64,000 bases of DNA, from assembly GCF_963921235.1 (NCBI RefSeq), contig NC_086097.1, positions 128,900,001-128,964,000 of the forward strand, in the 5' to 3' direction. Positions 1 through 64,000 of the stretch are shown here, piece after piece. Position numbers and translations under genes: made by a program. This DNA comes from Mobula hypostoma. Lineage: Eukaryota. Positions within the stretch are counted from its first letter, which is position 1. Every line of letters starts with the position of its first letter. The notes beneath the pieces were generated by a model. It saw only the letters and a program-made list of their open reading frames with translations, was not told where the DNA came from and did no database searches.

Positions 1-237
1 TGCATATTGAATCAACTTCTATCTTTGTAAGTTCTAAAGGTAGATCCACGGGGACGGGCTGCAATATCTAACCATGTTGAGGGAGTGAATTAAGGTCTGT
101 AGAAAGCCACTTATCCTGATTAAGCTTGGGTAAGCTTGTCATTTTGAATGTCTCTGTTAGTTCCACTCCCTCATCTTGTCAATTTCTCTGAGTGATTCCA
201 AGTTTGATTATCGATAACCTCCTGAGAATTTGTCTGC
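1..237 (-). other. Possible downstream (terminal or 3'UTR) exon
   Basis: Acceptor-like gttttgtttgctctgtttttctaaaatag|G. In phase 0 it gives ADKFSGGYR* (237-208). It could instead be an old CR1 remnant. Confidence 0.2.
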
Positions 238-299
238 CTATTTTAGAAAAACAGAGCAAACAAAACTGGAAAATCAGAGTGTTCTCCATTGACATCTGC

Positions 300-680
300 T
301 CCCGGGAAGTCCAACTGAAACAGATGGCTCAATGGATGTTTAGCATAAAACGACACAGGTTTTTCTCTATGTACAGGTAAAGTAACTGTTTCTTTGACAT
401 AACTTCCCATGGAGAGGATTCTATCCAGATGCATCACAGCTTGTTATGGCAATTGCTTTGCCCAAGACTGCAAGCAATTGCAGAATTGTAAGTGCAGCCA
501 AGTCCATCACACAAACCAGCCTCCTCCGCACCCTGCTACCTCGGCAATACAAAAGCAGCTAACGTTATCAAGGGCTCCTCTCACTCTGGCAAATTCTTTC
601 CTCTCCCCTGCATTTGGAAGAAGACATAAAAGGTTGAGAACACATACCATCAGGCTCAAGGACAGCTCCTATTATTGAAA
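300..680 (+). mobile_element. Rex1/Babar LINE 3' ORF fragment
   Basis: ERILSRCITACYGNC..QDCKQLQ ... GRRHKRLRTHTIRLKDS matches the Rex1 C-terminal motifs ESILxxCITxWYG and LPSGRRYRS. Confidence 0.8.
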
Positions 681-684
681 ACAC

Positions 685-1110
685 ATATTATGATCAGAGA
701 TTAAGGGAGCTAGGGCTTTACTCTCTGGAGAGAAGGAGAATGAGAGGAGACATGATAGAGGTATACAAGATATTTTTAAGAGGAATAGATAGAGTGGATA
801 GCCAGCGCCTCTTCGCCAGGGCACCACTGCTCAATACAAGAGGACATGGCTTTAAGGTAAAGGGTGGGAAGTTCAAGGGGGATATTAGAGGAAGGTTTTT
901 CTCTCAGAGAGTGGTTGGTGCATGGAATGCACTGCCTGAGTCAGTGGTGGAGGCAGACACACTAGTGAAATTTAAGAGACTACTAGACAGGTATATGGAA
1001 GAACTTAAGGTGGGGTGGGGTGTTATATGGGAGGCAGTGTTTAAGGGTCGGCACAATATTGTGGGCTGAAGGGCCTGTACTGTGCTGTACTATTCTATGT
1101 TCTATAATGA
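685..1110 (+). mobile_element. CR1 LINE 3' end inserted in Rex1
   Basis: MRGDMIEVYKI..GIDRVD..TRGH..FFSQRVV..WNALP is the typical CR1 ORF2 C-terminus. Tail gggctgaagggcctgtactgtgctgtactattctatgttctat. Confidence 0.9.
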
Positions 1111-1180
1111 TGAGCTTTTGATCTCTCAGTCTACCTCATCATAGCCCTTGCACTGCACTTCTTTGGTAACTGTAACACTA

Positions 1181-2181
1181 CAGTGGTATGCAAAAGTTTG
1201 GGCACCCCTGGTTAAAATTTCCGCTACTGTGAATAGTTAAGTGAGTAGAAGGTGAACTGATCTCCAAAAGGCATAAAGTTAAAGATGAAACATTCTTTTC
1301 AACATTTAAGAAAGATTATCGCAAACATGAGAAAATCTGCAGATGCTGGAAATTCAAGCAACACACATAAAATGCTGGTGGAACGCAGCAGGCCAGGCAG
1401 CATCTATAAGAGGTACAGTCGACGTTTCGGGCCAAGGCCCTCCGTCAGTATTATTTTTGTTTTGTACAATTTTACAGTGAAAAAAGGAAAGGAGCACCAT
1501 GGAAAAGTTTGGGCACTCCAAGAGATTTGAGCTCTCAGATAACTTTTACCAAGCTCTCAGACCTTAATTAGCTTGTTAGGGCTATGGCTTGTTCACAGTC
1601 ATCGTTAGGAAAGGCCAGGTGATGCAAATTTCAAAGCTTTATAAATACCCTGACTCCTCAAACCTTGTCCAAACAATCAGCAGTCGTGGGCTCCTCTGAG
1701 CAGCTGCCTAGCACTCTGAAAACTAAAAAAAAAAATGATGCCCACAAAGCAGGAGAAGGCTATAAGAAGATAGCAAAGCGTTTTCAGGTAGCCGTTTCCT
1801 CAGTTCGTAATGTAATTAAGAAATGGCAGTTAACAGGAACGGTGGAGGTCAAGTTGAGGTCTGGAAGACCAAGAAAACTTTCCAAGAGAACTGCTCGTAG
1901 GATTGCTAGAAAGACAAATCAAAACTCCCGTTTGACTGCAAAAGACCTTCAGGAAGATTTAACAGACTCTGGCCATGCAGGGTACCCAAACGATTGCTTC
2001 GGGTCCTTTTCCTTTTTTGTTATTTTGAAACTGTAAAGGATAGAAATAAAAAAGTAATCTTGCTTAAAATATTAAAGAAACGTCTTTAACTTTATGCCTT
2101 TTGGAAATCATCTTTTATTCGCTTAGCTATTTACAGTAACAGAAATTTTGACCGGTGTGCTCAAACTTTTGCATTCCACTG
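1181..2181 (+). mobile_element. Tc1/mariner IR-DR type transposon, internally deleted
   Basis: TA at 1179-1180 and 2182-2183. TIRs CAGTGGTATGCAAAAGTTTGGGCAC / GTGCTCAAACTTTTGCATTCCACTG, with long inverted repeats and inner direct repeats near 1497-1518 and 1975-1997. Transposase N-terminus GEGYKKIAKRFQVAVSSVRNVIKKW..RSGRPRKLS (about 1686-1972); no DDE domain. Confidence 0.92.
1323..1448 (-). mobile_element. Short Penelope-derived insert with hammerhead motif, inside the Tc1 left inverted repeat
   Basis: Absent from the right IR. Reverse strand reads CUGACGGA-GGGCC-UU-GGCCC-GAAACGUC-GACU, followed by the Penelope 3' tail. Confidence 0.85.
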
Positions 2182-2189
2182 TATATTCA

Positions 2190-2545
2190 AAATCCAAAGT
2201 AAATTTATTATCAAAGTACATATACATTACCATAAACTACCTTGAGATTCATTTTCTTGCAGGCATTTACAGGAAAATACAATAAAATTTTACAAAAAAA
2301 AACCACATAGATTGACAGTCAATGTGCAAAAAAAAGACAGACTGTGCAAATACTGAGAAGATACCTTGTATAGAAAGTCTACAGGTCATCGAATCAATTC
2401 TGAGTAATGATGTTGAAGTTATCCACACTGGCTCAGAGGTCTGATGGTTATAGGGTAATAACTGCTCCTGAACCTAGTGTGTGGGACCTACGGCTTCTCT
2501 ATCTCCTGCCCAATGGAAGTAGCAAGAACGGAGCATGACCTGGAT
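2190..2545 (-). mobile_element. Rex1/Babar 3' end
   Basis: Reverse strand PGHAPFLLLPLGRR. 3'UTR shared with 28620-28951 and 9585-9800. Confidence 0.7.
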
Positions 2546-3214
2546 ACTTTGGATATTTTGCATACTTTTTATTTGCCCTTGGGACTACCTCAATATACTT
2601 TTGTATGGAATGATCCATCTGGATAGCATTTATGTATATTGGTACACGTGACAATAATAAACTATCAATTACACACCAACTGAAGGGAAAAGGGATGCAA
2701 GTGACACCCCTCCCAGTACACAAGTATAGAATGCCTTCAGGAAGATAACCCATCATCCCCAAAGACAGACATGGATAAATAATGCTAGCTTTGCCGGTGA
2801 TGCTCCTATATCTTGGAGCTGAATAATAAAATATCTCATTATTCTTTTATTGCAATTTATGTATTTATAAGATTTTTCTATTTATTTATTTTTGTAGTTT
2901 ATAGATCTTCATATTTTTACACCATACTGTTGTTGCAAAATAACAAATTCCACATCACATCTCAGCGATAACCCTGGGCAACACAAACTTTGCTTCCTGA
3001 ACACTTTTGGGTGTACCTTATGGATCTTGGGCTGCTGATCATGAAAATCACCATGAAATTTCCCTATCACACACCAGTTTTTATTATAATAAATCTGATT
3101 CTGGTAAAAAAAAAGTGTTTCTGGTTCCAAGGAAATCATGATTTTGCTTTGTCTCTGAATTCTCCAGAAGTTTTAATCAACACACTTACAATCAAGTCAA
3201 GTCTTGCAAAGAAA

Positions 3215-3672
3215 TGGAGACGCAAGAGATTGCCGATGCTGGAATTGACAGCGAGAAAGAAACTGCTGGAAGAACTCAGTGAGTCAAGCCTTATCTGAGT
3301 AGGAAAATGGAAAAACTAGTCCGAGCAAGTTAAAGACTCTTGACCTGAGCCATTCACTGTCCATTTGCCTTATCCACAGATTCTGCCTAACTCACTAAGC
3401 TCTTCCAGAAGTTTGTTGCTTGCAAGGGAAATGTTGGTCAGATTTAGGGCTTTTGAAATCATGCTTAAGTTTGGAATCGGTGACACCTATTCGTGGAAAG
3501 GTATTCCAATAATTTTAACCTGAGTTTGACAGCTTTATCTTAGTCAGCAATGGTAAGGGCCAGCATAAATGGCCGGAGACACAAGAGACTGCTGGAATTG
3601 GGAGCAACAAACAACCTGCTGGTAGAACTCAGCTGGTTGAGCAGCATCTGTGGGAGAAAAGGAATTGTTAGC
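3215..3672. mobile_element. Degenerate Penelope 3'-tail copies (inverted pair 3215-3425, single copy 3575-3672)
   Basis: Similar to gatgctggaa...ctgctggaggaactcagc in both orientations. Confidence 0.6.
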
Positions 3673-4180
3673 GGTAGGGAAAAGATCAACTATTGATCTG
3701 AGTGGATGGCGGCCAGCCTTTAACTTACAAGAAGTCCCCAAGTTATGACAGGGCTCCACACCCGTAACCTGCTTGTAAGCTAGAAACAGCTTCTGACAGG
3801 TGCAAGGAGTCAGCTGCCAGACGCTCTCACTGGCTCAGTGAGTGTGTCTATCTGTTCAGAGCTTCCAGCTCTGTTTGTCTCAACCCAGCCCGATTATTGC
3901 ACTTGGCTGTGGGGTGGGGTACCTCATTCCCACCTGGCACAACTGCAGTAGCTGACAAATTCATCCCCATTCATCCCAATGGTCCCCCAAATGCTCATCC
4001 CTGTGTACAGGGGGCCCATACCCAACATCAAGTTCAGGATTGAGGGAACAAAAAGCCTTCTCCATTGTGCCTATTAAGCAGGACGAAGTAACTGTTTTCT
4101 TGATTTGGTCCAGTATTAAAGCCTTATAATTATATTGCACAACACTGTTAGGAGCAGACTACGATCAGGTTTATCTTCCA

Positions 4181-4350
4181 AGAAACATGGAAACATAGAA
4201 AACCTACAGCACAATACAGGCCCTTCGGCCCACAGAGTTGTGCCGAACATGTCCCTACCTTAGTAATTACTAGGCTTGCCTATAGCCCTCTATTTTACTA
4301 AGCTCCATGTACCAATCTAAAAGTCTCTTAAAAGACACTACCGTATCTGC
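4181..4350 (-). mobile_element. CR1 3' tail
   Basis: aaacatagaaaacctacagcacaatacaggcccttcggcccac, near-identical to 11646-11800. Confidence 0.85.
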
Positions 4351-5199
4351 GATAGTGTCTTTTAAGAAGGTCAGCAGCACAGCAGTTCCAGAAGACTGTG
4401 TAACATACTGTGAAACTTATATAAAAGACAGAATAACATGCAGCTGCCCTGTAATTTGCCAGGACTGTTGCTGCATCAGGTGCACTCTGACTTATTAACG
4501 CTATAATTCTTGGAGTTTCAGATCTCCTCAACATGTCTGCTAACTTTAAGGTTACCTTACCCTCTGCAGTTTGTTAGAATTTTTAAAGCAGGCAGATGCA
4601 GCCAATTTTCATAGAAACCCAATGCTTCCTACACCCCACCTATCTCCTGGGAAATGCACAAGTCTTTCCTCTTAGTTTGATGATATCAGTGAGGAAGTTA
4701 CTCAGTCACTTGGGTGGAAGTACAGTGGAAAGTAAATGGCCTGAACCATGCAATTGCAATGACAGCCTTTGCTATCATTACTAGGCAGAATCAGCAGTGA
4801 CTGCCACTTTTCAGAACCTGCATGGTCCAATGCAGTGCCATTGCCAGTAATCTGATACAGTTCTGCAGGCTTTGAAGTTGAAATCAATGGGAATACCACC
4901 AATGATTTTGCACCAGTTCTAAGAATGCACTAAAAAATATCTCGGAAAGAGATTTTAATACAATAGACGGCTGATGTGTTTACAAATGCTTCAACATTTT
5001 TTGAAAGTTTTAAAATATTTTAAGTAAGCTTCAATATAGCTCACTTTTCTATGCCATTCACACCAAGTCTACTAGTCTTCTGGACAATTGAGTGTGTGGG
5101 GCTGAACTGTGTGATGTCACGTTTAAAATCATGGAAACAAGCCTTCTGGCTGACCATCAAATGCCTATATACACTGATCCGGTTTAATTATTTATTCAT

Positions 5200-5640
5200 T
5201 GAGACACAGTGTGCAATAGGCCCTTCTAGCTGTGTCACCCAGCAATCTCCATTTCAGCTCTAGTCATAGGACAATTGATAATGACCAATTACCCGACTAA
5301 CCCGTACATCTTTGGACTGTGGGAGGAAACTGGAACACTTGTGGCCACAGGGAGAGCGTGCAAACTCCTTACAGGCAGCAGTGGCTATTGAACCACTAAG
5401 CCACCCTGCTAACCACATGCCACTGTGCTGCCCTTAAACTGCCCACATTCCCAGCAATTCCCTCCCAGGCTCTACCACCCTCCTAAACACCAGGGGCAAA
5501 CTAGAGAGGACAATTGGTCCAAGATGCTGCATGCCTCTGGCATACAGAATACCCAGGCACCAGGAGGAAGCGTACACAGGTCAGGATCAAACCTGGGTCC
5601 CTCGAGCTGTGAGGTAGGAGCTCTACTAAATACACCATCA
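5200..5640 (-). mobile_element. Two degraded V-SINE-type (tRNA-derived) SINEs
   Basis: Reverse complement of the V-domain: tctttggactgtgggaggaaactgga...ggagagcgtgcaaactcc. Confidence 0.6.
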
Positions 5641-5679
5641 TCTGTTTAGTCTACAGTCTGATGGCTTGGACACTGAGTT

Positions 5680-6212
5680 CCCCAATTTCAGGTTAACTGC
5701 TTCCCCATTCCTTTTCACTCTTCTTCTGATCTACTCACTCTCTCCTAAATCCACACAGCCCCCCTCCCCATCACCTTGTTTCCTCTTTTCCATCCACTCC
5801 ATCTTCCTTTCACACACATACTCCTCCCCTCACTTTTCCCATCCCTCCATCCTACCTCCCTCCTTTGATTCCGTGCTCCACCTTCCTCTCTAATCATATT
5901 CATCATCTTCAGCTCATTGTTGCCTCATCTATCACCTCCCAGCCTCTGTCATTATTTCCACTCTCCCGTTCCCCCCCTGCCTACCACCCCTCCTCAACTG
6001 GACCCACCTATCACCTACCAGCTCTTGCTCTATCCCCTTCCCCTCACCCCTTTATACTGCCTACCTCCCCTCTATATTTCTGTCCAAACGAAGGGTCTCA
6101 ACCTGAAAATCCGACTGTCTATTTCACTTCACAGACACTGCCTGACCTGCAAAGTCCCTCCAGTAACTTGTTTGTTGCACCAGATTCCAGCATTTGAAGT
6201 TTCTCATGTCTC
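5680..6212 (+). mobile_element. Penelope-like element 3' region with decayed hammerhead (6081-6116)
   Basis: Pyrimidine-rich tract, then gtcCAAACGAAgggtctcaacctGAAAatccgact, then the tail ccagattccagcatttgaagtttctc. Confidence 0.7.
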
Positions 6213-6499
6213 TAACTACATCACTGTACTACATTTGGAGAGGGTGTGGTAAAAGTCTTCCAGTGTTTTGTCCAATGGTTCAAGTTGTGAAGATCACTGA
6301 AGGTTAAAATGTGTGACCTTTATTGACGTGAATCAAGGACACTGCTGACTCATCACAAAACACAAAACCTAGGCTTATGTGTTGGATCAGTCTGAATTAA
6401 CAATACCCGTGGATCTTCCATGTTAAGGTGCTTTTTGGTCTACAGTGGGTTGCTAACCCCAATTCACTTTTCTTTGGCAAATCTCATCATGTTGTCGAT

Positions 6500-6760
6500 C
6501 AGCTGCAGCTTAGTGGTTAGTGCTTCTGCCTCTGAATCAGAGGTTTGTGAGTCCCAAGTTTCACACAGGAGACTCAGACATCAAAGCCTACCATACAACA
6601 CGGGATGAGAGAGAGCTGAACTATCAGCATCTAGATAAGAAGCTGAATTGAGACTCCATTTATGTTCTCAAGTGGACACAAAAAAAAATCCATGGCACTA
6701 TTTCAAGGTCCCTTTTTGCTCTGGTTAATATTTAACTCTCAATCGAATTTATTAAAAGTT
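6500..6760 (+). mobile_element. DeuSINE (SacSINE1/AmnSINE-like) remnant
   Basis: tRNA-like head gcttagtggttagtgcttctgcctctgaatcagaggtttgtgagt. Deu-domain-like ctcaagtggacac...atccatggcactatttcaag...ctggttaatatttaactctcaa. Confidence 0.65.
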
Positions 6761-7825
6761 ACAGATGACACAAAGCCTTAAGTGTTGTGAAGGGTGGGGG
6801 AGAGAGGAATGGACTTCAAGAGAAGATAAGCCGAGAGTGGAACTATTAAGTCCCAAACACAGAAAAGTAAGGCAGGAAAAATGAGGAAAGACGATGTTTT
6901 TAAGGAGATGGAAATTGAGACATGCTTGTGCACAAATATTGCAGAATAACAGTGTTCAATGTTGTGTGCAGGCAATACTTGTCATTTCCTCCAACAAAGC
7001 ATGTCTTGTTTGTAGCTCTATCTCTAAAAGGAGATAATAAACCCCTTGGGATTCAGAGTGACATAAATCAAAGCACACCATGCAAAATCCAGGAAATTAT
7101 ACTAAACCAGAATGCCCTATTCTATGATTACAACTCATGGGAGCTTGCTACGTATATTTTCTACATTACATTAAGGACCACCCTCCATTAGTTATAGGGA
7201 CAGGCTGCGGCGAGGGAAAACACCACTAAGTTGTTTTGCCTCCTTAAGCAGCCTTGGGTGGGGAGGCTGTTCAAACTCAGCCAGAACCTAAACTACTCCC
7301 TTTTAGTTTCTTCTGTCCCACAAAGCTACAGCATTAGGAGCCCTGATTCCCTCTTCTGGACTGGCCAACTATAAAGAAATATTTGAATATATGATAGTCT
7401 GTGTTAGCAGATTATTTGCTATTTACTGCCGATAATAAGCATTGTACTGTAATAGGCTGTGTGGAGTGCTATTATATGGCATTTCAATGAGGTGAAAGAA
7501 GTGCCACAAAACTTGTAACAATTTACAGTGGAGAATCATTTAAACACCCTACTCCAGTGAAGAGAGTTGAGATAAATTGGTGAGGAACTACAACAAAAAC
7601 ATTATTTTTAAGTCTAAAAGACAGGGTTATTTGTGTCACTTAACAACCAGGCCATTTTCCCACAAATCGTGCTTTCAACAAGATACTGAGTGTAAGAGGA
7701 GAGAAAATAAGGGTTAAAATTGTATGTGGAAACACAGGCAATTTGTTTGAAGCGCAACCACTTACACTTCAGTTTCAAACAGCTTTCGAATAAGATTATA
7801 AAATCTGTATACTTTGGTTAAATAC

Positions 7826-8032
7826 CTCAACAATGGCACCACTACGCAGCCGAAGGAAATGCCTATACAGCTCTTGTAGGCCGCTGAGGTGTACGGTGTA
7901 GATGAACACATGAGTGGTGGTGTTTTCCTGGCTAGGCTCCGATCCAGGGGCTTGATTGTGCTTCTGGAGTCCACAGGCATGGGACAGGCGTTCGGTGAGC
8001 TCATCATTGCAGACGTAATCATACACTGCCAC
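7826..8032 (-). CDS. ofcc1: Coding exon (phase 0) near the C-terminus; 207 bp to GAG|gtattt, or reads through to TAA at 7798-7796
   Basis: Acceptor tcttctttatctcactag|GTG. Encodes VAVYDYVCNDELTERLSHACGLQKHNQAPGSEPSQENTTTHVFIYTVHLSGLQELYRHFLRLRSGAIVE(VFNQSIQIL*), with GC-rich third codon positions. Continues GEKRK|VAVYDY in frame. Confidence 0.8.
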
Positions 8033-8819
8033 CTAGTGAGATAAAGAAGACCCCCCCCCAATCACCCACAACCCCCACCCCCACCCATATGTGCTTGATT
8101 AGTCACTGTTCATAGGCACATCTAAGCTCATTGAAAATTCTAGTAAAGTTGCAGCATGAATTTGAATCAGATTATTATCATTTAATATTTTACATTAGGC
8201 AAGACAGCTTAAAGCACTTGGCATGCATTCCATGTAGTTATGTAAAATAAGGAAGTGGAGAGATGCTAAGTTCAACGGGTTTTCAACTGCATGTTGCAAG
8301 ACAGTGATTCCCAGACTCAGTGGAAATGCAGCACTTGACAGTTTTTAAGCAAGAGCATAATTAATGAACCCTCGCCCCAATTAAGAGATGTGGTCAAAGA
8401 CCTTCCGAGAAAGTGGCGTTCTCATGGCCAAGGCACATCATTGCAGTTAGTGGCAAACCACAAAATATTTTCTAAATGAATGTTGACAAGCCATTGAAAA
8501 ATCATCCTTCCACTGTAAAAATAAATATTAAAAAAATCTGACAGTGAAGGCAAGTAATAACAGGTCAGTATTTTGCAAGCTTGTTTGATGTAGTCCTGGC
8601 TCCCAAATTTCCAAGTGAGGTTTCTTGGAATGCACTGCAGTTCTATAAACATGTTCAGTGATATGCTCTGAAAGGTACTACTTGTCTGCTCCCCACCCTC
8701 CCAATTTCAAATTCGATGCATTTGCAGGAGTTTGTTAGCCCTTCACAGGGGTCTGTTGAAGTGCCTGATGTTGCATTTTCTGTACAAGTGCAAGAAGTGT
8801 CCAAGTCCTTCCTTCCTAA

Positions 8820-9275
8820 TGGAACGAGTGCAGGGAGAACTTACGGGAATGCTGCCAGGACACAAGGGCCTGAATTATGGGAAGAGGTTAAGCAAGGCAG
8901 GACTTTATTCCTTGGAGTGCAGGAAACTGTCGGGTGACCTTATAGACGTGTGTAAAATCATTGGGGGGGGGGATAGTTAAGGTGAATCCATATAGTCTTT
9001 TTCCCTGGAAAAGGGAATCAAAATCTAGAGGGCATAGGGGAAAGATTTAAAAGGGGCCTGAGGGGCAACTTCTTCACACAGTGGGTGTTGTGTATTTGGA
9101 AGTGGTTGAGGCAGGTACAATACAACACCTAACAGGTAGCTGGAGAGGTTCACTGATAGGAAAAATTCAGAGGGATTATGACTTACACAGGGGGAAAATA
9201 GAATCAGTTTAGATGGATGCCTTGGCCAGCATGGAGGAGTTGGGCCGAAAGGTCTGTTTCCATTTTGTGTCACTC
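8820..9275 (+). mobile_element. CR1 3' end
   Basis: ERVQ..TGMLPG..GLYSLECRKLSGDLIDVCKI; tail gggccgaaaggtctgtttcc. Confidence 0.85.
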
Positions 9276-9584
9276 CAAGTCTCCACTAATGTGAACACTG
9301 CGAATGAGCAGTGAAGGAACGAAAAGTGGGATAAATTCATTTAACTTCACCAATGACAGAAGCGCTTAAATAAATAAAATGCTGAAAAAATAGGCTAAAC
9401 TTTGATTTGAATCCTTGTCTTTGTAAAGACTGCTGTCTCAGAATAAGACTGTTCCCTGGACGCATAAATTTCAGATTGAATTTCTTGCTCGTGTTTTAAA
9501 ATTGTGTTTGCTACCTTCCCTGGATAGCTAGACCACGTGGTTGAGCAGAATAAGAAAAGGCCACAGTAACTCTGTGCCAGATTT

Positions 9585-9800
9585 CAAAGTTCAAAGTTAA
9601 TTTATTATCGAAGTACAAATGTCACCATATATAACCTTGAGGTTTGTTTTCTTGCGGATGCGCATAGTCAATAAATTCAATAACCATAATAGCATCAATG
9701 AAAGACCGCACCCAACCAAGGTGAAAAAGACAACAAACTGTGCCAATAAAAACCCAAACAATAAATATTGAGAACATGAAATGAAGAGTCCTTGAAAGTG
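9585..9800 (-). mobile_element. Rex1-type 3'UTR
   Basis: ttcaaagttcaaagttaatttattatcgaagtaca..., reverse of the tail at 28860-28951. Confidence 0.6.
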
Positions 9801-10139
9801 GTTAAAGTTTCGCTGGCTAATTCTAAATGGAGCAGAGAGTATTTACCCATTTAATCCATAGAACCATTGAGCATGAAACAGGCCATTTAGCACACTATCT
9901 TTCTGCTGACCAAAGGACAACAACCATAATAATCCCATCCACCAGCACTTGGGTCTGTAGTCTTCTGTACCAAGGTGAGTCAAGTTAGAGATGTTCTGGC
10001 AATATTACCTTGTTGGTGCACTGCCAGTGGATGGTGGTGTGCATTGGGCCAACAAGATTTGCCCTCAGTATTAACACCACAGGCAGGTAAGGAGGAGGGA
10101 GCAGACAGAAAATAATGGTCTGCATGATCATTGACATAT

Positions 10140-10840
10140 CCCAGTGCAAAGTGTGGAGGGAGTTAATAGTGGAACAAGACATGGGAACCTTTGAACAGAT
10201 GCTCAAAGCAACTATTCAGGTTATATTGACCCTCACTGCAAGAAGATTTGAGTACACGAGCAAAGATGTCTTGATGCAGCTATATAGTACCATGGGAGAT
10301 CACATCTGGAATAAAAACTCCCAGAAGGCTGCAAGTTCTGCAGCTTTTATTTCCAAACACGTCTTGAGTTTTGTATGCAGTTTTGATCTTATTGGACAAA
10401 AGATGTTTTCTCGGAGCTGGCATGTGTTTACTCGATAGATTCTTCGTGTGTCAGGACTGAAGAGAAATTGGATTGGTTGGACTGATATTCACGAGAGTAG
10501 AGAATAACAGCAGGTAGAGTCAGAGAGACCTACAGTATAAAGTGTTAACAGTATGAATAGAGCAGATGCAGGGAGAACATTGCCAATGGCTGGAGAGTTC
10601 AGGGACCACATCGTCAAGATCAGGTAAAATTTCTTCACGCAGGCTGAGGAATCTATGGAATTCTCCACCAAAGAAGACAAGTTCATTCAAGATGAAGGTG
10701 GTTGTACTGTATTTGTTAATGCCACAAGTTCTAAAGGATATGGGTAGAAGGTGGGAACAGGATACTGAAGCAGACGATCAGCCATGATGCTGTTGAATGG
10801 GGTAGCAGGCTCAAAGGGCCGAATGGCCCACTTCTGCGCC
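10140..10840 (+). mobile_element. Degraded CR1
   Basis: ARRFEYTSKDVLMQLY; tail aatggggtagcaggctcaaagggccgaatggcc. Confidence 0.7.
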
Positions 10841-11029
10841 CTTTTCTTATTTTCTCTGCTTTTATTGCTTTGCAATTTCCGCACCCAGATCCTAACATGC
10901 AAGATTGTACTCAATATCCAAAAAGGTTATTTGTTTTTAAGCAAAGCCCGGGAAATGTATATATCTTTTTGATTATGGCTGAAACTCCACTTAGTTAATG
11001 GGTAATTGATAAGTTATTGTTGCATCTAC

Positions 11030-11575
11030 CAAGATCCAGTCAAAAGCTTTAGTCTTTCCAAACATAATGACATTAAGGCAGTAAAAACAAAAAACAATAA
11101 CAGAATACAGAATATACAGTTACAATTACAGAAAAAGTACAGCGTAGTTAGGCAAATAAGGTGAAAGAACCATGACAAGGTAGACTGAGAGATTAGAAGC
11201 TTATCTTTATCATATAAGATGTCTCTTCAAGAGTTTTTTAACAGCTGGATAGAAGCTGTCCTTGAGCCTAGTGGTATGCGCTTTCAGACCTTGTGCCTAA
11301 TTGGGGGGGAGGGGGGATGAAGAACAGAGAATGATTGGGAGGGGTCTTTGATTATGTTAGCTCTTTTCCTGAAGTGGGGCAAGTGTCGACAACGTCAACA
11401 GATGGAAGGCTGTTTTCCATGATAGACTGGACAATATCCACAACTCTAACTTCCTTGAGATATAGGACAGAGTAGTTGCCACACCAAGCTGTGATCCATC
11501 TGGATAGGATGCTTTCTACGATGTATCTGTAAAAACTGGTGACAGTCACAGGAGACATACCAAAATTTTCCTTGT
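11030..11575 (-). mobile_element. Rex1/Babar 3' fragment
   Basis: SFYRYIVESILSRWITAWCGN on the minus strand. Confidence 0.8.
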
Positions 11576-11645
11576 CACAGCATTACAAGTCCTACTTGTG
11601 TGCAGTGTATTGTGATCCTTAGATCAAGTGACCACTTCTCGGCTC

Positions 11646-12483
11646 CATAGAAACATAGAAAGCCTACAGCACAATACAGACCCTTCGGCCCACAAAGCTG
11701 TGCCGAACATGTCCTTACTATACAAATTACTGAAGGATACCCACAGCCCTCTATTTTGCTAAGCTCCATGTACCTATCCAGGAGTCCCTTAAAAGACCCT
11801 ATCATATCTGCCTCCACCACCATTGCCGGCAGCCCATTCCACTTACCACTTACCACTCTCTGTGTAAAAAAGCTTACTCCTGACCTCTCTTCTGTACCTA
11901 CTTCCAAGCACCTTAAAACTGTGCCCTCTTGTGTTAGCCATTTCAACCTTGGCAAAAGCCTCTGACTATCCACACGATCAATGCCTCTCATCATCTTATA
12001 CACCTCTATCAGGACACCTCCCATCTTCCGTCACTCCAAAGAGAGAAGGCCGAGTTCACTCAACCTATTCTCACAAGGCATTCTCCCCAATCCAGGCAAC
12101 ATCCTTGTAAATCTCCTCTGCACCCTCTCTATGATTTCCACATCCTTGCTGCAGTGAGATGACCAGAACTGAGCACAGTACTCCAAGTGGGGTCTGACCA
12201 GGGTCCTACATAGCTGCAACATTACCTCTCGGCTCTGAAACTCAATCCCACGATTGATGAAGCCCTATGAACCGTATGCCTTCTTAACCACAGAGTCAAC
12301 CTGCGTAGCAGCTTCGAGTATCCTATGGACTCGGACCCCAAGATCCCTCTGATCCTTCATGCTGCCAAGAGTATTTGACCTACCAAAATAAACCACCTCA
12401 CACTTTTCTGGATTGAACTCCATCTGCCACTCCTCAGCCCAGTTTTGCATCCCATCAATGTCCCGCTGTAACCTCTGACAGCC
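11646..12483 (-). mobile_element. CR1 LINE, 5'-truncated (about 840 bp)
   Basis: WAEEWQMEFNPEKCEV, LCRTLVRPHLEYCAQFWS, IEVYKMMRGIDRVD; frameshifted. Confidence 0.92.
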
Positions 12484-13429
12484 ATATAATCCTACACATC
12501 AACAAATGAATGACGTTGGAAATTACCCACTCGAAACTCGTGATGATATAACAACGCATGCATGTGAACATCCAGTGCATAGTTTTCACTGCATTAGTAT
12601 GGTCCGTTTCAACAGTAAAGATCAAAGCTAAGTTGAATAGTTCTGTGGATTAGCTCGTTAACTGCACAACATTAAAGTTCTCACAAATGTGACTTCCCAA
12701 CATTTTCATCATTAAAAACAAATTGCCAGAATTGGTTTTCATTATGTATTCCTTTAATGCAGTCACTTCCTTTCTGAGTCACTGTCCAGGAACCAGCAGT
12801 CATATATAGTATTTTGCTTACCCTAATATTATGTGTGCACCCCACCCTTCCTTTGTAACTCCATCAGCCTCAGTTCTGTCTAAAGTTTTTCTCTAACTCC
12901 TAGAATCCACGAAGAAAATGAGTACAGTGTTTTGTATTTCAACAGGAACTAGGAGGAGGAAACTAGTTAGAATACAATGATTTAGCAAGCTATAAATTGC
13001 AAACCCAAACCTATTGATATGGGAAGTAGGTGTACAGGAGATAAGATAGTATTTATCAGAACATTTTAATGTAATTTCTTTTAAAAGTGTTTTCATTGTG
13101 CATCATATAACAATACAAAGTCATCATTGTGTTCACTGGAGATCGTTTACTATAGGTTACTAAGCATAGATGAACTTGCTCCCTCTAAACTACATCTCAC
13201 GTCAATAAAGTTATAGTTTTCTTCGCTCCTCTCCCACAAGATTTCTATTAGTATAAATCTGTTCCTGATTGTTTAAACCTGAAGTACAACTATAAGAATT
13301 TACAGGCTTCTCCACTTTGCCACTCCTCCGCCTTCAGGAAAATATCCTTTTACAACTGTCTGTCAGTTTATCTATCTATCCATCCACCTACTTACAGATA
13401 TCTTATGAGGTAGATTGATGATGTCAACC

Positions 13430-13885
13430 AACAGCTGCTTGGGCCTGAGGCAATGGAACTCTTCCACTCTCTCCCCTTCCATCAGGTGCTCCTTATAAAC
13501 TACCTCACTGACCAAGCCTTAGATCATCTTTCCTCATATCTTATGTGGTGAGGTTTCAAATGTTTGCTTAAGAGTCACAGCACAGAATCAAGCCCTTCAA
13601 CCCACTAAGTCCCACTCATTTACACTAATCCTGCATTATTCCAATTTATTCCCCCCACCCCCCGTATTCCCATCACATTCTGCCATTTACCCACACACAC
13701 TAGGGACAATTAGTCAGTTTGATCCAACAACCAACATGCCTGAGTTATGGGGGCGGAGCGGAAACCAGAGCACCCAAGGGAAACCCATGCAGTAACAGGA
13801 AGAACAGGCAACAGGGGAAGTGAGGATTGAACTAGATCGCTCAACTATGAAGTAGCAACTCTACCAGTTGCTCCACTGTGTTGCC
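13430..13885. mobile_element. L2-like 3' tail (+, 13430-13570) followed by a V-SINE (-, 13572-13885)
   Basis: gctccttataaactacctcactgaccaagcctt; ggaaaccagagcacccaagggaaacccatgcagtaacaggaagaac. Confidence 0.55.
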
Positions 13886-14479
13886 ATTAATGCCATATTA
13901 GAGAGCCTTTTAGCTAACTAAACAGACACAAATATTGTCTGTGTGGCCATTACCTGCAATGACTCTTTTGTCATCTCATTAGCAGGAGGTTTACTGTCAT
14001 TTATACCAATAGGCTTCCACATCTCCCTTATGACAACATTTGATCTGAGTAAGCTCTTCAAGGTCCTGAGCTCGCCCCTCTAGCACTGTATTGCTAAATA
14101 GGGCAAAAAATAGATTTATGGGGCTTTCCTGTGGGTTACTAAGCAACACAGAATAATTTTCTCAAACAATGAGAAAATTCTTCTTTCAAAGAAATGGACA
14201 ATTCTAAGTCAACAAAATATGAAGATCTACAATTTAGCTAAAAGTTATTTCAACTGGCTTTTTTTTCATATCCCTATTGGTTACTTTGAATTCAGATAGA
14301 CAACGGGGCCTCGTCTACAATCACAATCTTAACTGAAATGGCCGCAAGTATCTTGTGAATCTGAATTCCAAACCATCACTGATTCTTTCACTGAACCATA
14401 ATAAAGGATGGGAGTTAAATTATACATCATTGTTCGCCCCTCCCCATAATATTCACCACCCTCTGACAATAGAGATTCA

Positions 14480-15150
14480 CAAAGACGGATCTCTGCTCAT
14501 ATTCTTGATGATGATGGAACTGATGACAAAATTCATCACTGCCTCAGTACAGCATCGCAGCCTTTGGCCATCTTTGATAAAGGATGCTTGAGGACGAAGA
14601 ATTTAGGCAAGGTCCCAACTTTGTGTTCTATAGGACACCAGCCATCCCCATCCTCCCATTTGCTTTGGAGACATGAATTAACTGCAGCCAGCAGTTCAAA
14701 GCACTAGAGGGATATCACCAGTGCGGTGTCCATAAGATCCTTCAAATGTAACCAGTGAAAAATTGAACCAAGGTCGGCTTCCCCTTCCCAGACAATAGCC
14801 TCTACATTGAGACCCTTATCACTGTACTTCCACCTCTGGAGGGCTGGCCACAGCATTCACAAGGAACAACAGCAGATTTCTGAAATATGGAATTCCATTC
14901 TCAAGATTTGTAAAGACAAGAGATTTTCAGAGTAATAGGGAAAATAATTCCAAAGATGTCATCATCACCTCTATGATTAAATGTAAAATCTGACATGTTC
15001 AATAATACATTGGAAGTTTGTTGCAAGGCAATCAAACTACGAAAAACGTCCAGGAACATGTGAGCACTGCTAGGCTCATAATGGAAGTCTGTGGAGTCCA
15101 GGAGCAAGCAACAGGAACATCCCAAGCCAAATGCCTGTCCCGTGAAGCAT
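14480..15150 (+). mobile_element. Highly degraded RTE-clade LINE fragment
   Basis: Broken frames resemble DKIHHCL..ASAAFG, PILxFAxETW, KALEGYHQCxxHKIL, LxRAGH. Confidence 0.6.
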
Positions 15151-15229
15151 CACGCTGCCCCTCTGAGGTAGTGCCTGAACAGGATTCATAGGGCTCATTT
15201 GTAAATCTGTTGTAGAAGTTATCCGCAGC

Positions 15230-15390
15230 TCCTTGGGAACACGTTAGATATATCTCAACAGAAGCATAAAAGGAGGTATCAGATGACTGACTAAAAGCTT
15301 GCCCAAAGACATGGGCTTTTAGTAGCATCTGAAAGGAGGAGACATGAAAGGCAAAAAGGGAGGTATTCCAGTCTTGGGTCCAAGGCAGCT
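15230..15390 (-). mobile_element. L2-like 3' tail
   Basis: tgactaaaagcttgcccaaaga...gtattccagtcttgggtccaaggcagcta, the reverse of the 13430 type. Confidence 0.5.
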
Positions 15391-15624
15391 ACAGCTCTGC
15401 CTTCCCAACATAATTGGTAGAAACTTGTGAGCAACTGATAACTATGAAATATACATATTGCATGGTACATTTAAACTTGCTTTCATTGGCTTCAGTGGAG
15501 CCTAAGGCTAGGTCTGGGAAGCAACAGAACTTTTCATTTGTGGAGAAGATTGGCTGGGACTGGTAGTGAGAGGCTGCCACTCTGCAACAGAGGGTACAGG
15601 AATGGGACAGGAGGGATTTAATTA

Positions 15625-15945
15625 CCACCATGGACATCTTCAAGAGACTGTGCTTCAAGAAGGTGGGATCCAGCATCAAGAACCCCACCAGCAAGGGCAT
15701 GCCCACTTCTCATTACTACAATCAGGGAGGAGGTACAGGAGCCTGAAGACTCACCTAACATTTCAGGAAAAGCTGCTTCCCTTCTGCCATCATCTTTCTG
15801 AATAGTCCATGAACCAAGGAACATTACCTGGTTATATCTTTAATTGCACCATTTATTTTTTTTAATTTATAGTAATTTTATGTCTTTGCACTGTTGTACT
15901 ACCACAAAACAGCAAATTTGACATCATATTAGCTCTGATTCTAAC
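15625..15945 (+). mobile_element. Rex1/Babar 3' end
   Basis: HQQGHAHFSLLQSGRRYRSLKTH; tail ctgattct. Confidence 0.8.
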
Positions 15946-16861
15946 CTAGCACCTGGAGAATAATGCATGAACAGTACGACATTGCACATTTAGTACTTGC
16001 AAAGCCAGAAACATTTCTATCCAACACCTGATTGGCAGTTAGAATAATATTTAAGGCTGTTTAGAAAAGAATTTTTATCTTCATTTACAACATGTATTTG
16101 CAGAAATGTGTGGGAAAATAGTTTCATCTCTGCAAAGTTAGAAACGTATCTTCTTCCTTCTACCCTGTTGGGGAAAATATAAGAGTCAGAGTTGAAACAG
16201 CTTTTGAAATCTCAATTTTCTTCATAAATAAAACTTTGAGAATAGCTTGTGGAGCCTATTTTATAGCAGGTTACCAGATGTGTAGCATTCTAAGCGATGT
16301 ATCACTGATCCTAGGGAATGAATGGGTAGGTTGGAATTTAAACTTGCTAACTCTTGAGCAGCTACGGGTATGGATTCTTGATGTTACAGGGTAAACGTGC
16401 ACACTCATCACATTCTTTTCAAGTTGTTATTATGGATGTCCATGTCCTTGCTTGCCCTTGGCAGTGTAACAAGGATAAGCTGCATGCAACAATATTCTAA
16501 TTAAACCCCAATCTTGATTTAATTTATGGTGGCAGACCACAATAGAGAATTAAAATCATAAAAACACTCACACTGATAACAGGAAGTTGGAAATTTCAAA
16601 GATCATTTCCACATCACCATGAGCTTAATGAAATTACTATATTAACGAAAACCTAATTGCTTTTATATTTACTGATTAATTAACTCATTAATTAAGCTTT
16701 ATTACAATGGAAAATATCAGTAACTCTTTCTTGCAAATCAAATAAAAATTGCTATCAAAATTTAAATGAAATCTTTGATCTGAAACATTAGCACTGTTTC
16801 TGTTCCCACAGATGCGCCTTGCCGTGCTGAGTATTTGCAGCAGTTTCTATTTTTATTGCTG

Positions 16862-17275
16862 CATAGAACAGTACAGGCCCTTTGACGCACAATGTTGTGC
16901 CAACCCTTTAAGCTACTCCAAAATCAATCTAACTCTTTCTTCCACGTAACCCTCCATTTTTCTTTCATCCATGTGCCTACCTAAGAATGCCTTAGATGCC
17001 CGAATGTTTCTGCTTCTACCATCACTTATGGCAGTGGGTTTCATGCACATACCACTCTGCATAAAAAAAAATCTACCTCTACATCCCCCATATACTTTCC
17101 TCCAAAATCAGTTGATCACATTAAAATGATATGCCCGCTCCTATTAGCCATTGTTGTCCTGGGAAAAAGGCACTGACTGTCCACTTTATCTATGCCTCTT
17201 ATCATCTTGTATACCCTTATCTTTAAATCAAGTCACCTCTCATCCTCCTTTGCTCTAAAGAGAAAAGCCCTAAAG
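16862..17275 (-). mobile_element. CR1 3' end
   Basis: catagaacagtacaggccctttga... tatgcctcttatcatcttgtatacc. Confidence 0.8.
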
Positions 17276-17723
17276 CCCTAGATTCGATGACAACGTAGAA
17301 GACGCTAACAAATTGTGAAAGCTGGGATTACAATGTCACACTGGTAAGTGATAAACCTTATGATGATTTCAGAGGTTAGTCACGCCAGTACTGTTAATTT
17401 AGATTGGCTTAAAGAATGATACATAATTTTGGTAGCTAGTGGATAACATTCAGAATTGAAAATCTGGAATTGGGTATGATTGTTAAAAACAAAACTTTCC
17501 ATGTATGGTACTGTGAACTGGAAGTTATTTACTAGTGCAGAGATTAAAAATAAAACTAGAACACAAGAACAGAGGAGCAGGAAGCCACCAAGCTCCTCAA
17601 ACCTGCTCCGCTATTCAACACCATCATGGCTGATGCATACTGGCCTCAGCACTTCTTCTGTACCAATTTCCATGACCCTTAATACCTTGATCTCTCAAAT
17701 ACTTATCTACCTCCACCTAAATA

Positions 17724-18177
17724 TAGTCGATCCGGTTCACTGGGACACATTGGGACCAGTACATTTTGGCCCAATTAAGTGGATGCCTAAGTTTCATGGA
17801 GATGGTTAAAAAGGTATAAAATAGACAAAAAGAGTAATAAATTATGTACTTAAATGAAATCCAGAACAAATTAGAACACTATCAATACTACTGCAGTACT
17901 ATAAAACTATGTATTAGTTCCTAATACTTATCAATAGAGGAATTCATCCATGTCATGTTCTTTTGACTGTAAATGAACAAAATCAGTGCAGACACCTACT
18001 GCAGATAATGGACTGCTTTCATACAACGTTGTCAATGATTGCATGCTCCACATCTTCATTTTCATTATAACATTCAAGATGATTGCCAATACTTTCAAAT
18101 TCTTCATAGTTTCTGACTTACTGAAGTTGTGAAATCATTTCATTTTCACGGACAGCCCAATTTACAGGAAGCCACTG
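17724..18177 (-). mobile_element. Tigger/pogo-type non-autonomous element inserted in a CR1 tail (17558-18310)
   Basis: TA flanks at 17722-3 and 18178-9. Imperfect TIRs tagtcgatccggttcactggg / cccaatttacaggaagccactg. Acidic transposase C-terminal remnant YEEFESIGNHLECYNENED on the minus strand. The CR1 resumes on both sides. Confidence 0.7.
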
Positions 18178-18539
18178 TATATCTAATAATCTGGATTCTA
18201 CCACCATCAGGGGCAGAAAATTCTGTAGATTCCCTTCTCTCAGGGAAATTTTGACACATCTCAGTTTTAAATGACTGGCCCCTCAATTTGCAGCTAAGTC
18301 CCCTTACAACAATAAGCATGAAGGACCATAACTATACTCCAGTTCAGTACTAAGGGACTTGTGTACAGTCAGTGCAATGGAGAAAAATGTGACTGCAGAT
18401 GCTGAAAACTGAAGCAACAAATAACCTGCTGGGGAAACACTGCAGTTCGAAGAGTATCTGAGGGAGGAGTTGAATTGTTATCATTTTGGGTGGAAACCAA
18501 CTCAATGGCTCAACATGACACAACACGGCATGAAAGGAA

Positions 18540-18840
18540 TGATGCAGGAAGTCCAGATGTTGCCTCATAGCTCTAGTAACCCTGGTTCAATACTAACCTT
18601 CAACTCTGCCGTTAGTTTGTATGCTCCCCTTCAGAATACATGAGTGTTCCAGCTTTTGTCCACATCCAAAATACATACTAACAGATGAGTTGATTAGTTA
18701 TTGCAAATGATCGCATCATAGGTGGGGGGAAGTTCAGAAGCACATGAGAGGGAGCAGGTTATAAAGAAATAGATTAGCGAATGAGATTGATGGGAATGCT
18801 CTGAGAGATGTCATTGACTTATTGGGTCAAAGGACTACAT
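18540..18840 (+). mobile_element. Degraded V-SINE
   Basis: gcctcatagctctagtaaccctggttcaatactaacc (B-box-like), ccacatccaaaa. Confidence 0.55.
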
Positions 18841-19022
18841 TAATGACATGCAGAAAGGTGAAATTGAAGCCCCTGTATCCAAACTCTCTGTCACAATAAA
18901 ATACATCACATTTCCTAGCATTCCATTCTTGATTAAAATTTGCTTGTTAAAAAAAGTTTATTGACATCAAGTAACATGTAGCCAATGCGAAAGAAAAAAA
19001 AGGCTTCTCTAACTGAATGGTA

Positions 19023-19232
19023 AACAAGAAAAAATCTGCAGATGCTGGAAATCCAAGCAACACACAGAAAATGCTGGAGGAACTCAGCAGGCCAGGCAGC
19101 ATCTATGGAAAAGAGTACAGTTGATGCTTCTGGCTGAGATCCTTCATCAGGTCCCACTGAAAGGACTCAACTGAACTCTTTCCCACAGATGCTACCTGGC
19201 TGTTGAGTTCCTCCAGCATTTTGTGTGTGTTG
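19023..19232. mobile_element. Inverted pair of Penelope 3' tails with decayed hammerhead (19119-19154, minus)
   Basis: aaaatgctggaggaactcagcaggccaggcagcatct ... agatgctacctggctgttgagttcctccagcatttt. Reverse strand CUGAUGAAggaucucagccaGAAGcauc. Confidence 0.85.
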
Positions 19233-19899
19233 TCTACATGAATGGTGTTGTCCCAAATCAAGAGCTTGGGTGTTAGTTTGGCCATTTGCTCAAATGGATC
19301 ACTCAGCTTAACTGCTTTAGGTAACTAATACATCTACCACTGGAGAACTGACTTCCACATTGAACAAACCTCTGCCTTCCTAATAGTTCATTTACTGAGT
19401 ACTTCATAAATATATAATAAGTATCATGTTGATGCAGTAGCTAAACCACCAGTGTGGAAATTGGAGAGCCTCCCCCTCCACACTGAGAATCCTTCATGGA
19501 AGCTTTGGAATTTGGAAACAAAAAGAAAATACCAAGTAGAGTAAAAAATAGACCATGAAACTATCGTTTTGTCATATAATCCTTGAAACATCTTGTGGCA
19601 AGGGCAGAGGAAGAAATCTGCTCTTGCATGGTCAGGTTTCCAACCCAAGTGGACGGTCCTTTAATTTCTCAGCAGTGTCCCACCAAGCTGTTCAGTTGTA
19701 AATGAAGAGAGACGTGCAAGTAAATTTTGGACTTGACAAGGATGCCAAGATCCCAAAACAGAACTGAAACAGAATCAAGGTAATCCCTGATCTGGAGTAT
19801 CACGGTAGGAGCACCCCTTTACAGTTACACTGTCGCTCAATGAAAATTAAGCTATAAAGAGCAGCAAGATTTAGGTGCCCATTTATAGAAATTAATATG

Positions 19900-20481
19900 A
19901 GCTGGTGGACACAAGGTAAAAGTTACTCAACGTATTGAATAGCATTTAACTCAGGGAAGCTGAAACACAGAAGGGAGGAAGTCACCACTCTATTCTAGAC
20001 TATTAGATCCCATGTGGGGTACTGCATTTTGATGTAATAGCCTTGGAAAGGGTTGAACAACATTTCATAAAGATGTCAGTGTACATAAGGGGTACACACA
20101 AGTAGTACAACAACCTAGCTTTCATTCCCTGGAGTTTTAAAACTGATCAAAATGTTTCTGGCTGAAAGAGGTGTATAAAATTATTAGAGGCATGATGGGA
20201 TAGATAGCCATTTCCCCAGACCAGAAATGTCAAATACTAGAGGGCACGGTGATAAGATGAAAGATGTGCAAACAGGTTTTTGTTTCACAGAGTGGTAGCT
20301 ATCTGGAACGTGCAGCCAGAGGAGGTGGTGGAAGCACATAGGATAGCAACGTTTAACAGGCATTTAGACAGTCATATGAACAGTTAAGTGATGGAGGAAT
20401 ATAGACCACGTGCAAGTGGATGGGCTTATTTAGATTCACATCATGTTTGGTGCAGACGTGTGTTTTAAGTTCTATGTTCTA
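19900..20481 (+). mobile_element. Degraded CR1
   Basis: agaggtgtataaaattattagaggcat..atactagagggcac..cacagagtggtagctatctggaac; tail ttctatgttcta. Confidence 0.75.
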
Positions 20482-21391
20482 ATATTGTAAAGTAATTAAG
20501 GAACTTGACAAATACAAACATACTACTGGCTCTAGCAGAAAATCAAACACAAAGCAACGGCAATGTGAACTTTTACAATCTCTTTGACAATGTAAGATAG
20601 TGCAAGTGAAGGAAGATTTGCATATCATGTCACATGGTGGATTACAGGGTTAGAGACCTAAATCAATGTTTTTCACACAAAGTGTTGGGAATCCAGAGGT
20701 AATAGGCTCCAAGACTGAATTAGCCAGTTGGGCCAAAAGGGCAAGAATATTTTCACTAGAAGGTAGCTGAGTTCTGGAGTCACTGTCTGTAAGGACGGTG
20801 GGAAGAGAATCAAAGAACAGGAGAGGAACAGGCCCTTCAGCCCATAATGTTGTGTAAAAATAATTAAACAAATGACACCTAATTACACTAATCCCTTCTG
20901 CCTACACATGTTCTATATCTCTCCAATCTCTGAATATTCATGCATCTGTAAAACACTGTGCTTTCAAGTAAGAAGATGATGTGCACTTGAGAGGGAACCA
21001 CAGACAAAGAGCAAGAGTAAGGGTCTGACAGGATTGATCTACTTGGAGCTAGCACTGACTCAATGGGCTGAATAGTCTCTTGCTGTGAGTTTGATAGACT
21101 TCTCCTAAGTAAGGATGGATTAGAGTGGAATTAAGGCAGATACATTGAGTGAGATAAAGAACAGCTCATACGAATAGGACAGGCTTCAGAAGAAGTAAAA
21201 ATTTTTCCTGGTCCTACACTCGAACTTTAGGAAGAGAAAACACCTGGCCATTCATAGGCCCACTGTTTCCTGCTGCTTATTCTCTAGCCACATTTGCACA
21301 CACACCTTAAGCCACTACATTCAATCTTTCCACCCTTTCTTACCTTTCGGATCTATTTGTAGCTTTCTGAATAGTTTCAGAAATGTTCTAG

Positions 21392-21520
21392 TGTTTATAC
21401 ATGGAGCTTAGAAAAATAGAGGGCTATGGGTAACCTTAGGTAATTTCGAAAGTAAGTAAATATTCGGCACAGCATTGTGGGCTGAAGAGCCTGTACTGTG
21501 CTCTAGGTTTTCTATGTTTT
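21392..21520 (+). mobile_element. CR1 3' tail
   Basis: ggcacagcattgtgggctgaagagcctgtactgtgctctaggttttctatgttt. Confidence 0.8.
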
Positions 21521-21549
21521 TTTATCAATCCCCTAAGCTTTCTCACCAA

Positions 21550-24500
21550 GCCACAACTGAATTCTGCCATGCAGGAACTAGACCTGACTGCCTAAACTAA
21601 CCAACCTGTTTGGGCCCATCGCCACTTCAGCAGCAGAGTAACTCACAGTATCATTTTCCTGTCATCTGAGATGAAAGTTTCATCCAATTTGCCATGAGCA
21701 GTCCCACGGGAGATCCACTGTTAGAAAACTGCAGCGTGAGTTACCCTGTAATGCTGCCGTTTACTGACTTCGCAAATCTCAACACTGACACCTCTTGCCC
21801 TTCCAGAGAGGAACCATGAAGAAGAAGAAACACAGGAAGATAATGAACTCAGCCTGGTTTTGCTTCCCCAACCTGAACTAGACATATAAATGTCTTTATG
21901 GATGAAGAGCAGCACCCAGTCTGAGACCTAGGTCAAGTGTGAATTTCCCTCACACTGGCCCTTCCCTTTTCGATCCTCCACGTAACAGATGATGGATGAA
22001 GGCGGAAAGTTACAAAAGACAACTGAATTTGATTGAAAGACACATGGGGGGGAAGAAATTAATAGACTCTGAAACTTCAGGAGAGAAATTCTCTTTTGTT
22101 GTTGAGGGTTAATCACCATTTGTAAGATGAGAGTAAAAGTCAGGATGCAAACACACACATAACATATTATCATCCTTTCGATTGTTTCTCAGTCTATATC
22201 TTATGCATACATAAATACATTTCATGACCACATATTATAGATGTATTGCTGTATGTATGTGCCTGTAAGTTTTATGTAGATCCATTTCTGAATTCATCTA
22301 TGACATATAAAGGCACAACACAATCTCTTTCCTTTAACCTTTCCTTTTGTAGTCAATGAACTGCATATTAAGAAAGTAATGAGTGTGCAGTGTAAACATA
22401 GGTTACAGGCTTTTTTTTTGCACTTCAGTCGCACCCGGCATTAATTTCTGAGGGAAGAAAAAATAATTAGGATCTCACTTTTCAGAAGACTAGAGTGAAA
22501 ATGTAAACAATGCTTCCCTCTGGGCGAGTGCTTTATCAATTTGACAGGTGCATTTGAATTTCCATGGGTGGGGGACATAATAGGTTATTTATGTGTCATT
22601 CTTATAGAGTGGCCTGGCCTTCAAGATGGACAGCAGGCTTCACCCACATTAAATTCTGCAACTAATCCTCTGGTTTTGAGGCCCGTCAGCCTGCTCAAAT
22701 GTACTTTACAGCAGAAAAAAAAAGAGAACAGGCTAGCTACAAACAACACCGGGGCTCTCAGTATTCCCCCTGCCGGTTCCAGTCTTGACTTGGAGTAAGG
22801 AAAAGCATATCCCAGCCAGGAGCTGTTGCTGCAACAAAAAAAATAGCTGGAGAGTCGGCCACATTTGAGAGATATTTCCAGCTTGGATGCCCGGCGCATT
22901 TAAAATTAAACGTTGCCTCACATGCCTGTGACTGGAAAGGAAAACATTTTTTCGAAGAGCTCTTAAAATAAAGCACAGTGAAACATACCTAATCATTTGG
23001 ATGTTGAAAGGGAAACAGTGCAGCAACACTTAGGAGACTCTGCCTTGATTTTATATGAATGACAATACCGTCGCAAAGTAACCAGTAGATATTTAGACAG
23101 GCATCACTAGTCACCAATATTGTGTATTTCAATTTAACACATTTGGACGCCTGTTCAGCTGCTGGTTCTCATGGTTCATTATTTTCTGCTAAAAAAAAAA
23201 GCATTTGCTTGAAGCCTGTTGAACGAGAAACGAGTTTCAGGAAATGCAGAGAGGGAAGCATCATTTCAGTATGCTGGGCAGGCTCTCGAGGTAATGTGAT
23301 GAGACAAAAATGCATTTGGACGGCATTTTTATAAAATGCAATGGGGCTGCAGCACTGAAACAAAAACAGTAAAGTGAAAATTCAAGATGAAAAACTGAAA
23401 AAAAATTATAGCTAAATATCAGATTTAGAAACACGCTGCAATATAGCATTTATTCTGCAACCAGACCAGTTTACAATGAAGATTAAACTTCACTGAATTG
23501 GGTGAAGAGACATATAATCAGTAACAATAGCTGAGAGTTGGTTGACCTGTTCCTCTGTTATTACATCCCAATGATATGCTTCACTGCATTATGCTGTACT
23601 GGAAATAGTTTATATGGAAGGAAGTCAGTAACTCAGTGTACACTTTTTATTCTTTTTTTAAATTTAGTTTGTCGTGCTACATTTCTAGAAGATACTTTGC
23701 CCCCTCATTATTATACTGTTTGATAATCTTTTCTCTCATCTCAATCAGTTTTCGTTTAAAACTTCTGCAAAAGAAAGCTGAATCTATCTGCGTTGCTCTC
23801 CATTCCCCTGTAACACAGAGAAAATAAGGGATAAGAGACTACATCAGTAAACAATGCAAGGCTACTGAGAACTTCATCCTGCTATAATACTGTTAAAGGC
23901 ATCAGAAAATAGTGTCAGCACACTGTGCACTGCCTTCAAAATTCTGTTCCATTTAGGTCAATGTGATGAATTTTAAAAGGACAGCACTAATGATAATGCT
24001 TTATTTCTAGAGATGCACCTTCTATTTCTAGGATAGATTGTTTACTGAACAGTGAAGAATCACTTAAATACAAGAGAGTGCTAATTCAAAATGAAACATA
24101 TCCAGAGAAAAGAAACAACGTTAGCATTACTCTTGTTTGAAGTAAATTACCTGAAAAACTAGATTTACAGGATATACTAATTCATACTCCAAATCCATGG
24201 ATCATTATTTCAATTAAGGCAAGTTTTCAATTAAATTGCTTTCTTAAAAAGCTAGCTGGTCATAGAATTTGTTGACCTGTCCAACATTATGACAGGCATT
24301 TAAAGTCATTTCCAACAACATGAATCATTGCATCATTTTGAACTAAAGGTAGCTGTTATGCAAGAAATAACTTGGCGATCGTTGTCTGTTTTTCTGAAAA
24401 CAGGCAACCCACCTGAAGCTGTTGCCTGAAGGGTGCAACATCAGGGGAGCCACAATGACTCAACTATCACGCTCTTGTTTCTTTCTCAAATCATCACAAC

Positions 24501-27500
24501 CTTGGTGAATGGAATATGCAGGGGAAAGGCTCTGCTGGAAGACAGATTTCAGGGGATAAAATAAATCCGAATATAATACCTTCTTCATATCATGAAGAAA
24601 GGATTTCTTGCATATAAATCACAAGAAGCCGGAGTGCTTACTCTTCATTAGGAAGCCAATCCTTGACCATCTAACTGATGATAGATTTATCCAAAAGAAT
24701 AATCACAATCCACCTTATTTTCAAATATTTGCCTGTAGTCGCAGATTATCTGGATGTGAGAAAAAAACTATTTGACTGAAGAAACTTTGATGTAGCACTT
24801 ACAAATTTCTGTTGTGAAAACATCTTGAGGGCAATCAGCTACTACTAACATGTGTCAGCAAAGTTTCATATAAATTGCATCAGAGATTACAGATAGCCTT
24901 TCCCTCATTGTCCACAAAGTCTACAAAATAGTTTGTAAACCTACAGAAACATTATGGAAATTTGCAATTCTCTCCACCAACAATCTTATTCCTCTCCTCA
25001 ATAAAGCCGAAACAATAATCACAAGGGTGACATGAGACAATTAATTAGATCCCTCAGCTTGGCTGCTTGTAAATAATTAATCTGTTCATTATGAACTTGA
25101 ATTGATTGGAGTTCTTTACCTGAAACAAAATATTCACGACTACACCTGTATTGTGCAGGGGCTGCAAATGAAACAACACAGTTCTGGCATTAATCAAGGA
25201 GCAAAGAATGAATCACATTTGCTCCTTTATTTTAATTGCAAGGACATATTATGAATACAGAGCCTGAAATGTATTTTTAATGAAAAATACTACATCCTGA
25301 CCTAATCATATCAACCTTATTCCACCTAATTAAGGATGCAAAAATCATTACAGTTGCAAAATATTAGTTCCCGCTCCATCAAGCTGCTGGCTTCTCCTTC
25401 ATGAATATAAATTTTTTTTATTCCATGATAAATAGTTAATGAGGTAAAAATGACAAAATTTGCATGTAGGCAAATTAGTTTAATAGGAGGATGACTTATT
25501 TGACTGAAGAAAGTGACCTTATTCTGGGCAAAGGAATAAAAAAACTATAAACAGAAGGCAGATGTCTTGAACAATACCACACCTCAACCTAGTGTAAGAG
25601 ACTGAAGTGAAACAAATAAGCATTTTCATCATGATGCCAAAAGTACTTAAATTCTAATATGTTTTAGTAGGCTGCTGGCAGCAAACTTATGCTAAAATAC
25701 AACATGTTATGACAATGCACCACTCACATCTCCGTAGATGGGTAAGCAGAGATTTTACAAGTTGCTATAGGAATTATTGCAATGGTGTTGAATGAATTGC
25801 CCAATCAGCATCCCTCTAATGCTAAAATTTAAATGGCTTTAAGAAATCTATTGCCAAAAATATTTGACTTCATAATTTATACTCTTCAAGCTGAATCAAA
25901 CAGAAGAGAACATTTAAAAGTCCAAGCAAATTATATTTTGTTCTTTGTGCAATGCGCTGTCGGAAACCTGCATGCATTATAAGTAGAGTCGGATTCTGTT
26001 TTTGCTGAGGATATACCATCAGCCCCAGGGGGTCTTGCAAAGTAAAAGACCATGGTTCGGCTTTAATGCATTTCATTTTGTTTCCTAAAATAAACGCTGT
26101 GTGCTTTAAAGCCACGCCATCTCTAATGCAACTTTAATTTGAATGCTGGTTTGTGCATCTTTATAAAATTAAAATGGGGCCAATTCTTAAATGGCACTGT
26201 GTAACTATAAATTCATTATTAAACATGCCAGTTGAACGAAGCGCTCCCCTAATTGCTGGACATCTTTCTTCTTTTTCTGACACAAGAGAAAGAGCAAACT
26301 ATTTTGCTATCTCCTTCACTTCTCCACGTTACGACACACAGGAAAAGCTCCTGTGGCTAAATTAACCCTCTCACTCAGGAGCAAGGGTGACAATGCAGCC
26401 CATGACTCCTCCGAATTTGCATGAGGTTTTATTCTTCCACAATCAGCCCCTAAAAGGATGCATTCCTGTGCAACATTGAGGCATTCTATCCAACAATTCA
26501 GTTGGGATCTGATGTAAATATGCTCCCAGGCCCTACACCACTTGGGCAAACTGAGAATGCTCCTCTTTTCCTTGATGCACGGGCAAAATAGAACACAGAA
26601 AGTAAATTTAAAGTCACCAAAAAGGTTGCATCTCCCTTGCTTCAAAGTGTATTTTGAAAGCGTCTCCATGCTCTGATATTTTCCACATGAACATCTGCAA
26701 TTTATTAGCTGTTTTATTGTGGACTGACAGGAAATCTTAATATTCTAGAAGTTAAAAAGCAGTGCAACTGCAGAAATAATGTCACAAATTATCCAAATAC
26801 CATCAAGCCACTTGAACCACATTTTGCTAAACTCATTTTAGCGTAAGTGTAGCCATTAATAGCTTCCAAATACTGTAACATCAAATTCACCCATCTCAAA
26901 ATATGGATTTTGCTGTTTTCACTTTGAATTCCAATATAGCTTTTTAAACATTTTCCAGTGCATTTCCTTCCATTTTTGATAGAATCCACCTTCAAGGAGA
27001 GATATTTTCCCTGCTAAATCAGCACATGTCATATCAAATGATGAGATCAGATTTGCCAAAGCTCCCCCTTGAAATCTGTCAGTTACAGAGGCACCTTGTT
27101 GTATTCACAACTCAGTGTTACTGAAAGTAAAACACACAGAAGTCACTGGCAGATGGGAAGAATAGTGATATTGTGCAGCGAGGCAGCAGAAAGCAGTAAC
27201 ACACTGCCTTCAAGAAGATATCACATTACAGTCTGACAGGCCAGAGTGGTAATAGGGGAACACTTACTTGAGGAATGGTAGTGATGATTTAAAAAAAAGC
27301 AAATCACTTCCACAACAAGGAAGAGTTATTTTTAATGCAGGTCCAAGGTTATTGACAAGCTATCATAACTATTAAATCTCAAACACTGGATCATATTTTT
27401 TGAAACATAAGTTAACATGGATTACATGGAAAATTTTATTTGGTAGATATTATTAAACTGAGCAAATTCTTGGCTTATTTTTTCCCCAATTTTGTTACTT

Positions 27501-28600
27501 TTTTTAATTAAAGCTAATGTTGTCAAAGCTCAGCTGTTGCAGGCCTGTGTTTTACATTTCAAATTATTTTTGCACAAGTCATTAAATTCTACAATAAAAT
27601 TTGCTCATTTCTGCTTAAGGAAATGTGCCCGGGATACAGGTAGTAGTCTGGTAAACTAGTGGTAAAAGCCTACAGAGAACAACCCATAAGAAACATTACA
27701 TAAACACAAAAGTAATCAGGTTTCCTGAACTCCCTGTGAAGTCTAAATTGTTACCAAAAATGAATTTGTTGTAATAATACAGAAGACTGGCTGTAAGTAA
27801 GTTGTTTTCTCGATGTTGAACTGTTCCGGTCTGATCTGAAAGTTTAATTGGGTGCTGTGTTTTATCTCACCACATGAACACAACAATTTAAGCAATGCCA
27901 CGCTGATCTTTGGAAAGGATATATCCACAAATGCCTCAAAAAACAAAAATGAAAGACTATACTACAGCACAGAATTCAAGTCTGTCTTTATTACACAGGT
28001 AAATAGCAAAAGGATAGTAGTACTCAATTCCAGTACCATGGACTGAATTGTCTCCTTTTTACTAAGTTCTAGACTGCGTTGTCTTTGCAAGCAGATGATA
28101 CTCGGATTTTATTTTTAAACATGCTCAATATCATTAGATTCAAATGTGCAAGCTTGTCTAATTTTAGGAAATTAAAAGACTTTAAGAAATTAAGAAAAGA
28201 CTTGCATTTCTGTTGCAGCTCTTGCCTCCCCTTTGAGGACATCCTAAAGCACTTTATAACCATTGAAATAGTGATATTTCTGTAACCCGAGAAATATTAA
28301 ATGGGTTTTAAACTGTGGTCAAAACAACAACCAAATCATGCTTAAATTGGAATTTTAAATGGATTTATATTTTACTTGTAGTTCTGCCACTGTCATCTAC
28401 TGCCACCATGCATCTTCTTGACTAGCAGGGAAAAAGCTTCTCTCGGTAATGGTGAAGTTTTGTTGATCATGGGAGGCCAGTGAGTTTCAGCCCTGACATC
28501 AATTCTGTTCAACTCCTCACATCTCAAATGACTTCCCATCATGGCTCAACTCTACCTCTTAAATTATTAACTTATTTATAATTATCACATGGTGTATTCT
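21550..28600. promoter_or_regulatory. About 7 kb intronic block with no recognisable transposon; candidate conserved non-coding/enhancer cluster
   Basis: No repeat family seen elsewhere in the window is recognisable here. Many TAAT/ATTA motifs (e.g. acaattaattagat near 25037, cctaattaagg near 25325). Function is inferred only. Confidence 0.4.
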
Positions 28601-28619
28601 GAGGTACAGTGAAAAGCTG

Positions 28620-28951
28620 TTGAACTGGAAGGGATAACTGCAGTCAGCTTCACTCACCCCATCACTAAACTGTTCCCACAACCTAGGGACTCACTTTCAG
28701 GGACTCTTCATCTCACGTTCTCAATATTCATTGTTTATTTTTTATTGTTATTATTATTTTTGTTTTGTATTTGCACAGTTTGTTGTCTTTTGTACATTGG
28801 TTGTTTGTCCGTCCTGTTGGTTGCAGTTTTTGATTGGTTCCATATTGTTTCTTGTACTTACTGTGAATGCCCACAAGAAAATGAATCTCAGGGTTGTATA
28901 TGGTGACATATATGTACTTTGATAATAAATTTACTCTGAACTTTGAACTTT
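28620..28951 (+). mobile_element. Rex1-type 3'UTR
   Basis: aagaaaatgaatctcagggttgtatatggtgacatatatgtactttgataataaatttactctgaactttgaacttt. Confidence 0.65.
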
Positions 28952-28974
28952 CATTTGCATGCCCTCAATATAAA

Positions 28975-30143
28975 TTATTCCACCTACCATCATTCCCAGA
29001 ATCCTGATTGAGAAGTTGCAGAACCTGGGCCTCTGTACCTCTCTCTGTAAATAGATACTCGACTTCCTAACTGGAAGACCACAATCTGTGCGGAGTGGTG
29101 ATAACATATCCTCTTTGCTGATGATCAACATTGGCGCACCTCGGGTATGTGCTTAGCCCACTGCTCTACTCTCTGTATACGCATGACTGTGTGGCTAGGC
29201 ATAGCTCAAATACTATCTACAAATTTGCTGACGATACAACCATTGTTGGTAAAATCTCAGCTGGTGACGAGAGGGCGTAGAGGAGTGAGATATGCCAAAT
29301 GGTGGAGTGGTGTCGCAGCAACAACCTTGCACTCAACGTCAGTAAGATGAAAGAGCTGATTGTGACTTCAGGAAGGGTAAGATGAAGGAACACATACCAA
29401 TCCTCATAGAGGGATCAGAAGTGGAGAGAGTGAGCAGTTTCAAGTTCCTGGGTGTCAAGATCTCTGAGCATCTAACCTGGTCCCAACACATTGATGTAGT
29501 CATAAAGAAGGCAAGACAGCGGCTATACTTTATTAGGAGTTTGAAGCGATTTGGCATGTCAACAAATACACTCAAAAACTTCTATAGATGTACAGTGGAG
29601 AGCTTTCTGACAGGCTGCATCACTGTCTGGTATGGGGGTGGGGGCTACTGCACAGGACCAAAGGAAGCTGCAGAGGGTTGTAAAACTAGTCAGCTCCATC
29701 CTGGGCAATAGCTTACCAAGGACCCAGGACATCTTTAGGGAGCTGTGTCTCAGAAAGGCAGCATCCATTATGAAAAAACTCCAGCACCCAGGGCATGCCC
29801 TTTTCTCACTGTTACCATTAGGTAGGAGATACAGAAGCCTGAAGGCACACACTTAGTGATTCAGGAACAGCTTCTTCACCTCTGCCATCTGATTCCTGAA
29901 TGGACTTTGAACCTTTGGACACTACCTCACTTTTTTTAAATATACAGTATTTCTGTTTTTGCACATTTTTAATAATCTATTCAATATATGTAATCAATTT
30001 ATTTGTTTATTTATTATGTTTTATTTTATTTATTATGATTTTTTTTCTTTCTCTGCTAGATTATGCATTGCATTGAACTGCTGCTGCTAAGCTAACAAAT
30101 TGCACGTCACATGCCAGTAATAATAAACCTGATTCTGATTCTG
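28975..30143 (+). mobile_element. Rex1/Babar LINE, 5'-truncated, RT region to 3' tail
   Basis: ILDFLTGRPQSVR, LSPLLYSLYTHDC, YKFADDTTIVG, FKFLGVKIS, KKARQRLYFIR, LLPLGRRYRSLK. Ends aataaacctgattctgattctga. Confidence 0.93.
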
Positions 30144-30144
30144 A

Positions 30145-30590
30145 TATATAAGTACATTGAGGTAGTGGAAAGGAAAATAGAATGCAGAATAGAGTGTTAC
30201 AGTTACAGAGGAAGTGCAGCACCAGTGGGCAAATGAAAGTGCAACTGGCCGTGATGCAGTCGACTGACAGATCAAGAGATTACTTTTATCACATAAGAGA
30301 TCCATTCGAGAGTTTTATAACAGCAGGATAGAAGCTGGATCGTAACCTGGCATTACTTCCTCTGTATTTCTTGTAGTTTCTATCTGATTGAAGGTTCTGG
30401 GGGGTGGGGAGAGGGAATGACCAGAAATGAAATGATCCTTGATGATGTTAGCTGCTTTCCTGAAAGTGCATGCAGAGTCAATGGAGGGGAGGCTGGTTTG
30501 TGTGAAGGACTGGGCAGCATTCACAACTTCTTGCAACTTGTTTCAGTCTTGGAAAAGCCGTTGCTACACTAAGCAGTGATGTATTCCCAT
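30145..30590 (-). mobile_element. Rex1/Babar 3' fragment
   Basis: QEVVNAAQSFTQTSLPSIDS..KAANIIKD on the minus strand. Confidence 0.75.
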
Positions 30591-31019
30591 CTACTATCTG
30601 GATCCCCTTTTCTTCCTGAAGTTCCACCAACAAATGGACCTGAGAAAGATGGTCGAGAACTGGCCTTCACAGACTGTGGGAGGAAAGAATGAGAAGCCCA
30701 TTCTGGGGTTCAGTAAATATGTTAATGTAATCCTGCACAGCAAGCTTGGCTCTCAGCGTCTGCTGCTGAATATGTGAGTGCAGCCAGCCTTGAATGTAAT
30801 GTTGGCTCAAACAAAGCATCCTCTAATACGCAGGCCTTGCTTGGAAGCTGGCAGCACTGGACACTGTCAATGGAATTGGCAGGTGGGTGGTTGGATAAAT
30901 GCAAAGTATCTCCAAAAATCGCACTGTAGCTAGAGAAAACACACAGTTTCAATAGGCCTGCCTCTGGGTGGAGGTGAACCATAGATCACCGAGATGCTCT
31001 GAAGAGACAGACTATCTGC

Positions 31020-31920
31020 ATAACCATTCATAAGATGATGGAAAATAAGGGCAGGCGTAGGGCTTACAGTCCAGCGAGAATTGCTCAACCATTCAGTACG
31101 ATCATGGCCTCAACTCCCTCTTGCCTGTTTCCCATAACCATTCCCCTATAGTCCAAAACTCTGTGCACCTCAGTTCCAATATATTCAAAGACTCTATCTC
31201 CACAGCTGTGTTAGATTAAGATTTCCAAAGATTCATAACTTTCTAATCTCAATTCTAAATGGTCGACCGCTAGTTCATTATTATCTCCATGAGGAGAATT
31301 ATCCTTGCATCTTATTGGGTGCCTCGGGATCTTTTATGCTTCATTAAGGTTGCTCCTTATTCACCTATGCTCCAAGCTGAACAGGCCCAACCTATTCTCC
31401 AGGCCCAAACTCAAGAACTTTTGCTGAATTGCCTTCAATGAAATGACCCCAAACCCTTGAAAAAGTCCAAGTCTGAAAATATATCTCAACAATCTGCACA
31501 GCTATGGCAAGACTTAACCTTGTTCGTACTCTATAGCTATTAAAACAAAGGCCAACATTCCACTGCCTTTTTAATAAATTGGTGTATCTGAATGTTAAAA
31601 TAATTCCATGTCATGACGTCACAGAGCAAATAAAACACAGAAATGGATGCTTCACCCACTAAGTCTGTACTGACCATCAACCATCTATTTACACTAATTG
31701 TCTATTCATCCCATTTTTCATTCCAATGCGACAATAAACTCAACTTTGACTTTGATCCCACATTCTCATCAACTCCATCCAGATTCTTCCACTCTCCAGA
31801 ATGATTTATAGTGGCCAATTACAATAGCCATTTTTGGGATACGGAGGAAACCAGGGATCCTTAAAAGTCCATGTAGTTGAACTAGGATTGAACCTCGGTC
31901 TCTGGCACTCTGATGAAGTG
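31020..31920 (-). mobile_element. Degraded CR1 (31020-31600) and V-SINE (31620-31920)
   Basis: accattcagtacgatcatggc; aaggccaacattcc; ggaggaaaccaggga..ggattgaacctcggtctctggcac. Confidence 0.55.
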
Positions 31921-32082
31921 GTCCTTGAGCAGGAGATGGGCACATGTGTCGTTTCAATTGCCTGCTAAGCTTCGGCTGTTTGCAAATGAAAGAAAGATAC
32001 AGTATGTTCTTCTCCATTGCTAAAATGTTATTTTGCTATCCACCTTAATGTATTCAGTAGCTCTGTTTATGTGTATACTCAC

Positions 32083-32242
32083 CTTCCTTTTCTCACCGTT
32101 GATCCCCCTCCACTGCTCGGCTCTTTTCACTATGAGGCTCAACTCCTGATTGGACAGCTCCAGGTCCAGAGGAACAAAGAACCTCTCTTCAGTGGAGTGC
32201 AGTCGGTAGAAGGAATCCACCAGCTGCCCAGATGTCTGCAGG
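32083..32242 (-). CDS. ofcc1: Internal coding exon (160 bp, phase 2->0) of the same gene
   Basis: Acceptor cattcctaccttttcaag|C and strong donor AAG|gtgagt. Encodes (S)LQTSGQLVDSFYRLHSTEERFFVPLDLELSNQELSLIVKRAEQWRGINGEKRK. 164+160 = 324 bp keeps the frame. Confidence 0.8.
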
Positions 32243-32519
32243 CTTGAAAAGGTAGGAATGTGTTAAAACATATTGCAATTTATTTCATATTCCCAACATC
32301 TGCAGAACTTGGCTTTTTGGATTAAAACTGATTAATCTGATTTTCTTGTGTTCACTACTGTAATATTAATGAACATCTCTGCCCTCTAGTCCTTTAATCC
32401 ACAGGACAACTACCTGTCAATGTAAACCAGCAGCTGGATATGAAATCACATCACCTTTTTAACTACAATTAAGGATAGGCAGCTAATGCTGGCCTTGCTA
32501 TTGACACCAGCATTTCCAA

Positions 32520-32790
32520 AGGAAGGGATAAAAACATAGACTATATTCTAAATAGAGAGCAAAATCAGACATCAGAAGTGTTAAAGGACTTGGGAGTCCT
32601 AGTGCAGTGTGATTCAGTAATAAGTATAACAAATGCAATGTTGCTATTCGATTCCAGTGGACTAGAATATAAAAGTAAGGATGGGATGGTGAGACTTTAT
32701 AAGGCATTATTCAGACCACATAAGGAGTATTGAATGCCAGAGCAGACTTGACGGGCCAAATGGCTTAAATCTGATCCGATGTCTTATGGT
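32520..32790 (+). mobile_element. CR1 fragment
   Basis: ggacttgggagtcctagtgcag..ggactagaatataaaagtaagga..gacttgacgggccaaatggc. Confidence 0.7.
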
Positions 32791-34362
32791 TTAATAACAA
32801 TTAAAAATTACAATTAAAAAATTCTGAATTACTAAAGTTGGGAATTTTCTTCAGATGTATGTGCCGGATGCACAATGTATTAATGAGTGACCATTGAACC
32901 ACAGTTGTGAAATTTGTTTTCACTGACTCAATGGAGCTGATTTTCAGAGGATGCTGGGGGTGGGGGGGGATGTTGTCATTACATACCTTACTACAATGCA
33001 TATTTGACATGTGTGAATGGACAACATTCCAGTCTACCATCTTTCACTATATTCTAACAACATCCGAGCTATAACTTCACTTTCTTCTAAAAATGTGATA
33101 TGAAACCAGTGCAATCTTTCAAGAAAACAGTGTACCTCTTTAATATGTAATTAAAACCAGGATAACAGCACAGCCCATCTTGGTATGCTGCCTGAGGCCT
33201 TTCTCTTTTAGAAATAGGTCATACGCTATGTCACAAGTTCTGATATCAGCCAATAGGAAGCGGCAGCTTCTGAGTCAAGACACATCAGTGGCCTACATTT
33301 GCAACAATTCACTGCACTGTGAGTGGCAAAAGCCATTATTTTTGTCTTGTGTTTTAACACTGGTCACTTAGATAAAACTGACATTAGGCAGTGAACATGT
33401 GCTTCTGATATTAATGGGGAAATGACTCAGCTTTGATGCCCGAGACTGATATTGAAGAAATGAGAAAGAGTATATTCAAAGACAGAAACCCAGAGGTATG
33501 CTATAGCTATTCTGGATGCCTGAAAGCCAGTTATATATATGTGTGTGCGTGTGTGTGTGTTTAGCTTATTAACCCTCTCTCTTTGGCAGACCATCTCTCT
33601 TGCTTGCAGAGAACAAAACGAGTTCAAGGACTTTTATTCTGCTTCTCAATATTAGTTAAGGGTTATTCGTAAGTAAGGCCCCCTTTAGCCTTTCTGTGGC
33701 TTTTAAATTTTTGGTCATCATTAGTGGTCACACACCAGAGTCCAGAAATGCTAACTTAAATATCACACACTCCATTTGTGTTTCAGACATCACTCCTCAC
33801 CATGTTCACAGCAAGGAGGCAGTCTGTAACCCATTAATTGCTTTATCTGATTGAGTGGGACAACAAGAAGAAATATGATCCAAGGGATGGGTATCAAAAC
33901 CTGAATTAAAAAAGATTCCAAACAAAATATTTAATTTGTAATAGATAAGTTGATAGCATATGACTATGATTGTAACAAGTATAATATATTTAAGGGTGAT
34001 TAATTGACAACTGAATCATGTGGAGTTGAAATTTACATTTCCATCCATAAAATTAATGTTAAAATTTTGAATGGAGTGAGGGATTTGGGGAGACCTTCAA
34101 TATCATCAATTAATGGGATAAGCAGGAATAATAACTTTGGTTTCTCCTTTTCATTTATGCAGGAACTGCTATCTGGGATCTGACTGGAAAATGAATCAGC
34201 TCACCCACTGGACTGAGGGGTTTCTGTCAAACATAACACCAGACATTGCAGCATGCACCTCTTACGAGGAAGGCAGACCTGAAATGAAACTGGCATTTGT
34301 GCTGGAAGGACTGGTAAAAGACTTTCAGGCTTGTCACTTGTACAGCATTGGTCAGTAGCGGT

Positions 34363-34679
34363 TGTCAGGACCACACAGGCAGCTACCTGCCAGTCTCCAC
34401 TCAGCTCATAGGAGTCACCTGCCACTCATTTCCAGTTCATCACCTGCAGTCTGTTTGAACCCAGCCCTCATCTACAAGCCTTGTTCACCCATCAAACCAG
34501 CCAGCCTCAACCAGTTTCTCTTAGCCTTCAGTCGCCTTGTTGTGTCAAGTATCTGTTCTCTCTTGTTTTGATGACCCTTGTGACTTGTTATTTTGCAAAT
34601 TATTAGTACATTATCATTTACTGCTAAGCTGTCTCCGCTGCTCTGCTTTTGGGTCAAGTCTCCTCTATGTTTCCTGACA
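34363..34679 (+). mobile_element. Solo LTR (317 bp), Gypsy-type
   Basis: Terminal inverted repeat TGTCAGGA...TCCTGACA. cacctg motifs and ttttgggtc near the 3' end. Flanks gcggt/acagt may be a decayed TSD. Confidence 0.65.
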
Positions 34680-35774
34680 ACAGTGCTTCCCATCTATGCC
34701 CTTGTCCTTCCAGAACTTTGGAAACACCTGGTGAGGAGGATCCAGATCCATCTGGAGGCTTCCAACCAGGAATGGTCTTCGTAGTGAGTCTCCCATCACA
34801 CCACTGGGATGAACCATCTCCCAGCACAAGGGACAGGGAGATACACAGTTGCTCTTATTTGCTGAGGAGATCCTTGGAGGAATTCTTTCGGGGGTGGGGT
34901 TGTGGGGAGTCAGAGTCATAGCAGTGAGCGAAATAGGAGAAGTTGTTCAACAGGGATTCCGGTCAAATCATCAATCATTCCTCTCCTCACTTATCCTTGT
35001 CCTCATTTGACTCATCACTGCTCTATATTTGTGTTGAACCGGTGCCCCCACCAAGCAACCATTTTCGCCATTCCTTCCAGATCTAGGTGGCAGTAGAGGA
35101 AAAGGAAGATTGCTTCTGGGATTGTGTCACCACTCCCTCTGACCCTAACAATCACCAGCCTGTGCCTTAGAGGATAGCTAAGTGGTCCAGCAAGGAGGGC
35201 AGCTTTAGAGAATGCACACACCTTTTAGACCTCCACTATAGCAGGTCGATAAGTGGACTTCTAATAGTGGGTGTGCACACCACAGGATTATCAATTTTAG
35301 TGGAGTGCTTGTCATGGGGCTGTGTAACCTGCTGGAAGGTGTGAAGGGAGTTAGTGCCCTTCACACCTGTGGTAACAGGTGTCACCTATTACCACAGTCT
35401 GCCACAGGGCATATGGCAACCTTCATTCAGACTACATGTCGGACAGGATTTCAGTTATACCAACTTTTCTTCAGTGGTTGCATCTTAAGGAGATACGCAC
35501 GCCGATGCTGGGCTCCTCCACTTCCTTTAGCTTCGAAGACATCAATCTTGTTATGACTTCTGCAGCGGATCAGCCAAAAGCCAAAAAAGCCACCACTCTT
35601 TGCTTCGCGATTGAGTCTTCCAGCTACCAAGCTTCTTGCTTTTAGGTAGCACACCGTCATCTCCATCTAGGCCTCCTTCTGCCAGGATCAAATATTTATT
35701 AACTGGTGTCAACAGGCATGGTAGTTCTGAAGGGTTACAGACACTAAACATTGCTAAGTCTTTTCTTTCCCCCA

Positions 35775-35990
35775 TTTCTACTTGACTGGCTGAGTTCTTC
35801 CAGCATTTTGGTTTGTTTTAGGCAAAACCATTGTGTGCCATCTACAAAGTGCAGCACAATTGCCTGACACAAAATATGCTGGAGGAACTCAGAGGTCAGA
35901 CAGCATCCACGGAGGGGAATTAACAGTTGACATCTTGGGACAAGACCTTTCATCTCAGCCTGAAACATTGACTATTAACTCTTCTCTCTA
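35775..35990. mobile_element. Penelope 3'-tail fragments in both orientations
   Basis: gctgagttcttccagcatttt; gctggaggaactcag..cagttgacatcttgggacaagacctttcatc|tcagcctgaaacattgac. Confidence 0.7.
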
Positions 35991-37235
35991 CCCAACAACA
36001 GTATGGTAATACCTTCACTACTGCTACAGTTCACCATTCTCCTTGTATGGGCATTTGAGGATTGGCATTAAATGCAGGCATTGCCAATGAAGCCCACATA
36101 AAAATTGGAGGAAAATAATCCAAATTCACATTCATCACTTCAAGACTGGAGTTAGACTTCAAGATTAGTCCTTAAGGGAAGCCATTTACAGAGATACAAG
36201 TGGCATCTATTGGAATAATTTCACAATAACGACTACCACAGAGAAATACATAGTGTTTCCTCTGCTTTAAAGAACTAAAATTTAGTAAATCAGCACAGAT
36301 TTTGGTAGCTCACAGACCATTATGGTTTTCAATCTACTGCTTGTAGGATGAATATTGTGTCACTTCTTGTATTTTCCCGTTGTCCTGGGACATGTATTAA
36401 AGATTGTTTATGACTGACATCGAGATGTGTGAGCCCTTCATGACAATAAAAAGGCAAATGTGTTCTATGGGGATACACGGATTATTGCTGGGTCATCCTG
36501 TTTGCAATCTCAATCAACTATCTGGAGTTCACTGATAATATGGAATTGAATGGCAAATAATTCAGAAATGTTTTAAGGGTATTTTGACAAATGATTGGGT
36601 GAGGAAAGAGACTAACATGAAATCACTCACATTGGTAGAAAAAAGGCTTCCATAAAATACCCTAATCAAATCCACAATATCTTTCTGTATATTTTCCAGC
36701 AGTGACCAACTTTAGCAAGGCCTTCGACAGGGTCCCGCAAGGCAGGTTGTTCAGGAAGGTTCAGCCACTTGATATTTAGGGTAATGTGATGGATATTCAC
36801 TGTTCAGGGCTAGGTGGCTTTTTTGCCAAGCTCAGCTTTCTAATACAGCATTTGACACTTGTGGAAATCAAAGCATTCTTTTTGAATAAGTTAAACTTCC
36901 AACCAATATACTTTGTTTGGCTGCTTGTTGTAAACAGGAGTCAATCTTCAGTGCTTAACATAAGTGACAAGCAACAATCAATCTGTAGTTAAAAGGACAG
37001 CTTTGCAGGCATACAGCACTGTCTATAGAGCACAGGATGCTGGTCCACAGCATGGAGTTGGTTGAAGTGTAAAACAATGGGGGTCTATTAATTGGTCTGT
37101 ATATAGATCAAGGAAGCTTGCAGACCAGATTGATACTATCATTTAGCACATCAAATAGCTGATCTATGATTAGTTGGATGATATGAGGACTCAGAGGGTC
37201 ACCTCTCACAGCATTAATTTGCGGTATATGGGATA

Positions 37236-38825
37236 CAGGTTTCCCCGCCATGCGAAGGTAGAGCGTTCCTATGAAACGGTTCGTAAGCCGAAATGTCATA
37301 AAGTGAAGAAGCAATTACCATTTATTTATATGGGAAAATTTTGTGAGCATTCGCAGACCCCAAAATAACCGACCAAATCATGCCAAATAACACATAAAAC
37401 CTAAAATAACAGTAACATATAGTAAAAGCAGGAATGGTATGATAAATACACAGCCTATATAAAGTAGAAATACTTCTCTACAACGATTGCCTGAACAGAC
37501 CTCCGTAGCGAAAATCTCACGCAAGCGCTCTCAGCAGAAAATCTCATGCAAGCGCTGTTGGCATAAACGCGCTCTCCAGTAACCTTTAAACTATGAAGCT
37601 GCCAAATCTACCAAATAACACGTAAAAATACACAGTCTATATAAAGTAGAAATAATGTATGTACAGTGTAGTATCACTTACCGGAATTGGGAAAACAGTG
37701 CCGAGCACACTGATGATGGTGTGTTAGACTGAGTCGTCGCAGGCTGGGTGGTGCAGTGGCCCCCACCCTCCAGGCTGCCGACCCCATACATTGCCGCGAA
37801 GAACTCAGCGGTAGCCGGGAGACACACAGCACATCGTTAAGAAAAAAGCCGAAATAAACATGCTAATTAATTAGGTGCTGCCCGGCACGTAAATTTCGGT
37901 GCAGATCAGAGGCGATTGCCGATTGCATCGCCTCTGATCTGGGCCGACAATTACATGCTGGGCAGCACCTAATTAATTAGCATGTTTATTTCGGCTTTTT
38001 TCTTAACGATGTGCTGTGTGCCTCCCGGCTACCGCTGCATTCTTCGCAAATCAGTACAGTATCTGTCCAGGGCCCAGGTGTTGGGGTGGTGGGACATGGG
38101 GGTGTCATCTCATCGTCGATCAGGGCAGGCAGCTCATCTTCTCCTATGACTGCCCACCTCGATGTCGAAGGTCAAGGTTCATCGTCTGCTGTGGCTGATG
38201 TGGAAGGCTTGCCTGACTGCTGAGCCTCGCGCATTTTTCTATCATACAATTGTTTGTAAGCACTCAAACCATCCTGCAAATATCTCCTAAACCTACGTAC
38301 CCTTTCAAAATTAAAGTTGTACTTTATCATTGCAACGAAAATCTCACGCAGTTGCTTCACTTTCTGCACTCGGTTTCGATTGTTATCTTTTCCTCTTCCA
38401 ATTGCATCAGCTCTTCATCTATCAGTTCTTGGTCATGGGATGTGAAAATCTCTTCAACATCATCTTCGTCAGCTTCCACAAGCCAAACTCACTTTGTCCT
38501 TACTTCGTTCACCATGATCGAAACGCTTAATTATGTCTAGTTTTACGCTAAGTGTAACACCCTTACTCTTTCAGGCTTTTCCGACACCTTAGAACTCATC
38601 TTGCTTACGGCTGCTCAACGCAACGTGTTAAAGCAATGCTGTTCCGAATCCGGGGGAGAGTGGCTGCTCGGGGCACGATTTTTTCACGCACTGATTTTTT
38701 ATCACGCGCTGCCTTTCTTCGTAACAGTGAAAACACCTTCTGAAAGCAAAAACAGTGTACTAATGTAGATCTTTTGTAACAGTGAGGTTTCATAAAGCGA
38801 ATGTTCGAAAAGCGGGGGACACCTG
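37236..38825 (-). mobile_element. Tigger/pogo DNA transposon deletion derivative (about 1.6 kb)
   Basis: TA at 37234-5 and 38826-7. Ends CAGGTTTCCCCGC / GCGGGGGACACCTG. On the minus strand the N-terminus MSSKVSEKP..KGVTLSVKLDIIKRFDHGERSKD (CENP-B/psq-like HTH) is joined to C-terminal RRFRRYLQDGLSAYKQLYDRKMREAQQS. Confidence 0.85.
37796..38047. repeat. Long near-perfect palindrome (about 121 bp arms, 10 nt loop)
   Basis: cagcggtagccggga..catcgttaagaaaaaagccgaaataaacatgctaattaattaggtgctgccc..cagatcagaggcgat / atcgcctctgatctg..gggcagcacctaattaattagcatgtttatttcggcttttttcttaacgatg..tcccggctaccgctg. Confidence 0.97.
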
Positions 38826-39514
38826 TATCTGTCCCCAAAAGTTTTTAGACTACTTATGTGAAAAGGTATTTGAAAAAGCTATCATATGTGTGAGGTCACC
38901 CATGTGGCAAAAAAACAGTATAAATGTAAGAAAGCAGTCAAGCTTGTTAGGAATGGTCAAGGAACATCAAGAGAAATAACAGAAAGATGGGGCAAACTTG
39001 AATCCATTCCTCTGCCTTCAACTTCTGCAATGGACAGCTCATTCACCTGCAATTCATTGGTATATCCTTTTAGCTTATAGGAATTGTACCTAAGTTTTGG
39101 AAATCCTTTGTGTTTTAGAAATCATTTGTAATTTGGAAATCTTTTTACAAGACAAAACCCTCTGAGTTTTAAATCTGTTTTTAATCTAAATTTAAATGTG
39201 TATGAATTATGTTTAAACAATTTCGTTAGCTGGAAGTATCTCCTCCTTGGTAAGGAGGGGGCAAAACCATCATTTAAGTAGTGGTTATTGGCTTCTAAAA
39301 TCGCCAAGGAGGATTGAACTAGACTTTGAGGATTGGGTGGTTACATTATAACCTCGCCTTAGTGAGGATACTCACAGCTATCTTTATTGGATAAGGCTTA
39401 AGATCTTTTGAGTTTATATCTTTCCAATCAGCAAACCCAATACAGTAGTAAATAGGATTTGACAATGGCTTTACTGTAGAAACAGAGTAGTAGTAGTATA
39501 TGGTTGCATCTCTG

Positions 39515-40502
39515 ACTAGAGCCTGTGACTTGTGGTGTGCCACGGGAATCTGTGCTGGATCCATTGCTGTTTGTCATCTATATCAACAATCTGGATGATA
39601 ATGTGGTAAACTAGATCAGCAAATTTGAGGATGACAGCAGTATTGGGGGCGTAGTGGACAGTCTGGTCAAAGTTTGCAGTGGAACCTGGAAGAGGTAGGA
39701 AAAAAATGGGCTGGCAGATGGAATTTAATTCAGACAAATGTGAGATGTTGCACTTTGGGAGGACAAATCAGGATAGAACTTACACACTGAATGGTAGGGT
39801 GGTGAGGAGAGTGGTAGAACAAAGAGATCTGGGAATATAGATCCATAATTGCTTGAAAATAACTTCACAGATCAATAGAATCATAAAGAGTGTTTTTGGC
39901 ATATTGGCCTTCATAAATCAAAGTACTGAGTACAGAATTTGGGATGTTATGTTGTAGTTATATAACACATTAAAGAGGCCTAATTTGGTGTATTTTATGC
40001 AGTTCTAGCCATCTATCTATAGGAAAGATATCAATAAGAGTACAGAGAAAAATTGCAAGGATGTTGCTGGGGTTGAGATCCTGAATCATAGCGAAAGGTT
40101 AAGTAGGTTAGGACTTTATTCCCTGGAGTCTAGGAGAATAAGGGGAGATTGATAGAGGTATACAAAATTATGAGGGTATAGATAGGGTAAATGAAAGCAG
40201 ACGTTTTTCCACTGAGGCTCGGTGAGATTAGAATTGGAGGTCATGTGTTAAGGGTGAAAGGTGAAATGTTTAAAGGGAACATGGCAGGGGGGACTTCTTC
40301 ACTCAGAAGGTGGCGAGAGTGTGGAACGAGTGTGGTAGATGCAGGCTCAATTTCAATATTTAAGAGAAATTTGGATACGTACATGGACAGGATAGGTAAG
40401 GAGGGCTATGAACCAGATGCAGGTTGATGCAGAGTAATAATCCAGGCTTGGACTAGATGGGCCGAAGGGCTTGTTTCTATGCGGTGGTGCTCTATGATTC
40501 TA
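39515..40502 (+). mobile_element. CR1 LINE, 5'-truncated
   Basis: PVTCGVPRESVLDPLLFVIYINNLD..SKFEDD; WQMEFNSDKCE; 3' tail. Confidence 0.9.
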
Positions 40503-41009
40503 ACATTACTTAGTAGAATTGTCCGTCAGGTCAAAACTAAAAACAGTGTTTGGTGATAATTAGATAAATGGTTTGTAAATCAAATTGGTCATGTAATTCT
40601 TTCTGGCCACAACTGAACAAATTTTGATGCTGTAACCAAATGAACACATCTTGCTCTATAGATGTGCAAGCACAATCTCTCTAAGAATATCTTCATCAAT
40701 ATACTTTTACCGGTTAACCAGTATTAGTAGATGGGACTATTTGATAACTTCGCTCATTGCTTCTAGGGAGCATTTGTTGGGTGCAAATTAACTACGTTAT
40801 CGCCATGACAATTCAGGAATTGTCTAAGTGCTGGTTCTAAGTGCTTTAGGATGTTATAATTTTTGAAATATATTAGATCAATAAAAATTAATTTAATGCC
40901 AGGCACTGTTTATTAATTAATAAACAAAAGTGTTAAAGAAAAATGATGAAAAAGTAAATATTTTAATACCCTGTTAATCTTTCCACAGATCAGTATAGTG
41001 GTATTTATC

Positions 41010-41300
41010 AGGGGGCATAGTAGTGCAGCTCATAGTTCAATTCTGACCTTGAGTGTGGAGTTTGCATTTGCTTTCTGTGACTGTGTGGGGCTGTGCATGC
41101 TCTAGATTCCTCCCACATCTCAAAGGCAGGCTGAAAGATTGATTGGCTGCTGTAAATTGCCCCTAGTGTGCTGGCGAATGGTAGGCTGGGGAGTGGGTGA
41201 TGGGTTTAATGGGAACGTGAGAACAGTAAAGGTGGGTTAAAATAGGATTATTGTCAATGGGTGCTTGTGTTTAGCATGGACTTGTCGAGCTGAAGGGCCA
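41010..41300 (+). mobile_element. V-SINE
   Basis: gtgtggagtttgcatttgctttctgtgactgtgtggg..ttcctcccacatctcaaag..tgtaaattgccctagtgtg. Confidence 0.75.
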
Positions 41301-41319
41301 ATTTCCAGAAAGGGCCTAT

Positions 41320-41595
41320 GAACTCGCCTCAACTGTTTCCTGTGGCAGAGAATTCCACAGAGTCACCACTTTCTGTGTGAAAAAGTTTTTCCTCATCTCG
41401 GTCCTAAAAGGCTTCCCCTTTATCCTTAAACCGTGACCCCTCGTTCTGGACTTCCTCAACATCAGGAACAATCTTTCTGCATCTAGCCTGTCCAATCTCT
41501 TTAGGATTTTATACGTTTCAATAAGATCCACCCTCAATCTTCTAAATTCCAGAGAGTATAAGCCTAGTCGATCCAGTCTTTCATTATATGAAATT
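41320..41595 (-). mobile_element. CR1 fragment
   Basis: YNERLDRLGLYSLEFRRLRVDLIETYKIL..RTRGH..NFFTQKVVTLWNSLP. Confidence 0.9.
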
Positions 41596-41599
41596 GATA

Positions 41600-44110
41600 T
41601 CAATTCTTCTTGGCCATATCCCCCTCAATCCATGAGGTACTGCCCTTTACCTCTAACAAAGCGAGTGTCCAAAACTCGCCAGATTGTCCCTCAACAATTC
41701 TGGGAGGTGGAATTGCTTGGGAACTGGAGCCAAGGGGCGGACACTCAAAGGCTTGAGGTGGGACACATGGAATGTGGGACAAATCCACACAGTGCTCAAG
41801 AGTAACTGGGTAGATGCATCACAGGATTCTGACTGGACAGATGTAATGGAGGGCCAATTTTCTGGATTCATCTGGGAGCTCTCTAGTTGAGAACCAGGCC
41901 TGCTGACTGGGAAGAAGTGTTTGTCCCTGCCTTCTCCAGCAGTTGGCCTGGTCTTGTTGCTGCCGCCGCGAATTGACCAACAACTTCTCTCTTAACCTAC
42001 TCCTGGTGACATCTCAGTACCAGTTGTTCTGCTGATGGAATCCCCATCTCCACTTCTTGTTCCAGGAACAGTGGAGGATGGTTCCCAAAATGGCGTTCAA
42101 AAGCGGACATCCCAATTGACGAATGTTGAAAGGTGTTGTGTGTCAGCTCTGCCCAGATAAGGTTGCCTCTCCAGGTGGTAGGGGTCCCTGAGGCTAGACA
42201 CGTGTATGTTCTAATCTAGGTCCTGGTTGACCCTCTCTGTTTGCCCATTGGTCTGCAGAAGGAATCCGTACAACAGACTGGCAGAGGCCCCAGTAAGCTC
42301 ACAAAAGGCCTTCTAAAACCTAGAGGCAAACAGGGAGCCATGTTCAGAGACAATGTCGTGGGGGAGACCATGAATCCTGAAGTTGTGTTGTAACATGAGC
42401 CTGGCAGCCATTGAAGCTGACGGTAGTTTGGGAAGCGGTAGACTTGGAGAATTAGTCTACGCCACCATGATTACTGTATTACTCCAAGATGCTGGAAAAC
42501 CTGTAACAAAGTCCATAGAAATGTGGAGCCAATGGTGAGTAGAAATGGGGAGAGGCTGAAGCATACTTTGAAGCTGTGCTCAGGGTTCTTTATTTCGTGT
42601 GCAGATATCACACGCCAAGTCATATTCCCAGACATCTTTAGTCATGCCTGGCTACCAGTAATGCCTCGCGACGAACTCTAGGGTGCAAGCCACCCTGGAT
42701 GCCTAGCCAGGTTTTAAGCGTGTTCCCAGTTGAGCACCTCCAAATGAACAGCTTTGAGAACAAAGTTACATCTGAGAGGACCATTACCCAGGTCTGCCCC
42801 ATTTTACTCTTGGGCTCAGCACATGGGCGCCACCACTCTGGAGCTGAGAATTATAGCTGAAGGGTTCTCTTCCCCATTAGGTGCTTCAAACTGTCAAGAG
42901 AGGACATCTAGTGTTTGATCCTGGGTGCTAAGTAATAAGGAAGTTGAACCTATTAAAGAATACGGACCAAAGTACCTGTCTGGAATTCAGCCTCTTCGCA
43001 TCCTCAATGCAGGCTAGGTTTTTGTGGTGGGTCCATATCACAAATGGATGTTTGGACCATTCCAACCAATGCCTCCACTCCTCCTGTGCTAGTTTAACAG
43101 CCAACAATTCCCAATTCCCGACGTCATAGTTTGACCCCATGGGAAAAAGGCAGAGGGATGCAGTTTGTGGTCCAAGGCATGTCAATGGGCCAAGAAGGAC
43201 CCAACTCCAATGTCCAACGTGTCGATCTCCACCACGAAAGGCAAGTCCGAGTGGAACCGGGATAGGTGTGAATATGAACCTTTGATTTAACTTTGCAAAA
43301 GCCATCCGGCTCCATGGTCCAGCGGAAGGGCTCAGTCAATTTCTTGATGAGGTTGGTGAGCAGCATTGCCACTGAACTAAAATTGTGGTAATTGCCTTCT
43401 GTAAGAGTTGGCAAAAATTAGAAACCATTGGAGTTGTTTCAGAGGTGGGTTGCAGCCAATCCCACACAGCCTGGGTTTTATCGACGTCCATTTGTAGGCG
43501 GTTACTATATGTAAAAGCACAAGGGAAGAGACTAATTACATAGAATTCACCCTTCAAGCTTGACAAATTGTTGATTCTGAAGAAGCCATTGTAAAGCCTG
43601 CTTGATGTGCTGGACACATTCTTGAGTGGTCTGGAAGAAAATGAGTTTATCGTCTTGATAGACAAAGTAGTGTAGCATCTCCTGGAGCACATCATTGATA
43701 AAGGCTTGAAATACCATTGGAGTGTTTGCCAACCCAAAATGCATGACTCAGTATTCATAGTGGCCTGCAAGTGTGTTGAATGTCATTTTCCATTCATCTC
43801 CCTCATAAATGCAGATTCAGTTGTAGGTGCTACAGGGGTTCATTTTGGTAAATATTGAAGCTCCCTTGAGAATCTCAAAGGCCACGTTCATGAGAGTGAG
43901 AGGGTACCAGTTTGATCTTATTTAGCTACCTATAGTCTATGCAAGGCCTTAGTCCACAATCCTTCTTGGTTACAAAGAAAAACCCAGCCCAAAAGGAGAT
44001 GTGGACAGTTGAATAAACCCAGCATCAGAGCTTCTTGGATGTAGTCCTCCATGGCTTTTTCTCTCTGGGACAACAAAATGTAGAGCTATCCCCAAGAGCT
44101 CTTCCAGAAA
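41600..44110 (-). mobile_element. Ty3/Gypsy (sushi-like) LTR retrotransposon internal region: RT, RNase H, integrase; pseudogenised
   Basis: [96 protein letters not shown]. Many stops and frameshifts. Confidence 0.92.
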
Positions 44111-44786
44111 GGAGAGGGCAGCACAAGTTCTTTAAGTACAGACTTTCCATGATGGAATATGGCAGGCAATAATTAACAGTCTGAGTTTTAAAGGGACAGT
44201 GACTGCTAACTATACTCTGGGTTATTGAAGTGCCAAAACTTGGATACCTGCTATTGTTCAGGTGAATCCAGCAGAAATCTCATTACCCAGAAAGTTAGAG
44301 TCATAGAAAAATACAGCATAGAAACAGGCACTTCGGCCCATCTAGTCCATGGTGAACGATTTGAACTGTCTAGTCCTATCCAGCTGCACCCGGACCATAG
44401 CTATCCATACCTCTACTATTCATGCACCCACCCAAACTTCTCTTAAACGTTTAAATCGGAGTCGCACGCACCAATTACACTGGCAGCTCGTCCCACTCCC
44501 TCAAGACTCTCTAGAGTGAAGAAGTTTCCTGTCACATTACTCTTAAACTTTTCACCTTTCACCCTTAACCTTGTCCTTTACAATCCTTCTGCTCCCTGAG
44601 GATTCTCCTTCACCTTGTCTGCTAGGGCAACCTTGAGCCTTCTTGATTTCTTTCTTAAGTATTCTCTTGGATTTTTTATACTCCAGAAGTACCTAATTTG
44701 TTCCTACCTACCTATACTTGCAATGATCTCACTTTTTTCTTAACCAGTGCCTCAATATCTCATGAAAATCAAGGTTCTCTAAACCT

Positions 44787-44928
44787 AAACACGAGGAATT
44801 CTGCAGATGCTGGAAATTCAAGCAACACACATCAAAGTTGCTGGTGAACGCAGCAGGCCAGGCAGCATCTCTAGGAAGAGGTACAGTCGACGTTTCGGGC
44901 CGAGACCTTTCGTCAGGACTTATTAAAC
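44787..44928 (-). mobile_element. 142 bp Penelope-derived insert with 10 bp TSD, inside CR1
   Basis: TSD ctctaaacct at 44777-44786 and 44929-44938; CpGs retained. Confidence 0.9.
44885..44920 (-). ncRNA. Minimal type I hammerhead ribozyme motif
   Basis: AGUC-CUGACGA-A-AGGU-CUCG-GCCC-GAAA-CGUC^GACU. Core CUGANGA and GAAA, stem I AGUC/GACU, palindromic ACGU stem III, GUC cleavage triplet (cut between 44889 and 44888). One mismatch at the base of stem II. Confidence 0.75.
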
Positions 44929-45552
44929 CTCTAAACCTGTTGTCTTTACCTTTTATTCTGAAAGGCACATACAAAATCAGTACTCTCAAAATTTTACTTT
45001 TGAAGTCCTCCCACTTACCAAGTACACCTATGCCAGGAAACAGCCTGTCCGAACCCACACTTGCCAGATCCTTTCTGATACCATCAAAATTGGCTTTTCT
45101 CCAATTTAGAATCTCAACTTGAGGACCAAACCCATCCTTTTCCATATTTACTTTAAAACTAATCACATTATGATCACTAGATGCAAAGTGTTCCCCTACA
45201 CAAACTTCTGTCACCTGCCCTGGCTCATTCCCTAATAGCAGATCAAGTATCGCATGCTCTTTCGTTGGGACTTCTATGTACTGATTAAGGAGACTTTCCT
45301 GAACATATTTGACAAACTCTATGCCATTACATCCTTTTACAGTATGGGAGTCTCAGTTAATATGTGGAAATTTGAAATCACCTACTATACCAACGTTATG
45401 TTTCTTGCAACAGTCTGCAATCTCTCTACAAATTTGTTTCTCCAAATTTGTATGTGTTCGAACATACTGTAGAACCAGCAGAATCCTCTTTACTCAGACA
45501 GTTGTTAGAAAATACCGTAGAACCAGCTCCCAATTGGAATCTTCTTCTAGAA

Positions 45553-45630
45553 TAGGGATTTCCAACCTGGGGTCCATGAACTCTTTGCTTAGAGGGATTT
45601 GTTCATGGCATAAAAAGGTTGGAGCCCCTG
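45553..45630. mobile_element. 78 bp hAT (Charlie-type) MITE
   Basis: 8 bp TSD ttctagaa/ttctagag (45545-52, 45631-38). TIRs tagggatttccaacct / aggttggagcccctg. Confidence 0.8.
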
Positions 45631-47071
45631 TTCTAGAGAAAACACACAATTTTATTCTAATAAGTTTGTTGGCATGTAAGCATTGTTGTCAAGACCAGAA
45701 TTTAGTGTCAGTCCCTCTTTGTCCTTGAGAAGGGAGTGGTGAGCCATCCTCTCTACATCAACCCTATTAAACCTTTTCATTTCACCAAACCATCCCTTGG
45801 CTCTTTCTCCTTTCAGGGCTCTAGTCTCCTTCTCTTCTGTCCCTTTCCACTGTTAGTGTCTCTCATTTATACTTCCTCTTTTCCTCCCTTTTCAGATTTT
45901 CTTAAAGAACTTTTTCTCTGTTTTGTTCATTGCTAAAGCCATCCAAGTAAAGGCATTCCTACAACAATGCTGGGTTGAGAGTAGCAGGATTAAATCCAGA
46001 TGAGATGAAATGCAATGAATCATTTTAAGAGGATAAGTAGAGGAGGGAAAGATAAAATCATTAAGCCTCAAAAATCACCCCAATGCCAAGTGCACCACAT
46101 GGTGGCAGCGGAATGTTTTACCCATTGAGTCAATAAAACAAAGTTTCAGAAGCAATGTAGAGCACATAAGTGTAACTGCCAATTAATGCTTCCAACTAGA
46201 AGTGCGTTTTCCGGGCAATCAAATTAATATAGTGATACAAGTTTCGATCGGAGAAAACCTCCAATAAAGTATAGAGCTCCAAATCAAACTGGTATAAATT
46301 CAACATCAATCTGTCTAATGGGAACAAGACCGCAATGAGGTACAAAAGAAACAGTGAAGGAATAATGTAAAACAGAAGCCACAAAGTACCAGCTTGATTG
46401 GCCAGACAGCTTTTCGGCTCAAAGCAGTGCAAAGCACTTTGACAGACTTCTTCCCCCTCACATGCAAACCCAACCTTCTGTTGAAGTGCAGATTGTAGAA
46501 TTATCAGCGTATGTTGCTGTATTTGTACACAACCCTCCAAGAAGAGTTTTAAACATACGTTGACAGATATTAATGTTTGTGCTAAGTCAAACATACTGCT
46601 ATTCTGTAAATTAATGGTCCACAACCTTTTTGAATGAAAGCTCTGCTTGTTCTTCACTCAGTAAATTATATACCAGATTGCCCATAAACACCAGATTAAG
46701 ACACGGACCAGTTCTTCTTGGAAGTTCTGGGGGAATTGCCCATACTCCTATGGCCAGGTAGCCAGTGTGTAGCTCTATTTATCTTCTATTTTTATGAATT
46801 CCCCAGCTGAAACATCTCAATATTATTAAGATTTAACAGACACTTGAAAGCTGTGGTGATCCGTCCCTGAGAAAGGTTGCTCACTTCAAGACAGGACCCA
46901 CTGGTGTAAATCACAGTAAAATCAAAGTTACTCTCAAGCCTAGATTCCCAACTACAGCTGATACTTTCATTAGCTGGTCTTCCCTTTATCTGTGGGCTAA
47001 GTGAGAGGAAATTAAACACAATAACATACTTCATCCTAAATATCATTAGATTTTAATTTAAATACTCTTAC

Positions 47072-47235
47072 CTTAATAAATGCAAATACAGTATACTGAG
47101 GGAGCAGAGGAAAATCAGAATGTACAAGATGACTGTGATCAGTATGCCAGGGATGCCAGAATGTTGTGTTCTGTAAAAGAGCCAATAAAGCTTGGCTGCG
47201 TCTCCTATTGGACGGGTTGTGCTGTAAGTCAGTCG
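47072..47235 (-). CDS. ofcc1: Internal coding exon (164 bp, phase 0->2) of an OFCC1/ojoplano-like transmembrane protein gene
   Basis: Acceptor gcgtatctttcttttcag|CGA and donor TTAAG|gtaaga on the minus strand. Encodes RLTYSTTRPIGDAAKLYWLFYRTQHSGIPGILITVILYILIFLCSLSILYLHLL, which includes a hydrophobic helix. Phase fits the 32242 exon. Gene name is from recall of the family, not from a search. Confidence 0.8.
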
Positions 47236-48249
47236 CTGAAAAGAAAGATACGCAATCAGAGTTGCACACAATGACTTCTCTCTGTTCCTCTGTTTACAAC
47301 GAGCTCTAGACACATCCACAACACAGCTTAGGTAGTGGGTAATAATCTTGCAGTTTATTTCCTCTCCTTTGTGGTTTTACATGCTGCAGTATTACCCAGC
47401 AAACAGATTTGATTTTAGCAGCATTTTTTCTGGTTGTTACATTGTAAGTTGCTAACTCACCCATTGTCCGAAATGTACTCAACGTGTGAGGAGCTAGTTT
47501 GGGCAGCAAAGTGTTCGGCACCTGCACTTAATCACATGTGTACAAATCAAATAGTCCATTGGTCCATGGGGCTTAAATGAATAGGCCAGGAGGAGTAAAG
47601 TCATACTTGTGCTGTTGATTGGCTGTTTGCCTGATTGGAGGGGAAGAAGTTCTTTGGGAAAACTGATGTTTAATTTATGTTTCACTTGTGAACGTTCTGT
47701 CTCTGATGCCATGTGCATGTGATGCTGCTGCGAGTAAATTTTTCATTGTACCTGTACACACATATATTTGTGCATATGTCAATAAACTCACCTTTGATTT
47801 TGACAAGATCAGGTAACAAGCATTTTGACTTTAAGCAGCACAAAGACTTGATGCTAGAACTATTAAAGACACCTTACTCTTCAAAATTTAAAGGAAAGTT
47901 CAGCATCAAAAATGATAACCAAAAGCCACAGGATTGTTGTTCAAGCCAATGTGACTCACAAAAGTACCCTTTGGAGAAGTAAATCTGCTTGCCTTATCCC
48001 AAAAAGATGATAATTTGATTCCAGACCTATAATCGTTTGCTCATAAACACACTCTGAAATGGTTTGGCAAGCTTCTCCATTGAATAATTACTGTTATACT
48101 GAAATGGAGAAACGATAACTGGCTAGTCCACCAGCAAGCAACCTACTGAATCTTGCAAAGCTCTCACTAAAATCGGAAGACTACTGTCTAAATTCTGGCA
48201 GAGCTGTCTCCACAGATGAGTCACAGCCAGAGGTAAAGCAAAAGCCAAA

Positions 48250-48770
48250 TGACAACAGATGCTGTTCATCTGAAATAAAAACTCAAAATATTAGTTATAA
48301 ACAAGAGAAAATCTGCAAGTGCTGGAAATCCAAAGCAACGCACACAAAATGCTGGAGGAACTCAGCAAGTCAGGCCGCGTCAATGGAAGTGAATAAACAG
48401 TCGACATTTCAAGCTGAGAATATTAGTTATACTCAGGAGGACAGGCAGTATCTGTGAAGAGAGCAAAAGGGTTAATATTTCAAGGCAATAACTGTTGAAA
48501 GATAATCTACCTGAAACATTAACTCTTTTTCCCTTCGCACATGCTGCCTGACCTGTTAAGTGTTTCACAAACAAGAGAAAATCTCCAGATGCTGGAAATC
48601 CAAGCAACACACAGAAAATGCTGGAGGAACTCGGCAGGCCAAGCAGCATCTCTGGAGAAGAATACAGTTGACGTTTAGCAGGGCCTGATGAAGGGTCTCA
48701 GCCCAAAATGTTGTCTGTACTCTTTTCCATAAATACTGCCTGGCCTGCTAAGCATTTTCTATTTTTATAA
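48250..48770. mobile_element. Nested cluster of Penelope 3'-tail copies with a CpG-decayed hammerhead (48681-48716, plus)
   Basis: Younger aaacaagagaaaatctgc.. copies at about 48299 and 48568 lie within older inverted copies. gggcCTGATGAAgggtctcagcccAAAAtgtt. Confidence 0.8.
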
Positions 48771-48924
48771 GTCTAACATGGTCGTCCCTAAAAAAAAATT
48801 GGTAGTATGCAATTGCTTTATTATGGTTATATGTACCAAGGTACACTAAAAACCATTGCATACCATCCAGACCATTCCAAACACAAGTACATTAACGTAG
48901 TACAAGAAAAAAAAATAACAAATC

Positions 48925-50540
48925 CTTGGGGAGGATCTTCAATATTGATTGCTAAATGTGAATTGTAGCACTACCACTGACTATGTTGCTAAGTCCGAAG
49001 ATTGGGTCTGTGGTAATTAGTGAGGAAACCAACACAAAGGATGAACACACTTGTTTCCATCCTCACTAATCTACCAATCAGAAGCTTCATTTAATGATGA
49101 TTTTGGTAAATTGACCACTATATGGTCCTGGTAGAGACAAGTCCCACCATCATTACAAGGACACTGTCCATCATGCTAGACTTAGCAGCTTGAAACTGGG
49201 TATCCATGATCTACTATGAACCATAAGCAGCAGGAATATACAAACTACAATCAGTAACTTTAAATCAGGCATATCCCTTACACTATCATTACAGCAGTTA
49301 AGGGATCAACCTGAATCAAAGAGCGAAAGACCACCCTGGATCAAAACCAGTGATGCCTGCACAGGAAGTGCAATGCTGATGAAGTTGCAATGCAGGGATA
49401 GCTACATGCTTAGCAGCAAAAATAGAATGCAATGCACAGAGTTATGGAATTCCACGACGAATGGATCAGATTGAAGTTCGGTATGTCGTTCTGAATGGTA
49501 ATGGATAATTCATCCACCAATGATAGGAGGCTCCAAGTATTCATTTTTAACAACTTCACAGCCCAGCGAAAGATAGCACATCAGACAAAACTGAAGCATG
49601 CAGCCTGGACTGTCAAGTGTATGATCCATTCCTGCTTTCTCCTTAATTCTCCACTAATTCTGAAGCTAGTTAGACTCAGTCTATTTGATATAATAGTGTA
49701 GCAAAGACCATTGGTTACAGCAAGCACTATGCAAGCAGACCACATCCTGATTGCCGGTCTTCAGGCCTGCACTCCGGGAATAGCCTTGCTTCCGGATAAG
49801 CTTTTTCAGTAGAGCTGCCTTGGGCACCTTCTAGCCATTGTGAAAAATTATTTAGGAATGTCTACTTCATGAAAAACAGGACAATCCAATCTAATCTGGA
49901 TAAATACCATCTAATTAGCCAATCATCAAGATGATGCAAAACACCATCAAACGTGCTACTAGTGGCACTTACTCACTAATAACCCAGCAGTTAGGGTTTC
50001 ACCTCAGCCTACTCCAAACATAGACCAGAGACATAAGTTCGAGTCATGTGCTGCGAGTTACATCCAAGGAGCATTTAAGCAAGTATAGCATCAAGAAGCA
50101 AAGACAAAACTGCAGTCAATGGGAATGAAATGCAAAACAAGGCCTACACAACATTCAGACACAGTCTGATAAGCAACAAGTAACATTCACACTAAAGAAG
50201 TGCCAGGGAGTGGCCATCTCCATCAAAAACGAGCCTATCCATCTACCCTTGACTTTCAAAGGTGTTACCGTTGCCAAGTAATTCATCATCATCCAGGCAG
50301 GGGGCTCACCACTGGACCTTAGTTTGAAGAAGCTACGTAAATATTCTGGCCATTAGAGCAGAGCAGTAGCTGAGTATCCTGTGACATGACTCCAGGAATA
50401 GCCCCGCTTCCGGCTCAGCTGTTTCGGTAAGCTACAACATAGGCATCTTCTCACACTGTGGAAAATTCTAAAGGATATCTTGGTATAAGTAATACACACT
50501 GGCCTTCCAAATTGGATCCTGGAAAAGAAATAAGAAAAAA
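48925..50540 (+). mobile_element. Ancient, heavily degraded CR1/L2-clade LINE (EN-RT)
   Basis: Remnants VRKPT..ILTNLP..DH..VLVETS; later aagtaacattc..agtgccagg. No intact frame. Confidence 0.5.
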
Positions 50541-52564
50541 GGGAAAAAAACACATTTTGACAACTATAAATAAAGCTTGTGGCATAGAATCCCCACAGAC
50601 TTCGTGCAATACCTCAGGCACTATGTATGTGAAGCTTTCGTTGAAGATATTTATGGGGAATGGACAAGTTGATCTTGCTGGCCAGTATGAATAAGTTGTC
50701 TAATTTCAGCAGATACAGGTGGTGACAATGGAAACAATGAATCGAGGAGCTGGCTCAAATTCAGTAAAAGCTTACAACATGGCAAAGACTTCCAAAGGTA
50801 ATTGGCAATCACAAAGCTCGCCTATGGCGGTTGGAGAAACCATGACTCTTTTCCTGGGAGTCTCTCACTCAAGGTCAGTTTCAATGTCATCCAAGTTTGC
50901 AGAGTCTTTGCCTTACCGTAATGACTGCCCACTTTATTGTATCTCCGGGTCTTTCAGTGAAGTTATTCTCTTGATTCTCTTTCTTTATGTCTTAAGTTCC
51001 TTGGAGCAACTAGGAGCTGGCAGGAAAGCTCTTGTCCTTTGATAACTGTCATCAATGTCCCATACATATCAACTAAAGTGGTGACCAGTATCTTTCTGCA
51101 GCACTACACTGAGAATGGTGAAATGTACTTCAGTATCTGTCTCACTAAAACAAATTCACTGGCAGATACTTGACATTGTTCCTAGTCCATTTGGCATAAT
51201 GTTAATTTTGTTTGCCAAAATAAGATAGCAATTCACCAACAGAAACATGATTCAACTGAAAGTAGTGAACTGGCATGAAAATTCCTTGACATCGCCAGAA
51301 GTTTCCATTTTTCTTGAGACAAGTAATTACTGGACATAACTACTCAGTATATATTGTATCAGTCTTGACAGAAAGTTCAATATAAATACAATATCATTCG
51401 AAAGTAACCTAGTTATCCACAGACCACTTAGAACCTGGCACAGGTACAACTGGCTCATAGAATCATAGGTCCAATAGAAGGGAAGCCGTTGGCCAACTGA
51501 GTGAATGCCAGCTCTCTGTGGGGACAATCCAACTTCCTCGGAGAGAAAGTTAGATAAGTATATGAGGGAGAAAGAAATAGGAAGAGTAAGCTGATAAATA
51601 AAAGAAGGCTCAAGCAGAGAAATGAGTAGGAGACGGTGACATACATATAATAGTTTGTCTTAACTCTATAATATTCAGTAATGGTAAAGCTAGAATATCT
51701 TCTGTTTAATAATAAATGCACATTGCCTTATTTTGTATTTAATACTGAAACTGCCACCATGCAGGCAGCATATAAATTAGTGCTGATAATTTATTGAGGT
51801 ATTGTGCTAAAATATTGATCAGTGGCTACATGGAAAACTGGAACACACTCCATCTCAAAATATGTTGGGAGTGAAGATTTGGTTCTGGTTACAAAACTGA
51901 GGAAGTTGGATTTTTATTGGACAAGCATATATTACTGAACAAGGGTGGGTAACAGGAGTTAAGCCATAAGCCTTCCAAAATCTAACTGAACGGTGGAAAA
52001 AGTTTTAGTAGCTGAATGCACTACACTGCTCCCTTATGCAGTGAATGCTGACACAGGTTGGATATATTCTTGAAGTGGATCATGTGACTTGATACTACAT
52101 CATGTGACATCTCAAAAAGCTCACATGTACAACAATAGTTTCTAAACTCTGTTTTTCTTGTCCAAGTATCCTGAAAGGTAAAACTGGAAGAGTGGGTGAT
52201 CACTACTGTATGTCAATCTCAGTAGTTATGTATGAGTTAGGACAAGTTTAAATTTGCTGAAAGTAACTTATTATAGGACAAAAAAGAAATTACAATTATC
52301 CAGTCACAACGTTGCAGTTTTGGCTGAGTTTTACAGGGCTGAAAAACGTTTACACCTTTAAGCAAATGTTTTATTTCCAGTCTTTCTCTTTTGTATTTCA
52401 ATCATTCTTTTCCATGGCCAGCATTTAACAGTGGCCATTAGTTTGCACACTCTCAGTGTCTGGATTCGAATCTATAAGAAATAAAAACAAAAGTGTTTGA
52501 TGTACTAAGCAAGCCAAGGAGAGAAACTGGGTTAATTTTTCAATCCATAATCATTCATAATTGA

Positions 52565-53697
52565 AACCGTCCTGCATGGGAAGCTAGTCAAGAAGGTTCA
52601 GTCACTTGGTGTTCAAGATGAGGTAGTAAATTGGATTAGACACTGGCTTTGTGGGAGAAGTCAAAGAGTGGTAGTAAATAGTTGCCTCTTTGACTGGAGG
52701 CCTGTGACTAGTGGAATGTCACCAAGATTAGTGCTGGATCCATTACTGTTTGTCATCTATATCATTATCTGAATGATAATGTGGTAATCTGGATCAGCAA
52801 ATTTCCAGATGACAAGAAGATTGGAGTGTAGTGGACAGCGAGGAAGACTATCGGAGCTTGCAGCAGGATCTGGACAAGATGGGAAAATGGGCTGAAAAAT
52901 GGCAGATGGAATTTAATACAGACAAGTGTGAGGTGTTGCACTTTGGTAGAACCAACCAGTGTGGGTCTTACACAGTGAACGATAAGGCACTGAGGAACAT
53001 GGTAGAATAGAGGGATCTGGGAATACAGATCTATAATTCATTGAAAGAGATGGCACAAATAGATAGGATCATAAAGGAAACCTTTGCCAATTTGGCCTTC
53101 ATAAATCAAAGTACTGAGTATAGGAGTTGGGATGTAATATTGAAGTTGTATAAGATGTTGGCGAGGCCTAATTTGGAGTACTGTGTGCAGTTTTGGTCAC
53201 CTACCTTCAGGAAGGATGTAAATAAGGTTAAAAGAGTAAAGAAAAAATTTACAAGGATGTTGCTGGGACTGGAGGACCGAAGTTATAAGGAAAGATTGAA
53301 TAGGTTAGGACCTTATTCCTTGGGATGTTAGAAGTTTAAGGGGAGATCTGATAGATCTGTACAAAATTATGACGTTTATAGATCAGCTAAAAGCAAGCAG
53401 GCTATTTCCTCTGAGATTGGGCGGGACTGCACCTTGCAGGGGTCATGGATTAAGGGTGAAGAGTGAAAAGTTTAAGGGGAACTTGAGGGGAAACGTGTTC
53501 ACTCAGAGGAGTGTGAAACAAGCTGCCAGTGAAAGTGGTGCATGCAAGCTCAACTTCAACTTTTAAGAGAGGTTTGGATAGGTACATGAATGGCAGTGGT
53601 ATGGTGGCCTATGGTCCGGGTGCAGTTTAAATGGTTCAGCATGGACTAGATGGGCTGAAGAGCCTGCTTCTGTGCTGTACTTTTCTATGATTCTATG
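52565..53697 (+). mobile_element. CR1 LINE, 5'-truncated (about 1.1 kb)
   Basis: WIRHWL..QRVVVN..WRPVTSG..LFVIYI..KFPDD; LYKMLARPNLEYCVQFWSP; tail ttctatgattctatg. Confidence 0.92.
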
Positions 53698-54199
53698 AGG
53701 GGGCATTGAAAAAAGATGTTAACATTGTTTCTCCCCCTTCATGCTGTCCGACCAACAAAGAACATCCAGCACTTTCTGTTTTTATTCCAGGTTCTTAAGA
53801 TCCACAGTTGTTACTTTTGTATTTATGCTCACTCTTTTGCTCTTGCCCATAAGGGTCCCTACTTTTGCTAAGTCAAGTTCACCCCTTAAGAGGGAAAGGA
53901 AGTGATGTTTTCAATGTTTTCATAGCATTGTGCTAACATTCACTCTTAAGTCTCATAGAATTGTGCAGTATAGTTGTGGGTGCATATTATCCTCTACTTT
54001 TAAAATTTGATTGCAGTTGATAAAAGGAAATTTTGGAAACAAAGAACAATGTGCAACCAATATATCGTGCTCTCGATCCCGCATTGGAATGTCCCACCAT
54101 CACATCTAATGATATCTGCAGATTATTTTTCATGACCGGTTACCATGAACTGATTTCATAGTTCTTAGTAATGGTACATTAGGATGAACACCACTTTTT

Positions 54200-54375
54200 T
54201 AGCACTCACTGAGTCAGATATAAAACCCTATGTGAGAACAAAATCCAGACACTCAAGAGAGGACGGATCACACAAAGTATTGTCCTTGGAATAATATATT
54301 GAACCAAAGTCCTGTTTGCCTTTCAAAATGGACCAAAAGGCATTATTTCAAAGCCAAGCATTGGGGTTCTACCTA
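54200..54375 (+). mobile_element. Very degraded DeuSINE
   Basis: tagcactcactgagtcaga..aaaatccagacactc..ggcattatttcaaag. Confidence 0.4.
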
Positions 54376-54494
54376 CTTTTCTGAACTAACACAAATAAAG
54401 CAGAATTAATATATAAAGCAAATCAACCAACAGGATTTTTCTACAGTAGAATGACATTAAAGAGGCAGGGAAGTTATGCTAACTCTGTGCAAAA

Positions 54495-55075
54495 CCAGTG
54501 CTGTTGAAAGTTTGAAGCAGCAAACAAGATGTTGAAGGAGCTCAGGCAGCTTCTATGTAGACAGTCTACATTTCGGGTTGAGACCCTTCAGTGCTACTTC
54601 AGATGCCATCAACTGCAGTCCTTTGTGCCTTTGAGCTCTGGTTGCCACATAACAGGAATACAGAGGAACGAGAGGGTGCAGAGAAGAGTAATACCAAGAA
54701 TGCAATGGTACACATTTCAAGAAAGCATGAGTATATTGAGTGGTATGAAGGTAACACTTCGGCTCCAAGACCCTTTTTCTAATGAATGGATTCAGGGAAA
54801 ATGTGTCCATATGTGGGAAAGAGAACAAAGGACAGAGAATTTAGAGGAAACATATTTACCCAAACAGGAACAGTAATATGGAACTCACTACAACATAGAA
54901 TAGTTGAAGCCTATGGATAGAAACACACAGTTCATGAGAGACAAGATGGGTGCATAAGGGAGAAGGGGGTACAGGGTGACACTGAAAGCTGTGAAAGACA
55001 GACAACAGCTTGAGGATGGATACATGAGAGCATGGAGTGGTCAGGTTATAAAGTGCTTCTGTGCTGTATTCACCT
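54495..55075. mobile_element. Penelope tail with partial hammerhead (54563-54590, minus), followed by degraded CR1 (plus)
   Basis: Reverse strand tgaagggtctcaacccgaaatgtagact; gagagggtgcagagaaga. Confidence 0.55.
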
Positions 55076-55409
55076 AATTTTCTCTTATCCCATTTTTGTC
55101 AGTGTTTGCTTTCTGTCTAGGATAGGCTGTTGTATTTCCTGTATTACAATGGTGATGGTATATCACTGGCTCTAATGCAGTCTGCACACTGTATTGTCAT
55201 GAAGGTTCCGCAGAAGTGCAAGCACTTTCCTCCTTGCTTTTATGACAGATATTAAACTTCCTATTAGAGATTAAACTCTGTTCATTTCCAAGTTTTTAAA
55301 TGCTTGTTATTTAAAAATTGCTAAAGCACTTTGACTTGCTAAGGTTTATGATTGAGACTTAAATAAAATAGTGTTAGTTTTGCATTGAAAGGAAATGCAT
55401 TGTTAGACC

Positions 55410-56846
55410 AATATATTGGTGCTGCTTCCTGCACCCATGCTGAGCTCTCAATTTCATCAACTTTGCCTCCAGCTTCCACCCTGCTCTTAATTCATCTGGT
55501 CCATTTCTGACACCTCTCTCCCCTTTCTCAATCTCTGGAGACAAACTGTCTATCAACATCGTTTATAATCCCTCTGATTCCCACGGCTATTGTGACTATA
55601 CCTCTTTTCACCCAACCTTCTGTAAAAACAAAACACTATTCTCTTTTCTCAGTTCCTTCGTCTTCACCATATCTATTCCCAGGATGAGCCTTTCCTTTCC
55701 AGGACATCAGAAATGTCCTCCTTTTTCAAAGAAAGGGTGTTTCCCTTCCTCCACTATTGATGCTGCCCTCAATTGCATCTCCTCCATTTCTTGAACATCC
55801 ACATTCACACCATCTTTCCACCACCTTAACAGAGATAGAGTTCATCTTGTCCTCAACAACCAGGCCATGAGCCTCCGCATCCAACATACCATTATCTACA
55901 ACTTCTGCCATCTTCAAAGGGACCCTAACGCCAAACAATTTTACCACCACCCCCCACTCCTTGCTTTCAGCAGAGATCACTCCCTCTATATTCCCTTGTC
56001 TGTTTGTCTCTCCTCACTTATCTCCCTCCTTGCACGTATCCCTGCAAGCAACAGAAATGCTACACCTGAACATTCACCTCCTCCCTCACCTCCATTCAGG
56101 GCCCCAAACGGTCCTTCCAGGTGAGGCAACACCTCACCTATGAATCTGTTGGGGTCGTCTACTGTATCCAGTGATTCCCGATACAGCCTCCTGTGCATTG
56201 ATGAGACCTGATATAAATTGGGGAACCGCTCAGTCGAGCACCTCCGCTCTAGCCACAAGAAGTGGGATTTCCCAGTGGCCAAACATTTAAAATCTTATCC
56301 CTATTCCCTTCCCAACATGTTGGTCCATGGCCTCCTCTTCTGCCACAACGAGGTCACTCTCAGAGTGGAGGAGCGACTCATGATATTCCGTCTAGGAAAC
56401 CTCCAATCTGAAAGCAATAAAAATGATCACTCTTTCTGGTATTTCTCCCCCCCCCCACCACTTTCCCTCTTCTATTTCCCACTCTGGCCAGGAACATCTT
56501 CTCTTTATCTGCCTATCACCTCCTTGTGGTTCCCCTACTTCTTTCCTTTCTCCCATAGTCCACTTTCCTCTCCTATCAGGTTCCTTCTTCTCCAGCCCTT
56601 TGCCTTTTCCAATTATCCAGTTTCTTACTTCAACTCTTCTTGCCCTTCTAGCTTGTCCTCTTTTCATTCCCCCCACCTTTTTAATATGCTATCTTCCCCC
56701 CTTCCCTACCAGTCCTAATAAAGGCTCGCGGCCTGAAACGTTGAATTTTTATTCCTCTCCATAGATGCTGCCTGACCTGCTGAGTTCCTCCAGCATTTTG
56801 TATGTGTTGCTCTGGATTTCCAGCATCTGCAGAATCTCTTGTATTT
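55410..56846 (+). mobile_element. Penelope-like retroelement, 5'-truncated: RT C-terminus, GIY-YIG endonuclease, 3' tail with decayed hammerhead (56711-56746)
   Basis: IGAASCTHAEL..FINFAS.FHPAL..WSISDTSL, SDSHGY.DYTS.HP, FSQFLRL, SFQVRQHLTYESVGVVYCI, RSVEHLRS..FPVAKH, TLRVEERLMIFRLGNLQ. Confidence 0.92.
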
Positions 56847-57489
56847 ACACCAATATTGTGCAGACAATCCAGGAAGCAAAATGCAGAAGTCGGTAATATA
56901 TCATTTTGTGCTTTCAGAGATTTCAGAATCACCTATGATCACTTTGTAGTAAAAGGTATGTTGAACTGGCCAACATGAAACACATTTTTTATTCATTTGT
57001 TTTGTGCAGTAGTACATAATGATATTGCTTGCCATTTGGTTTTCCTCATGCTGTAGCTCCTTTCAGTCTGAGATACCCTAAAGCATTTTTGTTTTCAATC
57101 AAAGAAAGCCATGCCATAGCCAAGTATTCTTATCTGAATTAAAAACCTTAAGGAGCAAGTGCAGGAATAAGTAGGGTAACAGACCATCAATTCTATTTTA
57201 GTATTCTTGCAAATCCAAAGCCAATTGTTTACCTGCCAGAATTACAGAGAGAAACAAAATGTGCAAAGCAACAAGTGCAAAAAATATCTCAGGGGATGCT
57301 GAATGGGAAATTGTCCATTGCTGAAGACAGAGCATGAACGTATACAGAATGCACAAACCTAGACTTCCACAAAATAAAGGTAAGGTGGGTTTGGTGGAAT
57401 AGGAGGCACATCACTGAAGTGGTAATCCAGAGTGATGAATGGTCCAAAGACCCAAGTTTACATCTACCAGGGCAGCTGAGTAATCTCAG

Positions 57490-57742
57490 AGTCAGAATCA
57501 AAGAGAAACAGGCACTTGAGCCCACCAAGACTGTGCTAATGAATAACCAATCATTTGTGTTAATCCAACATTAATCCCATTGCACGTTTTCACCAGCTCC
57601 CCCAAGATTCCATTACTCACTGACACACAACGGGCGATTTACAGTTGCAAATAAATCTACTAACCTGCACGTCTGCGCGATGTGGGAAGAAATCAGAGTA
57701 TGCAGAGGAAAGTCATATGGACACAGGGAGCGCGTGTAGACT

Positions 57743-57824
<82 letters not shown>

Positions 57825-57890
57825 ACCATCTGAGGTCAGGGCTGAACCCAGGTTGGCCACGTGGCAAGGCAGAGGCTCATACTAGCTGCC
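57490..57890 (-). mobile_element. V-SINE containing a compound microsatellite
   Basis: gatgtgggaagaaatcagagtatgcagaggaaagtcatatggacacagggag; ggtcagggctgaacccagg. Confidence 0.7.
57748..57826. repeat. (TA)n(CA)n microsatellite
   Basis: Directly visible. Confidence 0.97.
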
Positions 57891-59974
57891 CAGCTCTGCT
57901 CCCCTAAATTCAGTTAATTAGTATATTTAGGTACGATCATTAAATGTTGACTTTATTGACGATCTCACTTCCTACAAATGAAGAGATAAAATTTAAATTT
58001 GAGTTTAATCTGAATTTTGCCAATTTAAACAAATGTAACCATAGGTTAGTCTCTGGTGACCTTACAGCACCTGGTACCAGATCTGCCTTAGTGCCCTGGT
58101 AATCGAGCATGTATTTAATATTTGGGTCTGCAGGTATAGTATAGTGTGCCTCTGGATTGATTTATTGTCTGATTAAGCTCCTCATAGAACATTGGCTTTG
58201 TCTGAGACACTAAATCTGCAAGATGGTGGAGAGGAAGGGCAAGTGGTGCCTGCTTCCAATTCTATTATTCTGGTCCAGAAGATATGGCTGCATTCTGTGG
58301 ATACTTGAACAAACTGGGGCACACAGCTTAGGAGTTTGTTAGAATTGAATTTGGACTGAAAGAATGCTCATGTCGATGTCATTTGCATTCTGGTTGACTA
58401 ACAATAGAAAGAAACCTATTTCAATCAAAAGCAGTCAGATGGAATAATAATTGTTTTCATGAGCACTTGGCTGGAGAAAGTCTTATCAGAGGCCCTCAAC
58501 ATGTCTGTGCACAAATAAGGCTTTTATGAAGTTACCAGGATGAGCGAGAAGGGCATGCTTAATGTTTGGAATTAATTCTGGACGAGTTATGTGATTTTCT
58601 GTAGTGATGACTTCTATGAATGGATTAATCAACAGGTTTGTGGCTGATACAAAGTTTCACTTGTAATGACCATGTGGATGAGAATACACTGCAGACAGAT
58701 CTCAGTGAAATGGGGGATTAAGGACCTCCACTTGGATTTTGGATAAATACCATATTATGTGCCCAGGTAATGAACAATCAGTGTTTCTACTCTCTACTGT
58801 ATACAAGCTGATGACTATTTGGAAAGATGCTAAACTGAGCAATCTTCTTTTAATTTTCAAAATTCTTTTCAGATGTACGGCCAGAGTAATTAGTAGTTGG
58901 AAGGTATTAGAAGGCACATCATGAGTGGATTCAATGTAAAGCAAAACATACGGCATTGACCTTGTATAAAACTTTGCTTTGGGTCTCACTGGGAGCACTA
59001 CATCAAATGTGTTACATGGTCATACAGCCTTACACAAAAGATCATAAAGCCCACGAAACGTTATCCATTTCAAAACAATCTGGCTTCAAAAGTTCACAAT
59101 CTCATGGTTTGATTCAGAGGCTGTTTTATATCTGGGATAATATTAAATAAAAGAATTACAAAGTAATCCTAACTAATTTAATAAAAGAAAAGCAATTTTG
59201 CAAAATAATTAACAAACTGTAAAGCAACAAGACTAATGCCATCATGGTGGCACCCCAGTGTGTCCCTGCTATCAGATTATCGAGTTGAGACTTGTTTTAG
59301 AATAACAAAAGAATTATGCAAGTGAGATATGCAAAGACAAATCAGATCTGGTGTGAGGAAAAGGTTCTATCATTAATGGAAAATAGGGCTATGAATGAAG
59401 TTACCTGCTGTCCAAAAAATCTTGAAATACTGAAAACTTCACAAGTTATTTGGAACAGTTAGCAGACTGAGGATGGAGATCATGGCAAGCATAGGCAGGT
59501 GGAACAATAAGTAATATAAATCATCGTCAATGGCTTTACCTGGATTAGCTCTTTTCAAGAAAGGGTGCACAAGAGGAAGATTTTAGAACCTCTCATTCTA
59601 AACTGGCTTTGGAATTTATTTTAATTAATCTGCTTTATTGTTGTTCTTGAGTGACTACACAATTATTGATGTGCCAAAGGACAAGTGACATGGTGGTCCA
59701 GACTCAGTCTTCTGCATGCTATCAGCATTCCGGATCAGTGGCCTGATTCAGTGAAACCCGCAAATAATGCAACAGCCTAGAAATTGTGTGATATGACAAC
59801 AGGTCTTGCAACTTTTGGGACTCTTGCACAAAAAAAACGGGGAAGTTGTCACCCTGCCGACTATGTCCACTAATCACTTCCTGGTCACCCTTCACCAAAG
59901 GATTCCACACTGGTGGAAAAATTCCTCAGCACTTGTAATCCTTTGAGAGCTTAATATATACCAATTAAATATGA

Positions 59975-61565
59975 GACTATAAGACCATAACACACAGAAG
60001 CAGAATTAGGTCATTCAGCCCATTGAGTCTGTTCCGTCATTCCATCATGGCTGATCCCAGATCCCACTCAACCCCATATGCCTGCCTTCTCACCATATCC
60101 CTTGCGGCTCTGACCAATTAGGAAGCAATCAGCTTCTGCTTTAAATATACCCATAGACTTGGCCTTCACCGCAGTCTGCGGCACAGCATTCCACTGATTC
60201 ACAACTCTCTGACCAAAAAACAATTCCTCCTTACCTCCATTCTAAAAGGTCACCCCTCAATTTTGAGGCTGTGCCCTCCAGTTCTGCATACCCCCACCAC
60301 AGGAAACATCCTCTCCATATTCACCCTATCTAGTCCTTTCAACATAGGAGCATAGAAACATAGAAAATAGGTGCAGGAGTAGGCCATTCGGCCCTTCGAG
60401 CCTGTACAGCCATTCAGTATGATCATGGCTGATCATCCAACTCAGAACCCTGTACCTGCCTTCTCTCCATACCCCCGATCTCTTTAGCCACAAGGGCCAT
60501 ATCTATCTCCCTCTTAAATATAGCCAATTCTGTAGGTTTCAATGAGATCCCCAAGCCTTCTTCTAAATTCCAGTGAGTACAGGCCCAAGGATGCCAAAGG
60601 CTCCTCATATGTTAACCCCTTCATTCCTGGAATTACCTCATGAACCTCCCCTGGACTCTCTCCAATGACAACACATCCTTCCTGAGATACGGGGCGGGAG
60701 GAGAAGATGGCGGCGCAACGCAGCGTGCGTAGCCTCTCCGGTGAAATGATATCGTATTTATAAGCAGGATGCCGTGCACAATTCTGATTTGATGGAGACA
60801 GACGTGAGAAGCAGGGGAACATCTGGAGAAATTTCTGAAATGCCCGGTTCGCTACCGCTGCTACTGTGCGAACGAGAATCTCTGGAGGGAAGGCCCCAAA
60901 ATCCTCGGCTTTGCCTGCTGCTGGCGACCAAGATTGAGGTCGAAGCGTTCGGCAGAGATGGTGCTCGGTACTCGGTGTCGGAGGGCTGATCAGAACTCAA
61001 AGTTTGCGGATGACTCAGAGCCGGACTGTGGTCGGGTATGGCAGGGAGAGTTTTCTTCCTTCTCCTGTCTGCGTGAGATGTGGGACTTTCGAGAGACTTT
61101 GAACTTTTTTACTGTGCCATGGCCTGTTCTTCACCAAGTTATGGTATTGTTGTACTGTTGTAACTATATGTTATAATTATGTGGTTTTTGTTAGTTTTTC
61201 AGTCTTGGTCTGTCCTGTGTTTCTGTGATATCACACTGGAGGAATATTGTATCATTTCTTAATGCATGCATTACTAAATGACAATAAAAGAGGACTGTGT
61301 GTCCTCATAATCTAATCTAATCTAAAATCTGTTGACAATACTCCGTAGGGCCTGACTAGTGTCTTATAAAGGCTCAGCATTATTTACTTGCTTTTATATT
61401 CTACTAGCCTTGAAATAAATGCCACCATTACATTTGCCTTCTTTACCAGAGACTCAACCTGTAAATTAACCTTTTGGGAGTCTTGCATGGGGACTCCCAA
61501 GTCCCTGTGTACCTCTGATGTCTGAACCTTCTCCCCATTTAGATAATAGTCTGCACTATTCACTG
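59975..61565 (-). mobile_element. CR1 3' part, interrupted by a second CR1 tail (about 60347-60527) and by the 60696 element
   Basis: YYLNGEKVQTSEVHRDLGV..LVEYKSK; PGMKGLTYEEPLASLGLYSLEFRR. Confidence 0.85.
60696..61325 (+). mobile_element. Non-autonomous non-LTR retroposon (about 630 bp)
   Basis: CpG-rich head gggaggagAAGATGGCGGCG; no coding homology; aataaa, hairpin GAGGAC-tgtgt-GTCCTC and (ATCTA)n tail. Splits a CR1 between ggggc and aaatctg. Confidence 0.75.
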
Positions 61566-61661
61566 TATGGCTGCAAGAAATGGAACATAAAACAGTACAA
61601 CAGAGAAACAGACCCTTTGCCCACAATGTTGTGCCAAACAAATTGAGCTAATTATTCCTAA

Positions 61662-62071
61662 CACGAGGAAATCTGCAGATGCTGGAATTTCAAGCAACAC
61701 ACATAAAAGTTGCTGGTGAACGCAGCAGGCCAGGCAGCATCTCTAGGAAGAGGTACAGTCCCTATTTCGGGCCAAGACCCTTCGTCAGGACTAACTGAAA
61801 GAAGAGTTAGTAAGAGATTTGAAAGTGGGAGGGGGAGGGGGAAATCCAAAATGATAGGAGAAGACAGGAGGGGGTTGGGATGGAGCCAAGAGTTGGACAA
61901 TTGATTGGCAAAAGGGATATGAGAGGATCATGGGACAGGAGGCCTAGGGAGAAAGAAAAGGGGGTGGGGGGGGAGGAACCCAGAGGATGGGCAAGGGGTA
62001 TAGTGAGAGGCACTTCCTATTTTCTTCCTAGAGATGCTGTCTGGCCTGCTGCATTCACCAGCAACTTTTAT
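61662..62071 (-). mobile_element. 410 bp Penelope-derived insert with 14 bp TSD, inverted terminal segment and hammerhead (61757-61792)
   Basis: TSD ctaattattcctaa at 61648-61661 and 62072-62085. About 48 bp inverted repeat, 61704-61751 vs 62023-62070. Confidence 0.9.
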
Positions 62072-62876
62072 CTAATTATTCCTAATCTCTTTTGCCTGCA
62101 AATGGTCCGTGGTCCATGGTCCGTTCTCTACACATTCATGTGCCTACCTAAACAACTCTATCATTTCTTCCTTCACCGCCACCACTGGCAGGGCATTACA
62201 GGCACCCACCACTGTCTGTGCAAAACAAATCTTCTTTAATCTCTCCCTCTCCGACCTTAAATGCATGCCTTTTGGTTTTAGACATTTTGAAGCTGTCAAC
62301 TCTGTCTGTGCTTCTCATAATGTTATAAACCTCTATCAGTTGTCCCCTCATCCATTAGCACTCCAGATAAAACAACCATAGTTTGTCCAGCCTCTCCACA
62401 TAACAAATGCTTTCTGATTCAAGCAGCATCCAGGTGAACCTCTTCTGGACCCTCTCCAAAGTCTCAACATCCTTCCTATAATGGGGCGACCGGAATTGAA
62501 TGCAATACTCTAGATCCTGCTTAAAGAAAGTTTTATCAAGCTGCAAGATAACTTCCTAACTCTTGAACTCAATGTCTTAATTAATAAAGGAAAGCACGCC
62601 ATATGCCTTTACCACCCTACTGACTTGTGTGAACACCTTTCGGGACCATGCACTTGGACCAGATCCCTCTGTACATCAATGTTGTTCAAGAGTCCTGCCA
62701 TTACTTTCCCTTGATATTTAATCTCCCGAAGTGCAGCACAACACATTTGGCCAGATTAAACTCCATCTGCCTATAACTGCAACTGACCTATATCCCGCTG
62801 TATCCTATGACAGTCTTCCACGTTATCTACTACACCACCAATTTTCATATCATCTGCAAACCTACCAACCCATCCA

Positions 62877-63001
62877 AACAAGAGAAAATCTGTAGATGCT
62901 GGAAATCCAAGCAACACAGAAAAATTGCTGGAGGAACTCAGCAGGCCAGGCAGCATCTATGGGGAAGAGTACAGTTGACATTTTGGGCCAAGACCCTTCA
63001 G
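62877..63001 (-). mobile_element. Short Penelope-derived insert truncated within the hammerhead
   Basis: aaacaagagaaaatctgtagatgctgg...cagttgacattttgggccaagacccttca; CR1 resumes on both sides. Confidence 0.85.
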
Positions 63002-63573
63002 CACCTATGTTTTTGTCCAGGTCATTTACTTATACTTCAAACAGCAGAGGTCCTTGTATGGATTCCTGCAGAACACTACGGTCACAGATCTCCAGCCAGA
63101 AAGCCATCGATCACTGCCCCCTATCTTCTACGGACAAGCCAATTCTGAATCTAATGTCACATTGGATCTCGTGAATCTTAATCTCCAGGAGAAGCCTACC
63201 ATGAGGAACTTCATCAAATGTCTTAGTAATATCCATGTAGATAACACCCACTATTCTATCTTCATCAATCACTTTAGTCACTTCCTTGAAAAACTCAGTC
63301 AAGCTAGTAACACTTGATCTGCCCTGCATAATATAAAGGAAAGAAAATAACTTACAATTTTTAACTGTGATTGCTCTAATTTGTTTCAATTTTTAAAATC
63401 ATTTGCCTTCTTTTAGTAATTTAAATGGTTCTAATTGTATTTTTTTTATTTTAATAGATGTTTCAAAATGTTAGGGAAATGAGGAGCATTGAACAAACTT
63501 GGCAGCTTCAGAGGTAGGTACGTGGGGTGTGGCTTAGCCAACTGTTAGAGCATTCCTGAGTAGTTTAAAGGGT

Positions 63574-64000
63574 AACACACACAAAATCCTGGAGGAACTC
63601 AGCAGATCAGGCAGCATCTGTGGAAATCAATAAATAAATGACATTTCAAACCGAGACCCTTCATCAGGACTGAGGAGAAAGGGAGAAGACACCAGAAAAA
63701 AAAAGGTAGGGGAATGGGAAGGATGCTGGCTGGGAGGTGATAGGTGATGCAATTGGGTGGGAAAGTTACAAGGGCTGGAGAAGAAGGAATCTGACAGGAG
63801 AGGAGAGTGGACCATAGGAGAAAGGGAAGGAGGAGAGGATCCAGGGGGAAGTGATATGCAGGTGAGAAGAGGTAAAAGGCCAGAGTGAGGAACAGAGGAA
63901 GAGGATAGGGGGAGAGAAATTGATATTCATGCCATCAGGTTGGAGGCTAACCAGACGGAATATAAGGTGTTGCTCCTCCACCCTGAGGGTAGCCTCATCT
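63574..64000 (-). mobile_element. Penelope-like element 3' end (GIY-YIG C-terminus, tail, hammerhead 63636-63671); runs off the window
   Basis: EEQHLIFRLVSLQPDGMNINFS; reverse strand AGUC-CUGAUGA-A-GGGUCUCGGUUU-GAAA-UGUC. Confidence 0.9.

What the first reader, a model, noticed from the sequence alone, without database searches (positions are those of the whole stretch)
1323..63671. Dense family of hammerhead-ribozyme-bearing, Penelope-derived mini-elements (retrozyme/SINE-like) in a probable elasmobranch intron
Seen: about 11 copies of one motif, consensus AGUC-CUGAYGA-A-GGGU-CUCG-GCCC-GAAA-CGUC-GACU, at 1417, 6081, 19119, 35925, 44885, 48681, 54563, 56711, 61757, 62973 and 63636. Each sits about 100 nt from the same 3' tail. 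Stem II tolerates variation (GGGCC/GGCCC, GGGU/GCCC, G.U wobbles). Known: Penelope-like elements carry minimal type I hammerheads with a tiny palindromic stem III that can cleave as dimers. Inference: the 125-410 bp non-coding tail moves as its own unit here, at roughly one copy per 6 kb, which would make it an extremely abundant ribozyme family. I cannot tell whether it is already described for this lineage.
Basis: partly seen in the sequence, partly recalled or inferred. Interest (0 to 1): 0.75.

Follow-up and report, generated by a model that had tools for sequence, protein, structure and literature searches.

The report
Ray Penelope stumps with minimal hammerheads
The repeats are cut-short end pieces of a very abundant Penelope-type jumping gene in a ray-like genome, carrying an already described kind of tiny predicted self-cutting RNA motif; they are likely dead-end by-products rather than a self-copying mini-element, and many stop just in front of the motif rather than at its predicted cut site.

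Summary
The motif is real (23 hits in the window) and genome-wide: 263 hits in 1.2 Mb of unselected DNA, 0 in the reversed control, about 7.6e5 ends by extrapolation. It is the pseudo-LTR end (minimal type I hammerhead plus tail) of a Neptune-type Penelope-like element; a 3,511-nt tandem unit with an RT/GIY-YIG frame was found. Lengths run smoothly to beyond 2.6 kb, but young copies stop 13 times more often in a 36-nt zone at the hammerhead's 5' edge (p 8e-12); only 2 of 225 start at the cleavage site. Short and long copies share variants, with no tandem arrays or Pol III boxes, so 'retrozyme/SINE' is not supported. Head-to-head pairs carry one long and one short 3' end in 29 of 34 cases. An older subfamily has an A6C core. 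Only 1 of the 11 named copies keeps core and stem I. Cleavage is untested; no host exon was found. The scan has reported the same thing in at least 24 genomes. New member of a known kind.

The parts
1323..1452 (-). Short pLTR end, starts at about core C3, long tail; core A9 changed to G
5989..6209 (+). Older (subfamily C) end reaching about 96 nt upstream of the core; core broken
19023..19233 (.). Head-to-head pair: minus arm 19023-19153 with long tail, plus arm 19158-19233 with short tail; 14-bp TSD with 2 mismatches (19008-19021/19233-19246)
35867..35986 (.). Decayed minus-strand end (35867-35954) with a short inverted piece (35953-35986)
44787..44920 (-). Young subfamily A short copy, first base at -4 (A of AGUC), long tail, 10-bp TSD (44777-44786/44929-44938)
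44885..44920 (-). The only near-intact minimal hammerhead in the window: all core letters, stem I and the ACGU palindrome present; first stem II pair is an A.C mismatch
48300..48428 (-).
48431..48561 (.). Old, decayed head-to-head pair (48431-48488 minus, 48506-48561 plus)
48570..48752 (.). Head-to-head pair: minus arm 48570-48677 with long tail, plus arm 48682-48752 short; core broken (G12 changed to A)
54503..54591 (-). Decayed short copy starting inside the core
55415..56845 (+). 1.43-kb 5'-truncated Neptune-type PLE: RT C-terminal and GIY-YIG remnants (55444-56460), pyrimidine-rich 3' UTR, broken hammerhead at 56711, long tail
61660..62071 (.). Young head-to-head insertion: minus arm 61660-62013 (222 nt of UTR, hammerhead with cleavage triplet lost, long tail) plus short plus arm 62023-62071; 14-bp TSD (61648-61661/62072-62085)
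62877..63003 (-). Short subfamily B copy with the A6C-type core remnant (GCUGA), long tail
63572..64000 (-). Older copy with short tail, at least 430 bp, running off the window; core letters intact, stem I 3' arm lost
3230..3657 (.). Three further decayed ends (3230-3297 minus, 3331-3424 plus, 3589-3657 minus)
16777..16850 (+). Decayed end
18393..18491 (-). Decayed end

Best explanation
These are 5'-truncated ends of a Neptune-type Penelope-like retrotransposon, and the short ones are likely dead-end by-products of its copying rather than a family that copies itself. Shown: the parent is a 3.5-kb unit with one RT + zinc-finger linker + GIY-YIG frame; the hammerhead lies about 300 nt after the stop codon and, in tandems, just in front of the next frame; copies end at one of two 3' points about 35 nt apart; lengths run from about 90 nt to more than one unit; a quarter to a half of young copies stop in a short zone at the 5' arm of stem I. 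Inferred, from Penelope biochemistry in PMC11167929: the element's protein binds the RNA near the tail, nicks both DNA strands, and starts cDNA at the two internal sites. Using one site on each strand would give the head-to-head pairs with one long and one short end. Inferred and open: why copying stops at the hammerhead's 5' edge. Most likely (about 45%) many templates begin there, at an initiator-like YYAGUCC, so priming at the 5' pLTR runs off after 95-135 nt. Alternatives are a block by the folded or protein-bound hammerhead (30%), a splice-acceptor or branch-point effect (15%) and junction microhomology (10%). The motif is predicted to be inactive alone and to need a second copy or the element's protein; cleavage does not set the ends of the insertions.
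For: Parent: RVT_1 and GIY-YIG in 3 of 3 long frames, CxxC linker, full partial tandem in L034 with a 3,511-nt unit. Continuum: 62 of 225 mapped copies reach beyond -100, up to the -2612 limit of the reference; 42 of 120 random loci hold frame fragments. Hot-spot: in young subfamily A (n=53), 23 starts in -23..+12, a stop rate of 0.016/nt against 0.0012/nt on both sides (p 8e-12). Whole-genome exact counts are 4289, 3962, 3489, 3186 and 2824 as a 43-nt motif is extended 0, 2, 4, 6 and 11 nt upstream; with 1.1%/site decay (4 of 363 sites), about 26% end within 11 nt, peaking between -2 and -4. No short-copy lineage. One long plus one short 3' end in 29 of 34 adjacent pairs in the random set (27 of 32 after dropping two redundant rows, p 4e-5) and 52 of 60 subfamily A pairs over all loci. 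Paired arms share variants (41 of 47 at one site against 63% expected). TSDs of 8-21 nt were called for 25 of 50 young copies. Core and stems are invariant at 24 of 27 positions across four subfamily majorities against 62 of 101 elsewhere (p 0.006), while decay after insertion is similar (0.078 against 0.094): selection acted on source elements, not on copies.
Against: A simple 'RNA starts here' reading is weakened: of 30 copies carrying the frame's N-terminus, 19 run 90-1284 nt past the 5' hammerhead and only 3 stop at -2 to -4. The short fraction is higher in older subfamilies (B 40 of 57, C 64 of 78, A 22 of 51), which could reflect poorer mapping of old copies or some secondary amplification of short copies. 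The lineage test uses only 65 nt, so it has limited power. The hot-spot has shoulders out to -37, upstream of the initiator-like site. No raw RNA reads were available to map starts.
Confidence: 0.78

Rival explanations
1. The 95-135-nt unit is a self-propagating non-autonomous element (SINE-like). It would carry an internal promoter at its own 5' end and the protein-binding tail, so solo copies are transcribed and recopied by the parent's enzyme.
For: A strong 5' pile-up, solo copies with TSDs, an initiator-like YYAGUCC at the boundary (sequence; initiator consensus recalled), and a unit that holds the RT start sites, which is all the lizard PAc protein needs in vitro (PMC11167929). Short copies dominate older subfamilies.
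Against: No sequence separation of short from long copies in three subfamilies. 5' ends spread over about 35 nt with no single shared end. 12 of 17 young short copies are arms of head-to-head insertions. No Pol III A or B box in any of four subfamily majorities.
Confidence: 0.13
2. A non-LTR retrozyme: the RNA cuts itself at tandem hammerheads, circularises and is reverse-transcribed, so the unit is bounded by the cleavage site.
For: A type I hammerhead with a palindromic stem III; retrozymes in vertebrates derive from PLE ends, one chondrichthyan included (10.64898/2026.07.22.740005); more-than-unit-length copies exist.
Against: No tandem arrays of the unit in the window or in 1.2 Mb. Only 2 of 225 copies begin at +27/+28, and none of 53 young ones. 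No copy of the short class is a circular permutation starting after the cut. The motif is the minimal type, not the canonical type found in retrozymes (PMC7229834 passages).
Confidence: 0.03
3. The pile-up is made after or during repair, not by the template: long head-to-head palindromes are trimmed or joined through the hammerhead's self-complementary stems, leaving junctions there.
For: 68 of 263 random hits (34 pairs) sit in adjacent head-to-head pairs, and several junctions are palindromic.
Against: Solo copies with clean TSDs also start at -2 to -8 (L173, L193, L066; window 44787-44920), and 3 near-full-length copies stop at -2 to -4.
Confidence: 0.06

Closest known systems
Minimal hammerheads (min-HHR) in pLTRs of metazoan Penelope-like elements (Cervera and De la Pena 2014, PMC4209133; parts 1-2 of 4 read)
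   Same: Type I, short stem I, extra nucleotide after A9, G10.1-C11.1 pair, palindromic 15.2-16.2 with no loop 3; found in pLTRs of fish Xena, Poseidon and Neptune elements, mostly as single dispersed motifs of truncated PLEs, sometimes paired on opposite strands
   Different: Stem II here is 4 bp. About 1e5 motifs with core and stems intact are estimated here (34 of 263 hits in 1.2 Mb), against about 4,000 and 9,000 reported for coelacanth and Xenopus (different method). No cartilaginous fish appears in the parts read, and no 5' hot-spot is described.
Neptune-clade EN+ Penelope-like elements (Craig et al. 2021, PMC8557442; passages)
   Same: C-terminal GIY-YIG, zinc-finger-like linker, partial tandems, frequent 5' truncation, adjacent inverted 5'-truncated copy, 30-40-bp tail often on one end only
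   Different: Copy number is far higher here; no microsatellite targeting was seen in the flanks read; the clade is assigned by domain layout, not by a tree
PAc/Poseidon of the green anole (Frangieh et al. 2024, PMC11167929; parts 1-2 of 4 read, whole main text)
   Same: Two 3' ends matching two internal RT start sites; hammerhead next to the frame start; no reads or ends at the cleavage site
   Different: PAc is Poseidon-clade and was tested in vitro (protein-assisted cleavage, not needed for insertion); nothing here is tested
Non-LTR retrozymes (Cervera and de la Pena 2020, PMC7229834, passages; Li et al. 2026 preprint 10.64898/2026.07.22.740005, parts 1-3 of 5 read)
   Same: Non-coding, PLE-related, type I hammerhead
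   Different: Retrozymes are head-to-tail arrays with a hammerhead in each unit and give circular RNA; these copies are solo or head-to-head and not bounded by the cut site
Natural A6C hammerhead of phage Bcep176 (Perreault et al. 2011, PMC3088659; section 8 read)
   Same: The same core change as in subfamily B here
   Different: There it is a single example with low activity (kobs under 0.1/min); here it is carried by a whole amplified subfamily

Membership tests
EN+ Penelope-like element (Neptune type) | Single frame with RT followed by C-terminal GIY-YIG | tested here: met
   RVT_1 and GIY-YIG in 3 of 3 long frames (GIY-YIG scores 18.9-21.3 bits, just under the 22.6 cut-off); GVIY...YIGET motif
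EN+ Penelope-like element (Neptune type) | Zinc-finger-like CxxC linker between RT and EN | tested here: met
   C-KRNK-C-YT-C in P0001
EN+ Penelope-like element (Neptune type) | Partial tandems forming pLTRs, inverted 5' copy, optional 30-40-bp tail, TSDs | tested here: met
EN+ Penelope-like element (Neptune type) | RT phylogeny places it in the Neptune clade | not tested
   No named reference set was fetched; the assignment rests on domain layout
Minimal type I hammerhead of PLEs | Core C3-A9, G12-A14, A15.1-U16.1, H17 with stems I and II and a palindromic loop-less III | tested here: met
   Majorities of subfamilies A, C and D keep all 11 core letters; B has A6C; 34 of 128 hits spanning the motif are intact
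Minimal type I hammerhead of PLEs | Lies in the pLTR of a PLE | tested here: met
   About 300 nt after the stop codon in most long copies
Minimal type I hammerhead of PLEs | Self-cleavage as dimer or with protein | not testable with these tools
   Folding only: the active monomer fold has probability 0.001 for A and 0.33 for B
Non-LTR retrozyme | Head-to-tail tandem repeats with a hammerhead in each unit | tested here: not met
   0 such arrays in the window; 1 of 45 arrays in 1.2 Mb touches a hit and is a 68-nt duplication. Rare arrays elsewhere in the genome are not excluded
Non-LTR retrozyme | Unit bounded by the cleavage site | tested here: not met
   2 of 225 starts at +27/+28
Non-LTR retrozyme | Expressed as circular RNA | not testable with these tools
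   Only assembled contigs of guessed RNA runs were served
SINE | Pol III internal promoter (A/B box) from tRNA, 5S or 7SL | tested here: not met
   No box in four subfamily majorities on either strand; no such Rfam hit
SINE | Own lineage with a fixed 5' end, separate from the partner element | tested here: not met
   Permutation p 0.13, 0.95, 0.61 (limited power); ends spread over about 35 nt

The most novel reading that the evidence does not exclude
The genome is a fossil record of the unsolved Penelope copying cycle. Each tandem RNA would start at the hammerhead's 5' edge and carry the hammerhead-plus-tail twice, like a retroviral R region. A protein dimer would prime the long-tail site on one pLTR and the short-tail site on the other, on opposite DNA nicks. 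The 95-135-nt class is then an integrated 'strong-stop' product, and more-than-unit copies come from a jump between the two repeats. Support: the one-long-one-short rule, and the long-tail arm carrying the same allele in 6 of 6 pairs whose arms differ at one site (post hoc, small n). The A6C subfamily would show that catalysis is dispensable while the fold is kept.
Probability: 0.2. Interest if true: 0.65.

Novelty: new member of a known kind. Interest (0 to 1): 0.3.

Why it matters
As a family it is ordinary: minimal hammerheads at the ends of truncated Penelope-like elements have been known since 2014. What it adds is scale and statistics. About 7.6e5 ends, and roughly 1e5 intact-looking motifs, make this one of the densest hammerhead-motif loads I could find in print (the axolotl figure is 'up to 120 000', PMC7229834 section heading). 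Thousands of near-identical young junctions allow models of Penelope reverse transcription to be tested from sequence alone: where copying stops, the one-tail rule, and whether cleavage matters. By extrapolation from 34 adjacent pairs in 1.2 Mb, about 1e5 short inverted pairs could form double-stranded RNA wherever they are transcribed (untested).

Tried and rejected
Rfam scan: no hammerhead family at E<=1. Two tail-only DNA searches of the genome returned nothing because the words are too common, so an unselected 1.2-Mb sample was used instead. The first genome search was biased by flank letters in the query toward copies starting at AAGUC and was not used for end statistics. One search used references that held unrelated insertions and was redone. 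One search had an off-by-one index and was redone. Expression: no RNA holder listed; only contigs of guessed RNA runs were served. Laying them gave no start or end pile-up. The one GT..AG joint shown lies inside the frame, and none lands at the acceptor-like site (182 joints not shown), so the splice idea is neither supported nor excluded. No consistent extra G (cap signature) was seen at 5' junctions by eye. The apparent start peak at +33 is attributed to a divergent reference (c329) and was discounted. Host exon search: 142 frames in Pfam gave only a retroelement RT hit. Rows dropped: 3 unmapped and 7 locus-edge copies of 235; 36 of 263 unassigned to a subfamily; two redundant pairs of 34 for the binomial test (whose printed label says 28/32 but which tested 27 of 32). 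The young set stayed at 50 of the 100 listed loci. Literature searches found no paper on this family in rays or on a 5' hot-spot. Repbase, Dfam, subscription papers and all supplements were not seen and may already list it, including the supplement of the 2026 preprint, which covers one chondrichthyan.


Full report
Observation. The 11 sites hold the described motif or decayed forms of it, and a profile of 8 window copies finds 23 ends in the window. Below, position 0 is core C3 of CUGA and the predicted cut falls after +27. Only the copy at 44787-44920 keeps all core letters and stem I; 63636 keeps the core but has lost stem I; the other nine named copies are broken or start inside the motif. 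Clear TSDs flank 4 of 13 insertions tested (10, 13 and 14 bp exact, 14 bp with two mismatches). Rfam gives no hammerhead hit.

Abundance. In 120 unselected 10-kb loci from many contigs there are 263 hits, in 101 loci, and none in the reversed control. That extrapolates to about 7.6e5 ends in 3.48 Gb. Of these hits, 128 span the whole motif, 51 keep the canonical core and 34 keep core and stems, or about 1e5 genome-wide. One exact 43-nt version occurs 4,289 times. The window's density is therefore typical, and its genic context does not matter. I found no host exon, so 'intron' is unproven. The parent protein's nearest named relatives are ray proteins (76-92%) and shark proteins (61-68%).

Parent element. 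The window itself holds a 1.43-kb fragment with RT and GIY-YIG remnants ending in the 56711 motif. Long frames elsewhere carry RT, a CxxC linker and GIY-YIG, the layout of Neptune elements (PMC8557442, passages). The hammerhead lies about 300 nt after the stop codon. L034 is a complete partial tandem with a 3,511-nt unit, in which the tail runs straight into the start of the frame.

3' ends. They are bimodal, near +95 and +128, matching the optional 30-40-bp PLE tail. In the anole element that tail lies between two internal RT start sites, and both DNA strands are nicked and extended (PMC11167929). Head-to-head pairs here carry one long and one short end in 29 of 34 adjacent pairs in the random set (27 of 32 without two redundant rows, p 4e-5) and in 52 of 60 subfamily A pairs over all loci. 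Paired arms share subfamily variants more than chance (41 of 47 against 63% expected; 25 of 29 against 57%). In the 6 pairs that differ at one site, the long-tail arm has the same allele each time; this is a post hoc lead, and some pairs up to 1.6 kb apart may be unrelated neighbours.

5' ends. Copies were detected with a tail-only profile so that the hammerhead did not bias the count (235 hits, 225 usable). Sixty-two reach beyond -100, smoothly, to the limit of the reference; 98 start between -30 and +19, with the mode at -4; 2 start at +27/+28. In 53 young subfamily A copies, 23 start in -23..+12: a stop rate of 0.016/nt against 0.0011-0.0012 downstream and upstream (p 8e-12). Exact whole-genome counts fall from 4289 to 3962, 3489, 3186 and 2824 as the motif is extended 2, 4, 6 and 11 nt upstream. 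After correcting for 1.1% decay per site, about 26% end within 11 nt and the loss peaks at 5% per nt between -2 and -4. Among 50 young loci, 17 start in -40..0, 12 of them as arms of inverted pairs. The boundary sequence, a pyrimidine tract followed by YAG-UC, reads both as an initiator and as a splice acceptor (both consensus motifs recalled); in Drosophila Penelope an intron ends at the 5' end of helix I (PMC4209133). Against a hard RNA start: 19 of 30 copies holding the frame's N-terminus run 90-1284 nt past the 5' hammerhead, while 3 stop at -2 to -4.

Is the short class its own family? Short and long copies do not separate within subfamilies A, B or C (p 0.13, 0.95, 0.61, on 65 nt only). 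There are no tandem arrays of the unit and no Pol III boxes. The short share is higher in older subfamilies, which leaves some room for secondary amplification or reflects poorer mapping. I put a self-copying element at 13%.

The ribozyme. Across four subfamily majorities, 24 of 27 core and stem positions are invariant against 62 of 101 elsewhere (p 0.006), while copies decay evenly after insertion (0.078 against 0.094 per non-CpG site). The motif was thus kept in source elements; the profile-based alignment may slightly favour the core. Subfamily B carries A6C (27 of 46 letters in the random set; 25 of 30), a change with low activity in a phage hammerhead (PMC3088659 section 8). The subfamily A monomer is predicted to fold with its core paired into stem I (active fold p 0.001). 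Published PLE motifs show no activity as monomers and low activity as dimers (PMC4209133), or need the element's protein and are dispensable for insertion (PMC11167929). Activity here is untested.

Comparison and verdict. It meets the tested features of EN+ Penelope-like elements and of their minimal hammerheads, and fails those of retrozymes (tandem arrays, ends at the cut; PMC7229834 passages; preprint 10.64898/2026.07.22.740005 parts 1-3) and of SINEs. Inverted pLTRs with a one-sided tail are long known (PMC3846280 passages). Six searches found no description for rays or of the 5' hot-spot; Repbase, Dfam and supplements were not seen. PMC6155905 was seen as passages. The scan's own notes report the same thing in at least 24 genomes; my reading was written down before that look-up. 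New member of a known kind; interest 0.3, held up by the mechanistic statistics.

Noticed in passing
window 37796-38047: Near-perfect fold-back: two 121-nt arms, 93% complementary, 10-nt spacer; possibly a MITE or hairpin element
   Followed up: no
window 1623-2036 (+): Tc1/Sleeping Beauty-like transposase N-terminal remnant (HTH_SB, E 1e-9, below the curated cut-off)
   Followed up: no
window 42931-43747 (-): LTR-retroelement remnant: RT and RNase H-like Pfam hits
   Followed up: no
window 638-1104, 8864-9285, 39712-40502, 52848-53695, 11575-12030 and others: Many 3' ends of a LINE family (direct-repeat families D2, D6, D9, D10, D14, D15; CR1/L2-like by recalled motif)
   Followed up: no
window 29346-29711 (+): LINE-derived frame with an ALKBH8_N Pfam hit, likely a retroelement fragment rather than a host exon
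   Followed up: no
L246-L275: Subfamily B has C instead of A at hammerhead core position 6 in 25 of 30 best-preserved copies
   Followed up: partly
L223, L243, L316, L323, L120, L077: In 6 of 6 head-to-head pairs whose arms differ at one tail-proximal G/T site, the long-tail arm has T, hinting that the arms come from two different pLTRs of one source
   Followed up: partly
L118:4829-4962: An inverted arm that is exactly the short unit (starting at about -5) joined head-to-head to a 2.2-kb truncated body
   Followed up: partly
L061:3606-3810 and 7704-7908: The same head-to-head insertion twice, 4,098 nt apart: a local duplication
   Followed up: no
one search hits P0003, P0004: Ray gene models named 'divergent protein kinase domain 1C isoform X2' and 'chitinase domain-containing protein 1 isoform X1' consist largely of this element's protein, so they are probably annotation artefacts or exonised copies
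   Followed up: no
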